This document shows positions 1 to 64,000 of a DNA stretch of 64,000 nt, in pieces; within the stretch, counting starts at the first letter, position 1, and the number at the start of each line of letters is the position of its first letter. The DNA is from Hyphomicrobiales bacterium. Its GTDB lineage: Bacteria > Pseudomonadota > Alphaproteobacteria > Rhizobiales > Aestuariivirgaceae. The position numbers were made by a program, and so were the translations under genes. Under the pieces are notes generated by a model, which was given only the letters and a program-made list of their open reading frames with translations, ran no database searches and was not told where the DNA came from. Location of the stretch: positions 1,204-65,203 of the forward strand of contig JANPCL010000110.1 in the NCBI GenBank assembly GCA_031430915.1, written 5' to 3'.

Positions 1-990
1 GTGCAACACGTGACAGCCGACGTTGTTATAAATGCAAGTGGTGCATGGATCGACAAGGTCAATGAAAACCTCGGTATCATCTCCAGTTATATGGGGGGTT
101 CGAGGGGCGGCCATCTCATCGTGAAGCATAAGGGCCTGTTGCAGGCCACGCAGGGCCGCATGATGTATTTTGGCTGCAAGGATGGACGCTTCAACCTACT
201 CTATCCGTTTTTTGGCAATGTACTGGTGGGCTCCACCGACCTTGCCCAGCAGGACCCGGACCTTGCCCATTGCAGTGCGGAGGAAACGGACTACCTCCTA
301 TCCGTCGTCAGCGAAATCTTCCCGGATATCAAGCTCACACGCGACGACGTGATTCTGACTTACAGCGGTGTGCGGCCCCTGCCTCGCGCAAATGGCAAGG
401 ACATTGGCGATGTCTCGCGAGACCACAGCATTGGCCGAGACAGTTTGCCCGGCACCAATGACCCTGTATTGTCTCTCATCGGCGGAAAATGGACAACCTT
501 CCGCGCTTTCTCAGAACAATCCTGTGATGCCGTGTTGCAACTGCTCGGCAGGCCGCGTTCAGTTTCAACTGTGGATATGCCAATCGGCGGCGGGCGCAAC
601 TATCCTCGTGATGAAGTTAGCCGAAATGCCATGATCGGCAGACTTGGGACACGCGGCGATACCTTGCTGAACCGCTATGGCACGAAAGCAGTTGCCGTCC
701 AGGCTTTCGCTGACACAACACAAGACAAGCCCATGTCATCACTGCCCGGATACAACACAGGCGAAGTCGCTTATATCTGCGCCCATGAAAACGTCCGGCA
801 TCTGGCAGACTTGGTGTTGCGCCGCACGGCTATTGCCATGGAAGGCCTACTGACGCCGGAAGTCATTTTAGAGACATCAAAGATCGCAGCCAACATTCTG
901 GGGTGGAATAAAGCCCGCACGAACGCCGAGGTCGCATATGCTCAAGCTGAACTCGCCAAACGCAGCGTGAAAAACGTCAGGCCCGCGTAA
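1..990 (+). CDS. FAD-dependent glycerol-3-phosphate dehydrogenase family protein, C-terminal ~330 aa (5' end outside window)
   Basis: The frame is open from base 1. The translation (VINASGAW, SGVRPL, long C-terminal helical part) resembles GlpD/EryB-type oxidoreductases. It converges on the next gene with a 14-nt overlap. Confidence 0.7.
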   Translation: MQHVTADVVINASGAWIDKVNENLGIISSYMGGSRGGHLIVKHKGLLQATQGRMMYFGCKDGRFNLLYPFFGNVLVGSTDLAQQDPDLAHCSAEETDYLLSVVSEIFPDIKLTRDDVILTYSGVRPLPRANGKDIGDVSRDHSIGRDSLPGTNDPVLSLIGGKWTTFRAFSEQSCDAVLQLLGRPRSVSTVDMPIGGGRNYPRDEVSRNAMIGRLGTRGDTLLNRYGTKAVAVQAFADTTQDKPMSSLPGYNTGEVAYICAHENVRHLADLVLRRTAIAMEGLLTPEVILETSKIAANILGWNKARTNAEVAYAQAELAKRSVKNVRPA

Positions 991-1684
991 GCGCTTCTGA
1001 AACTGTTTCCATCAAAACTTCTTTCACTTCGGCAAAGGTGAGCGACGGAAGCAGATCGGCAATCGCGCCATAGGTCGTTGAATCAAAGTTGAGCCCCATG
1101 GCACGGTAAGCATCAGCAATTCCCACACAAGCTTTCTCCGAGCGCGTAACTGAAACAATTGCCCCCATTTGCAGGCAGCGCTGGTTCATGCGTTGCGCAA
1201 CGCCGACAAGCTTGATGCGCCCTTCCGCGTTGACGCTGAATTTCCCGGGGCAATATTCATTCGGCAACTCGCCCACACGCGCGTCAATGCCGAGTGTCTT
1301 CAAGCCATCAGCAATCGCACCGGAAAGTATGTTGTATCGCGCCAGCATGTATTGATGTGGCGCTGGATGGGGGGCGATGATGGTAATGCCAAGCGCATTT
1401 TCATCAAACAGCGTGAGCCTGCCGCCTGTGCCACGTTCAACGGGTTCATAACCACTTGACCTGACGTGTTCCTTGATGCGTTCGTAGTCCGCATGTGTTG
1501 TATCCTGCGGTGAAAAGGCAGCCGTGGGCCATGGGCGGCGAAAACGCAGAATGGCTTGGTCTCCCGCTCTCAACTCCGTGAGCTGCTGCTTCACCCATGC
1601 AGCATAGTCCTGCGGGTGTGGACGTTCGACGGCGGGCAATTCCGTATCATCGATGATCTGGAAAGGCCCGCCAAACGCTTGCAT
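977..1684 (-). CDS. Lipoate/octanoate-protein ligase-like protein (BPL/LplA/LipB fold)
   Basis: 235-aa ORF. ERGTGGRLTLFD and GKFSV...GRIKLVGVAQR resemble the LplA/LipB motifs RxxGGGAVxHD and GRKISGSAQR. Its start shares 1 nt with the aldolase stop. Confidence 0.55.
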   Translation of the reverse strand: MQAFGGPFQIIDDTELPAVERPHPQDYAAWVKQQLTELRAGDQAILRFRRPWPTAAFSPQDTTHADYERIKEHVRSSGYEPVERGTGGRLTLFDENALGITIIAPHPAPHQYMLARYNILSGAIADGLKTLGIDARVGELPNEYCPGKFSVNAEGRIKLVGVAQRMNQRCLQMGAIVSVTRSEKACVGIADAYRAMGLNFDSTTYGAIADLLPSLTFAEVKEVLMETVSEALTRA

Positions 1685-2535
1685 CAGGCTGCCTTGGCTT
1701 TGCCCGCACAGCCGTAAAGTTCCATCTTCTCTATGGTGGCATTGATCATGCGCTTGCGACCTTCGGCCATGGCCTCTTCAAGCTGATGATCACCCTTGGA
1801 CCACACATCCAACATGCCCTGGCGGAACACGTGGCGCAGGTCAGTATCGGCATTGAACTTGTGGACACCTGCGGCCTTCGCAGCCTGCACTTCTTCAACG
1901 GGTATGCCGGACGCGCCGTGCAATACCAAAGGAATTTTCGTGGCGTCACGAATTTCAAGCGTGCGTTTTATTGAAAGGGGCTCAGGCTTCAAGCCGGGAA
2001 TGACGCCATGCACAATGCCAACGGAAATTGCGAGATAATCCACGCCAGTTTCGGTCACAAAGCGCGTCGCCTCTTCGACTGTTGTATAATAATCTTCCCA
2101 GTTTACGCTTTCGCCAACATCGGGAATCTTGCCAAGTTCTGCTTCAACAGGAATGCCGAAATCATGGGCGATCTCGACGATGCGCTTGGTCATGCGGATG
2201 TTTTCTTCAAACGGCATGTGCGCAAAATCACACATGATGGAATTGAAACCAAGCTTGATGGCCTCAATGCACTCGTCCCAAGGACCATGATCGAGGTGGA
2301 TGACAAATTGCGCGTTGGATTCTTCGGCTATGCGCTTGGTCATTTCGAAGCCACGCTTCAAGCCGACATGAGGCACCAAAGCCCGACCCACTTGCAGGAT
2401 TACGGGTGAGTTGGCCTGTTCAGCGGCACGTACCAGTGCTTCGGTGGTTTCTTCATTGTGCATGTTGAACGCACCGACGGCATATTTGCCTTTGCGTGCG
2501 TCATCGATCAATTGTCGTGGATTGGCCCAAGGCAT
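1684..2535 (-). CDS. Class II ketose-bisphosphate aldolase (fructose/tagatose-1,6-bisphosphate aldolase family)
   Basis: 283-aa ORF with family-typical blocks: KGKYAVGAFN, VILQVG, HLDHG, LVLHGASG. Confidence 0.85.
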   Translation of the reverse strand: MPWANPRQLIDDARKGKYAVGAFNMHNEETTEALVRAAEQANSPVILQVGRALVPHVGLKRGFEMTKRIAEESNAQFVIHLDHGPWDECIEAIKLGFNSIMCDFAHMPFEENIRMTKRIVEIAHDFGIPVEAELGKIPDVGESVNWEDYYTTVEEATRFVTETGVDYLAISVGIVHGVIPGLKPEPLSIKRTLEIRDATKIPLVLHGASGIPVEEVQAAKAAGVHKFNADTDLRHVFRQGMLDVWSKGDHQLEEAMAEGRKRMINATIEKMELYGCAGKAKAA

Positions 2536-2558
2536 GTCAGTGTCCTTTGTTCAAATGT

Positions 2559-2801
2559 TCAGGAAATTTTGATGATGGCAATTGGGGTTCGCACTTCAAC
2601 TGTCTGATCCACATCAAACAAGATCTCGGTGAGAACACCCGCCGCAGGAGACTCCAGTGTCTCTGTCGCTTTTTCAGCTTCAATCTCGGCCAGCGGTTCG
2701 TCTTCGGCAACAGTATCGCCTACGGCTTTCAGCCATTTGACGATCTTGCCTTCACTCATGCCCATGCCCCATTGGGGTAGAAGAACTTTGATGTTTGGCA
2801 T
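2559..2801 (-). CDS. Stand-alone lipoyl-domain carrier protein (80 aa)
   Basis: A single biotin/lipoyl attachment domain with the lipoyl-lysine context EIEAEKATETLESPAAG. There is no E2 catalytic or E3-binding domain. It starts 2 nt after E1 beta. Confidence 0.8.
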   Translation of the reverse strand: MPNIKVLLPQWGMGMSEGKIVKWLKAVGDTVAEDEPLAEIEAEKATETLESPAAGVLTEILFDVDQTVEVRTPIAIIKIS

Positions 2802-2803
2802 TG

Positions 2804-3817
2804 TCAGTGTCCTTTCAGTTTTGAAGCGGTTACTTTGCGAACAGCATCCGCAATTTTTTCCGCATTCGGATAGAGTTGTTTCTCAAGTGCTGGGCTAAAA
2901 GGAATGTGCGTGTCCGGCGTGGTGACCCGCAGAATTGGTGCTTTCAAACTGTCGAAAATGGTTTCTGACACCAGTGCGGAAATCTCAGCCGCAGCACCGC
3001 AGGTTCTATTGGCGGGATCAGCGATCACGAGACGACCTGTTTTCGCAACCGATCTGAATATCGCGTCGTGATCAAGTGGCACCAATGTGCGGGGATCAAT
3101 GATTTCCACCGAAATGCCTTCAGCTTCGAGCTTTTGCGCCGCCAGAATGGACTGTTGCACGGCTGAAGAAATCGCAACGATGGTCACATCAGTGCCTTCG
3201 CGTACCGTGCGGGCCACGCCGAAGGGAATGCGGAACTCCCCATCCGGCACGTCCTCTTTCATGCCCCACAGCAAGCAAGCCTCGAACGACATAACGGGAT
3301 CATCCATATCAATGGCAGTGCGCAACAAGCCCTTGGCATCCGTAGGCGATGCAGGGACCATGATCTTCAGGCCCGGCATGTTCATGAACATGGGGTATGG
3401 TCGATCCGAGTGGTGGGCCGCCGTGCTCAAGCCGTAAAACATGGCGGATCGGAACACGACGGGGAGTGATGCTTGCCCCCCAAACATATAGCGGCTTTTG
3501 GCCACCTGATTGATAAATTGGTCCATCGCCATATAGAGGAAAGTTGAGTAGGACAAATCGACAATGGGACGAAGCCCCGTCATGGCCGCACCCGCCGCTG
3601 CCCCCACCATGACCTCTTCTGAGATTGGCGTATTGCGAATGCGATTAGGTCCAAACATCTGCAAGAAATCGCCTTTGTCGGCGCGGGACTTGCCGCCACC
3701 CATAGTGCCATAGACATTGGCTTCCACGTCTTCACCCATGATGATAACGCGGCTATCGGCTGCCATGGCCTCACGCTGTGCTTCGCCAATGGCACCGAGA
3801 TAACTTGTGATCGTCAT
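2804..3817 (-). CDS. Alpha-ketoacid/acetoin dehydrogenase E1 component, beta subunit
   Basis: 337-aa ORF with transketolase-like pyrimidine-binding and C-terminal domains (IIMGEDV, NTPISEE, VPASP). It overlaps E1 alpha by 4 nt. Confidence 0.9.
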   Translation of the reverse strand: MTITSYLGAIGEAQREAMAADSRVIIMGEDVEANVYGTMGGGKSRADKGDFLQMFGPNRIRNTPISEEVMVGAAAGAAMTGLRPIVDLSYSTFLYMAMDQFINQVAKSRYMFGGQASLPVVFRSAMFYGLSTAAHHSDRPYPMFMNMPGLKIMVPASPTDAKGLLRTAIDMDDPVMSFEACLLWGMKEDVPDGEFRIPFGVARTVREGTDVTIVAISSAVQQSILAAQKLEAEGISVEIIDPRTLVPLDHDAIFRSVAKTGRLVIADPANRTCGAAAEISALVSETIFDSLKAPILRVTTPDTHIPFSPALEKQLYPNAEKIADAVRKVTASKLKGH

Positions 3818-4800
3818 GCTGTTGCTCCAAGGGCTTCGGTGTAAATGTCTTTGAAAGCAACAGAGAGTTCCGGATATGGGCTCTCGTTGGCAAAAGCGAC
3901 AGAAGCATCCACTTCCGCCATCACTTCCGCCTCAAGGCCCGCCAGAGTAGCTTCATCGGCAATGCCATTTTCCAGCATATGGGCACGGAATAATTTGATC
4001 GGATCACGCTTCAACCACGCGGCCTTCTGCTCGGCATCGCGATAGTCAACAGCCAGGCGCAGGCCCTCAGAGTGTTCATTGAAGCGATAAGTTACAACCT
4101 CAACGAAGCTTGGACCATTGCCTGCACGGGCACGGTCTACAGCCGTTTTCACAGCATCGTAGACTGTCAAAACACTTTGTCCGTCTTCAACCCGAACACC
4201 CGGCATGTCAAAGCCCGGTGCACGATCGGCCAATACTCCCGCCGTCACGGTATGAGCAGGTGTTGAAAGTGCATATTGATTGTTCTCGCAGAGGAAGACG
4301 ATTGGCAGTTTCCAAACTGACGAGAGGTTCATTGCCTCATAGAGACAGCCCTGATTTGCCGCACCATCGCCGAAGAAAGCCAGTGACACACGGCCATTGC
4401 CCAAGACTTTGCTCGATAAAGCTGCGCCCGTTGCAATGGGAATAGAGGAACCCACGATGCCGGACTCTCCCAAGCTTCCCACTTTGAAATCGGCCAAATG
4501 CATGGAGCCGCCTTTGCCGCCGCACACACCCCAGGCCTTGCCCACAAGTTCCGCCATCAAAGGCCCCAGTGCGGCCCCCTTGCCAATGGGGTGACCATGG
4601 CTACGGTGATTGCCCGTCATATAGTCACCGTCACCCAGCGCCATGGTGGCACCAACAACCTGCGCCTCTTGCCCAATCGATGTGTGCACGGTACCCGGAA
4701 TTTCACCGCGCTTCACCATTTTTGACGCGCGTTCATCAAAATAACGGATGCGCAACATGCGCCGCTGCATCTCGAGCAGCATGTCATTTTTAACGGTCAT
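3814..4800 (-). CDS. Thiamine-diphosphate-dependent dehydrogenase E1 component, alpha subunit (acetoin AcoA-like)
   Basis: 328-aa ORF. The TPP motif GDGAANQG...ENNQYA and the HTSIGQEA/HRSHGH blocks are typical of AcoA/PdhA-type E1 alpha. Confidence 0.9.
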   Translation of the reverse strand: MTVKNDMLLEMQRRMLRIRYFDERASKMVKRGEIPGTVHTSIGQEAQVVGATMALGDGDYMTGNHRSHGHPIGKGAALGPLMAELVGKAWGVCGGKGGSMHLADFKVGSLGESGIVGSSIPIATGAALSSKVLGNGRVSLAFFGDGAANQGCLYEAMNLSSVWKLPIVFLCENNQYALSTPAHTVTAGVLADRAPGFDMPGVRVEDGQSVLTVYDAVKTAVDRARAGNGPSFVEVVTYRFNEHSEGLRLAVDYRDAEQKAAWLKRDPIKLFRAHMLENGIADEATLAGLEAEVMAEVDASVAFANESPYPELSVAFKDIYTEALGATA

Positions 4801-5795
4801 GATTTATCTTTCGTGGCAGTGTTCATCAAATAATTTGCGCTGTTCACATCGGTAACCAGCACATCAATCCATTTTCCAGCAAGCGCTGCGGCAAGGGCCA
4901 CATGTTTGTCAGCACCGCCAGCGACAGCAATTCTGCGACCCGCATTGCGCAACTGTTCAAGCGTGATGCCGACGACCAATTGGTCCAGTTCGGTTTGCAA
5001 CGGCCGACCTTCAGCAGTTATAAACCTTTGGTGCAATTGCCCGACAGCACCAGCCTTGCGCACCTTGGCCAGTTGTTCAGCGGTGAAGAAATTATCACCT
5101 TCTTCCAGCGGGCCATGGAAATCTGCAGGGCCGAGGCCAACAAAAGCGATATCGACTTTGTCCAATAGTCGAAGAGCTGTCTGGACGTGCACATCAGACA
5201 TTGCCACCTTGAGAAGCTCAGCATTTGGCATTACGCCGGGTGTGCGCAAAAACACTGCTTCGGCATCAAATGCTTTTGCCATCTGCAACGTTGCGAGTGC
5301 TGCTTCATGCTGCAACATGGGGGAGCCCAGATCGCCCAACATCTCGACCACTTTTTTTATACCCGTATTGGATCGGGGCAACATGGCGCGGGCCATTTCA
5401 CGCAACGTCCTGCTCCAGGATGTCAGCCCTACAACCGGGCCATTCCTGAATTCGCTGACGAGACATTGTGCAGCGGCAGTTCCAAGAACGTGGGCGACCC
5501 CAGCTTCACTTGAACTGATGTCAACAACATAGACAGCCTCAAGCCCAAAGGCTTCTGCCAATCCCTCTTCAAGATCGGGGTATAGCCCTTCTGGGGGCAC
5601 CACAACGGTGCGCACAATGCCATGCTCCTCGGCAAGCGTAAGAAAGCGCGAGACGCTGGCTTGCGAAATGCCGAGTTTCTCTGCAATTTCAGACTGGCGT
5701 TGGCCTTGCGTGTGATGGAGCCGCGCCACTTTGGTAATCAGCCGCATTTGTTCAACGTCGAGTCGCAACACACTTCTGGTGGCTTGCTTCTTCAT
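4797..5795 (-). CDS. SorC/DeoR-family sugar-binding transcriptional regulator
   Basis: 332-aa ORF. It has an N-terminal HTH (QSEIAEKLGISQASVSRFL) and a SorC-type sugar-phosphate-binding domain. It lies inside the operon with 4-nt overlaps on both sides. Confidence 0.85.
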   Translation of the reverse strand: MKKQATRSVLRLDVEQMRLITKVARLHHTQGQRQSEIAEKLGISQASVSRFLTLAEEHGIVRTVVVPPEGLYPDLEEGLAEAFGLEAVYVVDISSSEAGVAHVLGTAAAQCLVSEFRNGPVVGLTSWSRTLREMARAMLPRSNTGIKKVVEMLGDLGSPMLQHEAALATLQMAKAFDAEAVFLRTPGVMPNAELLKVAMSDVHVQTALRLLDKVDIAFVGLGPADFHGPLEEGDNFFTAEQLAKVRKAGAVGQLHQRFITAEGRPLQTELDQLVVGITLEQLRNAGRRIAVAGGADKHVALAAALAGKWIDVLVTDVNSANYLMNTATKDKS

Positions 5796-7303
5796 GGCAT
5801 CTTCTCCGCCATCAAACGGAACGTGTTTTTCAAGCCGGGATAGATGCTGCGATAGGCTTCGAAGATATCGGCATATCGCGCATGTGACGCTGCATCGGGT
5901 TCATAGATTATATCTGTGCCTGTCATGGCATCGGCGGCAGTGCGAATGTCCTTGTGCAGACCAACTGCGGCAGCCGCATGAATGCCCGCACCCAAAGCTG
6001 TGCTTTCCTGTTCGCGTACGCGTTTTGCGGACCGCCCCAACACATTGGCCATCATCTGACACAGCAACGCACTACGCGAACCACCTCCGAGTAACACAAT
6101 TTCATCAATAGTGCGGCCCGTTGCTGCTTCCACTCCTGTGGTCAGCAACCGCTGTTCCAGCGTCAGCGCTTCCAGCATGGCGCGATACATATGGGCCTTG
6201 CTGTGCAATCCGGAAAGTCCGACGTAGGCGCCCCGCGCATGACCATCCCAATAGGGTGTCATGGCACCCGTCCAATAGGGAAGGCACAGCAATTTTTCCG
6301 AGCCCTCCGGAATGTTTGCAGCCATGGCCTCCAACAGTTGCTCTGGCGTTTCACCTGGTTTTAGACGCGTGGCGTCCATGTTTGAAATCTGTTCGACGAA
6401 CCAGACGATGTTCTGCGTGCCGCCACCAATGAAGGTTTCAAGTATATAGGTTCCTGGCACTGGTCCGCCCATGGTGCGATAGGCTTTGGCGTGGCTGTAA
6501 GAGTCAGCGTAGACACCAGACACTGTGCCCGTGCCAATGTTGAGATAGGCCCTTCCGGGGCGCGTCACGTTGCAGCCAAGCCCAGCCGACTGACCATCAC
6601 CAGCGCCAACCACCACAGGTAAATTTATTGGCAATCCCAGTTCCACTGCAACCGCTGCCGTCAACCCGCCAGCGATAGCACCAGGTGGCAACAATCGGCT
6701 GACTTTGCTGCGGTCCAAACCCGCAATCTCCAGCAAACCGTCATCGTAATCACAGTGCTGCAAATCCACCAAGCCAAGCGGATCGGCACAGGCCCATGAT
6801 GTAGCCCACTCACCGGTCAACCGCTGCGCCAGGTAACCGGCAACATCGACAACGTGTTTCGTGCGGGCAATGGTGCCAAGCTCATGTTTCTTCAGCCACA
6901 GCAATTTATACCAGGCAGGCGTTGGGTTTGGTGGCTTGCCTGTGATGCGGTGAACTTCATCACTGCCAAACTCTTCAACCTCCGCCGTGGCCCGAATGTC
7001 CATCCAGGTTATTGCAGGACGAATGGGCTTTGCATTCTCATCCAGACAAACAAATGTTTCGCGTTGGTGCGTGATGGCAATGGCCGCTATGCGGTCGCCT
7101 CCCACTTTCGAAACAGCGTCTGCAATGGCAGCAGATGTTGCACTCCACCAATCCGGCGCATGTTGCTCTACCCAGCCGGAGCGGACATGATCGGTTTCAT
7201 AATTGCGACGACCCGTTGCAATAGCCTTGCCTGACGCGTCCCACACCACGGCTTTGCTGGCGGTCGTCGAACAATCCACCCCGATAACGAGATCTCGGCT
7301 CAT
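5792..7303 (-). CDS. FGGY-family carbohydrate kinase (xylulokinase/glycerol-kinase-like)
   Basis: 503-aa ORF with an N-terminal DxGTT-like block (GVDCSTTASK) and the C-terminal GGGSRS motif. Confidence 0.85.
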   Translation of the reverse strand: MSRDLVIGVDCSTTASKAVVWDASGKAIATGRRNYETDHVRSGWVEQHAPDWWSATSAAIADAVSKVGGDRIAAIAITHQRETFVCLDENAKPIRPAITWMDIRATAEVEEFGSDEVHRITGKPPNPTPAWYKLLWLKKHELGTIARTKHVVDVAGYLAQRLTGEWATSWACADPLGLVDLQHCDYDDGLLEIAGLDRSKVSRLLPPGAIAGGLTAAVAVELGLPINLPVVVGAGDGQSAGLGCNVTRPGRAYLNIGTGTVSGVYADSYSHAKAYRTMGGPVPGTYILETFIGGGTQNIVWFVEQISNMDATRLKPGETPEQLLEAMAANIPEGSEKLLCLPYWTGAMTPYWDGHARGAYVGLSGLHSKAHMYRAMLEALTLEQRLLTTGVEAATGRTIDEIVLLGGGSRSALLCQMMANVLGRSAKRVREQESTALGAGIHAAAAVGLHKDIRTAADAMTGTDIIYEPDAASHARYADIFEAYRSIYPGLKNTFRLMAEKMP

Positions 7304-8706
7304 GTCATGACCCAGTCCACCAAATCATCGGTCCACAGGCCCATGAGGTCGAGGAGATCGACAAGATTGAAACGGTTGCGCATCACGAAACAATTGGCCA
7401 CCGCCCAGCGGGCAAGTTCGGGCGTGATCGACGGGTTCAGTTCCGCGAATGTTGAAGGCGCACCAGACGCCTCCAAAGCCGGGCGCAAATTCTCAGGTGG
7501 TTGCACCATCTTGCTGAACTCTGTGCAATGGTGTTTCCAGTTTTCAACAACGGAAACAAACATTGTCCAATTCTGTTCAATCAGCGCCTGCTTCTTCCTG
7601 CAATCGCTTAAACATTCGTCCACAATACCAGAGTCGAAGTGGCCGAAGGCCTTGCATACCCGCGCCTCCAACCTCGCCGCATCTGGTTTTCTCAAAAGCG
7701 CAGGCTGGACCAAGTCACCATCAATCGCCCGCAGCCATAACTTGGTGGCCACAAGTGTTGCCACACCAACTTGTGCGCCATGCAAACCAATGGCTTGGTG
7801 GTGGGCTGCGTGATGCAGATCGAGCATATGGCTGATCACATGTTCAACACCTGACAGGCAGGCCGTAGTATTGGAAACACCAGACACAATGCCGCGAAGC
7901 GCCAGAAGCTTCGTCAATTCAGCTATGGCCGTTGCATCGCCTGTCGCCACTCCGCTGGCCCAAGTTGGGGGTTCAGCAGCAGCGGCTTTCAGCAGCTCCA
8001 TCGAAGCCGGATGAAAAGTGTTGTCGAGGCCGACCAGATTGGCCAGGTACCAATCGGCAGGTGCCGTAAAAAGTGAAATCGCTTCGCCGAAACCCGAGGT
8101 GTTCAGTTCGCGTGGCGCTGCACCAATCGTTGTCGTATCGGCGAGAACGATTGTGGGCCAGCGTGACGGCACTGTGCGTTTGACTCCACTCCGCAAAATC
8201 ACAGACACGTTGTCGGTGAAGCCATCAACCGATGCCGCTGTTTGCACCACAATTTGCGGGATTCCGCCATTGCGCGTTCCTGCCACCTTGCCAACATCTG
8301 TCATGGTGCCGGAACCTATGGTGACAATGAGATCAGCACCCAACGCCGCCGCAGACGCTGCATCCAGTGTTGCCTCATCGGCGTGCAGCGTTGCGTGGTC
8401 AGCATGGAGTGCAACCGTTTTCAGCGCGTAACCGTCAAGCTGTGCTTGCACGAGCGAGCTGAGTTTTTGATTGCCGCGCATGATTGCCGACGGGTCAGTG
8501 AGGAGCACAACCGACGCTGGTTTTGCCTTCCCTACAGAAGCCAAAGCTTCTGCGGCAGCCTCTCCCAACTTCAAATGCGCATCACCCGAAATCTCTACCC
8601 GCAGCATCTCAATCGGCAGGAGTCGCGATTCTTTGTCTTCCGCTTTCAAAAAGCGGCGCAGACCGGCAAGGTCAGTTGGATCAGACAATGAATGCGTGAA
8701 TGCCAT
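7300..8706 (-). CDS. Iron-containing alcohol dehydrogenase family, sn-glycerol-1-phosphate dehydrogenase (AraM/EgsA)-like
   Basis: 468-aa ORF. The GSGTMTDVGK and QTAASVDGF blocks match the G1PDH-type Fe-ADH fold. It is longer than typical family members. Confidence 0.7.
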   Translation of the reverse strand: MAFTHSLSDPTDLAGLRRFLKAEDKESRLLPIEMLRVEISGDAHLKLGEAAAEALASVGKAKPASVVLLTDPSAIMRGNQKLSSLVQAQLDGYALKTVALHADHATLHADEATLDAASAAALGADLIVTIGSGTMTDVGKVAGTRNGGIPQIVVQTAASVDGFTDNVSVILRSGVKRTVPSRWPTIVLADTTTIGAAPRELNTSGFGEAISLFTAPADWYLANLVGLDNTFHPASMELLKAAAAEPPTWASGVATGDATAIAELTKLLALRGIVSGVSNTTACLSGVEHVISHMLDLHHAAHHQAIGLHGAQVGVATLVATKLWLRAIDGDLVQPALLRKPDAARLEARVCKAFGHFDSGIVDECLSDCRKKQALIEQNWTMFVSVVENWKHHCTEFSKMVQPPENLRPALEASGAPSTFAELNPSITPELARWAVANCFVMRNRFNLVDLLDLMGLWTDDLVDWVMT

Positions 8707-8750
8707 GATACCTCAGGGGTGACTGGCATGTTTATACACTATCAGAATTT

Positions 8751-10307
8751 TTATGCAAGGCCTGTTTGACACAAGCCCTGCCAAATCGGACGCATGGCTT
8801 TGCGAGCCGCCATGAATTGCGGGAAAATCCTGTCATAACACCCACTCAGATGGCCCTCTGGAGAAGTTGATGTGCCAAGGTGTGGGTCAACCCATGCCCT
8901 TGCACAGGCCACCATATCGGGGAAAACGCCTTGCTGCACCGCCGCTATCATGGCGGTTCCTGCTGCTCCCGCCTCTTCCCTGGAGACACTGCGGATTTCC
9001 GCGTGGAGAACACTTGCCAATATCAACCGCAGAGCCTTGGACCTTGCGGCACCACCCGTAAGTCTGATCTCCTTCGGAACTGACCCCATCGCGGCGTAAC
9101 AATCACGCGCAGCAAATGCGAGGCCTTCAAACACGCTGCGCATCATGTCGTAATAATGAGTAGTGGTATCAAGCCCATTGAACATGGCGCGCGCCGCCGT
9201 ATCCATGAACGGTCCACGTTCGCCCGCCCGCGAGATATAGGGATGATAGAGCAGTTTGGCGGGTGCGCGGGCCAGTATTTTATCATCAAGCCCTTTGAGC
9301 AAATCGTCGCGAGTTTTTTTCACGCCACTGTCAGCCAGGATGCCAATCGCAACATCCAGCAACCAATCAATATTCAATGTGGCAGCCATGTTGGATTGCA
9401 TCTGCGAAACCATGCCCGGTACGGGGAAAACAATTGTGAAGCCGGACTTTTCGGCGTTGAGTTGCACCGCGTTTGCATCGGTACGCAATCGCATATGCAT
9501 TCCGGTTGAACCAACGATCGTGCAACCCGATTGACCTGTGGGATCAAACAATCCGCCACCCAGACCTGTGCAAACCACGTCGATGAACCCTAGGCAAACA
9601 GGTGTGCCCGCTTTCAAACCTGCCAGCTTTGCGGCATCAGCCGAAAGGCTGCCGCAATTGATTGTGCCATCAACAACAGGCGTCAAAAGTTTCGTGGCAT
9701 CGCCAACTCTCAAATCATCCAGAATGTCTGGTTGATAGGTACGCGTCTTGTAGTTGCCAAAAGTGAAATTGGCTTCCGATGGATCGGTCACGCGGTCGCC
9801 TGTGAGTTTAAAGTAGATCCAGTCCTTGCAATGAAACGCGTGGGTGGCCTTCGCCAGAACATCGGGGCGATGGCGCTTCATCCATGCCAGTTTGCCACTC
9901 ATCTGGACCACGGTTAACCCCGTGCCAGTTCGTTCGTAGTGAGCTGCGTAGTTTTGTGTGCCTACATAATCTTCGACTATTGTTGCGGCACGATTGTCCA
10001 GCCAGATCGTGGCGGGGCCAACAGGCTCTCCCTCCCTGTCGATCAACCACATGCCATCCCCTTGCGCCGTCACAGAAATGGCAATCACGCGAGACGCTAG
10101 ATCAGGAATGATTTCACCGAGTTGCCTGAGAGTGGTTGCCGCATCAGCCCAGGTGCGGTTCATATCCTGTTCAACCGCGCCGTCGGGAAAAGTGACGTAG
10201 TCATTGGGAATGGCTGCAACGGCCAACTGCCTGCCATCACATGTAAAGGCCACAGACTTCAGCACCGAAGTACCGGCATCAATACCGATAATTATTCCGT
10301 CGTTCAT
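8751..10307 (-). CDS. FGGY-family carbohydrate kinase (second paralogue)
   Basis: 518-aa ORF with GIDAGTSVLK at the N-terminus and TGGAARS near the C-terminus. It is the first gene of the operon. Confidence 0.85.
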   Translation of the reverse strand: MNDGIIIGIDAGTSVLKSVAFTCDGRQLAVAAIPNDYVTFPDGAVEQDMNRTWADAATTLRQLGEIIPDLASRVIAISVTAQGDGMWLIDREGEPVGPATIWLDNRAATIVEDYVGTQNYAAHYERTGTGLTVVQMSGKLAWMKRHRPDVLAKATHAFHCKDWIYFKLTGDRVTDPSEANFTFGNYKTRTYQPDILDDLRVGDATKLLTPVVDGTINCGSLSADAAKLAGLKAGTPVCLGFIDVVCTGLGGGLFDPTGQSGCTIVGSTGMHMRLRTDANAVQLNAEKSGFTIVFPVPGMVSQMQSNMAATLNIDWLLDVAIGILADSGVKKTRDDLLKGLDDKILARAPAKLLYHPYISRAGERGPFMDTAARAMFNGLDTTTHYYDMMRSVFEGLAFAARDCYAAMGSVPKEIRLTGGAARSKALRLILASVLHAEIRSVSREEAGAAGTAMIAAVQQGVFPDMVACARAWVDPHLGTSTSPEGHLSGCYDRIFPQFMAARKAMRPIWQGLCQTGLA

Positions 10308-10563
10308 GGTTAAACACTCGCCTTGCTTGCCATTCTATGCGCCCCACATCGAAGAACGCAAATCGCATGACGTCAAGAGCGTTTAGAGTTGCTTCAGTAC
10401 AAGAGTTGATACAGCCCCGATTTGAGACTTAGCTCTGCCAGGTTAAATTCTCTATCATTGCGCAAGTAGCGCACACGACGTGACCTTGCCCTCGCGCTCA
10501 ATAAGTATGGCTATGTTGCATCCTGGCAGACTTTGAGTTGGCTCATCCGCTGGCTGCCAGTAA

Positions 10564-10884
10564 TTAACAGACTTTGCGAGGCTTCCCCGACCGACCGGTC
10601 TTTGGGCAGTCTAACAGGCCTATGCAAGTGAGACTGGGCTCATTCCTGAAGGCCTTACGGTTGCGGGCGTGATCATCGGTGTCACCAACCAAAACGTTAA
10701 ACAACGTCAGCCTGAAATGTTCTTCAAGCATTTGTTTGGGTTCCGTGAAGCGATGGCGGATCAAGGTTGAAAGGTCTTCATCGCTCGCATAACGCGCTTC
10801 CAGATCATTCAGCTCAAACATCGTCAACCATGACACAATTGCTTGGCGTGGCTTGCTGTAAAATAAATGTGCGCTTCCACCCAT
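10564..10884 (-). pseudogene. HipA-family kinase toxin remnant
   Basis: The 106-aa ORF carries the HipA catalytic-loop signature (FNVLVGDTDDHARN) but lacks most of the roughly 440-aa protein. A GGARPKA-like stretch (AGRFKAG) lies just upstream behind a stop codon. Confidence 0.5.
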
Positions 10885-10971
10885 ACAATTTGAAGCACCA
10901 GCCTTGAAGCGCCCCGCTTAGTGTGTTGCTTGATGGTGACGAGTCTCAAGTCTTCAGTGAGTTTACCCTGT

Positions 10972-11036
10972 CACATGATCTTCTCTTTGCTTTATTGTAG
11001 ATGGGCAAAGGGTCTTGAAATCTAGCGGCTATTCAC
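10972..11036. repeat. 65-nt intergenic repeat, copy A
   Basis: About 80% identical (roughly 52/65 by hand, ungapped) to 12699-12763. It abuts the SDR stop codon and contains the hairpin CTTTGC-N14-GCAAAG. Confidence 0.55.
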
Positions 11037-11891
11037 TCATGATTTCACATATCTGGCAAAGGCTTCGGAATAATCCGGGTGCCAGCGTGACAAGGGTTGG
11101 CGATTTTCGACAATGTCCCCAGCAGCCCAAAGTATGCGTTTTTCGTCGAGAGACCGCGGAACATCATTGTCGGGGCAGAGTATATAAAATTCTTTGGCCT
11201 CAATCCGCTTCATCATGTAGTTCACTGTCTGCTCAGCTGTCCAAGCGCCCGCTGGTTTCTCAGACCGACCGTTCGCCGTGAGTGCTGTGAATACAAAACC
11301 CGGTATTAACAAATGTGCGTCGATTTTGCAGCCCGGCGTAGTTCTCAGTTCATGCGCCAGTGCCTCAGTGAACACTTTCACACCTGCTTTTGAAAGATTA
11401 TAGGCCGGATCACCTGGAGGCGTGGTGATCCCCTGCTTGGAGCCCGTATTAATGACAAGCCCGGGCGTACCTCTTGCAATCATTCCTGGCACGAAGATCT
11501 GTGTACCATGGATAACGCCCCACAGGTTGACGTTGATAATCTTGGCCCAATTGTCTGATGGACCAAACATCCTGCTTCCCGACTGGATTCCGGCATTGTT
11601 CATCAGGACATCCACTCCGCCAAACCGATCCAGCAGTGCATCATGCAAATGTTGGAGATCTTCGGGACGGCTGACATCCACCACTTCTGCCATAACAGAC
11701 ACCGCACCTTCCGGCGCAACTTCCGTAAGGCGCGCCATTGCTTCGGACAGGCGCTCACTTTCGAGATCTGCGATACAAATTTTCAATCCCCTGCGGGCCA
11801 TCTGCATTGCCGCAGCAAAACCTATGCCGGATGCACCGCCTGTGACCAGAGCGACATTGCCAGCTTTAAGGGCGGGATGTGACATTGTCAC
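11037..11891 (-). CDS. SDR-family oxidoreductase
   Basis: 284-aa ORF with the TGGASGIG cofactor motif, NNAG, and YNLSK catalytic residues. Confidence 0.85.
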   Translation of the reverse strand: MTMSHPALKAGNVALVTGGASGIGFAAAMQMARRGLKICIADLESERLSEAMARLTEVAPEGAVSVMAEVVDVSRPEDLQHLHDALLDRFGGVDVLMNNAGIQSGSRMFGPSDNWAKIINVNLWGVIHGTQIFVPGMIARGTPGLVINTGSKQGITTPPGDPAYNLSKAGVKVFTEALAHELRTTPGCKIDAHLLIPGFVFTALTANGRSEKPAGAWTAEQTVNYMMKRIEAKEFYILCPDNDVPRSLDEKRILWAAGDIVENRQPLSRWHPDYSEAFARYVKS

Positions 11892-11911
11892 TTTCTACGC
11901 GTGCACCTGAG

Positions 11912-12307
11912 TTACTCTGTCGGCCCGCCTGCGTCTTTCCAGTCCTTAAATCCTCCGATATTGGTCACAGATGTGAAACCCATTTCCTTCAGTCTTTGAC
12001 CTGCGAGGGCTGCTTGCCCACCCAAGCCGCAGAGCAAATAAATATCAGCATCCTTTTTCATCACAGGATTATGGAACGGCAAGCTGTCATCAGCAGCGAA
12101 CTCGATAAATCCGCGGGGAATACGGTGTGCACCCGCAACTGTTCCACTTTTGGCAATATCGGCACTGTCACGCACGTCAATAAATGTACCGCCACCCTTG
12201 GCATGGACGGCTATGGCTTCATTGGATGGAATGCGGGTAACGACAGCATTGGCTTCTGCTAGGTAGTCCATGGCAGTTTTCATTGGTGTTCTCCTCAATT
12301 TCAGCAT
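11912..12307 (-). CDS. Rhodanese-domain sulfurtransferase
   Basis: 131-aa ORF with a single rhodanese fold and active-site loop (LLCGLGGQA). The true start may be the internal MKTAMDY. Confidence 0.75.
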   Translation of the reverse strand: MLKLRRTPMKTAMDYLAEANAVVTRIPSNEAIAVHAKGGGTFIDVRDSADIAKSGTVAGAHRIPRGFIEFAADDSLPFHNPVMKKDADIYLLCGLGGQAALAGQRLKEMGFTSVTNIGGFKDWKDAGGPTE

Positions 12308-12520
12308 GTGATTGAGTTGCCACTTTGCCAGTGAGCTATGCAGACGTCAAACGTGGTATTTCGCTAGAATCTACTTTCATTCTTGAACGCGAAGTTGTGA
12401 GAATAGAATACACCGCAAAGGTGGAACTTGCGCGTGATGATGTCGTTTCTTCAACACGTCAGATGGCATCGACCTTGGAAGATAAAAACATTGACCATCG
12501 TGGCAATGATTTTGGCGCTA

Positions 12521-12703
12521 TCAGCGCAAAAATGTGCTTGAAAAGTTTCGAGTGTTACATTGTAAAAAAAGCGTGATCATAATCACGGCAGTGCACTTGA
12601 AAGCCATCGTTGGCGATATGGCTGTAAGGCCGGGTGCCGGAACATTCTTATAAAAGTATTGCGGGAGCTTTTGCGGCATGCCTTCGACACGGGGCTCACC
12701 CAT
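12521..12703 (-). CDS. Hypothetical 60-aa protein
   Basis: A strong AAGGAG sits 5 nt before the ATG and there is one hydrophobic stretch. I recognise no homology. The start lies inside repeat copy B. Confidence 0.3.
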   Translation of the reverse strand: MGEPRVEGMPQKLPQYFYKNVPAPGLTAISPTMAFKCTAVIMITLFLQCNTRNFSSTFLR

Positions 12704-12763
12704 GATCGTCTCCTTGCCTCATTTTAAAGGGGCAAAGTGTCTACAAATCTAGGGGCTATTCAT
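12699..12763. repeat. 65-nt intergenic repeat, copy B
   Basis: Paralogue of 10972-11036, located about 20 nt downstream of the PAP2 stop. Here the repeat supplies the RBS and ATG of the 60-codon ORF. In copy A the same ATG is followed directly by TGA. Confidence 0.55.
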
Positions 12764-12783
12764 TTCAATATCCGTGCTTCTCA

Positions 12784-13752
12784 TCAAGGGGGCGGAATCA
12801 AATCATCGCAAGTCCACATATCTTCTGTGAAACGTTGCAAATTGTTGAATAAACTTGCCTCAATTTGAGTTACAAGAAGGTAATTTATCTTTGGCAGATG
12901 TGGTGCGTGCGCGACCAAGGGATGAGCCAAAAAGAGAGCAAGTGCTGCAGCGAGCCAGACCACTGTCCCGACCACGAACCACGGAAACATGGGACGAGCA
13001 CTTGGAGGAGTCTTAGGATGCCCGGCGAGTTTGAACACAGTCAACACTGTCGCCACCAAGGCAGGCCCTAGCGCCATACTCGCCATGACATCCGAGGGCC
13101 AGTGGACGCCAAGATAAATTCGAGAGAACCCAATTCCTAGAATGAGGGGGGTGAAGGTTGCAATAATGAAGGCTTTTAATACCCAACTCTTTGTCTGACT
13201 GACGGCATAGCAGGCAATGAAGCCGTAAAAGGCAAAAGCGACAAGGGCATGGCCGCTTGGAAAGCTACTCCCCGCAGCTGGAACCAATGCGTTGTCGAGA
13301 TTGGGCCTTTCACGATGGAATGCAAACTTGGTTGCCTGGGAAAGCAGTTGCTCGCCGAGGACCGAAGTCAAGAAGGCACCAAGCCACCACCGCTGGCGGG
13401 AGACATAAAGTAGGCTCGCAAAGACAACTGTTCCAACTGCAATAACCTGCCAGTTGCCGAGGTCGGTCAGAAACAGCATCACTTGATTGTAAGCGGGCTC
13501 GCGGAGGGTCTGCACAAACGAGCTTAACCGCAAGTCCGCACGAACAAGTGGATCGCCATTAATATAGTCCTCGGCAATCGCGAAAAACGAGAGCCAGCAG
13601 CCAGCAGCGATAAAAATACCTAAAGCTACGGGCAAACCTTCGCGCGTGCTTAAGCTCAACAGAAAATTGAAAAACCTTGGGTAGGATGAACGCCAGGACT
13701 TAAAAAGCCGGGACTTTTTAAAACGTTCTTTTGGATCAAACAGAGTTTTCAT
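12784..13752 (-). CDS. PAP2-family membrane phosphatase
   Basis: 322-aa multi-TM ORF with all three acid-phosphatase motifs: KFAFHRERP, PSGH and SRIYLGVHWPSD. Confidence 0.75.
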   Translation of the reverse strand: MKTLFDPKERFKKSRLFKSWRSSYPRFFNFLLSLSTREGLPVALGIFIAAGCWLSFFAIAEDYINGDPLVRADLRLSSFVQTLREPAYNQVMLFLTDLGNWQVIAVGTVVFASLLYVSRQRWWLGAFLTSVLGEQLLSQATKFAFHRERPNLDNALVPAAGSSFPSGHALVAFAFYGFIACYAVSQTKSWVLKAFIIATFTPLILGIGFSRIYLGVHWPSDVMASMALGPALVATVLTVFKLAGHPKTPPSARPMFPWFVVGTVVWLAAALALFLAHPLVAHAPHLPKINYLLVTQIEASLFNNLQRFTEDMWTCDDLIPPP

Positions 13753-13891
13753 CGATAAACGACCTTATTAAATATATGTGATTGTTGGCAGCAAAACTTT
13801 GCCTGTGTGACTACAACACACAACGGAAATTTTCGTTTCGTAATAGTATAATCCGCATGTTGTCAGCGATTTGATAAGGACTTGACCAAGC

Positions 13892-14398
13892 ATGGAGAAC
13901 AAGCCTCAGGGATTACTTCACAAGCTTTTTGACGGGGTCGTGATCCTCAAAGGGTTGAATGGCCTCGCCGAGATTATCAGCGGCACGTCACTGCTTTTTC
14001 TTCGCGATGGTAGCATTATAAGCTTGGTCACATCGTTGACCCAAGCGGAGTTAATTGAAGACCCCCAAGACCATCTGGCCCTCTTGCTGCAACATTGGGC
14101 AGCCGGGTTTGGTAATGACTCACAACAGTTCGCTGCACTCTACCTGCTCGCCCACGGGGTGGGCAAAGTTCTACTTGCAGTGATGCTCTTCTTGGAAAAA
14201 ACCTGGGCATTTCCGCTGGCATTGGTGTTGTTTTCAGTGCTGATAACTTTTTCGATCTATCGATTGACCATGAATTGGTCATTGGCGCTTGCAGGATTTG
14301 TTGTCTTTGACTTATTCACCATCTGGTTAATTGCAAGAGAGTGGATGGCTATAAAGCGGTTAAGTCCTGTCGGTGAAGATTCTAGGATGCCTCGATGA
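13892..14398 (+). CDS. Small integral membrane protein (DUF2127-like)
   Basis: 168-aa ORF with four predicted TM helices. The family assignment is from memory only. Confidence 0.55.
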   Translation: MENKPQGLLHKLFDGVVILKGLNGLAEIISGTSLLFLRDGSIISLVTSLTQAELIEDPQDHLALLLQHWAAGFGNDSQQFAALYLLAHGVGKVLLAVMLFLEKTWAFPLALVLFSVLITFSIYRLTMNWSLALAGFVVFDLFTIWLIAREWMAIKRLSPVGEDSRMPR

Positions 14399-14800
14399 TA
14401 ATCAATATTACAGCAATCAAGGACTAGGCAAAACAACTGAAGCGCGATGTCGTTGCGCTTTGGACTGCAGCTCGCGATTCCCGGGTGCCTTGGTAAGCAA
14501 AGTTAGTGTCTGGAATGGTCGCTACCTATGCACTTAGTCCAATTGATCTGATTCCAGATTTCATCCCCATTTTTGGTTATCTCGACGATTTGATAATTGT
14601 TCCGCTTAGAATCTTGCTCGCCGTGCGACTTATTCCTGATGATCTGATGCAGGAGTTTCGCAACGAGGCAATTCTTCGATAAAGCCGCCCGAAAAACTGG
14701 CTGGGGTTGCTGGTAATTGTGGCTATCTGGATCGTCTGCGCGGCCGGGGCAATTTTGTTTTTTTGGCCAGATGCAGTAGGTTTATTGATGAACCGAATAT
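14395..14800 (+). pseudogene. DUF1232 (YkvA-like) membrane protein gene, inactivated
   Basis: The diagnostic YALSPIDLIPDFIPIFGYLDDLIIVP motif is present. The frame from ATG 14395 has TAG at 14425-14427 and TAA at 14494-14496. The C-terminal TM segment (WLGLLVIVAIWIVCAAGAILFFW) is in another frame after about 14680. Confidence 0.6.
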
Positions 14801-14831
14801 GAATTGCATGTGTTTAGAGAAATAGGACAAA

Positions 14832-15737
14832 ATGAATAAATCGTTGACTCCTCCTCCGTCCCATTGTTTGCAATCATCCATGATCAAAATTCTGATCTAC
14901 GCGTTGCTAGGGTTTTGGTCGCTTGTTTGCCTGTTTCCTTTGTATTGGATCGCTGTGACCTCGCTGAAGGGTGATCCAGAGATTATGAACGGACCCTATT
15001 ACCTTCCATTTGTGGACTTCACACCGTAGCTCCATGCGTGGGTGGTTGACTTTACATATGCCAATGACCATTTGCTGTGGCGGTTTTTTAACTCAACCGT
15101 CGTTGCAGTCACTTCAACAGTCTTTACCATTCTAGCAGGTGGCATGGCAGTTTACGGACTGACGCGCTTTCGGTATGCGCCGCGATGGTTTCCTTCTTTA
15201 GGCAATAACTTCATCCTTTTTGCTGTGTTAGCCACTCGCATTTTGCCGCCCATCGTTGTGGCTATTCCGCTCTATATAATGGCTCTTTACACGAGCACAC
15301 TTGACACACATTTTGCTCTCATATTTACCTACACTGCTGCAAATCTACCCGTTGCAGTTTGGTTATTGCTGCCTGTTTTGGGAAAGATTGCTACGTCGCA
15401 GGTAGAAGCCGCTCAACTCGACGGCGCGTCTCATTTTGAAATTTTCCTGACAATCTTTCTGCCAATGGTAGCGGCAAGTACAGCTGCAGTTGGGGTGCTC
15501 ATATTTGTGCTGTGCTGGAACGAATATGTTTTCGCGTCTTTTCTCACAAGTGATAAGACTTCGACACTTCCAGCTTGGATTATCGGTCAAATGTCAATCA
15601 AGGAAGCGCAAGTCGGCAGTGATGGCGATGAACGGCCTCAGCTCTCTGCCGCCATTATCATGATAATCATACCTCTGATTGCATGTGCTGCTTTCACCCA
15701 GCGTATCCTCGGCCGTAGTGCAGTGGGCAGACAATGA
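14832..15737 (+). pseudogene. ABC sugar-transporter permease (MalG/UgpE-like), interrupted by an in-frame TAG
   Basis: ORFs 14832-15029 and 15042-15737 are in the same frame and together form one permease. TAG at 15027-15029 interrupts ...FVDFTP*LHAW.... No partner permease, binding protein or ATPase lies nearby. Confidence 0.7.
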
Positions 15738-16058
15738 TATTATTTATTGATGGCTCGCGCTTTCCATGGAGGTTAGGTTGGTTGAATTGAGAGTGTGTGC
15801 AAATCTGCCGTGTCCTTGTCGCTTGAGGACTCTTGATAGGGATCCACACCTGAGGTGTGGGATCGCCATCCATTTTCAGAGAACCTGACCTAGGCTCACT
15901 CGTTTGACGGCTATCCTGTATGATATTTAGTTTTACTGTAAAAGATGTGATCAAGCGAAACTGATAGAAAAGTGAAGGCCTCGGAATTTCAAATTGTCAG
16001 AGGCCTTCTTTACGTGAGCAACTGTCTTTCCAGTTGTTACCTTTACCTAGTGTGCCGC

Positions 16059-16772
16059 TTAGTTGTTCAGATCATCAAGATAGTTACAGGTCTCACTCGT
16101 CTTCTGTTGACTACCATATTCAAAAATACGGTTGCGGTCGTCAGGACCGTCACGCCGCTGAGCAACAGAACGCGGCAGGAGTTGTGCCCTATCGACAGTG
16201 GCATCAGCTCCGGCTTCCACCTGGCTCCTTTCGAAGAAAGTCACGAGACAGACCTTATCTTCTTCGTTGTCACCATCTTGACCATTGTCAGCATTGTCAT
16301 TTTCCAAGTTATCAAGGTAGTTGCAGGTTCGCCTGGTTTTTTCTGGGCTGCCATAGGTGAATATGCGATTCCGATCATTGGGAGCATCACGCCTTATGGC
16401 AACGGACCGTGGCAAGAGACGGGCCTGTTCCACATCAGCATCCGCACCGCCACTGACTTGGCTGCGTTCAAAGAACGTCACAAAGCATACCATTGGCTCG
16501 CCATAACCGCTGCCAGGGCGCCGATTGCTAAAGTAATAGCCACCAGAGCCGTAGTACAAGGTGAACCCAACCTTAGGCCGCTTTTGGAAACGTGACGGCA
16601 AATGATGGCAACGGGTTACTTTCGTTCTCAAATACCCTTGAGCATCAATTGCCTGGTACCGGCAGAGTGAACCCTGCTTATGGGCTTCGGCCGATGTGCT
16701 GAGCACGGGGAGAGTCAGCAGCGTGGCTGCAGTGGCGGCAACGCCCAGCAGCTTGTTAAATAGCAATGTCAT
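16059..16772 (-). CDS. Secreted hypothetical protein with two ~64-aa internal repeats
   Basis: Signal peptide ending AEA. It carries a duplicated module VC(F/L)VTFFERSQV..GADA..LLPRSVA.RRD.P.DRNRIF.YGS..KT..TCNYLD. The antisense ORF 15972-16595 is judged a shadow. Confidence 0.55.
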   Translation of the reverse strand: MTLLFNKLLGVAATAATLLTLPVLSTSAEAHKQGSLCRYQAIDAQGYLRTKVTRCHHLPSRFQKRPKVGFTLYYGSGGYYFSNRRPGSGYGEPMVCFVTFFERSQVSGGADADVEQARLLPRSVAIRRDAPNDRNRIFTYGSPEKTRRTCNYLDNLENDNADNGQDGDNEEDKVCLVTFFERSQVEAGADATVDRAQLLPRSVAQRRDGPDDRNRIFEYGSQQKTSETCNYLDDLNN

Positions 16773-16866
16773 GATATGAACCTATTCATCGAAAAATATC
16801 TGGGGTTACGGGCCCTTTGGCCCACGAGAGGACATTGCAGACAAAATCTGCGCCGTCCCATAATTA

Positions 16867-17226
16867 TCAATAATACCTTATCCGGCGTACACTGACGATC
16901 TCAGCAGAATATGAATCCACTCGGACAATAAATGTTCCTTCCCCGCGTAGCGCACGAAAGCGATATGTCGACCCTTCACATTTCATGGGCTGGATTTGAC
17001 GATAGCCTTGCTGGCGAACGGCCTGTTTGCCTTCCCAGCAGGAGATTTGGTCGTCATCGTCCTGATCATCACCATCATAGACGGGCCAGGGATGATAATT
17101 AGAATAAGGATCATAACCGGGATAGGGCTCGCCGACAGAGATCCCGAATGACGTGCCAGCCTGCGCTGGCTGTGCAATAACAACAAGCGTCAGCGCAATG
17201 GGCAGCGCCAACAAAAGCGTTCTCAT
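16867..17226 (-). CDS. Small secreted hypothetical protein
   Basis: 119 aa, with a signal peptide (..AQPAQA), an acidic DGDDQDDDDQ tract and a Cys pair. Confidence 0.55.
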   Translation of the reverse strand: MRTLLLALPIALTLVVIAQPAQAGTSFGISVGEPYPGYDPYSNYHPWPVYDGDDQDDDDQISCWEGKQAVRQQGYRQIQPMKCEGSTYRFRALRGEGTFIVRVDSYSAEIVSVRRIRYY

Positions 17227-17573
17227 ATCTTCTACTCCACTTTAAGCCACCCAGCTTGAGCAAAGATTACCAACCCGTAAGTGAACCTACGCCAACTCAT
17301 CTGTTCATCCGCCGTTCACAAACCAGCGTTCACAGTTCTTGTGTGAAAGATTAAGCAGGGTCGATGACAGAGTCGATGCGAGTGTGTTCCGGATTTTTGA
17401 AAAGATTGGCGAGCCTCAGTGCGCGTGCGAGAGAGAGTTGGTAGAGGTATTTATGAACGTCAAGCGGTTGCTGCACACATACTCTATTCGCAAATGCGCA
17501 ACTTTTAAAATGCTAACTTCAAAATTCGATGATGAGTTCGTTCTCGCAGCTATACCTCTCGAGTATTGTGTAA

Positions 17574-18137
17574 TTGAGACCACATTTGATGTTCTTAGAT
17601 GAAGCCACCACGTCCTGGATCAATTCATTTGCCGGACAGAGTGACAGTCTTGACAGTTTAATGGTGGCAATTTCAATAGCAGGCATATCAGTGATCATCA
17701 TGATTGTGATCCTCCAGTGGTGGTCACTGACCGACGCACACCATGTCCGACATAGCTGTGTTGCATCGGGGCTTGCCTTCTTGCTGGGGCTGTCGGTCAA
17801 TCAATTCATCCTGCTATTTGTGCACAGGATCCGTCCTTATGACGATGGTGTGACCCATTTGATTGTTTCAAAAAGCATGGACTGGTCATTCCCTTCTGAC
17901 CACGCAACGGCAGCTATTGCCATTGCTGCAATGTTCTTCCTGAAAAATCTGAAGGGCCGAGCAATGGCTTTAGGTATTTTGGGATTCTTGGTGTGCGTCT
18001 CACGCGTTTATGTGGGCACGCATTACGTCACAGACGTAATGGGTGGAGCGATTACTGGTATATTATCGGCTTTATTTATCTGCTGTCTCTACCGGGAAGG
18101 ATCGAAATGGGATCGTTTCATCACAAACATAATCTGA
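17574..18137 (+). CDS. PAP2-family phosphatase (undecaprenyl-diphosphatase-like)
   Basis: RIRP, PSDH and SRVYVGTHYVTD motifs plus several TM helices. The start may be ATG 17589. Confidence 0.75.
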   Translation: MRPHLMFLDEATTSWINSFAGQSDSLDSLMVAISIAGISVIIMIVILQWWSLTDAHHVRHSCVASGLAFLLGLSVNQFILLFVHRIRPYDDGVTHLIVSKSMDWSFPSDHATAAIAIAAMFFLKNLKGRAMALGILGFLVCVSRVYVGTHYVTDVMGGAITGILSALFICCLYREGSKWDRFITNII

Positions 18138-18295
18138 AACAGGCTCCTGGTCAGTTGTTATCGTGTAACATTGAGAGAACCAGTGCCGCTCTGAGAGGAC
18201 ACTGGCTCGCCGCTATCGGCATGCCGATAGATCTTTAAAACAATGACCAAATGAAAGAGCTAACCTGACCGTTTAAAACGCTAGCTTGGTGAATA

Positions 18296-18335
18296 AAACA
18301 GTAAAAAGGCCCCACCATAATAGAGTGGTGGGGCC
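18296..18335 (-). terminator. Rho-independent terminator
   Basis: A 10-bp stem (GGCCCCACCA/TGGTGGGGCC, 18308-18317/18326-18335) with an 8-nt loop is followed on the minus strand by TTTTTACTGTTTT. Confidence 0.7.
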
Positions 18336-18363
18336 CATCATACTGATTAATGTTCTAGCTCCC

Positions 18364-19812
18364 TTACTCTGGGACGCAGCCTTCTTGCTTGGCCATGTCT
18401 ACATCACGATCACAAGGGGCAGCTGATTCATCTTTTTTATCGCTTTTATCAGCCTTGTCCTTCTTCGTGGTTTCGTCCTTTGAAGCAGGTTGATTTTCCT
18501 CGGGCTGAGTTGCTGCGTCAGTTGCAGGTTCCTCTACTTTTGCCTTCTTCTTGTCACCGGACTTTTTCGAACCAGGTTGTACAGCAGGATCTTCTGCTGA
18601 ATCCGGTGCGACAGCTTCTTCCGCCTTCTGCTTCTTCTTCTTCTCAACTGGCCTTGGTGTCTGTTCATCAGGATTGGTGTCAGTAGCGGCACCTTCTGGC
18701 TGGTCAGTCTTCAACTTTTTCTTTTTGTCAGTAGGCGCTGGTGTCTGTTCATCAGCCTTGGTGTCGGTAGCTGCACCTTCTGGCTGCTCAGCTTTCAGCT
18801 TCTTCTCGTCGGCAGACTTTTCTGGTTGATCAGCTTCAGTACCCGTCGTCTGGTCTACTGGCTGTTCGGTAACTGTCTTTTTCTTGTCAGTCGATTGCTG
18901 GGCATCACCATTGTTTTGCTCAACAGGAGTGTTTGCGGCTGGATCGCTTGCCTGCGCGTCAATTTTCTTCTTAGTTTCAACCTGATTTTGCTGAACCTCA
19001 GTCACTTCCTTGACTTGGGGCGGCTTGGCGGCTGCGTCAGGCTCGACCTTACCCTCAAAAATTTGGACTTGGTCCGCGCTGGCTTTGGCACTCGCGGGAT
19101 CGTCAGTCTTCTTGACTTCGACCTCGGCGACCTTTGCGCCCGTATTTTCCTCAATGTAATTTATGTTGATCACGTTGTTCACGACAATGTTGTTCTCAAC
19201 CTGAACACTGCCGACAAACTCTGAATCTCTCACGATGCGATTTCGTTCACGGTCGTCATGAATGATGACCGCGTTGAGATTAACCTCCAGAAAACTTCTG
19301 GAAGGAACCGCAACCCAATAATAGTCCGGAATTGAACCTACGTTTATTGTAATTGAAAGATCGTCACCGCCACCACGGCGAGGTGGCAATGGTGCCCAAG
19401 AAACGTGCTTACCGCTCTTGCGCCAGCTGACCCAAGCCGGAGCCCAACGGCTCCCCGGGACCCAATACCAGCCGATTTCTCGATCAAAACCCCAGCGGCC
19501 ATAGTGATAGGTGGCCCAGCCAAAGCGTTCATCAGAAGACCATGTCCAACCATATCCACGTGCATAAACCCAGTGACCCTTTGAGTATGGCTGCCAGTCC
19601 CGGTCCTCAATCACCGGCACAAAGACATAATCACCATCATGGGAGACCCAATCACCGTCATCTGCCAACCCGTCATAGAACAGCGAAAAGCTGATGGAGG
19701 TTGCTGCCTCAGCACTTGCAACTGGGCTCCAGCTCGGAGCAAGTTTAGACGGGATACCAATGGCAAGTGCAGCCAAGGCAGCAGAACCTGCAAGAAGGGT
19801 TATAAGTTTCAT
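18364..19812 (-). CDS. Secreted protein with a Trp/Tyr-rich N-terminal domain and a Lys/Glu/Pro/Thr-rich repetitive tail
   Basis: Signal peptide MKLITLLAGSAALAALA. The W/Y/G-rich repeats (GYGWTW, YHYGRWG, GWYWVPG) are followed by tandem ~29-aa KK..QPEGAATDT..DEQTP units. The start is placed at ATG 19812, which has an AGAGGA RBS; the longer ORF start lies inside the candidate promoter. Confidence 0.65.
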   Translation of the reverse strand: MKLITLLAGSAALAALAIGIPSKLAPSWSPVASAEAATSISFSLFYDGLADDGDWVSHDGDYVFVPVIEDRDWQPYSKGHWVYARGYGWTWSSDERFGWATYHYGRWGFDREIGWYWVPGSRWAPAWVSWRKSGKHVSWAPLPPRRGGGDDLSITINVGSIPDYYWVAVPSRSFLEVNLNAVIIHDDRERNRIVRDSEFVGSVQVENNIVVNNVININYIEENTGAKVAEVEVKKTDDPASAKASADQVQIFEGKVEPDAAAKPPQVKEVTEVQQNQVETKKKIDAQASDPAANTPVEQNNGDAQQSTDKKKTVTEQPVDQTTGTEADQPEKSADEKKLKAEQPEGAATDTKADEQTPAPTDKKKKLKTDQPEGAATDTNPDEQTPRPVEKKKKQKAEEAVAPDSAEDPAVQPGSKKSGDKKKAKVEEPATDAATQPEENQPASKDETTKKDKADKSDKKDESAAPCDRDVDMAKQEGCVPE

Positions 19813-19849
19813 GATAGCGATCCTCTGAACGGTTACATATTCAGATGAC

Positions 19850-19874
19850 AACCTCCTCACGCCTTATAAGTTCC
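19850..19874 (-). promoter_or_regulatory. EcfG-like promoter, near match (GGAAC-N16-GGTT)
   Basis: Sense strand GGAAC-ttataaggcgtgagga-GGTT, ending 37 nt before ATG 19812. Confidence 0.3.
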
Positions 19875-19949
19875 ACATACTGACCGATACAGACTTTGAG
19901 GTGTTGCAAATAGTGTTGGTGTGGATCCAAAAACCTCATAATCCGGATT

Positions 19950-20444
19950 TCAACGCCGTTTGAAGGTAAACCTCGATGTGCTCCGATTTACACCAGCAAC
20001 CCTGTCATTCACGGTCTGGGCAAAGGTATTTGGCCCGATGCGCTCAAGAACCATCTGAGCGGAACGGTCATCATTAACCAGGCCACCCCACCTGATGGTC
20101 ATCACAAGGCGATTACCACGAAGGGTGCCATCCAGAGTGGCAGGACCCGTCTTGGAACCGGTATAGGTGCCTACATACCTGTTGCCGCCAGCATTTCTTA
20201 TTGAGAGCCCCAAGGCCTGCCGGAACACTGCTACTCCACAGCTGCCATTCATTGCAACCTTGGTCTCGCCTCCGCTAATTGCTACACGACAACTGGCTGA
20301 AATATCACCATACTTGGCAACATAAGCCTTGCCGGAGCCCGACCAGTTTCCCGAAAGATTGTCGAAGAACTTTGCAGGTGCTGCCTCGGCAGCGGACAAC
20401 ATCAAAGTTCCGCAGAATCCCATAGCCAAGGCAAAGTGGTTCAT
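19950..20444 (-). CDS. Secreted hypothetical protein
   Basis: 164 aa with an N-terminal signal peptide (..MLSAAEA) and beta-rich composition. No motif recognised. Confidence 0.55.
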   Translation of the reverse strand: MNHFALAMGFCGTLMLSAAEAAPAKFFDNLSGNWSGSGKAYVAKYGDISASCRVAISGGETKVAMNGSCGVAVFRQALGLSIRNAGGNRYVGTYTGSKTGPATLDGTLRGNRLVMTIRWGGLVNDDRSAQMVLERIGPNTFAQTVNDRVAGVNRSTSRFTFKRR

Positions 20445-20486
20445 AAGGTATATCTCTCTTCATTTATATTTTGAATGAACAGTTGA

Positions 20487-20511
20487 AACACCTCTGTGAT
20501 GGTTTTGTTCC
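20487..20511 (-). promoter_or_regulatory. EcfG-like promoter, near match (GGAAC-N16-TGTT)
   Basis: Sense strand GGAAC-aaaaccatcacagagg-TGTT, ending 42 nt before ATG 20444. Confidence 0.3.
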
Positions 20512-20839
20512 ACAGGCAGACGATAGGGCAGTCTGACGAACCACTAAAATATTTAATGGCCAGGCTGAGTCAGAAAAAGCAGTCGCTCATTTTATGAACG
20601 ATTCGACGCGACCCGCAAATTTTGTGGGTATGAAAGCTAATTACAAATCAAAACTGGACGGCCAGTTTCAATGACTAATGTCGTTAGTTATTATCCTGTC
20701 GCTCCGCAGAATTTATGCAATTCAAAAAGCGCCAAAATTGCCTATCGTTTCGGACAAGACCAACATGAAGATAATAAGATGAATACTGCATAGCCAATAT
20801 AGACGAATCCAAGCAAAGCAAAATAAAAGCACACATCAT

Positions 20840-20868
20840 AAATGAAAATGGGGCATTTTCCGCCCCAT
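20840..20868 (-). terminator. Rho-independent terminator downstream of the esterase remnant
   Basis: Stem ATGGGGC/GCCCCAT (20848-20854/20862-20868) followed on the minus strand by TTTTCATTTAT. Confidence 0.55.
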
Positions 20869-20919
20869 CTTTCCAGCTAAAATAAAAGGTTATTAACAGT
20901 TCAATTCTGAGCGTTCTTA

Positions 20920-21222
20920 TCACCCAAAAGCATGTTTCAATTCTTGCACAGCAAAGTTCTGTGCTTCATCTGCTACTTTGATTACAGCAGCTATTCCGAA
21001 GAACTCGTGGGTGACGCCCTCATAATTCTTGGACTTGATTTTCACATCTGCAGACTTGAATCGCTCAGCGAGTTGCTGTCCCTCTGACATCAGAGGATCA
21101 ATATCGTCTATAATAATGGTAACAGGTGGCAGCCCCTTCAAATTGGCATTTTCGACCAAGTTGAGCCGAGGGTCCTTCAAATCGGCTTCGCTTGTTATTT
21201 CCTGCTCGAAAAACCAAGCCAT
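20920..21222 (-). pseudogene. Alpha/beta-hydrolase (HSL-type esterase) C-terminal fragment
   Basis: Only the last ~100 aa are present (LPPVTIIIDDIDPL...YEGVTHEFF, carrying the Asp and His of the triad). The nucleophile region is missing. Confidence 0.5.
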
Positions 21223-21322
21223 ACCACTACTGTCCGGTTGTTGACGTTTTTTCCCTCGTAACTTACTGTGATAGTTGAGTAAAGTACCGTTTTTCAGGTG
21301 TCACCGACTTGAACTGCTGTTT

Positions 21323-21586
21323 CTAACAAATGAAGTTCAACATGCCGCCTTCAAAGATTCTGGAGGGTGAGGCAAAGCCTTTCTCCTCAAGCGCAGACCA
21401 CAACAACAGAATATTGATGCCGGAATAACTGCGGCGGGTCAGGCCATTGACGGGAAGTCCCAAAGGGCAAGACTGCTTGCTACTGGTCCAAGGCTGAACC
21501 CAAGGCACAATGCCGCGTTCCAGTTCGGCGATGATCTTGTCGGTGATCTCACGATAGATATTCTCTCTTCCAATCGCCTTCGACAT
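21323..21586 (-). pseudogene. ArdC-like antirestriction protein, N-terminal (DUF1738 ssDNA-binding) fragment
   Basis: IYREITDKIIAELERGIVPWVQPW....YSGINILLLW matches the ArdC N-domain. Similarity ends after ~75 aa and the metalloprotease domain is absent. Confidence 0.6.
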
Positions 21587-21619
21587 CTCGGTTCCCTCCT
21601 TCGCATCCGAACCCCGGAA

Positions 21620-21799
21620 GCGGGGTGGGCGGTGCCTTGCGACTGAAGAGGCCCGCTGATTGAGGCGGGCCGCACCGAAGGCCGGAACGTCAGTGGAGGA
21701 CTGCGCTCTTTTAAACTTTGTCGATCATTGACGGCTTAGAGCACTCGCGCAGTTGCGGCCCGCCGCAGCGGGCCTAGAAAGGAGCGCCGCCCACCCTGC
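21620..21799. other. GC-rich structured spacer (candidate structured RNA or ssDNA element)
   Basis: GGGTGGGCGG (21623-21632) pairs with CCGCCCACCC (21787-21796), extendable to ~15 bp with wobbles in the plus sense. This helix encloses two hairpins with identical stems GGCCCGC/GCGGGCC (21650-21671 and 21757-21774). Confidence 0.35.
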
Positions 21800-21818
21800 G
21801 CACCGGGTTGGCCTTAAC

Positions 21819-21844
21819 AAAAAAAGCCGACGCGCAGCGGCGTC
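21819..21844 (-). terminator. Possible rho-independent terminator
   Basis: On the minus strand, GACGC-cgctgc-GCGTC (or GCCG/CGGC) is followed by GGC and a T7 run (A-run 21819-21825 on the plus strand). It lies ~300 nt downstream of ligD. Confidence 0.4.
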
Positions 21845-22155
21845 CTCGCATGTTCGTTGACGAACCTGCGCCAGGGATGAAAGCCCGAAGGGCCGAGACC
21901 ATCGAACGATGAATTCTGTTCAAGAATGGAAATAGGCTCGGTTCACGCCAGCCCGGTCTGTGCAGCAGAGGCGTCTAATGCCGGCACCAGATAACCTGTT
22001 TAAGGCAAGCACGGGGTTCATAGACTCTACACCGGAGAACGCAGTTATGATTTTCTGCAGTCACAAAAAATGCAGCTCTACAGAATATCCATGACTTAGA
22101 AAGTGAGTTCTGAACTGAAACAGCAAAAAGGAGTAAACACGACAAGCGCAAAGTT

Positions 22156-24645
22156 CTACTGGCGCAATGGCTTTGCAATCTTGAAAAAATCTCTCCAAGG
22201 ATTGGGTTCTCTCAGGATATTGCGCGTCAGATCGCCGCTGATTGTGAATGACTTTGGATGCATTCCTGTCTCCATCAATTGCCAGTCGATAGGCATGGAT
22301 ATGGCAGCCTCATCATTGGCGCGTAGTGAGAAAGGTGCCACAGTGGTTGAGCCGCGGCCGTTGCGCAGATAGTCAATGAAGACTCTGCCCTTTCGGGCTT
22401 TTTTAGCAAGGGTTGCGGTGTAACGGTCTGGCGATGATTGTGTGAGAGCGTGCGCGAAATCATGCGCGAAGGTTTTGACTTCGTCCCACCCAGCCTTGGG
22501 TTTCAGCGGAACCACAACGTGAAACCCCTTGCCACCTGATGTTTTGAGCAATGCCGGAAGGCCAAGATCGCTCAAGTGTTGTTTGACATCTAGGGCAGCG
22601 GCCTTCACCAAGTCAATGTCCAATCCTTCATCAGGGTCGAGATCAAACACGATTTGATCCGGTGTTTCGAGTGCAGTTATTGTGGAGCCCCAAATATGAA
22701 TTTCGACCACACCCAATTGCACCAGTGCTGCCACACCGTCAAAGTTCTTTACATAAAGGTGTTGCTGCTTGTCTTCGGGATCGTCCAATGTGAAAATGGC
22801 GGGATGCATGCCGGGCGAGGCGTGTTTCTGATAAAACTGTTGGCCGCCAATACCGTCGGGTGCCCGCAAAAGACTCAAAGGCCGGTTGATGATAAATGGC
22901 TCCATGCGCGGCCAAACCGATCCGTAGTAGTCAAGCAAATCTTGTTTTGAGATTTTGGCTTTCGGCCAGAGCAATTTACCCACATTGCTAAGTTGCACGC
23001 TAGTGTCGGGCATGGGCAGTCGCTTAGGCTTTTTCTGTATCACCGTCGTTTTTTTCCGTGATGATGCGACTGGAACTTCCTTGACAACGTCATCTGCTGG
23101 CTTGTCTTCACGCAAGCCCTGAAACGAAGCTTGGCGCAAAATTCCTCCATCTGTCCAAGCCCGAAACTCCACTTCAGCCACGAATTCTGGCCTGACCCAC
23201 ACCGCAGTCTTCTCAACGCCGTCCATTCCTCTAATGGCTGGAGCTTTGGTCTTGAGTTTGTCAAGCCGACGTTTGATGTCGTCGCTACTTTTCACTGAAA
23301 AGCCGGTGCCAACCCGCCCACCATATTTGAGTTTGCCGTTATCATGATAGGCCACCAGAATTGAGCGCAGGCCGCGTCCCGTTGCTGCGGACGTGAGGTA
23401 GCCGATGACGACAAATTCCTGACGCTGGATGCATTTTGATTTGATCCAATCCAATGTGCGTCCACTGTGATACGGAGCGTCAACGCGTTTTGAGATCACG
23501 CCTTCAAGGCCCATGCGGCAAGCATGCGACAGCATCACCTCTCCTGTTTCAGCAAAGTCTTCGCTGTAGCGCACAACCGCGTGTTCAGGCTGCCGACTTA
23601 ATAGTTCCTCGAGACGCAATTTGCGTTTTGCCAGCGGTTTGCCAAGCCATGAAGAATTGTTCAGTTGTAGGAGGTCGAAGGCGTAGAACACCATCCTGTC
23701 ACTGCGGCCCTCCGAAAGATCGGCCTGCAGCAGTGAGAAGGAGGCAACGCCCTTTGGCGAAAGCACCACCAGTTCCCCGTCAATGATGGCTTGTTTGCAG
23801 TCGAGGCTCAGAAGTTCGCGCGGCACTGCATCACCAAAACGCGTCGTCCAATCGAGCCCTGATCGTGTCAGCAGTTTCACTTTCCCCGCTGCGACGTGGG
23901 CCTGAATGCGGTAACCGTCAAACTTGACCTCATGAATCCAGTCGTTGCCGGAAGGAGGAGTAGCTTTCAGCGTGGCAAGTGCTGGCGAGATGAACTGCGA
24001 AGATGGGGCAACCCTCGACTTCGGGGACACTCCCGCGGTCTTAGCGATAGCCTTGGAGCTTTTGCCAGCTCTGATATCGTCGATGGTAAGGCCAGACTTT
24101 ACCGATTGTTGTGCCGCCTCCAGAATGTCCGCACTCGCGGTGGCGAATTCATCCTCGGCCTTGATCAGCAACCAGTTGTCGTGTTTTTCCTTTGCACGGG
24201 GTTTCAAACGCACCAAATGCCAGCCACCTCCGAGTTTCTCTCCAGCAAGTGCAAAACTGAGATGGCCCTTCTTCATGCTCGCGACAGCATCACCGTCCGG
24301 TGCCCACGTTCCACGGTCCCAAACGATCGCTGCGCCAGCACCATAAGAGCCTTTCGGGATTGTGCCTTCAAAATCTGCATAATCAAGCGGATGGTCTTCG
24401 ACATGGACAGCGAGCCGTTTGTCGGTAGGATCAAGGCTTGGTCCGCGGGTGACAGCCCAGCACCACAGCACACCGTCATGCTCCAGACGCAAATCATAAT
24501 GTAGCCGGCGGGCATCGTGCTTATGGATGACGAACAGACCTCCGGTAGACTTGGATTTTCGCGATCCACCAAGTGCTTTTCCAGAAGGTTCGCTGGTCTT
24601 CTTGAAATCCCGCTTCAACCGGTAATGCTTTAACCCAGTCGACAT
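22156..24645 (-). CDS. ligD: Multidomain ATP-dependent DNA ligase D (phosphoesterase-ligase-polymerase order)
   Basis: 829 aa. The N-terminal PE domain has FVIHKHDARRLHYDLRLE, the central ligase has the KxDG motif (EVKFDGYR), and the C-terminus is a primase-polymerase domain. Confidence 0.9.
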   Translation of the reverse strand: MSTGLKHYRLKRDFKKTSEPSGKALGGSRKSKSTGGLFVIHKHDARRLHYDLRLEHDGVLWCWAVTRGPSLDPTDKRLAVHVEDHPLDYADFEGTIPKGSYGAGAAIVWDRGTWAPDGDAVASMKKGHLSFALAGEKLGGGWHLVRLKPRAKEKHDNWLLIKAEDEFATASADILEAAQQSVKSGLTIDDIRAGKSSKAIAKTAGVSPKSRVAPSSQFISPALATLKATPPSGNDWIHEVKFDGYRIQAHVAAGKVKLLTRSGLDWTTRFGDAVPRELLSLDCKQAIIDGELVVLSPKGVASFSLLQADLSEGRSDRMVFYAFDLLQLNNSSWLGKPLAKRKLRLEELLSRQPEHAVVRYSEDFAETGEVMLSHACRMGLEGVISKRVDAPYHSGRTLDWIKSKCIQRQEFVVIGYLTSAATGRGLRSILVAYHDNGKLKYGGRVGTGFSVKSSDDIKRRLDKLKTKAPAIRGMDGVEKTAVWVRPEFVAEVEFRAWTDGGILRQASFQGLREDKPADDVVKEVPVASSRKKTTVIQKKPKRLPMPDTSVQLSNVGKLLWPKAKISKQDLLDYYGSVWPRMEPFIINRPLSLLRAPDGIGGQQFYQKHASPGMHPAIFTLDDPEDKQQHLYVKNFDGVAALVQLGVVEIHIWGSTITALETPDQIVFDLDPDEGLDIDLVKAAALDVKQHLSDLGLPALLKTSGGKGFHVVVPLKPKAGWDEVKTFAHDFAHALTQSSPDRYTATLAKKARKGRVFIDYLRNGRGSTTVAPFSLRANDEAAISMPIDWQLMETGMHPKSFTISGDLTRNILREPNPWRDFFKIAKPLRQ

Positions 24646-24661
24646 TCAAGCACCCCGAAGC

Positions 24662-25540
24662 TTAGCGTTTGCGACCCGCCACTGATTTTCCGGATGTCTT
24701 GGTATCATTCGGAATTGGCTTAACCTTTGACTTGGGCTTTGCATCATTTGCCTGCACATCAGGTTCTGACGCCAAGCTTTTTTTCAAGGCGTCGAACAGG
24801 TTGACGACATTGGAAGGTGGTGCTGCAGATGAAACGATTGGTGGTTTCTTGCCAGCCTTCTTGGCCTTGATCATGTCCAGAAGCGCTTCCTCATAATGAT
24901 CTTCAAACTTCGAAGGATCAAAGCGTCCTTTCTTCTTGTCAATGATATGAGTGGCAAGGTCGATCATTTCTTGATCGACCTTGACCTTGCCGATGCCATC
25001 GAAAACCGTATCGGGCTGGCGCACTGCGTTGTCATATCGCAGCGTGGTGAGCAACATGCCTTTTCCAAATGCCTCAATTACCACCGGGCGCTCTTTACGG
25101 TACAATACCATGCGCGCAAGGCCAGCCATCTTCTTTTCAAATAGCGCATCCCTGATCACCGCAAAAGCTTCCTCGGCAACCTTGTCCGATGGCGCCAGAT
25201 AATAGGGTGTATCCAGATAGATTTGTTGAATGTCTGCCTTGTTCACGAAACTTTCGAGAGTGAGAGTATGTGAGGATTCGATTTTGACGGATTCAATTTC
25301 CGCCTCTTCGAATAGCAGATACTTGTCGCTCTCAATCTCAAAGCCCTTGACCTCGTTTTTTTCATCGACGGGCTTTCGCGTTACCGAGTCCGTGTATTGG
25401 CGCGATACAGTGTTGCCCGTGGCCCGGTTAAGAATGCGGAAAGAGACTTTTTCGCTTTGGGTCGTCGCGTTTGAAAGTTCCACGCCACAGGTGACAAGCG
25501 ATAGCTTCAGATATCCTTTCCATGCTGGACGTACAGCCAT
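24662..25540 (-). CDS. ku: Ku DNA end-binding protein
   Basis: 292 aa with the canonical bacterial Ku N-terminus (RPAWKGYLKLSLVTCGVEL) and a basic Lys-rich tail. Confidence 0.9.
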   Translation of the reverse strand: MAVRPAWKGYLKLSLVTCGVELSNATTQSEKVSFRILNRATGNTVSRQYTDSVTRKPVDEKNEVKGFEIESDKYLLFEEAEIESVKIESSHTLTLESFVNKADIQQIYLDTPYYLAPSDKVAEEAFAVIRDALFEKKMAGLARMVLYRKERPVVIEAFGKGMLLTTLRYDNAVRQPDTVFDGIGKVKVDQEMIDLATHIIDKKKGRFDPSKFEDHYEEALLDMIKAKKAGKKPPIVSSAAPPSNVVNLFDALKKSLASEPDVQANDAKPKSKVKPIPNDTKTSGKSVAGRKR

Positions 25541-25758
25541 CAGGCATTTCCTCCGACACCGTGCCGATTCATTGCAAAATCTTCGGCATAGTTCAGATCC
25601 TCGTGCGTAATCACCGGCACAGGATCGCTGACCAGTGCCTGCAGAGTTTCCGGCTCCAACACGCCATGAGATATGCAGGTTTCAAACGCAAATCGCGTTT
25701 CCCGCTCGGAACGAAGGAGAGCCGATAATGCCAAAATCAATCGATCACGGTGGTCCAT
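25540..25758 (-). CDS. Hypothetical small protein translationally coupled to ku
   Basis: Its TGA shares one base with the ku ATG (TGATG at 25542-25538). The start is placed at Met13 (25758) because the longest-ORF ATG (25794) sits only 3 nt from the promoter -10. No motif recognised. Confidence 0.4.
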   Translation of the reverse strand: MDHRDRLILALSALLRSERETRFAFETCISHGVLEPETLQALVSDPVPVITHEDLNYAEDFAMNRHGVGGNA

Positions 25759-25797
25759 TGGAGAGCCTGTGAAGTTATTGTTAGTTGATACCATTTA

Positions 25798-25822
25798 AAC
25801 GAACGTGACTGACGAAGGTTCC
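25798..25822 (-). promoter_or_regulatory. EcfG-type general-stress promoter (perfect GGAAC-N16-CGTT)
   Basis: Sense strand GGAAC-cttcgtcagtcacgtt-CGTT, directly upstream of the small-ORF/ku/ligD operon. Confidence 0.6.
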
Positions 25823-25827
25823 TTTCA

Positions 25828-25852
25828 GGAACCATCAAGCCTTGAGTCAGTT
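25828..25852 (+). promoter_or_regulatory. EcfG-like promoter, near match (GGAAC-N16-AGTT)
   Basis: GGAAC-catcaagccttgagtc-AGTT, ending 33 nt before ATG 25886. Its -35 forms an inverted repeat (GGTTCC-tttca-GGAACC) with the divergent promoter. Confidence 0.35.
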
Positions 25853-25885
25853 GTAATACTACGACTAAAAATCGGAGTTCCAGCA

Positions 25886-26710
25886 ATGAGCATCACATCT
25901 ACTCTCACCGCAATGGCGGTAGCCACCGGTTTGGCCGTTGGAGTGGCACAAGGCGGCGAAAGCATTCCGGGTCCTGCTGGAAAGCTCCATGTTGATGACG
26001 GCGGCTCGGGCGGGGTTCCGGTCGTATTCATCCATTCCTACGCTGGCGACTCAACGCACTGGACCGAACAACTCAAGCACTTGCGCAAAACCCGCAGGGC
26101 CATTGCCCTCGATTTGCGCGGACACGGGCAATCACAGCCACCTGCAAACGGTGACTATTCCATTGGCGCATTGGAAGCCGACGTCACCGCCGTAGTCGAC
26201 ACACTCAAACTTGATCGCTTCGTTTTGGTGGGCCACAGCATGGGCGGCCCCACCGCAATTGCCTACGCTGCCGAGAATCCATCCAAAGTGGCGGGGCTCG
26301 TGCTTGTGGCATCGGCGGCAAAAACCCCGCCTGAGATGGCCAAGGAAGTCATCGACAACTTGGAGAAGGATTATGACACGGTTTACGAAGGCTATGCCGC
26401 CAAACTGCTAAAGGGTGCGCAGCCGGAAGTGGCGAGAAAAGTCCACAAGGAAATGCTTGCTGTAGACCAGAAAACCGCGATGACCATCATCAAGGTGCTC
26501 TTCGCGCATGACCCGCTGCCGGGCCTCAGGCAATATACCGGACCCAAACTCGCCATCATCTCATCAGAAGGTGACACGCCGATGGACCTGCACAATCAGG
26601 CCGATCTACCTCACGTGACAATCGAGGACACGGGTCACTGGCCGCAGATGGACAAGCCTGACGAATTCAACCGTGTCCTTGAAGAATTTCTCAAACAACA
26701 CGTGGACTGA
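25886..26710 (+). CDS. Alpha/beta-fold hydrolase, probably exported
   Basis: It has a GHSMGG nucleophile elbow, an HG oxyanion region (FIHSYAGD) and a C-terminal GHWP His. Start MSITSTLTAMAVATGLAVGVAQG is signal-peptide-like with a GGAG RBS. Confidence 0.8.
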   Translation: MSITSTLTAMAVATGLAVGVAQGGESIPGPAGKLHVDDGGSGGVPVVFIHSYAGDSTHWTEQLKHLRKTRRAIALDLRGHGQSQPPANGDYSIGALEADVTAVVDTLKLDRFVLVGHSMGGPTAIAYAAENPSKVAGLVLVASAAKTPPEMAKEVIDNLEKDYDTVYEGYAAKLLKGAQPEVARKVHKEMLAVDQKTAMTIIKVLFAHDPLPGLRQYTGPKLAIISSEGDTPMDLHNQADLPHVTIEDTGHWPQMDKPDEFNRVLEEFLKQHVD

Positions 26711-26737
26711 TCCCAATCGCAAACTGGAGTAACGCAG

Positions 26738-27133
26738 ATGCTATTCAAAAATTCGAAGGCTTTTTCCAGTTTTTCAGTGGATGATTTGGACAAGGCGAAA
26801 ACATTCTACGGCGAGACACTTGGGCTGAAAGTCAAGGAGACACCGGAAGGGCTGGAACTGCATCTCGCCGGAGGAATGATGCCAGTGTTCATCTATCCCT
26901 CAGACGATTATCACGCGCCGGAGCACACGGTTTTGAATTTCATCGTCGACAACATTGATCCGGCAGTGGAGGATTTGAAGAAGCGTGGCATCGCCATGGA
27001 ACACTATGACCAGCCGGGCATAAAAACCGACGCCAAGGGCATCATGCGCACCAAAATCGGCGATCCCGGCCCAAAAGCCATAGCCTGGTTCAAGGATCCC
27101 GCCGGACACATTCTGTCGGTGCTGGAACAATAG
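26738..27133 (+). CDS. VOC (glyoxalase/bleomycin-resistance) family protein
   Basis: 131 aa with the typical VOC beta-alpha-beta-beta-beta module (FYGETLGL...DPAGHILSV). Confidence 0.8.
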   Translation: MLFKNSKAFSSFSVDDLDKAKTFYGETLGLKVKETPEGLELHLAGGMMPVFIYPSDDYHAPEHTVLNFIVDNIDPAVEDLKKRGIAMEHYDQPGIKTDAKGIMRTKIGDPGPKAIAWFKDPAGHILSVLEQ

Positions 27134-27418
27134 TCGGTTTCGCTTGCCTGAAAGGACTTTATGAATCAGCTTCTCAAACCTGCCACCGCACTCGCCAAGA
27201 GTAACAGTGCGCGCTTTCTCAACGAGATCATTTCCTATCGGCATGCGCGCGATTTGCGTTGCTGGCCGAGGAGATTGATCTGCGCGAACAAACCGGCTTC
27301 GAGGACGCCGCCACGCGCAACAGCCATCGCGAAGGTTGGACGGAAGCGTTTGACGCCTTGGCCGATGCCATGGCACAGAGCGGCGACATCACCAATGTTG
27401 AGTCCATGAGGCGTAGCA

Positions 27419-28081
27419 ATGCGTAAAATCATTGGAGGCGCGTTCATTTCTCTTGATGGGGTCGTGCAGGCTCCGGGTGGACCCGATGAGGACACGACGG
27501 GTGGTTTCTCTCACGGCGGTTGGATTGAGCCTATCATTGACGAAGAAATCGGACATCAGGTCGATACACTGTTCACAGTTCCGTTCGGCCTGCTGCTGGG
27601 GCGACGGACCTACGACATCTTTGCCGCATTCTGGCCATTCGCACCCGCTGAACACCCGATTGCAGCGAAGTTTTCCGAGGCGCAAAAGTATGTTTTGACG
27701 GGGTCGGATGCACCGCTCGATTGGAAAGGTAGCCATCGCCTAGCCGACTTGGAAGCGCTGGCCAAACTCAAGGCGGACGGAGGCCCGGACCTTGTCATTC
27801 AAGGCAGCTCAACGCTCTACCCTCAGCTGCTGTCCCGTGGATTACTTGACCGTCTTGTGCTGATGATTGCGCCTGTTATCCTAGGCGCAGGCAAGCGGCT
27901 GTTCGGCGGTGGGATGCCCGCCGGGGCATTCAAGCTCACTGAGCATCGACTGACGCACGGCGGCTGGATGATAGCGACCTACGAGCCAGCCGGGTCAGTC
28001 AAGACCGGGTCGTTCGCCACGGCAGAACCGAGTGAAGCAGAACGCGTTCGTCGGGCCAAGATGGAGGCGGGCGACTGGTGA
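27419..28081 (+). CDS. Dihydrofolate-reductase-like (RibD C-terminal domain) family protein
   Basis: 220 aa with the family-typical N-terminus MRKIIGGAFISLDGVVQAPGGP. Confidence 0.8.
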   Translation: MRKIIGGAFISLDGVVQAPGGPDEDTTGGFSHGGWIEPIIDEEIGHQVDTLFTVPFGLLLGRRTYDIFAAFWPFAPAEHPIAAKFSEAQKYVLTGSDAPLDWKGSHRLADLEALAKLKADGGPDLVIQGSSTLYPQLLSRGLLDRLVLMIAPVILGAGKRLFGGGMPAGAFKLTEHRLTHGGWMIATYEPAGSVKTGSFATAEPSEAERVRRAKMEAGDW

Positions 28082-28119
28082 CGCCCGCTTAGGTGTGCTG
28101 TGGAAAGGAGACTGCAGAT

Positions 28120-28539
28120 ATGCAAATGCAAATTATGACCCAATTGGCCTTCCGCGGCCAGTGCCGTCAAGCATTTGAGCTCTATGAAAAGGTGCTGAAC
28201 GGCAGGATCGCTGTCATGAATACTTTTGGTGATAACGACGCGGCGTTGCCACCGGGTTCAACGGCATCGGCACCTGATCACATCAGATTCGCGGAGCTTG
28301 AAGTCGGCAATTTGTCCATTCTGGGCAATGATGTGCCTGAGCAAGAGTACAAGCCAATGCAGGGGTTTCACATCTCTCTGCATGTGAGGACAGCTGTGGA
28401 AGCATGCCGTATCTTCAATGCCCTTTCCGAGGACGGTCAAATTGAAACGCGGTTGAGCGAAGTGGCGTGGTCATCCGCGTTTGGCATCGTCAGGGACAAG
28501 TTCAGCACACCTTGGCTCATCCTTGCGCTGGACAAGTAA
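28120..28539 (+). CDS. VOC/PhnB-like (3-demethylubiquinone methyltransferase-fold) protein
   Basis: The start is placed at ATG 28120, preceded by AAGGAG. The LAFRGQCRQAFELYEKV N-terminus and FSTPWLI C-terminus are typical of PhnB/YjdN-like proteins. Confidence 0.75.
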   Translation: MQMQIMTQLAFRGQCRQAFELYEKVLNGRIAVMNTFGDNDAALPPGSTASAPDHIRFAELEVGNLSILGNDVPEQEYKPMQGFHISLHVRTAVEACRIFNALSEDGQIETRLSEVAWSSAFGIVRDKFSTPWLILALDK

Positions 28540-28661
28540 ACAGCATGAATCGCCGAAATTTTATTCAAACAGCAAGTGCGGCGGCAATTCTGCCGCAGAT
28601 TGTTTCGCCCGTCTCGGCAAAAGCACCACCCAGCGAATTGCAATATTCAGGGAGAACGTAG

Positions 28662-29114
28662 ATGACCGACAAAGCTGCCAGGCCGGGTGCCAAGCTTCGT
28701 GCGCTCGAAATTTTTAAGGGCAAATGGGTCACACAGGGAACATTCCGCACAGTAGTCGGCAAGAAAGCTGCCGAGATGCGCGCTGTTGATACATATGAGT
28801 GGCTGCCAGGAAAATTCTTCATGCTGCATCATGTCGATGCGCGAATGGACGGCGTCGCGACTCAGTCAATTGAGGTCATGGGGTACGACAGCAAGCGCAA
28901 GTGCTATGTCACGCGGTCCTATGACGACCAAGGCGAGAGCGCCGAGTTTACGGCGAGGCTGGACGGACGTACTTGGGAGATCGATGGCGAAACGATGCGC
29001 TTCAGAGGAGCGTTCGATGACGACGGCAGCAAATTGTCGGGAACTTGGGAACAGCGCGGTGATGCCAGCAAATGGAAGCCGTGGCTGGACATCGAGTTGA
29101 GAAAAGTGACGTAA
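28662..29114 (+). CDS. DUF1579-like protein
   Basis: 150 aa with a GGGAGA RBS upstream. The family is assigned from memory. The codon immediately before the ATG is an in-frame TAG that ends a 38-codon Tat-signal-like ORF (28545-28661). Confidence 0.55.
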   Translation: MTDKAARPGAKLRALEIFKGKWVTQGTFRTVVGKKAAEMRAVDTYEWLPGKFFMLHHVDARMDGVATQSIEVMGYDSKRKCYVTRSYDDQGESAEFTARLDGRTWEIDGETMRFRGAFDDDGSKLSGTWEQRGDASKWKPWLDIELRKVT

Positions 29115-29257
29115 ACGACGTTCGCTTCCCGCGCCATTTCGCTGATCGCGCCAACAACATCGTGCATTGGACCGAAATGCCCAAGGGTGGCCATTTTACG
29201 ACGCATCATGCTCCTGAATTGTTGGTTACGGACATCCGAGAGTTTTTTGCGAAGGTG
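29115..29257 (+). pseudogene. Epoxide-hydrolase-type alpha/beta-hydrolase C-terminal remnant
   Basis: The ~48-aa stretch FPRHFADRANNIVHWTEMPKGGHFTTHHAPELLVTDIREFF matches the extreme C-terminus of epoxide hydrolases. Nothing upstream of it is present. Confidence 0.4.
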
Positions 29258-29374
29258 ATGTGGGGAAAGACCGGTTTGGAAGGGGAACTTGCGGGGATAT
29301 GGCGCGTTTCATTTACAGGTGCCGGTCAGACGCCACGAGCCTCTATGAGGTTAACGCTCAAAGGAGCAGAAATC

Positions 29375-29842
29375 ATGACGAAATCTACCGTAAAAGCCAT
29401 TCCCGACGGCATGCATTCCATAACGCCATACTTGACTTGCGCCGGCGCAAGCGATGCCATCAAGTTCTACAAGAAAGCCTTCGGCGCCGTTGAGGTATCC
29501 CGCTTGGAGGACCAAGACGGCAAGGTGGCGAACGCGATGATCACGATTGGAAATTCGGCTCTCATGCTGATGGACGAAATGCCTGACATGAAAGCGTTTG
29601 GACCTAAAAAACTGAAAGGCTCGCCGGTCACCATCCACTTGCAGGTCGAAGATGTCGATGCCGTGTTCAAGCAGGCCGTCGCCGCTGGTGCAACTGTACA
29701 CATGCCAATAGCTGACATGTTCTGGGGCGACAGGTATGGCGCGCTGGAGGATCCCTTCGGCCATCATTGGTCGGTGGCGACTCACATTCGCGACGTCACG
29801 CCGGAGGAGATGAAACAGGCAGTGGGCAAGATGGGTGGTTAA
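29375..29842 (+). CDS. VOC/PhnB-like glyoxalase-fold protein
   Basis: ATG 29375 has AAGGAG 8 nt upstream. The ITPYLTC..A..FYKKAFGA...FWGDRYG..DPFGHHW signature is present. Confidence 0.8.
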   Translation: MTKSTVKAIPDGMHSITPYLTCAGASDAIKFYKKAFGAVEVSRLEDQDGKVANAMITIGNSALMLMDEMPDMKAFGPKKLKGSPVTIHLQVEDVDAVFKQAVAAGATVHMPIADMFWGDRYGALEDPFGHHWSVATHIRDVTPEEMKQAVGKMGG

Positions 29843-29866
29843 CAACTATCAGAAAAGGAGCTCATC

Positions 29867-30763
29867 ATGTTGAAGCGGACATTACTCAAGGCACTTGCGA
29901 GCGCAGTCATATCAGCGACCATGATTTCACCTGTCATTGCGCAGGAGTCCATCAAAACTGGATATGCCGATATCAACGGTGTCAAATACTATTACGAAAT
30001 CAGCGGACAAGGTGATCCGCTTCTGGTTCTACACGGTGGTCTTGGCTCCATTCATATGTTCGGACTGGTATTACCTTCGCTTGCCAAAAACCACCAGGTG
30101 ATCGCCGTTGACTTGCATGGGCATGGTCGTACCGCTCTTGGCAGCCGGAACATCAATCTGATTGATCAGGGTGCCGACATGGCCGCTCTGATCAAGAGCC
30201 TTGGTTACAATCAAGTTGATGTCATGGGTTATTCTTTTGGTGGTGGGGTTGCATTCCAATTGGCGGTGCAAAATCCTGCCATAGTGCGCCGATTGGTCCT
30301 CGTGTCTGCGCCCTATGCACAAGACGGCTTCTTCCCCGAAATGCTGACGCAGCAAGCGCAAGTCGGGGCAGCCATGCTTCCGATGATGAAAGACACGCCC
30401 ATGTATAAAACTTATGTGGAAGTGGCACCCAAGCCTGAGGATTTTCCGAAGCTTCTTGACCAGATGGGATCCTTCATGCGCCAGACTTACGACTGGTCTG
30501 CTGACATTGTCAAACTGACTATGCCAGTTATGCTGGTCTATGGTGATAGCGACATGATCCAACCGGAGCACATCGTAAAATTTTATCATCTTCTCGGCGG
30601 CGGACTGAAAGATGCGGGCTGGATGCGGGAGAACATATCGAAAAACCGCCTCGCAATTCTACCGGATGTGACTCATTACGAAATGACTCTGTCGCCGCAG
30701 TTGGTACCGACGGTCCTGCCGTTTCTCGATGGAATGACCGGCCTAAAGCAAACTCAGCAATAG
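29867..30763 (+). CDS. Alpha/beta-fold hydrolase with signal peptide
   Basis: 298 aa with LVLHGG, GYSFGG nucleophile elbow and a late His (THYE). The N-terminal signal peptide ends PVIAQE. Confidence 0.8.
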   Translation: MLKRTLLKALASAVISATMISPVIAQESIKTGYADINGVKYYYEISGQGDPLLVLHGGLGSIHMFGLVLPSLAKNHQVIAVDLHGHGRTALGSRNINLIDQGADMAALIKSLGYNQVDVMGYSFGGGVAFQLAVQNPAIVRRLVLVSAPYAQDGFFPEMLTQQAQVGAAMLPMMKDTPMYKTYVEVAPKPEDFPKLLDQMGSFMRQTYDWSADIVKLTMPVMLVYGDSDMIQPEHIVKFYHLLGGGLKDAGWMRENISKNRLAILPDVTHYEMTLSPQLVPTVLPFLDGMTGLKQTQQ

Positions 30764-30943
30764 GTAAGTAAAAGTACGTGACCGCTATCAGGACATTTTT
30801 CGCAAAGTTGATCTCGTGCGGAAACCCAACACGCCAAGCCCCAATAAACGATGGTCTCTCTATCTGAAATCTGCGCGGTCGAAGGTCACATCGCTGCAGG
30901 CTTCCATTTGCAAATGCTCAGCTCAAATCACAAGGATGTCTCC

Positions 30944-31123
30944 ATGTACACGGTCAGAGGACTAATTGATGCACAAGGCCAAAGTTCGGTCTTGGCCAAC
31001 GCCACCGACTGGAATGAGGCGCGAGAAAAAGCATCCGAATTTCGCAAGCAGGGAATGAAAGTAGAAATTTGGCATCAGGACGGCAAGAAAATTCACGAGC
31101 CGGAAATCGATACAAATGCGTGA
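30944..31123 (+). CDS. Hypothetical small protein
   Basis: A 59-codon ORF with an AAGGA RBS. The longer ORF from 30851 has no better support. No motif recognised. Confidence 0.3.
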   Translation: MYTVRGLIDAQGQSSVLANATDWNEAREKASEFRKQGMKVEIWHQDGKKIHEPEIDTNA

Positions 31124-31223
31124 TCGCCCCAAAGCCATATTCCTATGAATCCGAACTGAACTGTCTGGAATAAATAGATCGGCATCCTCAGTTCGTTTCA
31201 GATTACGCATGTTGTTGCTACGT

Positions 31224-31580
31224 TTAGATTGAACGCTCTGCACGAAAATATTTGGACTTTTCGGTGAGATCGACCATGTGCGACGCAGCCTTGATGGTGA
31301 GCGGATGAGGTACGGATCCCTGCTGAGGTGAAATCATGTTTGCCATTTCGCCAGCCAAGCAGAGTTGCTGTTCGTTGCCCGCAGCGAGAATGGCGATCAC
31401 AAGATTTTCAAGCGCGATTACGCGGATTCGCAATTGAACCGTATCCGTATCAGGGATCGATGGCGCATGTGATTGCTCTTGTGAACCTTGCGGACCAGCA
31501 CCGCCCTCAGAGTCCCATTCGGACAGCGCCAATCTCCGCACGCTTTCTGAATCTGCAGGTTCTGATATGTTGTTTTGCAT
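31224..31580 (-). CDS. Hypothetical protein
   Basis: 118 aa. Support comes from a perfect EcfG-type promoter ending 38 nt upstream. Confidence 0.55.
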   Translation of the reverse strand: MQNNISEPADSESVRRLALSEWDSEGGAGPQGSQEQSHAPSIPDTDTVQLRIRVIALENLVIAILAAGNEQQLCLAGEMANMISPQQGSVPHPLTIKAASHMVDLTEKSKYFRAERSI

Positions 31581-31618
31581 TTGAACCTTATGCGTTTGCT
31601 AGACTACGGTACCAATGC

Positions 31619-31643
31619 AACGTGTCTTCAGCCGTCTTGTTCC
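31619..31643 (-). promoter_or_regulatory. EcfG-type general-stress promoter (perfect GGAAC-N16-CGTT)
   Basis: Sense strand GGAAC-aagacggctgaagaca-CGTT, ending 38 nt before ATG 31580. Confidence 0.6.
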
Positions 31644-31729
31644 ATCGCGTTTGCGCAATTAAGCCACGGCACGAAACAAATGACGCCCAGTTCCGTTGTA
31701 TGGGGATGAAACATCCGAATGATAATTGA

Positions 31730-32830
31730 GTGGTCCACATCCAGCAACCGCACCAAAGCATCAAAAAGTGGGCGTTAGTGGTTGTTGCGTTGGGTGTCGT
31801 CGTTATCCTGACGATGGCGGTACCTTTGCCTTTATGGCGAACGGGGCGGGAGTTAGCCCCATCCCTCAGTCTGACGCGCGGCGGTCCTGCGGTTTTGCCA
31901 ACACGTCGCCTCTGGATCGACACGGATGCGGCCTGTGGCGCGACACCGAAAACCGACCCTGATGACTGTTTTGCAATTGCCTGGCTGGCTGAACGTAGCC
32001 AGCAAATTGTTGGTATTTCAACAGGTTTTGGCAATACCGAAGGCGACGTCGTCTTGAGTACGACTGAGTCGCTTGTCGCGAAAATCGCAGAGGGTGGCCA
32101 CGTTGCCATTCCCGTTTTGCGCGGTAGGGCTGGTCCGAATAATGACGAGCAAAGCGACGTGCCTCCATCCCGTGCAGCACTCCGCGCAGCTTTGGCGGAG
32201 GGACCACTCACCATTTTGGCCCTTGGGCCGTTGACCAACGTCGCTGACGCCCTTGAAGGTCGGCCAGACCTGCAACATAATTTAGTGCGGCTCGTGGCGG
32301 TCATGGGCCATCGGCCCGGCCATCTCTTCCACCCTTCCGAGGCATCAGGGCGCGGCATGCTCCTGGGTCACGGCCCGATTTTTCGCGACCTCAACTTCGA
32401 CAAGGACGAGGCCGCCGCCCGCTCCATTCTCCAAATGCAATTACCACTCACATTGATCCCCTACGATGCATCGATCCATGCCGGTATCACAGCAGCCGAT
32501 CTTCAAGCACTAGTGCGACAAGGGCCAGCTTTGAGTTGGGTGGCGGGAACAGCAAAGGGTTGGCTTGAGTTTTGGAAGAGCGATATTGGTCAACCGGGCT
32601 TTTATCCCTTCGACTGGGTGGCCGCCGCCTACGTGACTGAACCTCAGCTGTTCAACTGCGCTGAAACCAGCGTGTGGATCGCCACAGAATGGGCTTTCTG
32701 GATTTATCCGCGTGAAAGCCTGCTTGTCGGACCTTTGTTACATCAGTCGGATGCCGCAGCATTATATTGTCCGCAGACTACGACATCGCTGCATGAATTT
32801 TTGTTGTCCGGCAACGCAAAGGGTATCTGA
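31730..32830 (+). CDS. Nucleoside hydrolase (inosine/uridine-preferring family)-like protein
   Basis: 366 aa with an N-terminal TM/signal segment. The Asp cluster (WIDTDAA...DPDDCFAI) resembles the DxDxxxDD calcium/ribose site. The antisense ORF 31588-32358 is treated as a shadow. Confidence 0.6.
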   Translation: MVHIQQPHQSIKKWALVVVALGVVVILTMAVPLPLWRTGRELAPSLSLTRGGPAVLPTRRLWIDTDAACGATPKTDPDDCFAIAWLAERSQQIVGISTGFGNTEGDVVLSTTESLVAKIAEGGHVAIPVLRGRAGPNNDEQSDVPPSRAALRAALAEGPLTILALGPLTNVADALEGRPDLQHNLVRLVAVMGHRPGHLFHPSEASGRGMLLGHGPIFRDLNFDKDEAAARSILQMQLPLTLIPYDASIHAGITAADLQALVRQGPALSWVAGTAKGWLEFWKSDIGQPGFYPFDWVAAAYVTEPQLFNCAETSVWIATEWAFWIYPRESLLVGPLLHQSDAAALYCPQTTTSLHEFLLSGNAKGI

Positions 32831-32869
32831 TCGACTGGAACCAAAGTCCTTCTCTCGCTGTACAGTACT

Positions 32870-32895
32870 GGAACCTTTCCAACCGCCCCTTCGTT
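32870..32895 (+). promoter_or_regulatory. EcfG-type general-stress promoter (perfect GGAAC-N17-CGTT)
   Basis: GGAAC-ctttccaaccgcccctt-CGTT, ending 27 nt before ATG 32923. This is the same spacing and similar sequence as the promoter at 33605. Confidence 0.6.
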
Positions 32896-32922
32896 CTATA
32901 TGGATAAAGAAGGGTAACCTCC

Positions 32923-33000
32923 ATGAGCTACATTGTTAGTTTTGTCGTTCCCGTGTCAGCTAGCAAAAAGAAAGAATATTCAATCCTTGCGCGCGCTGCG
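32923..33000 (+). pseudogene. DUF1428 5' remnant (first ~26 codons only)
   Basis: MSYIVSFVVPVSASKKKEYSILARAA aligns with MSYIDGFVVPVPSGRKKEYLAVAVKAA of the intact paralogue at 33658. The frame then diverges and stops at 33052-33054. Confidence 0.5.
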
Positions 33001-33032
33001 TGGGTAGGGATGCGGATGGAAGGACGCGGAAC

Positions 33033-33455
33033 ATGCAGCAGCAGATATCCGTAATCACGCTGGGAATTGCTGATCTTTCCCGCTCGAAGCACTTCTACGC
33101 GAATGGCCTTGGCTGGACACCAATTTTTGAGAATGACGAAATTACGTTCTACCAGATGAACGGTTTTGTCCTTGGGACTTGGCTTCAAGTTGGGCTTGAA
33201 AAAGACATGCGGCGCAGCGGCTTGTGCCGTCCGGGTGCCTTCGCTCTTGCCCACAATGTTGCCTCTGAAATTGAAGTCCAGATCGTCATAGAGCGACTGG
33301 CTTCGGCAGGCGGAATTATCCTACGGAACGGTGATGCTCCGCCGCACGGAGGCTTTCGCGGCTATGTCGCCGATCCAGATGACCACGCTTGGGAGATCGC
33401 TTGGAATTCAGCTTGGGCAATTGACGGTCAGGGCCTTGTGACGTTTGGATTGTAG
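33033..33455 (+). CDS. VOC (glyoxalase-fold) family protein
   Basis: The start is placed at MQQQISVITLGIADL. The FYANGLGW and DPDDHAWEIAWN blocks are typical of VOC proteins. Confidence 0.75.
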   Translation: MQQQISVITLGIADLSRSKHFYANGLGWTPIFENDEITFYQMNGFVLGTWLQVGLEKDMRRSGLCRPGAFALAHNVASEIEVQIVIERLASAGGIILRNGDAPPHGGFRGYVADPDDHAWEIAWNSAWAIDGQGLVTFGL

Positions 33456-33604
33456 AACAGTAGTCGCTCACCTAAACTCAAACGAATTCATTTTCCGTCC
33501 ATCAAGGCTATTTGTTAGACTACCCACGGGGCGGATGTAATTTAAATTGACGTGGCTGTGCGGACATTGGCCGGAGGCAAAGCAGACTCAAGTCATTTGG
33601 CAGC

Positions 33605-33630
33605 GGAACCTTTCGGACCTTACTTTCGTT
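33605..33630 (+). promoter_or_regulatory. EcfG-type general-stress promoter (perfect GGAAC-N17-CGTT)
   Basis: GGAAC-ctttcggaccttacttt-CGTT, ending 27 nt before ATG 33658. Confidence 0.6.
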
Positions 33631-33657
33631 GTCACCTCGAAAAGTAGGAGAACAATC

Positions 33658-34008
33658 ATGAGCTACATTGATGGATTTGTTGTTCCCGTGCCGTCTGGGA
33701 GGAAAAAGGAATATTTAGCCGTGGCTGTAAAAGCGGCGGGAATTTTCAAGGAATACGGCGCAACACGCATTGTGGAATGTTGGGGCGATGATGTGCCCAA
33801 TGGAAAAGTTACCGATTTCAGGCGCTCGGTACAGGCCGAGGCAGAGGAAGTCATCGTGTTCTCATGGATCGAGTGGCCGTCTAAAGCCGTGCGCGACGCT
33901 GGCAATGCAAAAATGATGAAAGACCCACGCATGACGTCGCAGGACATGCCCTTTGATGGCAAGCGCATGATTTACGGCGGATTTGAAGTTTTGCTCGAGT
34001 CAAAATAA
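33658..34008 (+). CDS. DUF1428 family protein
   Basis: ATG 33658 has an AGGAG RBS. MSYIDGFVVPVP...VECWGDDVP.GKVTDF...VFSWIEW is the family signature. Confidence 0.75.
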   Translation: MSYIDGFVVPVPSGRKKEYLAVAVKAAGIFKEYGATRIVECWGDDVPNGKVTDFRRSVQAEAEEVIVFSWIEWPSKAVRDAGNAKMMKDPRMTSQDMPFDGKRMIYGGFEVLLESK

Positions 34009-34129
34009 CAACCCTGGAGGCACTCAGCGATCAGCTGGGAATGCCCCTCGGCTTTCGAAAGAAGACTGCCTCACATGAGCGCTTGACTTGAACGATACTT
34101 GTGCTGGTCCAAACCGAAGGAGACTGACG

Positions 34130-34822
34130 ATGCAACATGCTGTTGTTTCACGCGATGTCTGGCTTACCGCCCGCCGGGACCTCCTGAAGGCGGAGAAGGA
34201 ACTCACCCATCTTCGCGACAACGTCGCACGAGAGCGGCTCACCTTGCCGTGGGTACTTATCGAAAAGGAATACGTGTTTGATACGTCAGATGGCCCGCGC
34301 GCGCTCGCCGAGCTTTTCAACGGTCGATCGCAACTTCTGGTGCAACATTTTATGTTCGCGCCGGGATGGAAGCAAGGCTGCCCGAGTTGTTCCTTCATGG
34401 CCGATCACACCGACGGCATGAACAAGCATCTGGCACATCACGACGTCACGATTATCGCCGTTTCTCGCGCGCCGCTTGCCGAGATCGAGCGTTATCGCAA
34501 TCGCATGGGCTGGCGATTTCGATGGGTGTCTTCAAAAGGCGGCTCATTTAATTACGATTTCCGTGTCAGTTTTACGCCCGAACAGGTTGCAACCGGGCAC
34601 ATCGACTATAACTTCGGCCAGTGGCAGGAGACCGGCGAGGAATGGCCTGGTCTGAGCGTTTTCCTCAAGGATGAGACGGGTGATGTTTATCACACCTATT
34701 CCACCTACGGCCGTGGTGTCGAGGTCATGATGGGTACCTACGCCATGCTCGATCTCATGCCGAAGGGCCGCAACGAGACAGGAGGAATGGACTGGGTGCG
34801 CCGTCACGATCGCTATGAGTAG
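34130..34822 (+). CDS. DUF899 thioredoxin-like family protein
   Basis: ATG 34130 has a GAAGGAG RBS. It shows the LLKAEKELT..LPWV..YVFD...HFMF..GW..GCPSCS...MGW.F.WVSS pattern. Confidence 0.8.
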   Translation: MQHAVVSRDVWLTARRDLLKAEKELTHLRDNVARERLTLPWVLIEKEYVFDTSDGPRALAELFNGRSQLLVQHFMFAPGWKQGCPSCSFMADHTDGMNKHLAHHDVTIIAVSRAPLAEIERYRNRMGWRFRWVSSKGGSFNYDFRVSFTPEQVATGHIDYNFGQWQETGEEWPGLSVFLKDETGDVYHTYSTYGRGVEVMMGTYAMLDLMPKGRNETGGMDWVRRHDRYE

Positions 34823-34901
34823 CAGCCTGGGGTAGCGGCATGGTGACCGGCGAGCAGTAAAACCTGCTGGGCAAAGCGTTTTTTGAAAGGGAATAACGAC
34901 C

Positions 34902-35381
34902 ATGAAAACAAAACAATCAACTCTTCTGAGAATGGACAATATCGGCATCGTGGTGGAGTCACTTGATGACGTGATTTCATTCTTTGCCGAACTTGGGCTC
35001 AAGCTTGAAGGACGGGCCATGATTGAGGGGGAGTGGTCTGGTCGTGTTACTGGGCTGATCAACCAGAAGGTTGAGATTGCTATGATGATCACACCCGACG
35101 GTCACAGTAGAATCGAACTCTCGCGATTTATCACTCCGGCAATAATCGCTGATCACCGCAATGCTCCAGTGAACGCTTTGGGATACTTACGCGCGATGTT
35201 TACCGTAAGTGACATAGACGAGACTCTTGAACGTCTTCAAAGACACGGCGCTGTAATAGTGGACGAGGTGGTTCGATATCAAGACTCGTATCGGCTCTGT
35301 TACATTCGAGGTCCCGAAGGACTTCTAATTGGTCTGGCCGAGGAGCTCAACGCAACGAAGTCTAGGGAAATAGACTCCTAA
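34902..35381 (+). CDS. VOC (glyoxalase-fold) family protein
   Basis: 159 aa with MDNIGIVVESLDDVISFFAELGL and a C-terminal IRGPEGLLIGL block. Confidence 0.8.
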   Translation: MKTKQSTLLRMDNIGIVVESLDDVISFFAELGLKLEGRAMIEGEWSGRVTGLINQKVEIAMMITPDGHSRIELSRFITPAIIADHRNAPVNALGYLRAMFTVSDIDETLERLQRHGAVIVDEVVRYQDSYRLCYIRGPEGLLIGLAEELNATKSREIDS

Positions 35382-35691
35382 CAGGAAGACGTCACGAATC
35401 TGCAGGGCGTTGGCCCTTGCCCAATACTGTCACAAACGACGTCGTAGGCGGATTTTCTGGCTGTTGATGACACTGAAAAGGGATGACACCAATAACAGTG
35501 ATAGTTGCGTCGACAACTGTCCGTCGACAACAATGGTTCGTCGATCATCGCAAACGCTATTGGCGCGTTTGAATTCTGAATTCCGAAAATAGAACCACCT
35601 ATTCAATTTGAGAGTGACTCACATGAGAAGAAACCAAAAGCCAATTGAGTGCGCCCCGCTTAGTTTTAGAACCCAATCTTAAAAAACCTGG

Positions 35692-37836
35692 GTGCGCAGA
35701 TCGTTCATGCTGGTGTTATTGCTGGTTTCAACCACACCTTTTAATTCTGCTCTCTCGGAGTCTACTATGACGATTGCAACGATCAAATATCCGCAAACAA
35801 AGCGTGTCGATGTTGTTGAAGAACATTTTGGTGATGAAGTTGTCGACTCCTATCGCTGGCTCGAAAATGATGTTCGAACCGATAAGGACGTTGCTGATTG
35901 GGTCGCGGCACAAAACAAAGTTACCAATGCACATCTCGCCACGCTGCCGGGGCGAAACATCTTTAAGGATCGCTTGAAAGCATTATACGGTTATGAACGG
36001 TTTTCCATTCCGATTGAAAAGGGCGGTCGATATTTTTACCTCCGTACCTCCGGCGTTGAGAACCAACGGGTTTTCTATGTCCGCGACAGCGTGGATGGGA
36101 ACGAGCAGATGTTGATTGATCCCAACAGTTGGGCAAAAGATGGAGCGACAGCACTTGCCGAATGGTCGGCTTCCGATGATGGCACGCATTTGGCTTATGC
36201 AGTTCAAGATGGTGGCACCGACTGGCGCACCATCCACGTGCTAGACGTCGATACGGGCAAGGTGTTGGCCGACGAAATCAAGTGGGCGCGCTTCACCACC
36301 ATCGCATGGGTCAAGGACGGTTCTGGCTTTTTCTACAATCGTTTCCCTGAACCGAAACAGGGCGCGGCGTCCCAGTCAGCCATAGGAAGTCATGCAATTT
36401 ATTTTCACGCTCTTGGCACGCCTCAAGCACAGGACCGGCTGGTCTACGCAACACCCGAAAATCCTGTCCTCCTGCATAGCTTCACCCTCACCTCAGAAGG
36501 GCGCTATCTCGCGATCATCTCCTCGCCGGGCTCATTGGCTACGGATCTCACCGTGGTGGACCTCAAGAGCGGCGACTGGAAACCGCGCAAGCTGGTCGAT
36601 AATTTCGACGCTCAATGGGCCGTCATCAACGCTGTGGGAACGAAGCTCTTCCTCCTGACCACCAAGGACGCACCTCGACTCAAACTTGTCACCATGGATA
36701 TTGCTGAGGCCAATCCAGTTGTCGTGGATGTGGTGCCGGAACAGGATGCAGTTCTGAGTGGCGCGTGGCTGGTGGGCGGACGATTGCTGCTTTCCTATAT
36801 GGTTGACGCCACGATCGAGGTACGGCGCTTTAGCATCGACGGGACGGCTGACGGTGTTGTGCCATTGCCTGGCATCGGCACTGCGGTGGGCTTTGACGGT
36901 GGCCTCGACGACAAGGAAACCTTTTTTGGCTTCACCAGTTTCAACGCGCCTGGCATTATCTATCGATACGATGTGGCCAGCAATACCGCACGCGTTTGGA
37001 GCGAGGCGAAGGTTGCGATCAATCTCACCGAAATTGCGGTCGAGCAGCTTTTCTACCCATCGAAGGATGGCACCCGGATCCCCATGTTCATCATCCGACG
37101 CAAAGATATTAGCGGTCCTGCACCGACTCTTCTTTATGCCTATGGCGGCTGGGCCATCAGCGAGCCCCCCGCCTTCTCGGCCGAGCGCTTGGCGTGGGTC
37201 GAACAGGGCGGCGTATTCGCAGTGGCGCATATTCGCGGTGGCGGCGAATATGGCATGGCTTGGCATGATGCGGGCCGCCGCCTGAACAAGCAGAACGTCT
37301 TTGATGATTTCATCGCTGCTGGCGAATATCTGAAGTCACAAGGCATCACGTCAAAAGACGGACTGGCTATTCAAGGCGCATCAAATGGTGGGTTGCTTGT
37401 TGGTGCAGTGGTCAATCAGAGGCCGGATTTGTTTGCCGCCGCACTGGCCCAAGTCGGTGTAATGGACATGCTCCGCTTTGATAAATTTACTGCCGGAAAA
37501 TTGTGGGTCGACGAATACGGCTCACCTGCAAGGGAAGCGGATTTCCGTAACCTCTTGAAATATTCGCCGTATCACAACGTCCAATCTGGTAAGCCCTATC
37601 CCGCAATCCTCGCCACAACGGCGGACACAGATGATCGCGTAGTGCCGGGCCACAGTTTCAAATATGTGGCCGCTCTCCAAGCCGCGAATATTGGCCCCAA
37701 ACCGCATATCATCCGCATCGAGACGCGCGCCGGCCACGGTGCGGGCAAACCCACGGACAAGATCATCGAGGAGACAGCCGATATGTGGACCTTTGCAGCA
37801 TACTGGACAGGGCTACTCGTGAAGCCGATCAACTGA
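35692..37836 (+). CDS. Prolyl oligopeptidase (S9A family serine peptidase), exported
   Basis: 714 aa. A YRWLEND N-terminal block and beta-propeller are followed by a catalytic domain with GASNGGLL (Ser), DDRV (Asp) and GHG (His). Confidence 0.9.
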   Translation: MRRSFMLVLLLVSTTPFNSALSESTMTIATIKYPQTKRVDVVEEHFGDEVVDSYRWLENDVRTDKDVADWVAAQNKVTNAHLATLPGRNIFKDRLKALYGYERFSIPIEKGGRYFYLRTSGVENQRVFYVRDSVDGNEQMLIDPNSWAKDGATALAEWSASDDGTHLAYAVQDGGTDWRTIHVLDVDTGKVLADEIKWARFTTIAWVKDGSGFFYNRFPEPKQGAASQSAIGSHAIYFHALGTPQAQDRLVYATPENPVLLHSFTLTSEGRYLAIISSPGSLATDLTVVDLKSGDWKPRKLVDNFDAQWAVINAVGTKLFLLTTKDAPRLKLVTMDIAEANPVVVDVVPEQDAVLSGAWLVGGRLLLSYMVDATIEVRRFSIDGTADGVVPLPGIGTAVGFDGGLDDKETFFGFTSFNAPGIIYRYDVASNTARVWSEAKVAINLTEIAVEQLFYPSKDGTRIPMFIIRRKDISGPAPTLLYAYGGWAISEPPAFSAERLAWVEQGGVFAVAHIRGGGEYGMAWHDAGRRLNKQNVFDDFIAAGEYLKSQGITSKDGLAIQGASNGGLLVGAVVNQRPDLFAAALAQVGVMDMLRFDKFTAGKLWVDEYGSPAREADFRNLLKYSPYHNVQSGKPYPAILATTADTDDRVVPGHSFKYVAALQAANIGPKPHIIRIETRAGHGAGKPTDKIIEETADMWTFAAYWTGLLVKPIN

Positions 37837-37876
37837 TGACCCTCGTGGAAAACAACAGTCTGAGCTAAACTCTGCT

Positions 37877-38122
37877 TTAGTCGGCGCTTTGAACACTGGT
37901 GTTTGGTCTGTCGTGTCCGTCCGACAACTCCTCGTGCCAATTCCCTGCCACGTCTTCAAATGCGATGCCTAATGTTTTTCCAGCTAGTGTGTGCTCGCTC
38001 GCAGCGCGGCGTGCAGCTTCTCGCGCCACATCACGGGTCGCAAAAGTTTCTGAAAAGGTTTCACCAACCTGGTAAGCCCAACCTTCAGCATGTTTGACAA
38101 TTTTATAGACAACGTGGGTCAT
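37877..38122 (-). CDS. DUF2188-like small protein
   Basis: 81 aa. The VKHAEGWAYQV...FATRDVAREAARRAA pattern supports the call. Family assigned from memory. Confidence 0.55.
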   Translation of the reverse strand: MTHVVYKIVKHAEGWAYQVGETFSETFATRDVAREAARRAASEHTLAGKTLGIAFEDVAGNWHEELSDGHDRPNTSVQSAD

Positions 38123-38134
38123 TCGAAAGGCTGC

Positions 38135-38209
38135 TCAACGCAGTCCGAAAAAAGCGGCTACAGCCATGACGACGACGACCAAGCCCACAATATAGATAAT
38201 CGAGTTCAT
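38135..38209 (-). CDS. 24-aa hydrophobic peptide (MNSIIYIVGLVVVVMAVAAFFGLR)
   Basis: Absent from the ORF track because it is under 60 aa. It has a GGAGA RBS 7 nt upstream and one TM-length hydrophobic core. A terminator and an EcfG-like promoter lie upstream. Confidence 0.4.
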   Translation of the reverse strand: MNSIIYIVGLVVVVMAVAAFFGLR

Positions 38210-38251
38210 TGAAATTCTCCAAGGTTAGGTTGATGCTGACTTGCTGCGTCA

Positions 38252-38276
38252 AAAGCAATTGAAGCCAGATCGTTCC
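38252..38276 (-). promoter_or_regulatory. EcfG-like promoter, near match (GGAAC-N16-CTTT)
   Basis: Sense strand GGAAC-gatctggcttcaattg-CTTT, ending 42 nt before ATG 38209. Confidence 0.35.
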
Positions 38277-38294
38277 GAGCTTCAAGGCACTCCG

Positions 38295-38329
38295 GAATAA
38301 AAAGCACCACGGCACAATTGCGCCATGGT
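38295..38329 (-). terminator. Rho-independent terminator after the DUF892 gene
   Basis: A 9-bp stem (38304-38312/38321-38329, one G-U in the minus sense) is followed on the minus strand by CTTTTTATT. Confidence 0.6.
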
Positions 38330-38348
38330 GTGGTTTTGAGCATCAAAA

Positions 38349-38849
38349 CTAGGCCGCTTCAGCTTGAACATTGATCTTGGACTCGGCTAGTTCGGTCAAT
38401 GCCGCATCCGTCTTTTTTTCTTCATGCAGAGATGCATCGAGAAGTATCATAGCATCATCAAGCCCAAGCTCACGAGCCCAACACTTCAGAGTGCCATAAC
38501 GCGCGATCTCATAGTGCTCAACGGCTTGCGCAACAGCAATGAGTGCTGAATCAAGGGATGATGTGCCTTCATAATCTGCAATCAAGCCTTCGCCCTCTTT
38601 GATAATTCCCATGATCGCCTCACAGGTTTTGGCTTGCGGCTTTGCATCGATCAAGGCGAAAACCTCTTCAAGTCGTTTGACATGGCCTTCAGATTCCACT
38701 TTGTGTTTTTCAAAGGCCTTTTTCAATTCGGGAGAGGTCGCGGCCTTTGCCATTACAGGCAGAGTTGCGACAATCTTCTTTTCAGCGAAATAGATATCTT
38801 TCAAGGTGTCGTGAAACAAATCATCAAGATTTTTCTGGGCTTTAGCCAT
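38349..38849 (-). CDS. Ferritin-like DUF892 (YciE/YciF) stress protein
   Basis: 166 aa with the LKDIYFAEKKIV..LP.MAKAA...L..AFE.H..E..GHV.RLEEVF signature. Confidence 0.85.
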   Translation of the reverse strand: MAKAQKNLDDLFHDTLKDIYFAEKKIVATLPVMAKAATSPELKKAFEKHKVESEGHVKRLEEVFALIDAKPQAKTCEAIMGIIKEGEGLIADYEGTSSLDSALIAVAQAVEHYEIARYGTLKCWARELGLDDAMILLDASLHEEKKTDAALTELAESKINVQAEAA

Positions 38850-38887
38850 GGTCTTTCTCCTTGTTTAATTTGAATTTTGATGACGCG

Positions 38888-39472
38888 TTACATCGTCCGG
38901 TGGTCGTGTTCGACGGGATTTTTTACAAATCCATATGCGCCACCATTCGGATCAAATTTATTCCAGCCGTCATTGCGATAGGCGACACCCTGTTCCACCG
39001 GATCAAGTGGCGAGAATCTGTCCAAAATGGAATGAACTTTAACACGATTGTGGTCTTGGGTTTGAACCGACACCAGAGTGCCGCCCCGACGTACCGCTTC
39101 TGAATAGATGTTAGCGTGATCTTCTGGAACGCCTGCATCGATGAGTGAACCCACGATGCCACCTGTTGCGCCACCGGCTACAACACCCAACGCCGTCGTC
39201 GCGAGCCACCCTGCGGCAACAACTGGCCCCAAGCCCGGAATCGCCATAAGACCGAGGCCTGTCAATAAACCGGCGGCACCGCCTACAACCGCACCCAGAC
39301 CAGCACCCGGGCCAACTTCTGTGTCCCGTGAATTATCATCATCATAGTCGCGTGTGACCTCTTGATTTGCCAACACACTGATATCTGCCATTGGCACTCC
39401 GACTGTTTCCAATTCAGAAACAGCTTTGCGCGCATTGTTGTACGTGTCATAAACTCTGGTGATTGGTTGCAT
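38888..39472 (-). CDS. Stress-type protein with a central glycine-zipper membrane segment
   Basis: The start is placed at MQPITRVYDTY (AAGGA RBS). The central segment is a Gly/Ala-rich zipper (GAGLGAVVGGAAGLLTGLGLMAIPGLGPVVAAGW..GGATGGIVG). Confidence 0.6.
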   Translation of the reverse strand: MQPITRVYDTYNNARKAVSELETVGVPMADISVLANQEVTRDYDDDNSRDTEVGPGAGLGAVVGGAAGLLTGLGLMAIPGLGPVVAAGWLATTALGVVAGGATGGIVGSLIDAGVPEDHANIYSEAVRRGGTLVSVQTQDHNRVKVHSILDRFSPLDPVEQGVAYRNDGWNKFDPNGGAYGFVKNPVEHDHRTM

Positions 39473-39506
39473 CTGATTTAGTCCTTTGATGTTATGAAAT
39501 TGGATT

Positions 39507-39956
39507 TTACTGCGCGACAACATTGCCTTTGTAGTCAACAGCAACAGTTGTGCTTTTGCCGTTCTTCATCGTGTTGCCTCGCCAAATTCCTTGATCATCT
39601 TTGGTCATGCTCGCCGGCATTCCCAAGCCGTTTGCAACCACACGATCTTTCGCTTGGGATTCGGTGAAGCTGTTAGCTCCGGGAAGCGGCGCACCAGCTT
39701 CGACAGCGGCGAGTTTAAAAAGGTCGGTTTTGCAACTTTCCTGAAACAATGCTTCAGTCAACTTCCCATCAGTGCCGATGGTTTGGTTGGCAATGCGCAT
39801 CATCGCGAGGTAACGGTCCCCTTCGGTTCCGCTTAACGTGCCGTCACCGTTGACGTCGGCGATATTCCATAGGGAAGAACAATCCGCTTCGCTCATTGCG
39901 AGAACCGGACCTGTGAAAATGAGGCAAGCTGTTGCTGCCAGAAAGATCGATTTCAT
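39507..39956 (-). CDS. Secreted EF-hand-containing protein
   Basis: It has a signal peptide (..GPVLAMSEA) and a canonical EF-hand loop (DVNGDGTLSGTE). It is the first gene behind a perfect EcfG-type promoter. Confidence 0.6.
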   Translation of the reverse strand: MKSIFLAATACLIFTGPVLAMSEADCSSLWNIADVNGDGTLSGTEGDRYLAMMRIANQTIGTDGKLTEALFQESCKTDLFKLAAVEAGAPLPGANSFTESQAKDRVVANGLGMPASMTKDDQGIWRGNTMKNGKSTTVAVDYKGNVVAQ

Positions 39957-40012
39957 GTTGAACCTCGTCTTAAATTTGAACTGTCAGGAAAGGAATTGCG
40001 TGTGCTTTGTTT

Positions 40013-40037
40013 AACGTCAAAATCGTCTCAGGGTTCC
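40013..40037 (-). promoter_or_regulatory. EcfG-type general-stress promoter (perfect GGAAC-N16-CGTT)
   Basis: Sense strand GGAAC-cctgagacgattttga-CGTT, ending 56 nt before ATG 39956. Confidence 0.6.
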
Positions 40038-40060
40038 GGCGTTTTCGAAGTGGTGCAAAT

Positions 40061-40882
40061 TTATTTAAGCAAGAACGTCAACAGGTCTTTCGTAAAGCGT
40101 TCCTTATGTGTGGCAAACAGACCATGGGGCGCATCATCGTACTCGATCAATTGAGATTGTTTGATGCCAGCCGCCGCAGCACGGGCCGATGCATCGATTG
40201 GCACAGTTCTATCTGCGGTCCCATGAATGATAAGCGTTGGCACATTGAATGCCTTGAGGTCAGGTCGAAAGTCGGTTTGCGAAAACGCTCCGGCGCAATC
40301 CAAAGTTGGCTTCAGTCCTGCCATCATTGAAACGTTGCGTGACCATTCCAGTACTTCGGTGCTGACGGACTTTTCAAATAGCCCAACGCCATAGAAATCC
40401 TTGAAAAATGTAGCAAAGAAATGCGCGCGGTCAGCTTTCATACCGTTCGCCATTTCATCAAAAACAGATTGTGGTGTGCCGTGCGGATTGTCTGCGGTTT
40501 TCAACATGAATGGCACAACTGATGCAACCAGCACCGCCTGCTTCACACCTTTGCCTTTGTGCCGTGACATGTAACGGGCCACTTCACCGCCGCCCATCGA
40601 GAAGCCCACAATTGTGGTGTCCTTTGCGTCGCAGACTTTTATCACATCGGCCAAATCATCGCTTAACGTGTCATAGTCATAACCCGTCCACGGCTGGTCC
40701 GATCTGCCAAAACCTCTTCGGTCGTAAGCAATGGCGCACATGCCTGCATCGGCAATGGCCATGGCTTGATCGTCCCAACTGTCAGCAGTTAAAGGCCAAC
40801 CACTCATCAAAATAACCGGGCGTCCGCTGCCCCACATCTTCGCATAAATCTCAGTACGATCTCGGGTTTTGATTCTTGGCAT
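40061..40882 (-). CDS. Alpha/beta hydrolase, non-haem chloroperoxidase/arylesterase subfamily
   Basis: 273 aa with GWPLTADSWDDQ, YDRRGFGRSDQP, GFSMGGGEV and IHGTADRTVP blocks. Confidence 0.85.
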   Translation of the reverse strand: MPRIKTRDRTEIYAKMWGSGRPVILMSGWPLTADSWDDQAMAIADAGMCAIAYDRRGFGRSDQPWTGYDYDTLSDDLADVIKVCDAKDTTIVGFSMGGGEVARYMSRHKGKGVKQAVLVASVVPFMLKTADNPHGTPQSVFDEMANGMKADRAHFFATFFKDFYGVGLFEKSVSTEVLEWSRNVSMMAGLKPTLDCAGAFSQTDFRPDLKAFNVPTLIIHGTADRTVPIDASARAAAAGIKQSQLIEYDDAPHGLFATHKERFTKDLLTFLLK

Positions 40883-40953
40883 TGGGTCAGTCCTTTTATC
40901 AATCAGCGCTGAAACAGGCGACCAGATAGAGCCATCAGGAGCCGCGCTGAACT

Positions 40954-40978
40954 AACAAAATTGCGCACCGAAGGTTCC
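40954..40978 (-). promoter_or_regulatory. EcfG-like promoter, near match (GGAAC-N16-TGTT)
   Basis: Sense strand GGAAC-cttcggtgcgcaattt-TGTT, ending 71 nt before ATG 40882. Confidence 0.25.
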
Positions 40979-41008
40979 ATCACGACCTGATTTCTGGTCG
41001 CCGTAACT

Positions 41009-41033
41009 GGAACATTTTCTATTCTGAACCGTT
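41009..41033 (+). promoter_or_regulatory. EcfG-type general-stress promoter (perfect GGAAC-N16-CGTT)
   Basis: GGAAC-attttctattctgaac-CGTT, ending 35 nt before ATG 41069. Confidence 0.6.
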
Positions 41034-41068
41034 TTATTGGAAGTCTTAGAAACCAGGAGTAAAACACA

Positions 41069-41500
41069 ATGAAAACCTTCCAAAATGCAGTGCTACTGTC
41101 AGGCATCACCGCAACCCTCATGTTTGCAGCACCACTTGCTCATGCTGAGATGATGAAATTCACGACGGTTCTGAATAGTGCTTCAGAGGTGCCGCCAACC
41201 GACACCGCTGCTACCGGAAGTGCTGACGTGTCAGTTGATACCGAGGCCAAGAAGATAACTTGGGCTGTGAAAGTTGACGGTCTGACTGGCGAAGCAACTG
41301 CTGCTCATATTCATGGACCAGCAAGTGCAACAGAAAAAGCACCTCCTGTCATTGACATGTCTGCGGCCATGATGGCAGGCAGCGGTGACATTACGGACGC
41401 CCAAATTGCAGATTTGAAAGCCGGGAAATACTACTTGAATGTTCATACCGCCAAATTCCCTGACGGCGAAATTCGTGGCCAACTCGCTGTAGCGCCATAA
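41069..41500 (+). CDS. Secreted CHRD-domain protein
   Basis: 143 aa with a signal peptide. It shows the LNSASEVPP...ATGSA....AAHIHGPA....GEIRGQL pattern of CHRD domains. Confidence 0.75.
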   Translation: MKTFQNAVLLSGITATLMFAAPLAHAEMMKFTTVLNSASEVPPTDTAATGSADVSVDTEAKKITWAVKVDGLTGEATAAHIHGPASATEKAPPVIDMSAAMMAGSGDITDAQIADLKAGKYYLNVHTAKFPDGEIRGQLAVAP

Positions 41501-41517
41501 GCTCTGCTAAGTGTTGA

Positions 41518-41552
41518 ATAACGTGCGTCTGATGATTTCAGACGCACGTTAT
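41518..41552. terminator. Bidirectional stem-loop between convergent genes
   Basis: A perfect 15-bp inverted repeat (ATAACGTGCGTCTGA-tgatt-TCAGACGCACGTTAT) lies between the CHRD gene (+) and the receiver gene (-). Confidence 0.7.
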
Positions 41553-41580
41553 TAATGTTACATAACTAGTGTCGCTCAGA

Positions 41581-41961
41581 TCAATCGGCGTGAACCGCGG
41601 CAACGGCATGGATTGCTTTCTCAAGTTCACGGATGCCGTAAGGTTTTGCCAGCACGTATTCGTTGCGGTAATTTTCGGTCAGGCCATGGGAACCATAGCC
41701 CGTTGCAAACATAAATAAAGCGCTTCGCTTGCGCAAGACATCGGCAACCGGGAAAGACAAAGCGCCCGATAGATTGAGGTCAAGGATGGCAAGATCGATG
41801 TCGCTGTTTGCTGCCAGAGTGAGCGCCTGTGGAATGCGAGCTGCGACTGCCACCACCTCATGGCCTAGCTCCAGTAACATATCTTCCAGATTCATCGCGA
41901 GAAGCATTTCATCTTCTACAATAAGAATGCGCCTGGCTCTAGTCTTGAAAATTGACATCAA
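41581..41961 (-). CDS. Single-domain response regulator (CheY-like receiver)
   Basis: 126 aa with ILIVEDE, a phospho-acceptor context (DLAILDLNL) and a conserved Lys region (VLAKPY). It overlaps the upstream kinase by 23 nt. Confidence 0.85.
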   Translation of the reverse strand: MMSIFKTRARRILIVEDEMLLAMNLEDMLLELGHEVVAVAARIPQALTLAANSDIDLAILDLNLSGALSFPVADVLRKRSALFMFATGYGSHGLTENYRNEYVLAKPYGIRELEKAIHAVAAVHAD

Positions 41962-44900
41962 TGATTTCGTCTTTCAGATGCCCTGGCGGCAGGGGGGCAT
42001 TTATCGTACAAATGACGCCAGTCGGTTCATAGGAAACACTTACTTCACCCGTAAGTTCCATAGCCAAGGCTTTCTGAATAAGGCGTGAACCAAAACCTTT
42101 TCGCGTTGGCGTCACCACATTTGGCCCGCCACTTTCAGTCCAGGTCAATTGCAGTCTGGCATTGCTGATATCGCCATGGATGTGCCAGGCAACATTCACA
42201 AATCCTTCCTGTACTGACAATGCGCCATATTTTGCGGCATTGGTGCACAGCTCATGCAGCGCCAAACTAAAGGTAACAGCCAAAGCGGGTTGCAGCGGCA
42301 CATAAGCCCCTTCCACGCTAAAGCGGTTTTGTCCGCCATTATGCGGTTCAATGGTCGCTTTGACAACGCTGGCCAGATCAGTTCCTGACCAATTGCCGTG
42401 CATCAGCAAGTCATGGGCACGTGACAGTGCCATAAGCCGTGCTGAAAAGGCTTCATTGGCGGTTTTGACAGACACCGCACCCGTCAGGGTTTGCGAGGCT
42501 ATGGCACTGACGATGGCCAAGGTATTCTTGACCCGATGATTGAGTTCACCCACGAGTATTTCGCGATGGGCTTCTGAGCGGCGACGTTGCGTGATATCAC
42601 GCGCAATAATCGAAGCGCCTTCGATCTTACCGTTTGCTGCGATCAATGGCGAAATCGTGGCCGATACCCACACAGTGCTTCCATCCTTTCGCTGCCGTTC
42701 TGCTTCGATGTGCACATTCTCCCCGCCCCGCTCAAATTGATCAAAAATTTGAGATTTCACCGAGTTCTGTCCCGGATTCAGCAACACTGAGGATTGCTTG
42801 TAAAGAATTTCTTCCGCAGTATAACCAAACATGCGCTCAGCACCTGCATTCCAGCTGGTGAAGTTGCCTTCAGCGTCCATGCTCGCGATCATGTCATCTG
42901 ACGACCCGACGAGGGCCGTCAGCTTCAAGCCAACTTCTGCCGCCAGTTTCTTTTCAGTGATATCCTGAAAGATGATGGCCAGACGATTTTTCTTTTCGCT
43001 ATTTAATGGAAACTCATAAAGCTCCAGAAACTTGTTCCTGCTGTCAAGGCTATGTTGATGACGGATCGGTTGTCCGCTTGTAAGGACCTGATCATGAATG
43101 CTGTACCAGTCTTCTGGCTCCAGAGGGGACGTTTCCCGGATGGTTTTGCCTTTCACGCCGCCATGACCCGCATGCCTTTCGAAGGCGGGATTCACGTCGA
43201 TGTAGCGAAAGTCAATCGGCGTCGTTGCAGTCGCTTCAATTTTTTCCAGAACGCAGAAGCCTTCATCAATTGAATTGAACAGCTCCCGGTATTGCGTTTC
43301 GCTCTGGCGCAAAGCATATTCGGCGTTCTTACGATCTGTGATGTCTTCGATGGCAATCAAAATGAGACTGGGGCGGCCGTTGCCTCTGACCAGTTTACGG
43401 CCGTTGACCAGCATGCATAGGTGACCCACCGAATCAAACTGGTGTTCAATTTCAATATCATTGAAGTGCTGATTCTCTCTGATGACCAAGTCCAGCAGCT
43501 CCTGGAGCTTGGGAAAATTCCAATCACCTTTTGCCAGATCAAAAACCAACTGGCCGATGGAATCTCTCTCCGTCATCTCAAACATGGTTTGGAACGACGT
43601 ATTGGTTGAAACCACATGCAGGCTTTCATCCAACACCAACAACGGCTGCCGGATTGTCTCAACGATAGCTTGCGCATAAATGCGGGCTTCGTCGCTGGCG
43701 TCAGTGGCACCCTTGTGGGCCGTCACATCAATGAAAGTGATCACCACGCCCGCGATATGATTGTCCAGGGTGCGATAAGGCAACATGCGCCGCAGAAACC
43801 AACGGCCATCGGCAGCTTTGACCTCGGCCTCCACCACAATCAGCGTGCGCAATACTTTTTCAGCATCTGGCAACAGTTTCTCATCATCAAATTTGCGGGC
43901 AAAATGACTTATCGGCCGACCAACATCAGACACAATGAAGTCAAACAGTTCACGCGTGCCCGGTGAGAACCATTTGACGCAAAGTTTTGCATCCACAAAC
44001 AACGTGGCAGTTTCGGTTCCAGCCAACAGGTTGTTCAAATCATTGGCACTGTCTTCCAGCTCGCGCACTTTGTGCTGAAGTTGGCTGTTGACGGTGTGAA
44101 GCTCTTCATTGAACGACTGCATTTCCTCCTTTGAGGTTTCGAGTTCCTCATTGGTGGATTGCAGCTCCTCGTTCATCGAGGTGGCTTCTTCGTTGGATGC
44201 TTTCAGCTCTTCGTTGGTTGTTTCCAGATGTTCAATGGTGTTTTGCAGTTCATTGCGGAGTGCCTTCAACTCGTCCTGCAATGTGGTGTCAGACACCAGA
44301 TTATTTGAGGCCACTTTGTTTGCCCCGGAACTATCCACCACTTCCGGCGCAAAGCTGATCAGAATATGGCCATGCCCAGTGCTGCCTGCGGCCAGCGGCG
44401 AGACGGTGACCTGAACCGGGGAAAGCGTGGTTCCGTGTTTGATATTCACGCTGACTTGAATGTTCCGGTTTTCAGCAACCGCAGTGCGCACCGTTGCACG
44501 CAATTTGCCGGTCAGTCCGTCGCGCGTCATCAGGAACAGATCTTTGGACGGTTCCCCCGTGGGTTGCTCCAGATAATGACCAGTCGATCCGTGAAAATAC
44601 ACCACGCGACAATTGCGGTCGATCAGCACTGCGGCAGGTGCGAAATGTTCGAGCAATGCGCGGCGCGCAATCTCGCCTGCCGGGGCCGGCAGACCAGTTG
44701 TCAATTGAGGTGCCGGTCCCTCATTGGTCTTTGAAAGATGCGCTATGCCGCGCAACACCGGAAAATTGATGATTTCAAGCCGTGCGGGCCCGGCCCTCCG
44801 GAACATGCGCCATTTTTTGGAAATAATCTCGAACATGGCTTCATGGCGGCCAAGCGTTTCAGTGTTGCCAAGCAGCAGGGTCCCACCTTCTTCAAGTGAA

Positions 44901-46279
44901 AAATGAAACAGGGCAATTATGCTTTGTTGCGCTTCAGGTTCGAGGTAGATCAGCAAGTTCCGGCACGTCACCAGATCAAGGTGCGAAAATGGTGGATCAC
45001 GCAAAAGATTTTGCGGCGCAAACACCACCATGCTGCGGATGTCTTTTTTGACCTGATAAGTGGCATCAAGCTTGTCGAAAAATACGCGTTGGCGGGTGGC
45101 GGAAAGTCCAGTGACTGCCGCAGCAGGATAAATGCCGTCACGCGCAGTTTTAAGATTGTCTTCGCGTGCATCCGTAGCAAAGATTTTCACATCAAATTTC
45201 TTGCCAACAATAATCGCTTGTTCGCTGATCAGCATGGCAAGCGTATAAGCTTCTTCGCCCGTGGAGCAGCCGGGCACCCAGGCCCTGATGGATGCCCCTG
45301 ATTCTCGTGCGGCAACCAAGGGCGCAATCACGAGAGTGGCAAGGGTTTTCCACGCATCAGCATCGCGAAAGAAACTTGTGACGTTGATCAGCAGGTCTTT
45401 CACCAGCAGTGGTGCTTCTTCAGCATTGGCGCGAAGATTGTTCATATAATCATCAAGCGTGTCTATGTTTTTGAGACCCAACCGACGCTGGATGCGGCGT
45501 TGCAGAGTGCTGCGGCGGTAATTGCGAAAGTCATTTCCAGTGCGGGTAAAAAGCAGTGTCAGAATTTGGTCTATGGTTGGCTGGGCGACAGGTGCGGCGG
45601 TTTCACCATTGTGGGGGTCAGCGATATATTCCTGGTTGATGTAGCTGACCAAAATCTCCGGCATCGCCTCGGGTGCCACGATGTGATCAGCCATGCCCGC
45701 CGCGATGGCGCTGCGCGGCATGCCATCAAACTTCGCAGTCGCCGGGTCTTGGATGAGAATAAGACCGCCTGCTGCTTTGACTTCCTTCAAGCCGTCGGTG
45801 CCATTGCTTCCCGTGCCAGAAAGAACAATGGCGATGGCGCGTTCACCCTGGTCAGCGGCCAGCGACCTGAACAACACATCAACCGGGTGCCGGTGGCCGC
45901 GGCTTTCCGCGGGCTCAACCAGTTGCAGCGCGCCATTGCTCACCGTCAAATCCTTGTCAGGTGCAATTACATAAACCTTGTCAGGTTCGATTGGCATGTT
46001 GTCAGCCACCTGCACGACGGACATGCTGGTGTGACTGCTCAGAACATGGGCCATTTGGCTTTCACGCGTAGGGTCCAGATGCAACACAATGACAAACGCG
46101 GCGCTACTGTCAGGCGGCAAGGCATCAAAAAACCGGCTCAGCGCTTCAACGCCACCGGCAGATGCACCGATTCCAACAATCAAGCCTGTTTTGGCCACGG
46201 ACAGAGAGTCAGATTTTTCATCAACTGTGGGTACAGTTGATTTATCAAAAGGTGCGCTCTCGTCGGCATGAATGTTCAT
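41939..46279 (-). CDS. CheB methylesterase-CheR methyltransferase-coiled coil-PAS(x3-4)-HWE histidine kinase fusion
   Basis: The start is placed at MNIHADES (46279), because the longer ORF runs into the neighbouring gene. CheB block GIGASAGGVEAL and CheR block AWVPGCSTGEEAYTLAM are present, then an NEEL-repeat coiled coil and PAS repeats. The kinase core carries HRVKNTLAIV, typical of HWE/HisKA_2. Confidence 0.85.
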   Translation of the reverse strand: MNIHADESAPFDKSTVPTVDEKSDSLSVAKTGLIVGIGASAGGVEALSRFFDALPPDSSAAFVIVLHLDPTRESQMAHVLSSHTSMSVVQVADNMPIEPDKVYVIAPDKDLTVSNGALQLVEPAESRGHRHPVDVLFRSLAADQGERAIAIVLSGTGSNGTDGLKEVKAAGGLILIQDPATAKFDGMPRSAIAAGMADHIVAPEAMPEILVSYINQEYIADPHNGETAAPVAQPTIDQILTLLFTRTGNDFRNYRRSTLQRRIQRRLGLKNIDTLDDYMNNLRANAEEAPLLVKDLLINVTSFFRDADAWKTLATLVIAPLVAARESGASIRAWVPGCSTGEEAYTLAMLISEQAIIVGKKFDVKIFATDAREDNLKTARDGIYPAAAVTGLSATRQRVFFDKLDATYQVKKDIRSMVVFAPQNLLRDPPFSHLDLVTCRNLLIYLEPEAQQSIIALFHFSLEEGGTLLLGNTETLGRHEAMFEIISKKWRMFRRAGPARLEIINFPVLRGIAHLSKTNEGPAPQLTTGLPAPAGEIARRALLEHFAPAAVLIDRNCRVVYFHGSTGHYLEQPTGEPSKDLFLMTRDGLTGKLRATVRTAVAENRNIQVSVNIKHGTTLSPVQVTVSPLAAGSTGHGHILISFAPEVVDSSGANKVASNNLVSDTTLQDELKALRNELQNTIEHLETTNEELKASNEEATSMNEELQSTNEELETSKEEMQSFNEELHTVNSQLQHKVRELEDSANDLNNLLAGTETATLFVDAKLCVKWFSPGTRELFDFIVSDVGRPISHFARKFDDEKLLPDAEKVLRTLIVVEAEVKAADGRWFLRRMLPYRTLDNHIAGVVITFIDVTAHKGATDASDEARIYAQAIVETIRQPLLVLDESLHVVSTNTSFQTMFEMTERDSIGQLVFDLAKGDWNFPKLQELLDLVIRENQHFNDIEIEHQFDSVGHLCMLVNGRKLVRGNGRPSLILIAIEDITDRKNAEYALRQSETQYRELFNSIDEGFCVLEKIEATATTPIDFRYIDVNPAFERHAGHGGVKGKTIRETSPLEPEDWYSIHDQVLTSGQPIRHQHSLDSRNKFLELYEFPLNSEKKNRLAIIFQDITEKKLAAEVGLKLTALVGSSDDMIASMDAEGNFTSWNAGAERMFGYTAEEILYKQSSVLLNPGQNSVKSQIFDQFERGGENVHIEAERQRKDGSTVWVSATISPLIAANGKIEGASIIARDITQRRRSEAHREILVGELNHRVKNTLAIVSAIASQTLTGAVSVKTANEAFSARLMALSRAHDLLMHGNWSGTDLASVVKATIEPHNGGQNRFSVEGAYVPLQPALAVTFSLALHELCTNAAKYGALSVQEGFVNVAWHIHGDISNARLQLTWTESGGPNVVTPTRKGFGSRLIQKALAMELTGEVSVSYEPTGVICTINAPLPPGHLKDEIIDVNFQD

Positions 46280-46443
46280 ATAGACCTTCAAAGTCCCAAA
46301 ACTTCTGTGAAAAAAGCTGTTTCCTGATGGGATATCGCCATTACACCCTTTTCCAGATTTTAATGCATCAAATCGCCAGTTCACACCCCTGTCCAGGCTT
46401 TGCGATAGCTTGCAGCAGCACTTTTTAGACTTGGCAGGTCTGG

Positions 46444-47544
46444 TTATTTTTGCCTGACGTCCACAAGATCTGACCCCGGTTTTGCCACTTTGCCTTTTCT
46501 GGCTTGAATCACCGAATCTGCAAGGCTTCCAGCCGCATTGCGGACTTCGTTTTGAATATCGGTATCTTCGTCCAATGCCGCATGGCTGGTCGCATAGGGT
46601 TGCCAATAGCCAATATAGCGATCAATTTCAGCACCATGGCCGCCGGGCAGCATTTTCATGAACTGCAGCCAGTCCGATAATGATCGCCGCACGTTCTCAA
46701 CGCCAGCCACATCGCCGTGCACGACAACTGAAAAGAACCGTCCTTCAAGGTGACGCGGATAGGACCAACCCTCCAACTCAATTTTCTTGGCAAGGGATGC
46801 GTCCTTGCCGTCGGTCAGAGTGGGATCAGAATTGCCACCATCGGCGCAAACCAATCTGTCCATCATCAGTTTGATAGGCGACGTGACCTGATACCAGTTC
46901 ACCGGAGTGATAATCATCACACCGTCCGCAGCCACCCACAGCGGATAAATCTCATTCATCCAATCCTGCGTCTGACCAAGCGCGTGATTTGGGTAGCAAG
47001 AACACGGCCAATGACACAGTGGTGCCGCAGTTGAGAAACAGGCTTTGCAGGGATGAATGTTGCGACCATATTCAGATGCCAATCGGGACAAATCCAAAAC
47101 ATCCACTGCCAGAGAAAATTCCCTCTCGAAGACGTGTTGGGCAAGCTCGACGAGTCTGAAACTTTTGGACATTTCACCTGGGCAGGTGTGCTCGCTTCGT
47201 GATGAACCATTGATCAGCAAAATTCGGGGCGTGTGCTTTTTGGAATCGTGGCGTTTTGTGGCAGCGTTAACAGCAACATGCGTTGCGATCCAATCCACCG
47301 ACAATTCGTAACTGGGGTCGGCGTATTTGGAGCCCGCTTTGCGTGTGATTGGGCTTTTGCGACCGTCCTCATATGCGTTCCAAGCGACCTCCGAAATTTT
47401 ATCGAGTTCGACTTTCAAGGATTTAAATTCCGGATCGACGAATTGGCTCAGATATCGGTTCTTGAATTCAGCTTCAGAAAGTTCGGGGCTGGGCATGCCT
47501 TCCCGGGGCTTCACGGAATTCTTTACGCTGTGTTGCTTCCCCAT
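46444..47544 (-). CDS. NAD(P)H-dependent FMN-reductase-like flavoprotein with a Cys-rich insert
   Basis: The start is placed at MGKQHS (GAGGGTGGG RBS). It has a flavodoxin-like core (ILLINGSSRS...GVMIITPVNWYQV) and a Cys cluster (HPCKACFSTAAPLCHWPCSC). Confidence 0.6.
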   Translation of the reverse strand: MGKQHSVKNSVKPREGMPSPELSEAEFKNRYLSQFVDPEFKSLKVELDKISEVAWNAYEDGRKSPITRKAGSKYADPSYELSVDWIATHVAVNAATKRHDSKKHTPRILLINGSSRSEHTCPGEMSKSFRLVELAQHVFEREFSLAVDVLDLSRLASEYGRNIHPCKACFSTAAPLCHWPCSCYPNHALGQTQDWMNEIYPLWVAADGVMIITPVNWYQVTSPIKLMMDRLVCADGGNSDPTLTDGKDASLAKKIELEGWSYPRHLEGRFFSVVVHGDVAGVENVRRSLSDWLQFMKMLPGGHGAEIDRYIGYWQPYATSHAALDEDTDIQNEVRNAAGSLADSVIQARKGKVAKPGSDLVDVRQK

Positions 47545-47589
47545 GTTCCCACCCTCGGCCAAGTAAAATTTAAACTGGCTTAGATCACC

Positions 47590-47614
47590 AATGCGGCATA
47601 GCCCGGAAAGTTCC
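47590..47614 (-). promoter_or_regulatory. EcfG-like promoter, near match (GGAAC-N16-CATT)
   Basis: Sense strand GGAAC-tttccgggctatgccg-CATT, ending 45 nt before ATG 47544 and just downstream of the terminator at 47655-47686. Confidence 0.3.
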
Positions 47615-47654
47615 ATGGCCAATTGAAATATCTGTAGATCAAAAACACCTCACA

Positions 47655-47686
47655 AAGAAAATGCCTCCAACGTTGGCGTTGGAGGC
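47655..47686 (-). terminator. Rho-independent terminator
   Basis: A 10-bp stem GCCTCCAACG/CGTTGGAGGC (47663-47672/47677-47686) with a 4-nt loop is followed on the minus strand by ATTTTCTTTG. Confidence 0.65.
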
Positions 47687-47804
47687 AAGTCGGGGCAGGG
47701 ATCTTCAGCGGTTCTCGCGGGGGGGCAAAACGCTAAAGACTATTCCATAACGCTCGAAGTCAAATTCTGTTCCCTTGCTTTGATTCGCACATTGCAGACT
47801 CAAG

Positions 47805-48113
47805 TTAGCGTGTTTTGGGGATGATCGGCGTTGGAGAGTCTTCATCATCACCCGCTTCGGCGTCATCAATATCGTCGGGGTCAGGCTTGGACTTGGCACC
47901 ATCGACATTTGATGGGGTTTCAGTGTTTCCATAGTTTCCAATCGGCTCAATCTTTTTTGGATCAATGATCTCTCCATCTGGAATCGGAATATCGACGGGA
48001 TCCATCTCTTCGGCACGTCGTTGGCCCAGATAGATTGTTTCATCATTTGAAACGACAGGGCGACCGAAAATTGGGGGCGTATTTACTGATTCCTGTACAG
48101 GTTGATGTTTCAT
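47805..48113 (-). CDS. Hypothetical acidic protein
   Basis: The start moves to MKHQPVQES (48113, AGGGAG RBS) because the promoter lies inside the longer ORF. The C-terminus is Asp/Glu-rich. Confidence 0.5.
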   Translation of the reverse strand: MKHQPVQESVNTPPIFGRPVVSNDETIYLGQRRAEEMDPVDIPIPDGEIIDPKKIEPIGNYGNTETPSNVDGAKSKPDPDDIDDAEAGDDEDSPTPIIPKTR

Positions 48114-48161
48114 AATATGCTCCCTTCTGAAGGCATGTTCTTGGGTGTTTGACTGAGTTAA

Positions 48162-48187
48162 AACGCCATGCTGCTTCAAAAAGTTCC
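48162..48187 (-). promoter_or_regulatory. EcfG-type general-stress promoter (perfect GGAAC-N17-CGTT)
   Basis: Sense strand GGAAC-tttttgaagcagcatgg-CGTT, ending 48 nt before ATG 48113. Confidence 0.6.
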
Positions 48188-48385
48188 CAGCTCATTGCGC
48201 TGCTGGTTTTGGGCTCGGAACATTCCCTCTCTTTTGACGTTCAAGTCATGCAGTCCGCGTGTCAACCGAACGCGACGGTATGAAGAACAAGGCGGTTTTT
48301 CCGGTTTCCCGCTTTGGCCAACGCAACGGCAGCCGAGCTTCTATCCCGCCCGCGGAATGTTTAATTTACACACTGACCGTGACGC

Positions 48386-49741
48386 TCACTGTGCAGCGTC
48401 TGCTGCCACGCCCGATTTTGAAACGCGCCAAATCTTGTTGCCAACATCATCAGCCACCAGCAAAGCACCAGTTTTATTGATCGCAACGCCAACCGGTCTG
48501 CCTAAAGCCTTCAAGTCAGTTGAAAGGAATCCAGTTAAGATATCTTTTGGCACGCCTGAAGGCTTGCCATTGGTGAATGGCACAAAGACCACCTTGTACC
48601 CACTGTGTGGTTTTCGGTTCCATGAGCCATGCTGGCCTACGAAGGCGCCATTACTCAATTCCGGGCCCAAAGCTTCGCCGGCGTTGAACGTTAATCCCAA
48701 TGATCCGGTATGAGCACCCAATGCATAATCCGGCATCAGTGCTTTCTCGACTAGATCAGGACGCTGCGGCGTCATCCGCACATCAACGACTTGGCCATAG
48801 TAACTGTAGGGCCAGCCATAAAATCCGCCGTCTTTCACGGACGTCATGTAATCAGGCACGAGATCGCTGCCAATTTCGTCACGCTCATTCACAGCAACCC
48901 AAAGCTCTTTACTCTCCGGATTCCACGACAGACCGTTGGGATTGCGCAAGCCAGAAGCAAACAAGCGCGTGGTCTTCGCCTCAATATCGATTTCCAAAAC
49001 AGCCGCGCGATTAACTTCAGCTTCCATACCGTTTTCGGCGACGTTGCTGTTCGAGCCCGCTGTTGCATAAAGTTTTTTACCATCGGGGCTGGCGATCACA
49101 TCTTTCGTCCAATGATGATTGATCGCGCCGGCTGGTAGATCGACGAGTTTTTCGCCAGGTGCTGTGATTGAAGTGGCCCCTGTCACATACGGAAATGCAA
49201 CGATGGCATCGGTATTGGCCACATAAAGTCTATCGGCAACCAGCGTCATGCCGAAGGGCGAATTCAGTCCTGTGAGAAAGGGTGTTTTGAGTTCGGCAAT
49301 GCCGTCGCCATCGACATCGCGCAACAAGGTAATGCGATTGGCGCTCGGCACACCAGCACCAGCTTTCGCCATGACCTTGCCCATCACCCATGCCTTAATG
49401 CCGGGATTATCTTTCGGTCCCGGCGGCTTATTGGATTCGGCAACCAAAACATCGCCGTTTGGCAACACGTGAATCCAACGTGGATGATCCAGGCCACCAG
49501 CGAATTCATTCACGGCCAGCCCCGTCGTGGCAACAGGCATGGCACCCGCTGGCCATGGACTTGCTGGCGCAATGTTGACGGTTGGGATGAACGTGGCATT
49601 TGGTTCTGGCAAAGCAGGATTCGGTCCATAACCGTGCTCGACAGACACGCTTGCAGATTCCCGTGAGATCAAAAACACAAGTCCAACACCAACCACAATA
49701 AGTGCGGTTCCCGACAGCGCTGCAACAAGCAATTTTCTCAT
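48386..49741 (-). CDS. PQQ-dependent sugar (sorbosone/aldose) dehydrogenase, exported
   Basis: The start is placed at [11 protein letters not shown] (signal/TM anchor). Beta-propeller blocks are typical of soluble glucose/sorbosone dehydrogenases ([31 protein letters not shown]). Confidence 0.85.
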
Positions 49742-49778
49742 GACGTTCTGCACTCCAAGTGTTGATCCCAATTGGGTA

Positions 49779-49803
49779 AACGCCGTTCCAGCCCTGTTGT
49801 TCC
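49779..49803 (-). promoter_or_regulatory. EcfG-type general-stress promoter (perfect GGAAC-N16-CGTT)
   Basis: Sense strand GGAAC-aacagggctggaacgg-CGTT, ending 37 nt before ATG 49741. Confidence 0.6.
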
Positions 49804-49830
49804 AGGTAAAGCAGATAAGAAAGGTGCAGG

Positions 49831-50088
49831 TCAAAGATAAATCGGCAGGGCCTGCCAGACAATTGCGATTGATGATATCAGACTCCCCCTGCGCACAATG
49901 GTCGTCTGCCATGAACCCGCGTTAACGCTGGTGATGAACAAATACATATTGGCACAAAGCCCAAGGCTTGTCAGAATTGGCACTATAATTTTGAGTGTCG
50001 AAGGAGCAAATTCCGCGGATAAATATACCCCCCCGAAATGCATGACCCACACAAGCAGCGGGGCCAAAAGATACGCCCAGGTTTTCAT
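49831..50088 (-). CDS. Small membrane protein, candidate extra oxidase subunit
   Basis: 85 aa with three hydrophobic helices. Its ATG lies 1 nt after the CoxI/III stop, which suggests coupling. Confidence 0.5.
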
Positions 50089-50089
50089 G

Positions 50090-52627
50090 TCAATTGGCTG
50101 CCATCAACATGCGTGTGATGACAGCCACTGCCAGCCCCTGGGCAGCGGTGTATGCGAGTATCAATCCACAAATATCGATAACAACACTTTTCGGTTTTGT
50201 GATCAATCCGGCCCATGCCCGGGCAGCAACGTAAAACGACGCAATCACACACACCACAATCAACGACGCTTGATGCGCCATCATGCTAAAGACAATAGCG
50301 CCTTGGCCGCTGGCTTCCGGAAACAAACCAGCCTGACGCCAACTCGCTAAATCTAACAGTTGCGCCGCGACGATCAATACACAAGCTGATGCCAGACAGC
50401 CCACTGTCATCAACATGTTCTCGGTTTTCAGCAGCAGCCATCTTGCGCCGATTGAAAAAACAAGCGCCATCACACCCAGAACAAATATGTGGGTGGAACT
50501 CATCAATGCAGGAGGATTGATCCAAAATTTGTTTTGATTGGTCCACAAGAACAAAAGAGCAAACACGGCCATGCTAAAGATCATGGCGAAGACGACTAGC
50601 ATTGCGAACGTCGCCCACACACCGTGATTGAGCCTGCCTGCGCTGTACGTTGGAACCTCGATACCAGCGCCAATATCAGCCGTCTTCATCTGAATGGGGC
50701 GATCCGTTTCCCACAGCCATATGAGAATTGAAACAATGGCGAGAATTCCACTTGTGAGTGCCACAACATTCGCCTGAACAGTCAACAGTAAAAAGAATCC
50801 GGACGTGAACAATCCAGCTGTGATCGGCCACATCGAAGGTCCGGGCAGCACCAGCAATTGTTGAGGCTCTGCAAGTATGGGGCTCGTTATTATCGTTTCC
50901 CGAAAGCCCGTGGCTGAGCGGGGAAGAAAATAGCGGCCCTGCTCCACATTTTTTGAAAGTTCCACATCATCCCACAAAGGTTGACGGGATTTCACCACGG
51001 GAATGCTGCGCGTGGAGTAAAGATAGGATGGCAACCATTCCATCGTTCCGCCACCATAAACGTTGCCCGCATTGCCGCCGCCCGGCGTGAAACGGAAATT
51101 GCGGATAACGTCAATGATAAACACCCCAACGCCAGCGGCCAGTAGAAATGCACCACAGGTGGCCAAGAAGTTCAGTGTTTCAACCTGTTGGGCTGGCAGA
51201 TAAGTATAAACCCGGCGCGGCATGCCCATCAATCCGGCAAAATGCATCGGCATGAATGTCACATGAATGCCGGCAAACATCAGCCAGAACACCCATTTTC
51301 CCATACGGTCCGAGAGGGGATGCTTACTCACCGCTGGCGCCCAAAAATAGAAGGCTGCAAACAATGGAAATACCATTCCTCCAAACAGCACATAGTGCAG
51401 GTGAGCAACGATAAAGTAAGTGTCATGAGCCTGCCAATTGAACGGCACAAAAGCCAACATCACACCTGTCAGACCGCCCGTGACGAAGACGACGACACTG
51501 CCAATGGCAAAAAGTCCCGGCGCGTTGAGTTTGGGACGACCAGCTGCAAGCGTCGCGATCCATGAAAATACCAGTGTGCCTGCAGGTATTGTGACGGCGG
51601 TGCTTGCAGCAGAAAAGACGCCAACCGATACATCGGGAATACCCGTTGCAAACATGTGGTGGGCCCACACGCCAAAACTTATAAAACCGGTGGCCAACAT
51701 CGCAAGAACAACAAGCGGGTAGCCAATCACATCGCTGCGCGCGATCGCGCAAATCACCATGGTGAGCATGGCAGCACCCGGCAGAAATATGATGTAAACT
51801 TCCGGATGACCAAAGAACCAGAACAGATGTTGCCACAGTAACGGATCACCTCCACGCGTGGCATCAAAGAACGGCCAATTGAAAGCTCGCTCAAGTTCCA
51901 GCAACAGCGTTGCAAGGATCACCGACGGAAAACCGATGATGATCATCACAGACATCACCAACAAGGCCCATGCGAGGATTGGCATCTTGTCAAGCGACAT
52001 GCCCGGAGCCCGCGTGCGCGAAATGCCGACAATAAATTCAATGGCTCCGGCAATTGCAGAAATTTCAATAAAGCCAATTCCCAACAACCAAAAATCTGCA
52101 CTTATGCCGGGTGAATAAATCCGCCCTGTTAACGGTGGATACATGAACCACCCGCCATCAGGTGCGAGCCCGATGAAGATTGAGGCAAAAAACGATGTGC
52201 CGCCAAACAGGTAAATCCAAAAGGCATAGGCCGACAATCTGGGAAATGGCAGATCCCGCGCACCAATCATCTGCGGCAAAAGCAAAACACCAACTGCCTC
52301 CACTGCAGGAACTGCAAACAAAAACATCATGACTGTGCCATGCATGGTGAAGACTTGATTGTAGACTTCAGGTGACATGAACTCCTGCGCCGGGGCAGCA
52401 AGTTGAACCCGCATTAACAACGCGAGCACACCGGCCAAAATGAAAAACACGAAAGCCGTCACCAAATAATAGAAGCCGATATAATTGTTACTCACGGCTG
52501 TCAGACAATGCCAACCTGTAGGCGCACACCAGATCTTTTCGAGTTCCGCAAGATCCTCCTTGGTGCCTGGCTTTTTGGTGGGGAAGCGGTCGTAGAGGCT
52601 TTCGTCGAATTTGAATTTTCCGGTCAT
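50090..52627 (-). CDS. Cytochrome c oxidase subunit I fused to subunit III
   Basis: 845 aa. The haem-copper oxidase core (WFFGHPEVYIIFLPG, HHMF, VAHLHYV) is followed by about 250 aa of additional TM helices, as in I+III fusions. Confidence 0.9.
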   Translation of the reverse strand: MTGKFKFDESLYDRFPTKKPGTKEDLAELEKIWCAPTGWHCLTAVSNNYIGFYYLVTAFVFFILAGVLALLMRVQLAAPAQEFMSPEVYNQVFTMHGTVMMFLFAVPAVEAVGVLLLPQMIGARDLPFPRLSAYAFWIYLFGGTSFFASIFIGLAPDGGWFMYPPLTGRIYSPGISADFWLLGIGFIEISAIAGAIEFIVGISRTRAPGMSLDKMPILAWALLVMSVMIIIGFPSVILATLLLELERAFNWPFFDATRGGDPLLWQHLFWFFGHPEVYIIFLPGAAMLTMVICAIARSDVIGYPLVVLAMLATGFISFGVWAHHMFATGIPDVSVGVFSAASTAVTIPAGTLVFSWIATLAAGRPKLNAPGLFAIGSVVVFVTGGLTGVMLAFVPFNWQAHDTYFIVAHLHYVLFGGMVFPLFAAFYFWAPAVSKHPLSDRMGKWVFWLMFAGIHVTFMPMHFAGLMGMPRRVYTYLPAQQVETLNFLATCGAFLLAAGVGVFIIDVIRNFRFTPGGGNAGNVYGGGTMEWLPSYLYSTRSIPVVKSRQPLWDDVELSKNVEQGRYFLPRSATGFRETIITSPILAEPQQLLVLPGPSMWPITAGLFTSGFFLLLTVQANVVALTSGILAIVSILIWLWETDRPIQMKTADIGAGIEVPTYSAGRLNHGVWATFAMLVVFAMIFSMAVFALLFLWTNQNKFWINPPALMSSTHIFVLGVMALVFSIGARWLLLKTENMLMTVGCLASACVLIVAAQLLDLASWRQAGLFPEASGQGAIVFSMMAHQASLIVVCVIASFYVAARAWAGLITKPKSVVIDICGLILAYTAAQGLAVAVITRMLMAAN

Positions 52628-53556
52628 CGCAGCTGCTCCAAATAGGCAGAAATCTCCTGCAACTCTTCGCCGGTCATCATGTTGTAACGCGGCATGCGGT
52701 TACCCGGTTTGATGGCCTGACTATCAGCCACCCAGCCTGCCAAAGTGCCGCGATTGTTGGGCAGTATACCAGCGCCGAGTTTGTGCCGCGCTCCAACAAA
52801 TGTGAGGTCCGGTCCAGCTTCTCCGTTGGCAGCGGTTCCGCGCACCACGTGACAAGCGGCGCATCCGATTGTGAGAAACAGTTCAGCACCTTTTTGCGCC
52901 AAAACATTCTGCGGCGGTGGCGGGGCCTTCTGCCTTTTTAACAGCCACTGATCAAAATCAACTTTGCTATGGGCAATGACTGTTAGCCCCATCAAAGCAT
53001 GGGGACCGCCGCAAAACTCGGCACATTGCCCGTGATATATGCCGGGCTTATCTGCCGACAGGTGAAGAATGTTGCGCCGTCCTGGGATCATGTCTTTCTT
53101 GCCACCCAACTGCGGCACCCAGAAACTGTGAATCACATCAGCTGAAACAAGTTCCAATGCAACAGATTGGCTAACCGGAATGTGCAACTCGTTTGCATCT
53201 CGCAAAGTGATCTGACCATCACTCGAAATATATTCAATCCGCCACCACCACATCTCGCCCGTAATTTGAACACGCAGACTGGGTGTGTCAGCACCACTCG
53301 AAAGCGTTCGCGTCAATACCAAACTGTAAGCCAGCAAGGCTGTGAGGACGACGACGGGCGCGGCAAAACCTGCAATCAATATCGTACTATGTTTAGCGAG
53401 GGTGTTTCGCCATGTGGTTTTACCAAAAACCGAAATCAACAGTGCACCACAGACCACCAAAAATACAACGGCAACAACTGCAATCAACAGCCAAGAAAGA
53501 TTTGCAATCTGAGTAGCATCAGAACTTGCAGGGTCAAGCACGAGTGGCCAATTCAT
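52624..53556 (-). CDS. Cytochrome c oxidase subunit II with C-terminal cytochrome c domain (caa3-type)
   Basis: 310 aa with a CuA site (HSFWVP...CAEFCGGPHALM) and a CAACH haem-c motif near the C-terminus. Confidence 0.9.
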   Translation of the reverse strand: MNWPLVLDPASSDATQIANLSWLLIAVVAVVFLVVCGALLISVFGKTTWRNTLAKHSTILIAGFAAPVVVLTALLAYSLVLTRTLSSGADTPSLRVQITGEMWWWRIEYISSDGQITLRDANELHIPVSQSVALELVSADVIHSFWVPQLGGKKDMIPGRRNILHLSADKPGIYHGQCAEFCGGPHALMGLTVIAHSKVDFDQWLLKRQKAPPPPQNVLAQKGAELFLTIGCAACHVVRGTAANGEAGPDLTFVGARHKLGAGILPNNRGTLAGWVADSQAIKPGNRMPRYNMMTGEELQEISAYLEQLR

Positions 53557-53930
53557 TGCCCTGCCTCCGTTTGCAATGTGAGCAGGTAATCCGCAATGTC
53601 TCGCGCCTGTTGCCGGGTCATGATGATGGGCGGCATTGCGCCCTTGTCAACATAGGCGGTTGCGTTCTGAATGAAGGACGCCACTGTGTCTCGATTGTTA
53701 GGCAGTACGCCTGCAACGAAGGCCCGATTGCCAAAGCCGACCAGCGACGGGCCGACATGTGATTGTGGCCACGACACGCCAGGTATGACATGGCAAACGC
53801 CACAGCCTAAGTCTTCCAAGGCGATGAGTCCGGTGTCGCCACGTCGTGCAACGCCTGATGTTTGCCCGTCACTGCACCCTGCGATGGCAAGCATGGCAAG
53901 CAAAAGACCAACTCGCTTTGCAATGCGCAC
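53553..53930 (-). CDS. Monohaem cytochrome c lipoprotein
   Basis: 125 aa with a lipobox (LAIAGC), a CGVCH haem motif and a distal Met region. It overlaps coxII by 4 nt. Confidence 0.75.
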   Translation of the reverse strand: MRIAKRVGLLLAMLAIAGCSDGQTSGVARRGDTGLIALEDLGCGVCHVIPGVSWPQSHVGPSLVGFGNRAFVAGVLPNNRDTVASFIQNATAYVDKGAMPPIIMTRQQARDIADYLLTLQTEAGQ

Positions 53931-53965
53931 ACAGATTTCCTTCCAAAAACGTATTAGACGGAAGG

Positions 53966-53990
53966 AACGGAACTCGCTCGAAATTGTTCC
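53966..53990 (-). promoter_or_regulatory. EcfG-type general-stress promoter (perfect GGAAC-N16-CGTT)
   Basis: Sense strand GGAAC-aatttcgagcgagttc-CGTT, ending 35 nt before ATG 53930 of the oxidase operon. Confidence 0.6.
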
Positions 53991-53995
53991 ACCCC

Positions 53996-54727
53996 ATGGA
54001 CATCATTCAAACACCAATGCGCCTGAGTTGGGCGGTGTCGGCAATTGCTCAACTCGCATTCGCCACATTCGCCTTTGCACAATCCGGCGAGGTCATTGCT
54101 TTTGGCGGTGGCTCGGCGGGTGTCAAAAACGCTTGCAGTGGCTGCCACGGTTTGACAGGCGAAGGTGACAAGGTCTTCGCACCACGGTTGGCTGGCTTGG
54201 ACCAAGGCTACTTGCGAAAGCAACTCGATGATTACGCCAATGGGCGCAGACGTCACACCCTCATGACGGCGGTTGCAAAACGTCTGAACGCCGACGACCG
54301 TGCGAGTGTTGCGCACTATTATTCGGAGTTGGCAATTCCGAGCAACGCTTTGCTCCATCCCAACATCCCTTTCAATATTCTGTACCACCAAGGTGACCCG
54401 ACCCGTGGATTACGCGCCTGTGCTGCTTGCCACGGAAAAAATGGTGAAGGTGTTGGGGTCGCAAATCCTGCTTTGGCCCAACAGCCCGCAAAATACATCG
54501 GAGAGCAATTGCAATCCTGGAAACGGGGGGACAGGCAAAATGATCCCCTGCACGTCATGCTGCTGATCAGCCAGCCTTTGACCGATGCTGAGATCGAGGC
54601 GCTCGCCTCCTATGTGTCTGCTTTGCCGGGGGTTCATCACCAGCCAGAACAGGCAACATTCCCACCAGAACATCGTGCCGATCCCAGAAATGATGCTTCA
54701 GTGCCGCTCCCGCGTGAACAGGAATAA
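53996..54727 (+). CDS. Dihaem cytochrome c (c4-like)
   Basis: The start is placed at MDIIQTPMRL (signal peptide ..AFAQS). Two haem motifs are present (CSGCH, CAACH). The 3' tail overlaps the convergent b561 gene. Confidence 0.8.
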   Translation: MDIIQTPMRLSWAVSAIAQLAFATFAFAQSGEVIAFGGGSAGVKNACSGCHGLTGEGDKVFAPRLAGLDQGYLRKQLDDYANGRRRHTLMTAVAKRLNADDRASVAHYYSELAIPSNALLHPNIPFNILYHQGDPTRGLRACAACHGKNGEGVGVANPALAQQPAKYIGEQLQSWKRGDRQNDPLHVMLLISQPLTDAEIEALASYVSALPGVHHQPEQATFPPEHRADPRNDASVPLPREQE

Positions 54728-55232
54728 TTAGCAGTAGCAGCCAAATCAGCGCATGGTGGGTCGCATCCGCCCAGTACAAAATTTGGTTTTTGGTTTCGAA
54801 CGCTAAGGCGTCGAATGCAATTGGTGCAATGGAGAATATACCAAGGCCGATACGATCACCTTCGGCAAATGCCGACCATGTCAAGTATCCGCTTAACGGC
54901 AAACCGATAAAGCACAGATAAAATGCGCCATGCGTGATGTGCGATAGCGTTGTTTGAAAACCGAGGGCATCAGCGTCATTGACCGGACCCGGAATGAGAA
55001 TCCGCCACACCAAACGCAGGGCTGACAGCACCAGCGTCACCAATCCCAATACCATATGAAAGTCGAACATTGAGAGTTTCCACGCTCCCACATCAACGCG
55101 CCCCATCAGCCACCCAATAGCCAGCATTGCCACAATGACAACTGTCATTCCCCAATGGAACGTAACACCAACCGGCGAATAGCGACGCTTTGATGTATGG
55201 GTTTTGGCCCAGGTCCGAATTTTCTTCAGCAT
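54567..55232 (-). CDS. Cytochrome b561 family protein
   Basis: 221 aa with four TM helices and conserved His positions (FHWGM, FHMVLG, ITHGAFY, THHALIW). Confidence 0.8.
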   Translation of the reverse strand: MLKKIRTWAKTHTSKRRYSPVGVTFHWGMTVVIVAMLAIGWLMGRVDVGAWKLSMFDFHMVLGLVTLVLSALRLVWRILIPGPVNDADALGFQTTLSHITHGAFYLCFIGLPLSGYLTWSAFAEGDRIGLGIFSIAPIAFDALAFETKNQILYWADATHHALIWLLLLIIPVHAGAALKHHFWDRHDVLVGMLPVLAGDEPPAKQTHRRRAPRSQHRSKAG

Positions 55233-55978
55233 CAGTGAACAGGCTCACGACGATTCAGCACGCCGGCAAACATGGCAAGCGCTACGGCGAGATAAATCCA
55301 CGACCCGCCAAGCCACATAACAGCACCTGCAAGCTGCTGGTCCGCCAAAGCAGTGAGACCCCAAGCATCTGTCGTCAATATGTGTGGCGCATAAAGCGGT
55401 GTGGTGGAAAACGTCAGCAACGCTCCGAGCAAACCCATTTGCATCATCGTCACAAGAAGTATGAGAATTGCCATAGGCGGTGGCGCTGCTCTGACACCAA
55501 GCCAAAGCAGTACCGCGCTCCCGGTAAGAGTGAACTGCATGACCCAATACATCACGTCGGAGGTTAAAACCGATTCATAAACTGCTGGAAAGTGCCAAGC
55601 CCAAAATATCGCGCCGTGAAGCGCAGCTGCCAGAATGGAGAAGAAGATACCCTTTGATCTAGGCTTCGGGAGTGAAAAGACGATCAATGGAGCGATGACA
55701 CTGGTAAGAAAAACATGATGCGCAACCCGGACCGAGAACAGCGCCGATGCCAATGCGCAGAAAGGAGATATGAAGAGAATACCCATCAACATATACGCCA
55801 GCACCAATCCATTTCGGCTTTGAATGAGCTGTGGCCTTTGTTGCAATACCAGTAGGCTAACAGATAAGGCCACGGCAAGAACCAACCAGAGGACAGGGTC
55901 AAAATTCCAACGCGAAAGCAACTCGGCAGGTAAAGGTGCCGAACCGCAATAGGGTGTCCACAGTTTGTTGCTATCCAT
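55232..55978 (-). CDS. Cytochrome c oxidase assembly factor CtaG (caa3-type)-like membrane protein
   Basis: 248 aa, polytopic. The family call rests on topology, context and memory. It shares 1 nt with the b561 start. Confidence 0.6.
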   Translation of the reverse strand: MDSNKLWTPYCGSAPLPAELLSRWNFDPVLWLVLAVALSVSLLVLQQRPQLIQSRNGLVLAYMLMGILFISPFCALASALFSVRVAHHVFLTSVIAPLIVFSLPKPRSKGIFFSILAAALHGAIFWAWHFPAVYESVLTSDVMYWVMQFTLTGSAVLLWLGVRAAPPPMAILILLVTMMQMGLLGALLTFSTTPLYAPHILTTDAWGLTALADQQLAGAVMWLGGSWIYLAVALAMFAGVLNRREPVH

Positions 55979-55997
55979 CCCAATTCATTCGCTAGTC

Positions 55998-58106
55998 CTA
56001 GGCGAGACGACGAACACCGTGTTCGCGCGCGTAAAATCTTTTTGCAGCGGCCGTTGTAAAGTCCTTGCCAAGATCGGTCACACCTTCGTCAGCTACGACA
56101 CCTGCTTTCGTCAGAAGTGATTGTGCTTCGGGCATCGCACCGATAGCTTTCAAATGACCAAAGGCGTCCATGACAAACTGCACCGCCGCACCCTCTTTGC
56201 ACAGAGCTTGGGCCGCCGCTTCCGTCAACACCAGAGCGATGGCGTCCACGGTACAGGACGGAGTACCCGCCAATTGTCCATCTGCATCCATGATACCTTC
56301 GGTCGTTTTGATGCCTTTCAACTTTGGAGCAATCAACACCATTTTTCCGCCTTCACGCTCAATCGCGGTTTTCAAAACTTTGATAATTTTTGCATCTGAT
56401 CCATCATCAAACAACACACCTACTTTCCGTCCCTTCAGCGTCATCATTTGACTTTTTACAATCGAAAGTGCATCGGACACTTTCATATCTAGAACTGGTG
56501 CAGCGGACTCAATACGCTTTGGCAAATCAATGCCAAGGCCTTTCGCAACTCGCTTGGCGAGCCCGTCATCAACATTGCGAAGCTGGCCCAATACCCGCTC
56601 TTGAACATGGGCAAGTTTGACTTTCGACAATTCAAATACGAGCGCAGATGCCATGTGGGCCTGCTCAATTTCAGTTTGGGATTTATAAAACATGCGCGGT
56701 TGGCTGAAGTGATCGGCAAATGATTCAGGCCTAAGCCGCAGTTTGTGACGTGGATCGTTACGCTCAGCGTTCTCAGCGTACGTTACAAAACGTTGCTGCA
56801 CCTCACGCGGTCCCGGCGGTTCACCAGCCTCAGCCAAGCTGTTTGGCTCGTAATTTGCACGGCCTTTTGGCACTTGCGTTTGCATCATGCCGTCTCGTTG
56901 AAAGTTCATCACAGGACACTTTGCAGCATTGATCGGAATCTGATGAAAGTTCGTGGTTCCCAGACGCGACTTCTGCGTATCCAGGTAACTGAACAAGCGG
57001 CCTTGCAGCAGCGGATCGTTGCTGAAATCGATACCAGGCACAATGTTAGTTGGCATGAATGCCACTTGTTCTGTTTCCGCAAAAAAATTATCGGGATTGC
57101 GGTTGAGTGTCATTGTGCCCACAAGTTGGATTGGCAACACCTCTTCCGGGATGAGTTTTGTGGCGTCTAAAACGTCATAGGCAAGTGTCGCTGCGAATTT
57201 TTCGTCGAACACCTGTACGCCCAAGTCCCACTGTGGAAAATCACCTGCATCAATGGCCTCATATAAGTCACGACGATGGAAATCATTGTCTGCTCCCGCC
57301 AATTTCACAGCTTCGTCCCAGACTGTTGATTGCAGGCCCAAACGAGGCTTCCAATGGAATTTCACAAAGCTGGGTCGGCCTTCGGCATTCACAAATCTGA
57401 AGGTATGCACACCAAAACCTTCCATCATGCGCAAGCTGCGCGGAATGGTGCGATCTGACATCGCCCACATGATCATGTGCATCGATTCTGGTGTGAATGA
57501 GATAAAATCCCAGAATGTGTCATGGGCGCTTGCGGCCTGCGGATAGCCCTTATCCGCCTCCATCTTCACAGCATGAACAAGGTCTGGAAACTTAATTGCG
57601 TCTTGAATGAAAAAAACCGGAATGTTGTTACCAACAAGATCCCAATTGCCTTCTTCTGTATAGAATTTTGTGGCAAAACCTCGCACGTCGCGCGGTGTAT
57701 CAACTGATCCCGCACCACCGGCTACGGTGGAAAAACGCACAAATACCGGACACTCTCTTCCCTTCTTTTGAAGAATGTGCGCGCGTGTAAGTCCAGGAAT
57801 AGCATGTGTGCACACAAAGGTACCGTGAGCACCTGAGCCTCGAGCATGCACAATACGCTCTGGAATGCGCTCATGGTCAAAGTGAAATATTTTCTCGCGA
57901 AGAATGAAATCTTCCAGCAGGATTGGTCCGCGTTCACCGGCCTTCAAACTATTCTGGTTGTCACTGACAGCATGACCGAAATTGTCCGTCAGCGATGGTG
58001 CTGGCGATTGCTGGTGCGTTTCCCCGCCGTTTCCCGACGATTGAATGATTGGCTCTGAACCATCGCTCATCTTCATGATTTCACTCTCAAAAAAACCAAA
58101 CTTCAA
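55998..58106 (-). CDS. katE: Large-subunit monofunctional catalase (HPII type)
   Basis: 702 aa. The catalase core ([27 protein letters not shown], NxxxxPxxxFxxRxxSY region) is followed by a flavodoxin-like C-terminal domain. The start may be an internal Met (MKMSDG). Confidence 0.9.
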
Positions 58107-58166
58107 TTTATTCAGCGCGAATACACACGTTGGCTGACGTGTTAGGTCGAACGCAAATGCTTGTGG

Positions 58167-58403
58167 TCACACACCCATGCCCACGGCGTAAGCGAGCAGA
58201 GGACCAAGCATCATTGTGGAAGCCAGCACAGCTGCCGCAATGTCCAAACCTTCGAAGTAGGAAGAGTTTGAATGGTCAGAAACATATCTCGGTTGCAAGA
58301 TCGAGCTTGGTCGGTTGGGCTGCAAAATTTGCTCGTTCTCAAAAATATTGTTCTCGAATCGTGAGTGCTTTTGATTTTCAAATTCAGTTCCAGGGACGTC
58401 CAT
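58167..58403 (-). CDS. Hypothetical 78-aa protein with a C-terminal TM helix
   Basis: The start moves to MDVPGTEF (AAGGA RBS) because the promoter lies within the longer ORF. It sits directly upstream of katE. Confidence 0.5.
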   Translation of the reverse strand: MDVPGTEFENQKHSRFENNIFENEQILQPNRPSSILQPRYVSDHSNSSYFEGLDIAAAVLASTMMLGPLLAYAVGMGV

Positions 58404-58445
58404 GATCTGTGTCCTTTCAACGTTGCATTTCAAAGTACGGCCAAG

Positions 58446-58470
58446 AACGTCTTCGTTTGAGAAAAGTTCC
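58446..58470 (-). promoter_or_regulatory. EcfG-type general-stress promoter (perfect GGAAC-N16-CGTT)
   Basis: Sense strand GGAAC-ttttctcaaacgaaga-CGTT, ending 42 nt before ATG 58403. Confidence 0.6.
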
Positions 58471-58703
58471 TCGCCTCCGACGATTGAATGGGATACAGGT
58501 CCTGCTGTTAAATGTACGTGAGTGAACTGCCTTTGAAGTGTTTCTCTTGGACACCGGAACCTATCCGTAGATGAGCACGTTGAAGGGTCACGACGTAGAT
58601 TTCTCGGAAATATCATTCACTTTAAACTGGAGACCCAAACCACATGCGTAAACTCATTTCTGCAGTGAGAGCACGGGGGGGCGAAATTCTTGACGGAGGT
58701 GCG

Positions 58704-58775
58704 ATGTTGAAAGTGCTTGTCGTTTCGATGGCCCTTGTGGTCGTAGCCTTTGTTATCGTCGCCATGAACGCGTGA
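58704..58775 (+). CDS. 23-aa hydrophobic peptide (MLKVLVVSMALVVVAFVIVAMNA)
   Basis: Too short for the ORF track. GGAGG lies 4 nt before the ATG, and an in-frame upstream ATG at 58644 would give 43 aa. It ends 42 nt before the MgtC-family gene. Confidence 0.35.
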   Translation: MLKVLVVSMALVVVAFVIVAMNA

Positions 58776-58817
58776 ATATTGATGTATAACTTTTAAATTG
58801 TTCTGCACGTTTTAGCA

Positions 58818-59207
58818 TTGTCGGCAGCCTATGCGTTGGCATTGCCGATAGGTTGGGATCGAGAAAAAGAAAGTCGAAGCGCCGGTTTGCGCACATTTCC
58901 ACTTGTCGCTCTCGCAAGCTGCGGATTTATTCAGGAGACAGAAGCACTGCTGGTCAATGCGCCCGAGGGTACAGCGCGTGTCGTTGAAGGTGTCATCACC
59001 GGAATAGGGTTTATCGGCGGTGGCGCCATTTTGAAGCTCGGCGCTCCAGTGCGTGGCACTGCTACTGCAGCTAGCATTTGGGCTACAGGTGCCATCGGCA
59101 CAGCGGTTGGCCTTGGAAGTTTTGATGTTGCCGTCACAATCGCTGTATTTACATTCATAACACTAAAGTTTCTCCCGATTTTTAAGGACGATTCAAATCA
59201 GGAATAA
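58818..59207 (+). CDS. MgtC/SapB-family membrane protein
   Basis: It shows a GWDREKESRSAGLRTFPLV...GIGFIGGGAIL...ASIWATGAIG pattern. There is no ATG start (TTG/CTG candidates only) and the N-terminus looks short. Confidence 0.65.
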   Translation: MSAAYALALPIGWDREKESRSAGLRTFPLVALASCGFIQETEALLVNAPEGTARVVEGVITGIGFIGGGAILKLGAPVRGTATAASIWATGAIGTAVGLGSFDVAVTIAVFTFITLKFLPIFKDDSNQE

Positions 59208-59255
59208 AACGACAGGTTTGCATTGAGATTCCAATTCATTAGTGAGGAGGCCAGT

Positions 59256-59280
59256 GGAACATTTTCTGTCCCCAATCGTT
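59256..59280 (+). promoter_or_regulatory. EcfG-type general-stress promoter (perfect GGAAC-N16-CGTT)
   Basis: GGAAC-attttctgtccccaat-CGTT, ending 31 nt before ATG 59312. Confidence 0.6.
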
Positions 59281-59311
59281 GCAGTTCACACCCGTGGAAA
59301 GGACAACGATC

Positions 59312-59569
59312 ATGAAAAAAACTGAGAAGAAATTGACGCAACCTGAAGCGTTGGCGCAATTTGGTAAAAGCGCACGAAGCGACAGCAAAAAAGTTCCGCA
59401 GCCAGGTTTGACTGCTGATCAGGAAACAGCGCCGGTGCCAACAGACCTAAAACTTAAACAAAGTGCGGCGACCAAAGTATTGCGCGAAGGCGTGTTCCAC
59501 CGTGACGAAGGCTCTCATGAGGAGATCGCCAAATTACCTGATCGCATCACCAAAGATCGCAGCCGGTGA
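59312..59569 (+). CDS. Hydrophilic hypothetical protein
   Basis: 85 aa, Lys/Glu/Pro-rich. The start is placed at MKKTEKK downstream of the promoter. Its stop overlaps the GTG of the next gene (GTGA). Confidence 0.5.
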   Translation: MKKTEKKLTQPEALAQFGKSARSDSKKVPQPGLTADQETAPVPTDLKLKQSAATKVLREGVFHRDEGSHEEIAKLPDRITKDRSR

Positions 59570-60779
59570 TTACTGAAAAGCGCGATTTAAGAACAGGTAG
59601 GCCGCTTTGGCTGTCTAAGCCTGTGCCGTGGCTTAAACACTTTACACGGCTGGTCCCGTTGAAGCCAGATGTTGTGGTTATTGGTACTGGCGTATCTGGT
59701 GCGCTGATGGCCGATGCATGTTGAATGGAGGTTTTACAGTTCTTGCGTTGGACCGCCGTTCGCCCACGTCAGGGTCCACGCCCGCGAGTACGGCCTTGAT
59801 ACAATCAGAACTCGACATGCCCTTGACGGAACTGCAACGGAAAATTGGCAAGTCAGACGCTGCACGGACATGGCTTAGTTCGGCGCAAGCTGTTCAATCA
59901 CTGGCTGATCGCATCTCGGATATGAATATCACGTGTAACTTTGTTCCACGCGCCACGCTCTACTTGCCAGGAAATATTCTTGATGTTTCCGCGTTAAAGC
60001 TGGAAACTCACGAGAGCGTCAAAATTGCCTTTCGTTCGCGCTTTACATCCAAGGACGAACTTCACACCTTGAGTGGATTGTCGCAACCTGCCGCAATTTA
60101 CACACAAGGAATTGGCGAACTGGACTCCGTGAAATTTGTAGCCGGACTTTGGAGAAGTTTTATAAATCGCGGCGGCACAATGGTCTCGGACTGTGAAATC
60201 GCAGAGATTGATGAGACACGCAACTGGGTAAAACTTAAAACCAACGACGGTCGTACAATTCAGTGCAATCATGCCGTCTTCTGCACGGGTTATGAACGTC
60301 TCACGTTTTTTAAGCCAAAGGGATTCAAAGTTATTTCAACGTGGGTCTTGGCGACCAAGCCAAAAAAGAAAGTTTTGTGGCCTTCAAAAAGTTTAATCTG
60401 GCAGGCATCGGATCCATACCTCTATTTGCGCACGACACACGATGGACGCGTTATTGTTGGCGGCGAGGACGAACCATTTTCAGACGATGAAAAGCGCGAT
60501 GCAATGATTGGAACAAAAGTCCAAACGATCGCGCGGAAAGCCAAACGCCTTTTCCCCAATATTGATTTCACCCCCGACTTTCAATGGGCGGGGAGTTTTG
60601 GTGAAAGCCCAAATGGCTTACCCGCGATTGGCCCCATACCAGGGTACAAACGTAGCTACACCGTTATGGGTTTTGGTGGAAACGGCATAACATTCAGCAT
60701 GCTCGCGGCACAATTGGTGTCGCGGAACATTCAAGGAATTTCTGATGCTGATGACGAGCTTTTCAAACCAATGGATTAG
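59566..60779 (+). pseudogene. FAD-dependent oxidoreductase (DAO family), frameshifted
   Basis: The dinucleotide-binding motif DVVVIGTGVSGALMADA is in the frame starting at GTG 59566 and stops at 59722-59724. The rest of the enzyme (GFTVLALDRR...) continues in another frame from about 59718. Confidence 0.6.
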
Positions 60780-61264
60780 AGCGCAATTTTTCCCTGTTGC
60801 TTGTCAGACACATCAGGCGTCTTACCGCTGAGATAAGCCTTGGCTGCCTCGAACACGTAACTTATGCCCTGCATCCCTGAGTTATCCCAGTATTCTGCAT
60901 TAACAGGTGAAATTTTCAGCATTCGAATTGAACAATCCGTTTTTCCTTCTGGAAACCATACCTACCAAGCTTCGGACTACAGCCTTTCAACAAGTGCAGG
61001 TTCTTTCACAACAACAGCAGTTCCATTCAGTGAGACAAAAGTCTTGCTGTTTTGAAAGATCAGAATGACGTCCGAGTCGTTTTGAATTTCTTTGACTTTG
61101 GCCGACGGTGCGGTAGTAACAAAATAGCGTTCACCTGATTTTGTAATTTCTGCAACACCCATGGGACGTGCATTGATGGACCCGTTCGCCACATATGTGA
61201 TCAACATTGCTGTGTCAAAGCCTTCCAGCAATGCGTGCAATTGATTTTTTGAGGAATGGGTCAC
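60776..61264 (-). pseudogene. Pyridoxamine-5'-phosphate-oxidase-like general stress protein (GSP26-type), two in-frame TAG codons
   Basis: One frame reads ...ALVERL*SEAW*VWFPEGKTD...AEYWDNSG...GKIAL, with TAG at 60977-60979 and 60962-60964. Read through, it gives a normal ~162-codon family member. Confidence 0.7.
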
Positions 61265-61303
61265 GGTTATTCTCCTCTTTAGGCGTTGCTATTCGCATCA
61301 ATA

Positions 61304-61328
61304 GACGTTCTTTTGAGCGAATTGTTCC
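61304..61328 (-). promoter_or_regulatory. EcfG-like promoter, near match (GGAAC-N16-CGTC)
   Basis: Sense strand GGAAC-aattcgctcaaaagaa-CGTC, ending 39 nt before ATG 61264. Confidence 0.35.
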
Positions 61329-61377
61329 TCACATTGCGGCCCCGCAGGCGATAGCAGTCAAGGGCCGGTAAAACTAC

Positions 61378-61402
61378 GGAACCAATTCTCTTCCCATACG
61401 TT
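61378..61402 (+). promoter_or_regulatory. EcfG-type general-stress promoter (perfect GGAAC-N16-CGTT)
   Basis: GGAAC-caattctcttcccata-CGTT, ending 37 nt before ATG 61440. Confidence 0.6.
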
Positions 61403-61439
61403 TTTGAGGTCAATTCTAACTCAAGGAAGGAATTTGAAA

Positions 61440-61517
61440 ATGCGCGGAGCTCTTTTATGGTTGGTTGGCATTCCCATTCCTGTCATCATCGGCCTCTATC
61501 TGTTCGGATTTTTTTGA
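61440..61517 (+). CDS. 25-aa hydrophobic peptide (MRGALLWLVGIPIPVIIGLYLFGFF)
   Basis: Too short for the ORF track. It has an AAGGAAGG RBS and a perfect EcfG-type promoter upstream. Confidence 0.45.
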   Translation: MRGALLWLVGIPIPVIIGLYLFGFF

Positions 61518-61613
61518 CGTCTATCTGAATCCATTGCCCTCGGCACGGGCAATGAATTCAAAAACTTACAGAGTTTGCAACATTGCCGACAGCGAATAAC
61601 TGCAACGTCTTCG

Positions 61614-62651
61614 TTATGCCTCGAGCCGCTTTCTGTTCATGTTTAAAGTCACAACGACACCCTCTTCAGCCCAGTCGCATGTGATGGTACCGTCAAGTTG
61701 TGCCGACATCGCACGGTTGATGAGTTTGCTGCCAAAGCCGCCCGGACCTGTCGGGGAGGCAACTTCAGGTCCACCCCTCTCCGTCCATACGACAACGACA
61801 TCATCATCGTCATGGCTGGTTGTGGATACGTCCAGTGTACCGGTTTCTGAAGACAGGGCTCCATACTTGATGGAGTTGGTTGCAAGTTCGTGAATGATCA
61901 TCGCGAGTGTCGTCGCAGATGCTTCTCCAACGCCCATCCGGGGAACGGAAACGCGAATGCGACCACTAAACGCGCCCAAGTCGTCGTAGGGTGCCAGCAA
62001 AACTGAAATCAGATCGCCCAATAATGCATCTGTCTTGGCGTCGCCGGGAAGCGGTCGTACCAAGTCATGCGCGCGTCCAAGCGCTGTGAGACGATTGGTC
62101 AGTTGTCGCGCCATATCCTCGGCTGAAGCAGACGAACGCGAGGTAATCGATGTGAGGCCGGACGCAATCGCCAATAGATTCTTGACACGATGGCTCATTT
62201 CGCCGGCAAGTAGCTCATTGCTTTCTTCTGCTTGTTTTCTTCCCGTAACATCGAGAAAAATTCCAAACATGGTTCGTTCAACCATGCCGTCATCTTCTCC
62301 TTGGCCTCGGGCCGATACCCAACGTACCTCGTCTCCGATCAGAATTCGAAAATCGATTTCGTATTGCCCTACGACTGCGCGGCTCGCTGCGAAAGCAGCC
62401 CGTACGCGATCACGATCAGCGGGATGAATGTGTGATGATAGGTCCTCAAACGTTACGTTCGTTGTACTGGGCACGCCCCACATATCGTAGGAACGCTGAT
62501 CAAGGCGCAGATCATCGATGTCAACATTCCAAGCCCACAACGCGACTCCCGCACCTTCAATCGCAAACCGAAGATGCCTTTCATTCCACGTCGGCAAGTC
62601 AAGCTGCTTCGGGTCCATTGTGCATCTCCTCTGGCTATCCCTTACACGCAT
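61614..62651 (-). CDS. PAS-HWE/HisKA_2 sensor histidine kinase (soluble)
   Basis: 345 aa. A PAS domain is followed by the H-box HRVKNLLAIASGL and an HWE-type ATPase region. The start may be MDPKQLD (62618). Confidence 0.85.
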   Translation of the reverse strand: MRVRDSQRRCTMDPKQLDLPTWNERHLRFAIEGAGVALWAWNVDIDDLRLDQRSYDMWGVPSTTNVTFEDLSSHIHPADRDRVRAAFAASRAVVGQYEIDFRILIGDEVRWVSARGQGEDDGMVERTMFGIFLDVTGRKQAEESNELLAGEMSHRVKNLLAIASGLTSITSRSSASAEDMARQLTNRLTALGRAHDLVRPLPGDAKTDALLGDLISVLLAPYDDLGAFSGRIRVSVPRMGVGEASATTLAMIIHELATNSIKYGALSSETGTLDVSTTSHDDDDVVVVWTERGGPEVASPTGPGGFGSKLINRAMSAQLDGTITCDWAEEGVVVTLNMNRKRLEA

Positions 62652-62883
62652 TTCAATGAAAGTCTGAGGCTTTCAACCAGCGCACTTCTTTCCTCACCTT
62701 CAATCATGTTGGCGGCTTTTTGGCTATACTCGCGAAAGGCTTCTGTCAGATGCTCCGCATAGCGTAGGTTTATTTGTTTTGATTTTTGCCCCAGTAGCGA
62801 ACCGGTTTGGGCCAGTGAGAGACTTCCTACAGCAGCCCATATAGCAAAGATGTGGAACAAACTACAGATGGTTGCTAAGCCAT

Positions 62884-63117
62884 TTAGTCTGCCCGTTTGC
62901 GAATATGTTGCCACAGCTTATCCATTGCGGTTCGACCATCGATTGTTGCGCTGAAGACAACAATCTGATCCGTTTTGGTCACAATGTGTTTTTGCAAGAC
63001 TGAGAGAGCTTGATCATCGAATTGGAGTGTCTGGGCGTCCGTTTTGGAACCTCTTAACCGCAGAGCGCCTCTTGCGAGGTCGGTATTATTCCAATGTATA
63101 TATGTATGTCTCTCACT
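62884..63117 (-). pseudogene. Tyrosine recombinase/integrase internal fragment
   Basis: A start-less 77-codon open frame. HWNNTDLARGALRLRGSKTDAQTLQFDDQALSVLQ resembles the LRWxDIDLxxGxLxVxxSKTxKxRxVPL region of phage-type integrases. It ends ~60 nt from the IS3 terminus. Confidence 0.4.
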
Positions 63118-63229
63118 TCACCCAGTAGAAGACCAGTAAACAAAAAATAATCTCAGGCATGCAAAGTTCGGCAATTTGAACCGCTCCGGGATTGCCGGAG
63201 GCTCCAACTCCTGAGAAGGTGGAGCCACT

Positions 63230-63556
63230 ATGAGCAAAACAACGAACAAGTTTTCAACTGAAGTACGTGCCCGCGCGGTGCGGATGGTGCTGGACCATGA
63301 AGGCGATCATTCGTCACGATGAGCGGCGATTGTGTCTGTCGCAGAGAAGATCGGCTGCGTGCCACAAACGCTTTTCGAAAGGATGAAGAAGACCGAGGTC
63401 GACAGCGGCAAGCGGGCTGGGGTTCCGACTGACATGGCTGACAAGATGAAGGCTCTGGAACGCGAGAACCGGGAGCTTCGCCAGGCCAACGAGATCCTGC
63501 GCAAGGCGAGCGCATATTTTGTGCAGGCGGAGCTCGACCGCCCGTTCAAGAGATGA
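63230..63556 (+). pseudogene. IS3 transposase orfA with in-frame TGA
   Basis: From ATG 63230 it reads [41 protein letters not shown]... TGA at 63320-63322 sits where relatives have Trp (recalled from memory). An HTH and a leucine-zipper-like [15 protein letters not shown] are present. Confidence 0.7.
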
Positions 63557-64000
63557 TCAGCTTCATTGATGATCATCGTGGGTTCCATGGGGTCGAGCCG
63601 ATCTGCAGGGTTCTGCCGATTGCCCCTTCCACCTATCACGACCATGTGGCCAAGCGGGTAGACGCGGAAAAACTTTCGGTGCGCGCAAAGAAGGACATGG
63701 CCTTGAAGCCCGAGATCACCCGCGTCTTCAAAGAGAACTTCGAGGTTTACGGTGTTCGCAAGGTCTGGCGGCAGTTGAAGCGAGAGAACTTTGACGTGGC
63801 CCGCTGCACCGTGGAGAGATTGATGCAAAGCATGGGATTACAGGGCGTTATTCGCGGCAAGCCGATACGCACCACCTTCAGTGATAAAGCAGCAGCTTGC
63901 CCGCTTGATCATGTCAATCGCCAGTTCCATGCACCCGCTCCCAACAGGTTGTGGATGTCGGACTTTACTTATGTCTAGACATGGGCCGGAATGATTTATG
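63553..64000 (+). pseudogene. IS3 transposase orfB (5' part) with in-frame TAG
   Basis: The ATGA overlap with orfA starts it. ...NRLWMSDFTYV*TWAGMIY has TAG at 63976-63978 in the conserved region preceding the DDE domain. Confidence 0.7.

Follow-up and report, generated by a model that had tools for sequence, protein, structure and literature searches.

A widely conserved bacterial gene cluster links an acetoin-type E1 and a free-standing lipoyl protein to putative small-polyol catabolism

The 64,000-nt stretch of DNA analysed here (the window) contains nine minus-strand genes that belong to a cluster widely conserved across bacteria yet undescribed. On the basis of the orthologous clusters, the ThDP and lipoyl proteins of this cluster are identified as a dehydrogenase complex in which E2 is divided between a free lipoyl protein and a lipoyl-less catalytic core. 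The nine genes are best explained as one operon within an island devoted to the breakdown of a small polyol or ketose, an explanation to which we give about an even chance. The cluster points to an uncharacterised route by which a small sugar phosphate would be split to yield acyl-CoA and an aldehyde.

The genes at 977-10307 are intact and tightly coupled, and their coordinates and order agree exactly with the earlier note on this DNA. ATGA overlaps were found at four junctions (7300-7303, 5792-5795, 4797-4800 and 3814-3817), and the remaining junctions consist of gaps of 44, 2 and 23 nt and a 1-nt TGATG overlap. Pfam and NCBIfam searches confirmed the domain identities of the operon genes (Table 1). 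The GlpD-like gene, described before as convergent on the last operon gene, overlaps it by 14 nt. The only sizeable non-coding gap heading the nine-gene run is a 256-nt leader; a consensus promoter scan of this leader gave nothing above chance and it had no Rfam match.

Table 1. Features of the operon and its borders in the window.
Feature	Position	Strand	Evidence
Leader upstream of K1, 256 nt, presumed promoter/operator	10308..10563	.	inference only
K1, FGGY polyol kinase, EryA-like	8751..10307	-	FGGY_N + FGGY_C
NAD(P)-dependent Fe-ADH_2 dehydrogenase (ADH), G1PDH-like, 468 aa	7300..8706	-	PF13685, 75 bits
K2, FGGY kinase	5792..7303	-	FGGY_N + FGGY_C
SorC/DeoR-type sugar-phosphate-sensing regulator	4797..5795	-	PF04198 Sugar-bind + N-terminal HTH
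ThDP-dependent E1alpha, AcoA/PdhA type	3814..4800	-	PF00676, 256 bits
E1beta	2804..3817	-	Transket_pyr + Transketolase_C
Lip80, free-standing lipoyl carrier, 80 aa	2559..2801	-	PF00364, 70.5 bits; EAEK, Lys44 (predicted site)
Class II (metal-dependent) ketose-bisphosphate-type aldolase	1684..2535	-	PF01116, 277 bits
LipL/LipM-like octanoyl/lipoyl transferase (predicted), 235 aa, Cys145-Lys dyad	977..1684	-	PF21948 (LplA-B_cat), 44 bits
GlpD-like FAD dehydrogenase, C-terminal 329 aa; start lies outside window	1..990	+	DAO + DAO_C

The conservation of the cluster was investigated with 80 genome loci fetched with E1alpha and with metagenome contigs fetched with the ADH. Sixty-four loci were informative, 43 of them actinobacterial; 21 loci were of the window's type (including Rhodobacter L062). 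The same gene set, comprising E1alpha-E1beta-Lip80, the aldolase, the G1PDH-like ADH, FGGY kinases, the SorC regulator, the GlpD-like dehydrogenase and a lipoylation gene, recurs in Hyphomicrobiales, Rhodobacterales and many Actinomycetota, and its recurrence in the fetched loci is far beyond chance. E1alpha-E1beta-Lip is invariant among the cluster loci, and the aldolase, the ADH-K2 pair, SorC, the GlpD-like gene, a kinase and the lipoylation gene nearly always lie within 10 kb. K2 directly follows the ADH in 55 of the 64 informative loci and the SorC gene is conserved beside E1alpha. E1alpha is 74-98% identical across Hyphomicrobiales and Actinomycetota; the E1alpha of the window is 74-81% identical to the actinobacterial ones. 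In the reverse test, with the ADH as query, all homologues of at least 45% identity on long-enough contigs adjoined E1alpha/beta-Lip. The neighbourhood comparison proposed in the earlier note revealed a gene set conserved across two phyla and flanked by CUT2 ABC transporters, which in L001-L004 follow the GlpD-like gene. As the E1 and Lip genes form the most conserved core of the cluster, they are not a recent insertion, a possibility that the note had raised. Two minimal clusters (L068 and L050) consist of no more than a kinase, E1alpha/beta, Lip, the E2 core, a lipoyl transferase and an ABC transporter, which suggests that a kinase alone may feed the E1 step. No published description of this gene set was found in a literature search, in line with the view that the pathway is not a described one.

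E1alpha and E1beta were closest to pyruvate dehydrogenase (PDH) models in NCBIfam, yet both remained under the PDH equivalog cut-offs (E1alpha, 315.7 against 393.85 for TIGR03182; E1beta, 292.8 against 321 for NF006667). The E1 is of the AcoA/PdhA type, in support of its previous description as acetoin-type, and relatives of E1alpha are mostly named acetoin:DCPIP oxidoreductase alpha by JGI. E1alpha has the ThDP motif GDG...NN, and His136 of E1beta aligns with the catalytic H128beta of the Geobacillus stearothermophilus E1p. This His is conserved whether the substrate is an alpha-hydroxyketone or a 2-oxoacid and is thus no residue-level discriminator. Among solved structures, PDH and BCKDH E1s are the nearest. 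The best NCBIfam match of Lip80 was the AcoC lipoyl domain (NF011457). Throughout an alignment of 17 loci the protein is 80 aa long and keeps the motif VLLPQWGMGMSEG...EAEK, apart from an occasional single substitution; lipoylation is predicted at Lys44 of EAEK. The notion that Lip80 is a truncated acoC was rejected, as the protein is complete and conserved and the aldolase gene lies only 23 nt away.

Pfam found neither PF00198 (E2 core) nor dihydrolipoyl dehydrogenase among the ORFs of at least 200 aa picked from the window, and a tblastn search of the window with actinobacterial E2 cores and an E. coli Lpd sequence returned no E2 or E3. The earlier observation that both are absent from the 64 kb was thereby reproduced, but its extension to a system working without E2 is not supported by the orthologous clusters. 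A stand-alone, lipoyl-less E2 catalytic domain directly follows the aldolase gene in all 43 informative actinobacterial loci and in the alphaproteobacteria Shinella and Thetidibacter, and such a core is also encoded in L084. These cores have about 225-240 aa, match PF00198 at 219 bits with an intact DHRAxDG motif, have a PDH component as best NCBIfam match and belong to a large family, in which the best 120 of 6132 matches are all 218-241 aa long. The E2 core is followed by a true E3 in L059 (TIGR01350, 489 bits against a cut-off of 409) and by a tblastn match to E3 in L074, while E3 is not present in 62 of the 64 informative loci. These stand-alone cores, two of them with an E3, argue for a dehydrogenase complex with a split E2. 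In the lineage of the window no E2 core was found within 10 kb (0 of 21 loci), and it is only here that the HAD-IIA phosphatase gene is missing along with it. Since the orthologous clusters encode the core, its absence from the window is lineage-specific.

The 235-aa protein, previously taken for a private lipoate ligase, is instead assigned to the LipL/LipM-type Cys-Lys transferases. It had weak NCBIfam matches to LipL families and 2p0l as best PDB match. Orthologues from alphaproteobacteria and actinobacteria largely retain the motif EYCPG..S.N....K..G.AQR, with no change in its Cys and Lys. The transferase is presumably dedicated to Lip80; the lipoylation gene of the cluster is LipL-like, or LipA in some lineages. 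Of the overall interpretation in the earlier note, the gene content, gene order, E1 type and free lipoyl protein are thus retained, and the E2-less mode of working and the ligase are not.

K1 reached no NCBIfam equivalog cut-off. Over 510 aa it shares 52% identity with the kinase that occupies the eryA position in the Sinorhizobium meliloti erythritol/adonitol/L-arabitol locus, which exceeds the EryA identity cut-off of 46% (PMC3599248). The best match of K2 was XylB (264 bits against a cut-off of 380), and Fe-ADH_2 scored 101 bits against the G1PDH model NF002022 (cut-off 413), its best solved relative being the G1PDH 9h4x (89.6 bits). The aldolase passed the TIGR00167 ketose-bisphosphate aldolase subfamily cut-off (224.7 against 215.6) and none of the NCBIfam equivalog cut-offs for FBA and TBP. 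The operon holds two different C-C cleavage enzymes, the aldolase and E1. The full-length GlpD-like orthologue in L001 scored 240 bits against the GlpD cut-off of 360.

The gene content, domains, conservation, catalytic motifs and split E2 of the orthologues are best accommodated by catabolism of a small polyol via phospho-ketoses, which the aldolase and the ThDP/lipoyl system would cleave to acyl-CoA. We regard this reading as having an equal chance of being right or wrong, and the substrate class and step order given here are what we infer. The imported compound would be turned into phosphorylated 2-ketoses by EryA-like K1, by K2 and by two dehydrogenases, the FAD-dependent GlpD-like and the NAD(P)-dependent G1PDH-like enzymes, for which the functions of their families suggest opposite stereospecificity. 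The class II aldolase may convert a ketose phosphate into DHAP and an aldehyde. The AcoAB-like E1alpha/beta may break the C-C bond beside the keto group; the distal part would leave as an aldehyde or aldehyde phosphate, and the acyl part, most likely acetyl or glycolyl, would be reductively loaded onto lipoyl-Lys44 of Lip80, an unusual carrier probably lipoylated by the 235-aa transferase. In the commonest and putatively ancestral form of the cluster, the stand-alone E2 domain would pass the acyl group to CoA and E3 would then re-oxidise the lipoyl group. With the E2 core and the HAD-IIA phosphatase missing from the window's lineage, acyl transfer and re-oxidation would there have to come in trans, possibly from the housekeeping PDH/OGDH E2 and E3 or from an AcoC-type E2. 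Precedents for ThDP/lipoyl/E2 systems acting on ketose phosphates are QncN/L/M and SclQ1-4 (PMC6335953).

The complex could also be an ordinary 2-oxoacid dehydrogenase (for pyruvate, perhaps hydroxypyruvate) that is merely co-regulated and oxidises the pyruvate formed after the sugar genes have yielded triose phosphates. The PDH-component matches of E1alpha, E1beta and the E2 core, the PDH/BCKDH structures nearest to E1 and the conserved catalytic His are consistent with this, as are a GlpK-like kinase (NF000756, 541-564 bits, above the subfamily cut-off of 498) and a GlpD near threshold in the actinobacterial clusters. However, all PDH equivalog cut-offs were missed, the JGI names and Lip80 point to acetoin systems, and aerobes of this kind already possess a housekeeping PDH. 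The E1 genes are moreover interleaved with aldolase, GlpD-like and kinase genes in one operon, and in the minimal clusters they are accompanied just by a kinase and a transporter, so that we consider this reading unlikely. Still less likely is a non-oxidative, phosphoketolase-like reaction, in which a 1-phospho-2-ketose is cut at C2-C3, loss of the beta-phosphate from the ThDP enamine leaves acetyl-ThDP, and the acetyl group passes to reduced dihydrolipoyl-Lip80 and on to CoA. Such a reaction has no net redox and would not need E3 stoichiometrically, in keeping with the 62 loci without E3. Both dehydrogenase families of the cluster oxidise the carbon beside a phosphorylated CH2OH, and a 1-phospho-2-ketose is the product type of either. 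As to chemical precedent, Flournoy and Frey are said to have found in 1986 that PDH E1 turns 3-fluoropyruvate into acetyl-ThDP and acetylates dihydrolipoamide, and Xsc and phosphoketolase share the same elimination logic. The proposal nevertheless has no sequence signature, complexes that share a housekeeping E3 commonly have no E3 gene in their cluster, and E3 is encoded beside the E2 core in two loci.

That the window's system is truly E2-less, with the acyl group parked on the free carrier and removed by hydrolysis or by another operon enzyme, appears very unlikely. The 21 loci of its type, Rhodobacter L062 included, would fit, as would a Sphingobium plasmid with E1alpha/beta, a free Lip and no annotated E2 in the 19-kb stretch fetched around E1alpha. 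Against it stand the high identity of the window's E1alpha to the actinobacterial ones, whose informative loci all encode an E2 core, and an AcoC-type E2 located 2.8 kb upstream in one close relative. In addition, the E2-less clusters have no conserved neighbour gene for a thioesterase or another acyl acceptor; an alpha/beta-hydrolase gene adjoins L017 but is not conserved. A biosynthetic module that takes C2 (glycolyl) from a ketose phosphate and loads it onto a carrier in secondary metabolism would follow the same enzyme logic as QncN/L/M, in which a ThDP E1-like enzyme works with a lipoyl domain and E2 acyltransferase. It is highly improbable, as neither the window nor the fetched loci showed any ACP, NRPS or PKS gene and the genes nearby encode importers, kinases, an aldolase and a SorC regulator of catabolic type.

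Among known systems, the cluster resembles the acetoin dehydrogenase system (AcoA/AcoB/AcoC/AcoL) in its heterotetramer-type ThDP E1alpha/beta, in the lipoyl domain of Lip80, whose lipoylation motif is of the E-K-A type seen also in AcoC from L006, and in the expected conversion of an alpha-hydroxyketone into acyl-lipoyl and aldehyde. It differs in having neither an AcoC-type fused E2 nor AcoR, and E3 in two loci only. AcoC with its alpha/beta-hydrolase domain is replaced by the 80-aa Lip80, accompanied in most lineages by a separate PF00198 core, and the genes around encode sugar kinases, dehydrogenases for polyol phosphates, an aldolase and an ABC importer for sugars, in place of butanediol/acetoin genes. 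The PDH complex (PdhA/PdhB/PdhC/Lpd) provides the top HMM and structure matches of E1alpha, E1beta and the E2 core, and it shares with the cluster the ThDP motif, the catalytic His and DHRxxDG. Unlike in that complex, the cluster proteins score under the equivalog cut-offs, lack a peripheral-subunit-binding domain, have the lipoyl domain as a separate protein and are encoded inside a catabolic sugar operon. The 235-aa protein shares the PF21948 fold and the Cys-Lys acyl-enzyme transferase motif with the LipM/LipL relay of Bacillus and other Firmicutes, but it scores far below their cut-offs (37.5 against 400), and its gene lies in a catabolic operon beside its presumed private target, with LipA instead in some lineages.

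In the Lsr system (LsrACDB, LsrK, LsrR, LsrG, LsrF), which processes autoinducer-2, a phosphorylated small keto-sugar is converted to acetyl-CoA and a triose phosphate by the thiolase-type LsrF without ThDP or lipoate. Both systems combine CUT2 ABC import with an FGGY kinase and a repressor of the SorC family, but the kinase and regulator found here are far under the LsrK and LsrR cut-offs (NCBIfam). QncN/QncL/QncM and SclQ1-4 carry out C2 transfer from a ketose phosphate, not a 2-oxoacid, in tetrahydroisoquinoline and scleric acid biosynthesis (PMC6335953); the likeness is one of enzyme logic, and they deliver a glycolicacyl group to an ACP for an NRPS, whereas the present cluster has neither and a catabolic context. 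The ery loci of Brucella, Rhizobium and Sinorhizobium likewise encode an EryA-like kinase, a dehydrogenase of the GlpD family, a regulator of the SorC family and an ABC transporter for polyols. In contrast to these loci, the GlpD-like protein is merely 26-29% identical to S. meliloti EryB, and the isomerases EryC, TpiB and RpiB are replaced by the aldolase and the ThDP/lipoyl system, which suggests C-C cleavage rather than isomerisation to erythrose-4-phosphate.

The nine genes of the operon were all intact and matched the description in the earlier note exactly. Searches against Pfam and NCBIfam gave the order as an FGGY kinase (K1), a 468-aa Fe-ADH_2 dehydrogenase related to glycerol-1-phosphate dehydrogenase (ADH, G1PDH), a second FGGY kinase (K2), a SorC regulator, E1α, E1β, the free lipoyl protein Lip80, a class II aldolase and a 235-aa LplA-B_cat protein. 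Four junctions were ATGA overlaps, and the others consisted of one TGATG overlap and gaps of 44, 2 and 23 nt. A GlpD-like gene was convergent to the last gene and extended beyond the window edge. Pfam analysis of all non-overlapping ORFs of at least 200 aa in the whole 64 kb, and tblastn searches using the Lpd sequence of E. coli and E2 cores from Actinomycetota as queries, detected neither a 2-oxoacid_dh catalytic domain nor a dihydrolipoyl dehydrogenase (E3) in the window, which bore out the claim that E2 core and E3 are missing from it. Promoter/terminator and Rfam scans of window positions 1-14 kb gave no signal above chance. The remainder of the window was unrelated to the operon (Ku/LigD, hydrolases, cytochrome oxidase, catalase).

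Positions of features in the window and in related loci (L numbers)
Location	Feature	Remarks
Window 977-10307	Nine-gene operon	Minus strand
Window 7300-7303, 5792-5795, 4797-4800, 3814-3817	ATGA overlaps	
Window 10564-10884	106-aa ORF directly upstream of the operon leader	Matches the middle of the HipA C-terminal domain only; probably the remnant of a truncated toxin gene
Window 22156-25540	NHEJ pair	Ku and a multidomain LigD (phosphoesterase, ligase, primase-polymerase domains)
Window 25805-26710	α/β-hydrolase gene (one of three)	26% identical to L006 AcoC across the entire hydrolase domain, a generic similarity; located 21 kb away from the operon; no conservation in the vicinity of the cluster
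Window 29867-30763	α/β-hydrolase gene	
Window 40061-40882	α/β-hydrolase gene	
Window 41939-46606	1555-aa fusion	CheB methylesterase, CheR methyltransferase, several PAS domains, HWE histidine kinase
L006:148-1401	AcoC-type E2	Lipoyl, E3-binding and α/β-hydrolase domains; 2.8 kb upstream of K1
L050:155-1800 (Glaciibacter superstes)	Apparent split transketolase directly upstream of a minimal kinase/E1α/β/Lip/E2-core cluster	Transketolase_N ORF confirmed by Pfam; following stretch is a 29%-identity tblastn match to E1β only
L086:8986-13253 (Sphingobium sp. RAC03 plasmid pBSY17_1)	E1α, E1β, free 79-aa lipoyl protein (EVEAAKAT)	E1α 55% identical
L088:1540-12242 (Rhizobium sp. K1/93 plasmid)	E1α/E1β and full-length E2 adjoined by glucitol/sorbitol PTS, SorC-type regulator and 441-aa oxidoreductase	E1α 49% identical
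L089:4908-9807 (S. meliloti)	E1-less module with ADH homologue	

The best 120 protein-collection clusters matching E1α were 83-96% identical to it, many of them named acetoin:DCPIP oxidoreductase alpha by JGI, and with one genome per species at least 559 matches were confirmed. The best 80 matches included Hyphomicrobiales (Aestuariivirga and relatives) at 83-98% identity and, unexpectedly, also many Actinomycetota at 74-81% (Arthrobacter, Sinomonas, Nocardioides, Kocuria, Cryobacterium, Microbacteriaceae, Nakamurella and Geodermatophilus). In tblastn maps the E1α-E1β-Lip80 block was invariant across all fetched loci, and within 10 kb of it nearly all loci held, in variable order, the aldolase, the ADH-K2 pair, SorC, the GlpD-like gene next to an FGGY kinase gene, and the LplA-B_cat gene. 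Clustering of the ORFs of related loci yielded three more conserved families. One is a CUT2 sugar ABC transporter and another a HAD-IIA phosphatase; the third consists of a stand-alone, lipoyl-less PF00198 catalytic domain (E2 core). The search for a conserved gene set and its transporters that the earlier note had called for thus returned a set recurring in two phyla, with a conserved CUT2 transporter family.

As the original loci had been fetched with E1α, a reverse search was made on metagenome contigs with ADH as the query. On contigs long enough to judge, homologues of at least 45% identity adjoined E1α/β-Lip in every case, and those at 35-43% identity belonged to a separate triad of FGGY, ADH and HAD genes without E1. 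Together with the invariance of the E1α-E1β-Lip80 block in the locus maps, this result identifies the E1/lipoyl genes as the conserved core of the cluster and rules out their recent insertion. ADH homologues of 29-43% identity were also observed in E1-less modules in five metagenome loci (L127, L131, L148, L151 and L160) and in S. meliloti; in this recurrent module a HAD phosphatase accompanies the G1PDH-like dehydrogenase, an FGGY kinase is usually present as well, and a GlpD-like gene is often found with them.

The E1 domains PF00676, PF02779 and PF02780 were present in the window, as were the ThDP motif and the catalytic histidine; His136 of E1β aligned with H128β of the G. stearothermophilus enzyme. 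This histidine was dropped as a substrate discriminator, since it is conserved yet does not tell 2-oxoacid from hydroxyketone enzymes. The nearest NCBIfam models of E1α and E1β were those of pyruvate dehydrogenase, but every equivalog cut-off was missed (TIGR03182, 315.7 vs 393.85; NF006667, 292.8 vs 321; NF008854, 283.8 vs 454), and none of the cleavage-module proteins reached a curated equivalog, that is function-level, cut-off.

Across the 17 aligned loci Lip80 was 80 aa long and carried the signature VLLPQWGMGMSEG...EAEK, and the window agreed with these loci in the succession of E1α, E1β and a free lipoyl protein of about 80 aa with the PQWGMGMSEG...EAEK signature. Lys44 of the EAEK motif is the predicted lipoylation site. 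The nearest NCBIfam match was the AcoC lipoyl domain, and the E-K-A type motif recurred in the AcoC of L006 and in the free Lip protein of Sphingobium. A truncated acoC with a nearby pseudogene remainder was rejected as the origin of Lip80, because the 23-nt gap before the aldolase leaves no room for a remnant and the length of 80 aa is constant across the aligned loci.

The 235-aa protein matched LipL-type families weakly, with 2p0l as the best PDB match, and none of the LplA models in NCBIfam. It has a conserved Cys in YCPG (Cys145) and a downstream Lys in K..G.AQR, like the LipB/LipM/LipL acyl-enzyme transferases; judged from its sequence, it is not a recognisable ATP-dependent ligase. The Shinella and Thetidibacter clusters encode LipA in place of the LplA-B_cat gene, so that a private lipoylation function, provided by one gene or the other, is constant in the system. 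Of the private lipoate ligase suggested in the earlier note, a presumably dedicated lipoylation gene therefore stands, but the LipL-type matches and the Cys-Lys motif make a ligase the less likely identity.

In all 43 informative loci from Actinomycetota the E2 core lay directly after the aldolase, and it also occurred in other alphaproteobacteria (L081, L083 and L084; a Shinella plasmid, Thetidibacter halocola and a 5.7-Mb genome), which speaks against the proposal of a system that works without E2. It measured about 225-240 aa, matched PF00198 at 219 bits and kept the DHRAxDG motif, without lipoyl and subunit-binding domains; a search for the family gave 6132 matches, the best 120 of which were all 218-241 aa and contained PF00198 only. 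In L059 a true dihydrolipoyl dehydrogenase came next after the E2 core (TIGR01350, 489 bits vs a cut-off of 409), and L074 had a tblastn match to E3 at the same position. The presence of both the E2 core and Lip80 in orthologous clusters, with E3 in L059, points to a dehydrogenase-type complex in which two separate proteins, a lipoyl carrier and a catalytic core, make up E2. Apparent fusions of the E2 core to the aldolase were dismissed, as frame analysis identified them as alternative-frame ORF artefacts in high-GC loci.

The window shares its type with 21 loci, including one from Rhodobacter (L062), which like it all lack the E2 core in the cluster (no core within 10 kb). The HAD-IIA phosphatase was jointly missing from all 21, and in 20 of them the LplA-B_cat gene occupied the would-be E2-core position. 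HAD-IIA was also kept in 29 of the 43 informative actinobacterial loci, all of which keep the E2 core. The AcoC-type E2 of L006, a MAG whose E1α is 94% identical to that of the window, might serve the E2-less variant as an acyltransferase acting in trans. A 'split AcoC', with a stand-alone α/β-hydrolase replacing the E2 core, was rejected: the hydrolase beside L017 showed no conservation, and it resembled the AcoC domain only in a generic way (24-31%).

K1 shared 52% identity with the kinase that occupies the eryA position in the erythritol/adonitol/L-arabitol locus of S. meliloti, an assignment judged by gene position, and thereby exceeded the 46% cut-off for EryA homologues (PMC3599248). The GlpD-like protein was 26-29% identical to EryB, below the 65% EryB criterion, and no EryC, TpiB or RpiB isomerase genes were found in the cluster. 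The actinobacterial kinase beside the GlpD-like gene was GlpK-like (541-564 bits, above the subfamily and below the equivalog cut-off). ADH scored 101 bits against the G1PDH equivalog NF002022 (cut-off 413) and was related to the G1PDH 9h4x (89.6 bits) but about 100 aa longer. The aldolase passed the TIGR00167 ketose-bisphosphate aldolase subfamily cut-off (224.7 vs 215.6) and reached neither the FBA nor the tagatose-bisphosphate equivalog cut-offs in NCBIfam. The solute-binding proteins of the cluster were generically ribose-binding-protein-like; the M. smegmatis CUT2 proteins 4rs3, 4rsm and 5hko, PDB entries with polyol ligands, matched no better than ribose binders, and no ligand can be inferred from them.

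Taken together, the importer, the kinases, the two dehydrogenase families and a regulator of the sugar-phosphate type argue for catabolism of a small polyol or ketose via phosphorylated 2-ketoses, with cleavage by the aldolase and by E1/lipoyl and an acyl-CoA product (acetyl and glycolyl being the candidate acyl groups), a general model to which we give an even chance. Dehydrogenases of the GlpD (FAD) and G1PDH (NAD(P)) families, of opposite stereochemistry in their type reactions, would oxidise the carbon adjacent to a phosphorylated CH2OH. Two C-C cleaving activities, a DHAP-type aldolase and an AcoAB-like E1, would follow. By analogy with acetoin dehydrogenase, E1 would cut beside the keto group and pass the acyl half to lipoyl-Lip80, the E2 core would make the acyl-CoA, and the carrier would be re-oxidised by E3. 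The minimal clusters L068 and L050, which contain only a GlpK-like kinase, SorC, E1α/β, Lip, the E2 core, the lipoyl transferase and the ABC transporter, suggest that one phosphorylation may be enough to make, or dispose of, the E1 substrate or product. The proximity of E1 to pyruvate dehydrogenase models would also fit an ordinary complex of the pyruvate type whose regulation is shared with the use of polyols or glycerol; considering the missed cut-offs as well, we regard this as rather unlikely.

A non-oxidative, phosphoketolase-like variant, in which the β-phosphate of a 1-phospho-2-ketose would be eliminated to give acetyl-ThDP and dihydrolipoyl-Lip80 would be a pure acyl carrier, is drawn by analogy and appears improbable. 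The cluster would then be a lipoate-dependent counterpart of phosphoketolase, itself a doubtful proposition, with E1 acting on a 1-phospho-2-ketose derived from a polyol (for example erythrulose 1-phosphate from erythritol). Phosphate would be expelled from the ThDP enamine, the acetyl group of the resulting acetyl-ThDP would be handed by the free dihydrolipoyl protein and the split E2 core directly to CoA, and a DHAP-dependent aldolase would recapture the aldehyde half. There would be no net redox change and no need for E3. If true, sugar alcohols would be turned into acetyl-CoA by a new route that conserves carbon, and the lipoyl arm would have a catalytic role new to it. The truly E2-less system of the earlier note agrees with the 21 loci of the window's type; beside the E2 cores of the actinobacterial, Shinella and Thetidibacter clusters it seems highly improbable. 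The QncN/L/M and SclQ1-4 proteins are a biosynthetic precedent for a ThDP/lipoyl/E2 system acting on ketose phosphates (PMC6335953); that the present cluster is a biosynthetic C2 donor, with its importer and kinases, is scarcely credible.

Full-text literature on the cluster's enzymes and candidate substrates yielded precedents only and no published description of the cluster, in line with the earlier remark that the pathway was not recognised as a described one. Every part comes from a known family, and the system is therefore not categorically new. Three aspects appear to be undescribed in the searchable literature: the architecture of a free lipoyl protein, a lipoyl-less E2 core and a private lipoyl transferase or LipA; the fusion of this split-E2 architecture with polyol-phosphate metabolism; and the two-phylum distribution at 74-98% E1α identity (best 80 matches). 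If our reading is right, carbohydrate catabolism has taken over the machinery of the 2-oxoacid/acetoin dehydrogenases, with a split E2 and a dedicated lipoylation enzyme. The cluster is carried by more than 550 species-representative genomes, including Hyphomicrobiales and Actinomycetota that are abundant in freshwater, glacier streams and soil. Hundreds of 'PDH/acetoin E1' and 'E2' annotations, probably wrong at present, would receive functions once it is solved, and it would become clear how small polyols such as erythritol are converted into acyl-CoA. The cluster could also yield parts for engineered C2/C4-to-acetyl-CoA routes, for which engineered phosphoketolases are used today, and the split E2 would be a simple system in which to study lipoyl-domain recognition.

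Related E1 modules were observed in other surroundings. On the Sphingobium plasmid (L086) the neighbours of E1α/β-Lip were a PQQ-dependent dehydrogenase, SDRs and a cupin protein, with no sugar genes and no annotated E2 in the 19-kb stretch fetched; the free-lipoyl-carrier module thus occurs in other metabolic settings too. The Rhizobium plasmid (L088) provides a second sugar-alcohol setting for an AcoA-like E1 and hints at sugar-phosphate-cleaving E1s as a wider theme.

Among characterized systems, LplA has an LplA-type catalytic domain and an accessory C-terminal domain; the cluster protein is 235 aa long, and its best matches are of the LipL type. Compared with eryABCD-tpiB-rpiB, K1 exceeds the identity cut-off for EryA, but the GlpD-like protein stays below that for EryB and the isomerases are missing. 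PdhABC-Lpd encodes an E2 with lipoyl, PSBD and catalytic domains and an E3 alongside E1, none of which lies within the window's 64 kb, and both cluster E1 subunits miss the PDH cut-offs. With AcoABCL the window cluster shares the ThDP E1 α and β subunits; the window has no fused AcoC, with its lipoyl, E3-binding and acyltransferase domains, but only the 80-aa lipoyl protein. The gene context of AcoABCL is acetoin/butanediol, whereas the cluster's genes lie among those for sugar kinases, a polyol transporter and an aldolase.

What the first reader, a model, noticed from the sequence alone, without database searches (positions are those of the whole stretch)
19850..61402. At least 12 perfect and 7 near-perfect EcfG-type promoter motifs mark a dense general-stress regulon island
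GGAAC-N16/17-CGTT occurs as a perfect match at 12 sites.
- Minus strand: 25798-25822, 31619-31643, 40013-40037, 48162-48187, 49779-49803, 53966-53990, 58446-58470.
- Plus strand: 32870-32895, 33605-33630, 41009-41033, 59256-59280, 61378-61402.

Every copy is intergenic and points at the adjacent gene. Eleven of the 12 end 27-56 nt before a plausible start, and several of them sit inside over-long ORF extensions and so relocate the start. The copy at 25798-25822 is only 3 nt from the first ATG and fits that range only if the ORF starts at Met13.

With equal base frequencies, 4^-9 x 64 kb x 2 strands x 2 spacers predicts about one chance match.

Seven further copies keep GGAAC and N16 but have one -10 mismatch: 19850, 20487, 25828, 38252, 40954, 47590 and 61304.

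This motif is the established consensus for alphaproteobacterial EcfG/RpoE2/SigT sigma factors. No phyR, nepR or ecfG gene lies in the window.
Basis: partly seen in the sequence, partly recalled or inferred. Interest (0 to 1): 0.75.

Follow-up and report, generated by a model that had tools for sequence, protein, structure and literature searches.

The report
Dense cluster of EcfG stress promoters
About 42 kb of an uncultured alphaproteobacterium carries roughly two dozen promoters of the well-known general-stress sigma factor EcfG in front of classic stress genes and one small RNA; the motif and regulon are textbook, and only the packing is unusual.

Summary
GGAAC-N16/17-CGTT occurs 17 times in the window. 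Shuffles give about 1.1, and 360 same-composition decoy motifs give a mean of 1.3 and at most 6. Only spacers of 16 (13 sites) and 17 (4 sites) are enriched.

All 17 sites are non-coding, although 85% of the window is coding. Fourteen end 27-66 nt before a start codon. One ends 8 nt before the Rfam sRNA Atu_At1, whose homologue in Agrobacterium has a mapped start at the expected distance. All seven near-perfect sites exist and sit 33-71 nt before starts. As a class, though, one-mismatch sites are barely enriched (19 against 11.6 expected).

The downstream genes are classic general-stress genes: Ku-LigD, catalase, a GSP26-like protein, DUF892, a YflT-like protein, CHRD, DUF1428 and glyoxalases. 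A cytochrome oxidase operon is also among them.

No sigma factor or PhyR gene was found. The region does encode two HWE histidine kinases and a FATGUY-type response regulator.

Site density is 2.7 per 10 kb, against 0.5 in comparison alphaproteobacterial loci and about 1 promoter per 62 kb in S. meliloti. A related cluster exists in Cypionkella.

Verdict: genuine EcfG-type promoters of a known kind, unusually clustered. Mobility of the region is unproven.

The parts
19850..19874 (-). Near-perfect site (-10 GGTT), 37 nt before ATG 19812 of a secreted DUF6600 protein (18364-19812)
   Evidence: An independent gene call gives 482 aa, i.e. the same start.
20487..20511 (-). Near-perfect site (-10 TGTT), 42 nt before ATG 20444 of a secreted 164-aa protein (19950-20444)
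   Evidence: Gene call of 164 aa.
25798..25822 (-). Perfect site driving a 72-aa ORF (25540-25758), Ku (24662-25540) and LigD (22156-24645)
   Evidence: Gene call of 72 aa, i.e. the Met13 start 39 nt downstream. EcfG control of ku/ligD is documented in PMC6379672.
25828..25852 (+). Near-perfect site (-10 AGTT), back to back with the previous one (5 nt apart), 33 nt before ATG 25886 of an alpha/beta hydrolase, followed by a glyoxalase (26738-27133)
   Evidence: Gene call of 274 aa.
29284..29308 (+).
   Evidence: The Pfam domain begins at residue 125 of the over-long 256-aa ORF.
31619..31643 (-). Perfect site, 38 nt before a 118-aa protein of unknown family (31224-31580)
32870..32895 (+). Perfect site followed by a truncated copy of the DUF1428 5' end, then a glyoxalase (33033-33455). 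It is a duplicate of the 33605 promoter region.
   Evidence: 88% identity over 34 nt downstream of the two sites.
33605..33630 (+). Perfect site, 27 nt before DUF1428 (33658-34008), followed by DUF899 (34088-34822) and a glyoxalase (34902-35381)
38252..38276 (-). Near-perfect site (-10 CTTT), 42 nt before a 24-aa hydrophobic ORF (38135-38209), followed by an 81-aa ORF (37877-38122)
40013..40037 (-). Perfect site, 56 nt before a secreted 149-aa protein (39507-39956), followed by a YflT/DUF1269-like protein (38888-39544) and DUF892 (38349-38849)
   Evidence: Gene call of 149 aa.
40954..40978 (-). Near-perfect site (-10 TGTT), 71 nt before an alpha/beta hydrolase (40061-40882)
41009..41033 (+). 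Perfect site, 35 nt before a CHRD-domain protein (41069-41500)
   Evidence: The Cypionkella homologue has a perfect site 44 nt upstream.
42035..42059 (-). It lies inside the 3' end of the kinase gene, 76 nt before the response regulator gene.
   Evidence: Homologous regulators have perfect sites 75 nt upstream in L009 and 27 nt upstream in L045.
41581..41958 (-). Single-domain response regulator with FMFATGYG (FATGUY type)
   Evidence: Pfam Response_reg. Sequence. Motif definition in PMC5964349.
41939..46606 (-). Large CheB-CheR-PAS-HWE histidine kinase. The true start probably lies downstream of 46444.
   Evidence: Split into two genes in the MAG.
47590..47614 (-). Near-perfect site (-10 CATT), 45 nt before an FMN reductase-like gene (46444-47544)
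   Evidence: Gene call of 366 aa.
47749..47773 (-). Perfect site between the stop codon of the 102-aa gene and a terminator at 47687-47662. It is either a chance match in a 3' untranslated region or the promoter of a structured RNA of about 90 nt.
   Evidence: Fold z-score -6.35. No homologue among plasmids.
48162..48187 (-). Perfect site, 48 nt before an acidic 102-aa protein (47805-48113)
   Evidence: Gene call of 102 aa.
48217..48241 (+).
48250..48356 (+). sRNA of Rfam family Atu_At1 (RF02496)
   Evidence: 93.5 bits against a gathering score of 60, full length
49779..49803 (-). Perfect site, 37 nt before ATG 49741 of a secreted glucose/sorbosone dehydrogenase-like protein (48386-49741)
   Evidence: The motif is present upstream of 14 alphaproteobacterial homologues. 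One gene caller prefers the 508-aa start.
53966..53990 (-). Perfect site, 35 nt before cytochrome c (53553-53930), COX2-cytochrome c (52624-53556) and COX1 (50090-52627). With 53964-53988 (+) it forms a GGAAC-N17-GTTCC palindrome facing a dihaem cytochrome c gene (53996-54727).
   Evidence: A bidirectional palindromic site is described in bioRxiv 10.1101/641647.
58446..58470 (-). Perfect site, 42 nt before a 78-aa ORF (58167-58403), followed by catalase (55998-58076), CtaG (55232-55978) and cytochrome b561 (54567-55232)
   Evidence: Gene call of 78 aa.
58556..58581 (+).
   Evidence: Gene call of 43 aa.
59256..59280 (+). Perfect site, 31 nt before an 85-aa ORF (59312-59569), followed by a FAD oxidoreductase (59718-60779)
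   Evidence: Gene call of 85 aa.
61304..61328 (-). Near-perfect site (-10 CGTC), 39 nt before a truncated pyridoxamine-phosphate-oxidase-like (GSP26-type) gene (60977-61264)
61378..61402 (+). Perfect site, 37 nt before a 25-aa hydrophobic ORF (61440-61517) that has a strong ribosome-binding site
61614..62618 (-). PAS-HWE histidine kinase
   Evidence: Gene call of 334 aa.
12423..12447 (+). Orphan perfect site in a 476-nt gap between two minus-strand genes. It has no convincing ORF or structured RNA downstream.

Best explanation
**What it is.** The sites are promoters read by RNA polymerase carrying the alphaproteobacterial general-stress sigma factor EcfG (ECF15 group; called RpoE2, SigT or RpoE1 in different species). 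GGAAC is the -35 box and CGTT is the -10 box. Transcription should start about 5-11 nt after the TT.

**How it works (established model, inferred here).** Under stress, HWE/HisKA2 histidine kinases phosphorylate PhyR, directly or through FATGUY response regulators. Phosphorylated PhyR captures the anti-sigma factor NepR, and this frees EcfG. EcfG is encoded outside the window.

**What is switched on.** EcfG would then switch on about 24 transcription units packed into window positions 19.8-61.5 kb. I estimate these cover roughly 45 genes. They include:
- Ku-LigD end joining
- a large catalase with CtaG and cytochrome b561
- a cytochrome c oxidase operon next to a periplasmic dehydrogenase
- glyoxalases, DUF1428, DUF899, DUF892, YflT-like, CHRD, MgtC and GSP26-like proteins
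- several tiny membrane peptides
- the sRNA Atu_At1

The region also encodes two HWE kinases and a FATGUY response regulator that could feed signals into the same switch.

**Shown:** the motif statistics, the position and orientation of the sites, the gene families, and the conservation of the motif upstream of homologues.

**Inferred:** EcfG dependence, the transcription start sites, the operon extents and the role of the kinases.
For: **Statistics**
- 17 perfect matches against about 1 expected. Same-composition decoy motifs reach at most 6.
- Only spacers of 16 and 17 are enriched.

**Position and context**
- All 17 sites are non-coding on a map that is 85% coding.
- Fourteen lie 27-66 nt before a start codon.
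- Where available, gene calls made without the motif use the motif-implied start for 13 of 15 downstream genes.
- The sites are not copies of a repeat, apart from one duplicated pair.

**Agreement with known EcfG promoters**
- G never follows GGAAC, and a T-rich stretch follows. RpoE2 promoters in S. meliloti behave the same way.
- The consensus is published.
- Target families match known regulons: ku/ligD, and Ku and GSP26 in S. melonis.

**Taxon-specific conservation**
- 14 alphaproteobacterial homologues of the GSDH-like gene carry the motif upstream. None of 26 gamma- or betaproteobacterial homologues does.
- Homologues of CHRD and the response regulator in L045 and L009 have perfect sites upstream.

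**The sRNA**
- The site at 48217 ends 8 nt before the Rfam Atu_At1 match.
- Ten homologues keep GGAAC (TGAAC in one) with a -10 ending in TT, while the spacers are unrelated.
- In Agrobacterium, At1 peaks at high optical density. Its dRNA-seq start lies 11 nt after GGAAC-N18-TT.

**Host**
- It is alphaproteobacterial. The evidence is the HWE kinases, a Rhizobiales sRNA family, and best matches to Mesorhizobium, Pararhizobium and Shinella.
Against: - There is no expression or transcription-start data for this organism.
- ecfG, nepR and phyR are not in the window, and the rest of the genome could not be searched.
- One-mismatch sites are barely enriched as a class (19 against 11.6), so some of the seven could be chance.
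- Two perfect sites lack a clear target: 12423 and 47749.
- My gene starts were partly refined after I had seen the motif. One gene caller prefers a 508-aa GSDH-like ORF that would swallow the 49779 site, and a few tblastn alignments extend upstream of the shorter start.
- The Agrobacterium C58 plasmid region that holds At1, ku and ligD has no strict-consensus site in 40 kb. Strict matches are therefore not universal at such genes.
Confidence: 0.88

Rival explanations
1. The sites are genuine ECF-type promoters, but a different sigma factor reads them. Candidates are an EcfG paralogue (the SigU or EcfG2 type) or an accessory ECF sigma encoded elsewhere on the same replicon. In that case the cluster would be a separately controlled regulon, not part of the core general stress response.
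For: Many ECF sigma factors share an AAC-containing -35 box. Alphaproteobacteria often carry several EcfG-like paralogues (abstracts). A Roseinatronobacter plasmid carries a sigma-70-family gene about 1 kb from its Atu_At1 copy.
Against: No sigma factor gene was found in the 64 kb. The motif is the exact EcfG consensus, including the spacer length and the absence of G after GGAAC. The targets are those of the canonical regulon. The surveyed papers did not establish whether EcfG paralogues read a different motif, so this would mostly change which protein acts and not the mechanism.
Confidence: 0.08
2. The excess comes from duplication of a few promoter-bearing segments or from a dispersed repeat, not from independent selection for the motif.
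For: The 32870 and 33605 sites are a duplicated promoter plus the 5' end of the coding sequence.
Against: An all-against-all comparison of the sites with 60-nt flanks finds no other similarity, apart from the trivially overlapping divergent pairs. The spacers are unrelated.
Confidence: 0.02
3. The matches are chance or compositional artefacts, or are binding sites for a palindrome-recognising transcription factor and not promoters.
For: GGAAC and GTTCC are near-palindromic, and one site is a full GGAAC-N17-GTTCC palindrome.
Against: No shuffle reached 17 and the maximum was 4. Decoy motifs reach at most 6. The spacer is strictly 16-17. The orientation is consistently towards a start codon at promoter distance. 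Only one of the 17 sites is palindromic.
Confidence: 0.02

Closest known systems
RpoE2 (EcfG) promoters and regulon of Sinorhizobium meliloti
   Same: The consensus is the same: GGAAC-N15/16-gcgTTt, or GGAAC-N18-19-TT placed 5-11 nt before the start. GGAACG is avoided in both. Shared target types include ku/ligD and non-coding RNAs.
   Different: S. meliloti has about 108 such transcription units in what I take to be a genome of roughly 6.7 Mb, i.e. about one per 62 kb (count). Here about 24 lie within 42 kb. This organism has no experimental data.
EcfG regulon of Sphingomonas melonis Fr1
   Same: Ku, catalase and general stress protein 26 are in the regulon. Ku and GSP26 have good motifs 30-34 nt before their coding sequences. 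That strain also has a plasmid-borne HWE kinase (PakD) with a single-domain regulator (PkrD).
   Different: The S. melonis motif is looser (GGAAC-N17-20-GTT). Its catalase motif is poor and distant. The paper does not describe the targets as one dense cluster.
Palindromic bidirectional EcfG site of Erythrobacter litoralis (between nepR-ecfG and gsrP)
   Same: A GGAAC-N17-GTTCC palindrome lies between divergent genes, here at 53964-53990.
   Different: Here it lies between two cytochrome c genes, not regulator genes. The plus-strand half has a TGTT -10 box and ends only 7 nt before the called ATG, so use in both directions is doubtful.
sRNA At1 of Agrobacterium tumefaciens C58 (Rfam RF02496)
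   Same: It is a full-length family member, and a GGAAC box sits upstream in both. At1 is most abundant at high optical density.
   Different: In C58 the RNA lies directly upstream of ligD and its -10 box is degenerate (TCTT). Here it is free-standing, converges on the GSDH-like gene, and has a perfect consensus.
[quoted passage not shown]
   Same: It is an accessory region loaded with stress-related cargo, reported in Sphingomonadales and Rhizobiales.
   Different: ICE3 has complete integration and conjugation modules. Its cargo is different (universal stress proteins, efflux pumps, cytochrome bd) and no EcfG promoter array is described. The window has only gene fragments of mobile origin.
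HWE kinase with FATGUY response regulator pairs (Sma0114 and its associated HWE kinase; MrrA; SdrG)
   Same: A PAS-HWE kinase is followed by a single-domain regulator carrying FxFATGY.
   Different: The kinase here is fused to CheB- and CheR-like domains. The regulator has L where the motif has P. Its function is untested.

Membership tests
EcfG (ECF15)-dependent promoter | -35 GGAAC and -10 CGTT (at minimum TT) separated by 16-17 nt | tested here: met
   17 exact matches. Only spacers of 16 and 17 are enriched.
EcfG (ECF15)-dependent promoter | Transcription start 5-11 nt downstream of the -10 box | tested here: inconclusive
   There is no transcriptome for this organism. The only proxy is the sRNA: the Rfam 5' end lies 8 nt after CGTT, and the homologous Agrobacterium RNA has a dRNA-seq start 11 nt after GGAAC-N18-TT.
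EcfG (ECF15)-dependent promoter | Non-coding position, oriented towards a gene at promoter distance | tested here: met
   17 of 17 sites are non-coding. 14 lie 27-66 nt before a start and one lies before an sRNA. Where available, independent gene calls use the motif-implied start for 13 of 15 downstream genes.
EcfG (ECF15)-dependent promoter | The host is an alphaproteobacterium encoding the EcfG-NepR-PhyR switch | not testable with these tools
   An alphaproteobacterial origin is supported. The regulators are not in the window, and the genome (MAG GCA_031364575.1) could not be searched.
EcfG (ECF15)-dependent promoter | Expression depends on EcfG and is induced by stress or stationary phase | not testable with these tools
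   This needs an experiment.
Mobile genomic island or ICE | Integrase or relaxase, conjugation or replication genes, and tRNA or direct-repeat borders | tested here: not met
   No tRNA. No integrase, rep or type IV secretion domains in 70 scanned ORFs. Only fragments are present: ArdC N-terminus 21323-21586 and HipA 10564-10884, plus an IS3 end. A MAG contig breaks at about 10.3 kb. Direct repeats at the borders were not searched.
Rfam RF02496 Atu_At1 sRNA | Covariance-model score above the gathering threshold over the full model | tested here: met
   93.5 bits against 60, model positions 1-108
FATGUY single-domain response regulator | Receiver domain only, PFxFATG[G/Y] motif, partnered with an HWE/HisKA2 kinase | tested here: met
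   125 aa with a Response_reg domain only. The sequence LFMFATGY matches 7 of the 8 motif positions (motif definition). The gene overlaps the 3' end of an HWE kinase gene.

The most novel reading that the evidence does not exclude
The 42-kb region is a transferable, pre-wired general-stress module. Its roughly 24 promoters use a sigma-factor specificity conserved across Alphaproteobacteria, so the cargo would be stress-inducible in any new alphaproteobacterial host. The cargo comprises DNA end joining, catalase, an alternative respiratory branch, detoxification enzymes, small peptides and an sRNA. The module also brings its own sensors (two HWE kinases and a FATGUY regulator) that could plug into the host PhyR-NepR-EcfG switch. 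The related cluster in Cypionkella (Rhodobacterales) would be a second copy of such a module.
Probability: 0.25. Interest if true: 0.6.

Novelty: new member of a known kind. Interest (0 to 1): 0.4.

Why it matters
- **Annotation of an uncultured bacterium.** The promoter map predicts from sequence alone which roughly 45 genes respond to general stress. It supports corrected start codons for at least eight genes. It also flags several tiny ORFs, and possibly one new sRNA, that gene callers miss.
- **The sRNA family.** The sRNA result suggests that the widespread Atu_At1 family belongs to the general stress response. This is directly testable in Agrobacterium or Sinorhizobium.
- **The clustering.** If the clustering reflects transfer as a unit, it would show how a conserved sigma-factor specificity lets stress regulons spread as ready-to-use blocks. 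Otherwise this is a compact but conventional piece of a known regulon.

Tried and rejected
**Searches for a close relative or the source**
- The source replicon or a close relative among plasmids: only weak gene-level matches.
- Species-representative genomes, queried with the GSDH-like protein: best 73% amino-acid identity.
- JGI metagenomes, queried with the catalase: best 72%. No close relative was available for promoter footprinting.
- The exact proteins occur only on short contigs of MAG GCA_031364575.1 and on Logan assemblies of runs in the SRR202171xx-SRR202172xx range. The first look-up failed because the caller used a longer start.

**Unknown proteins and candidate RNAs**
- NCBIfam found nothing for ten unknown small proteins.
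- A relaxed tblastn of nine small ORFs against all fetched loci (L081 and L082, same-source contigs, set aside) gave one uninformative hit.
- The candidate RNA at 47650-47742 has no homologue among plasmids.
- The region after the orphan site at 12423 shows no significant structure (z = -1.3) and no plus-strand terminator.
- A permissive Rfam scan added no further RNA families.

**Literature and baselines**
- A literature search for the Rfam name of the sRNA found nothing, and a search pairing CHRD with the stress response also found nothing.
- The S. meliloti supplementary table and the Sauviac 2007 paper were not available. I therefore could not measure how clustered RpoE2 promoters are in a reference genome.
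- The Mariluticola plasmid that looked dense in a 6-kb view has only 4 sites in 50 kb and is an ordinary repABC plasmid.

Full report
**1. The observation**

A pattern search for GGAAC-N16/17-CGTT finds 17 exact matches on the two strands of the window. Dinucleotide-preserving shuffles give a mean of 1.12 and a maximum of 4. A second-order Markov simulation gives 0.96.

Five were missed: 12423 (+), 29284 (+), 47749 (-), 48217 (+) and 58556 (+).

Two controls show that base composition does not explain the excess.
- Only spacers of 16 (13 sites) and 17 (4 sites) are enriched. Spacers of 13-15 and 18-20 give zero.
- Among 360 decoy motifs made by permuting the letters of both boxes, the mean count is 1.3. 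The runner-up, with 6 matches, is a one-base-shifted copy of the real motif.

The seven near-perfect sites also exist at the stated coordinates. However, 19 sites in the window have one -10 mismatch, against 11.6 +/- 3.6 expected. That class alone is therefore not convincing, and the seven have to be judged by their context.

**2. Position and context**

I built a gene map from ORFs, Pfam domains and public gene calls. About 85% of the window is coding, yet all 17 perfect sites lie wholly in non-coding sequence.

| Perfect sites | Context |
|---|---|
| 14 | End 27-66 nt before a start codon on the same strand |
| 48217 | Ends 8 nt before an sRNA |
| 32870 | Sits before a truncated copy of the DUF1428 5' end and 137 nt before a glyoxalase gene |
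| 47749 | Lies between a stop codon and a terminator |
| 12423 | Orphan, with no convincing target |

The seven near-perfect sites lie 33-71 nt before plausible starts. An eighth, at 42035, lies 76 nt before a response regulator gene. Homologues of that regulator in two other bacteria carry perfect sites at 75 and 27 nt.

I refined some starts after seeing the motif, so independent evidence matters. Gene calls for the same proteins in a public MAG and in Logan assemblies were made without reference to the motif. Where they are available, they give these products:
- 274, 482, 164, 366, 102, 149, 143, 78, 85, 43, 125 and 95 aa

These calls match the motif-implied start for 13 of the 15 downstream genes with a call. 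The two exceptions are the GSDH-like gene, called at 508 aa, and the response regulator, called at 108 aa.

The sites are not copies of a repeat. With 60-nt flanks, the only similarity is the 32870/33605 duplication.

**3. Features that were not part of the search pattern**

None of the 17 sites has G after GGAAC, and the next three positions are T in 11, 10 and 9 of the 17 sites. In S. meliloti, RpoE2 promoters show a positional peak for GGAACA, GGAACC and GGAACT but not for GGAACG (PMC4914127).

The published consensus is GGAAC-N15/16-gcgTTt. The strictly conserved core is GGAAC-N18-19-TT, placed 5-11 nt before the start (PMC3738161).

**4. What lies downstream**

Pfam assigns the downstream genes as follows:
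- Ku and LigD
- a large catalase followed by CtaG and cytochrome b561
- a cytochrome c, COX2 and COX1 operon
- a glucose/sorbosone-dehydrogenase-like periplasmic protein
- several glyoxalase-fold proteins
- DUF1428, DUF899, DUF892, a YflT/DUF1269-like protein, CHRD and MgtC
- an FMN reductase-like protein
- alpha/beta hydrolases
- a truncated pyridoxamine-phosphate-oxidase-like protein (the 'general stress protein 26' type)
- DUF6600

About ten small proteins have no family in Pfam or NCBIfam. They include hydrophobic peptides of 24, 25 and 43 aa.

Control of ku and ligD by RpoE2 has been shown experimentally. Putative EcfG boxes are reported before at least one ku gene in about 90% of ku-containing alphaproteobacteria (PMC6379672). 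In the EcfG regulon table for S. melonis, Ku and GSP26 have good motifs at similar distances. Catalase is also in that table, but its motif is poor and distant (PMC6599016).

**5. Comparative evidence**

*The GSDH-like gene.* Among 80 loci encoding homologues, the strict motif lies within 300 nt upstream in 14 alphaproteobacterial loci. It is absent upstream in all 26 gamma- and betaproteobacterial loci.

*The sRNA.*
- The RNA at 48250-48356 is a full-length member of Rfam family Atu_At1 (93.5 bits against a gathering score of 60).
- Window and nine homologues from nine other genera (Rhizobiaceae, Devosiaceae, Phyllobacteriaceae, Brucellaceae and one Paracoccaceae) were compared. A GGAAC (TGAAC in one) followed by a -10 box ending in TT is kept at the same distance, while the spacer is unrelated.
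- In Agrobacterium C58 this RNA (At1) was validated by dRNA-seq and Northern blot, and is most abundant at high optical density (PMC3384568).
- Its mapped start lies 11 nt after GGAAC-N18-TT. By homology the window RNA should start near 48248, about 7 nt after CGTT.

This is the only experimentally anchored start site among the sites, and it holds only by homology.

On plasmids, the neighbours of these sRNA copies are typical stress genes: PRC-barrel, CsbD, ferritin-like, topoisomerase IB and otsAB.

**6. How dense is the cluster?**

| Sequence set | Strict sites | Density |
|---|---|---|
| This window (64 kb) | 17 | 2.7 per 10 kb, up to 10 in 21.3 kb |
| Alphaproteobacterial loci around a stress gene (979 kb) | 49 | 0.50 per 10 kb |
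| Gamma- and betaproteobacterial loci (511 kb) | 5 | 0.10 per 10 kb |
| Mixed metagenome loci around catalases (935 kb) | 19 | 0.20 per 10 kb |

S. meliloti has about 108 RpoE2-type transcription units. Taking its genome as roughly 6.7 Mb, which is my own figure, that is about one per 62 kb. The clustering here is therefore some 25-fold or more above a typical genome average.

It is not unique. A Cypionkella contig (L045) has 8 strict sites in 21 kb. That contig also encodes homologues of the following:
- the GSDH-like protein (69%)
- catalase (56%)
- FMN reductase (76%)
- CHRD (61%)
- the CheB-CheR-PAS-HWE kinase (38%)
- a candidate single-domain response regulator ORF (no tblastn match to the window regulator)
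- an Atu_At1 sRNA with a perfect site upstream

**7. Regulators**

No ECF sigma factor or PhyR was found in 70 scanned ORFs, nor by tblastn with a plasmid ECF sigma factor. An orphan nepR was not excluded.

The cluster is not purely cargo, however. It encodes:
- a PAS-HWE kinase (61614-62618)
- a very large CheB-CheR-PAS-HWE kinase (41939-46606)
- a single-domain response regulator with the sequence FMFATGYG

This matches the FATGUY motif of SdrG, MrrA and Sma0114, regulators that link HWE/HisKA2 kinases to PhyR (PMC5964349). S. melonis likewise has a plasmid-borne kinase and regulator pair, PakD and PkrD.

**8. Architecture**

Five pairs of sites are back to back and divergent, with these gaps between the -35 boxes:
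- 25798/25828: 5 nt
- 48162/48217: 29 nt
- 40954/41009: 30 nt
- 61304/61378: 49 nt
- 58446/58556: 85 nt

At 53964-53990 a GGAAC-N17-GTTCC palindrome lies between divergent cytochrome c genes. The same arrangement is proposed to act in both directions in E. litoralis (bioRxiv 10.1101/641647). Here the plus-strand half ends only 7 nt before the called ATG, so its use is doubtful.

**9. Is it a mobile island?**

I found no tRNA, integrase, replication or conjugation genes. What is present is:
- fragments of ArdC, HipA and an alpha/beta hydrolase
- a truncated GSP26-like gene
- a duplicated DUF1428 5' end
- an IS3-family element at the right edge (ALIL pseudoknot and an HTH_21 ORF)

The MAG contig that carries the sugar-catabolism genes at positions 1-10.3 kb ends exactly there. 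These features suggest an accessory, rearranged region but do not show mobility. A published 'stress-response ICE' in Sphingopyxis has different cargo, and no EcfG promoter array is described for it.

**10. Verdict**

These are EcfG-type promoters of a known kind, in front of a mostly conventional general-stress gene set.

What goes beyond the textbook:
- the packing: about 24 promoters in 42 kb, with a related cluster in a member of a different order
- the inference that the Atu_At1 sRNA family is EcfG-controlled
- the presence of stress-signalling kinases and a FATGUY regulator within the cluster

None of this is a new mechanism. EcfG dependence, the start sites and the operon extents remain inferred.

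Noticed in passing
window 48250-48356 (+); L083 19993-20100; L045 16237-16343 (-): The Atu_At1 sRNA family appears to have a conserved EcfG-type promoter in the window and nine homologues from nine other genera. In Agrobacterium C58 it lies directly upstream of ligD, whereas here it is free-standing. The papers I could search did not link it to the general stress response.
   Followed up: yes
window 47650-47773 (-): A perfect motif lies in the 3' untranslated region of the 102-aa gene. It is followed by a two-hairpin RNA of about 90 nt that ends in a strong terminator (fold z-score -6.35). It could be a second stress-induced sRNA. No homologue was found among plasmids.
   Followed up: partly
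window 12423-12447 (+): An orphan perfect motif lies in a 476-nt gap between two minus-strand genes (rhodanese and PAP2). No credible ORF, terminator or structured RNA follows it.
   Followed up: partly
window 53964-53990: A GGAAC-N17-GTTCC palindrome lies between divergent cytochrome c genes. The same arrangement is proposed to be a bidirectional EcfG site in Erythrobacter litoralis.
   Followed up: partly
window 48386-55978; L001, L002, L003, L007, L029: The GSDH-like periplasmic dehydrogenase is linked to a COX2-cytochrome c, COX1 and CtaG gene set. A dihaem cytochrome c joins them in all these loci except Microvirga (L029). The linkage also occurs in Mesorhizobium and Pararhizobium. It suggests a stress-induced periplasmic oxidation branch feeding a dedicated oxidase.
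   Followed up: no
L045 (Cypionkella sp. TWP1-2-1b2, NZ_JAFCTX010000019.1): A related stress cluster in a member of the Rhodobacterales has 8 strict motifs in 21 kb. It encodes homologues of five window proteins and the same sRNA.
   Followed up: partly
window 41939-46606 (-); L173 2704-7043: The CheB-CheR-PAS-HWE kinase is one 1555-codon ORF in the window. In MAG GCA_031364575.1 it is called as two overlapping genes (349 and 1113 aa). This points to a frameshift or an assembly difference.
   Followed up: no
window 63228-64000: An IS3-family element lies at the right edge. It has the ALIL frameshifting pseudoknot (117 bits) and an HTH_21 ORF that runs off the window.
   Followed up: no
window 10564-10884, 20920-21586, 60977-61264, 32923-32990: Several gene remnants are present: a HipA C-terminal fragment, an Abhydrolase_3 fragment, an ArdC N-terminal fragment, a truncated PNPOx-like gene and a truncated DUF1428 copy. 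They point to past rearrangement or mobile DNA.
   Followed up: partly
window 16059-16772 (-): A secreted 237-aa protein with no Pfam match contains two internal repeats of about 70 aa (VCxVTFFERSQV...LLPRSVAxRRD...NRIFxYGS...TCNYLD).
   Followed up: no
window 1-10307; L092: The left 10 kb is a sugar or polyol catabolic cluster: two FGGY kinases, Fe-ADH, a SorC regulator, E1 alpha and beta, a lipoyl protein, a class II aldolase and GlpD. Its G+C content is higher (53-55%). The MAG contig that carries it ends at the boundary with the rest of the window.
   Followed up: partly
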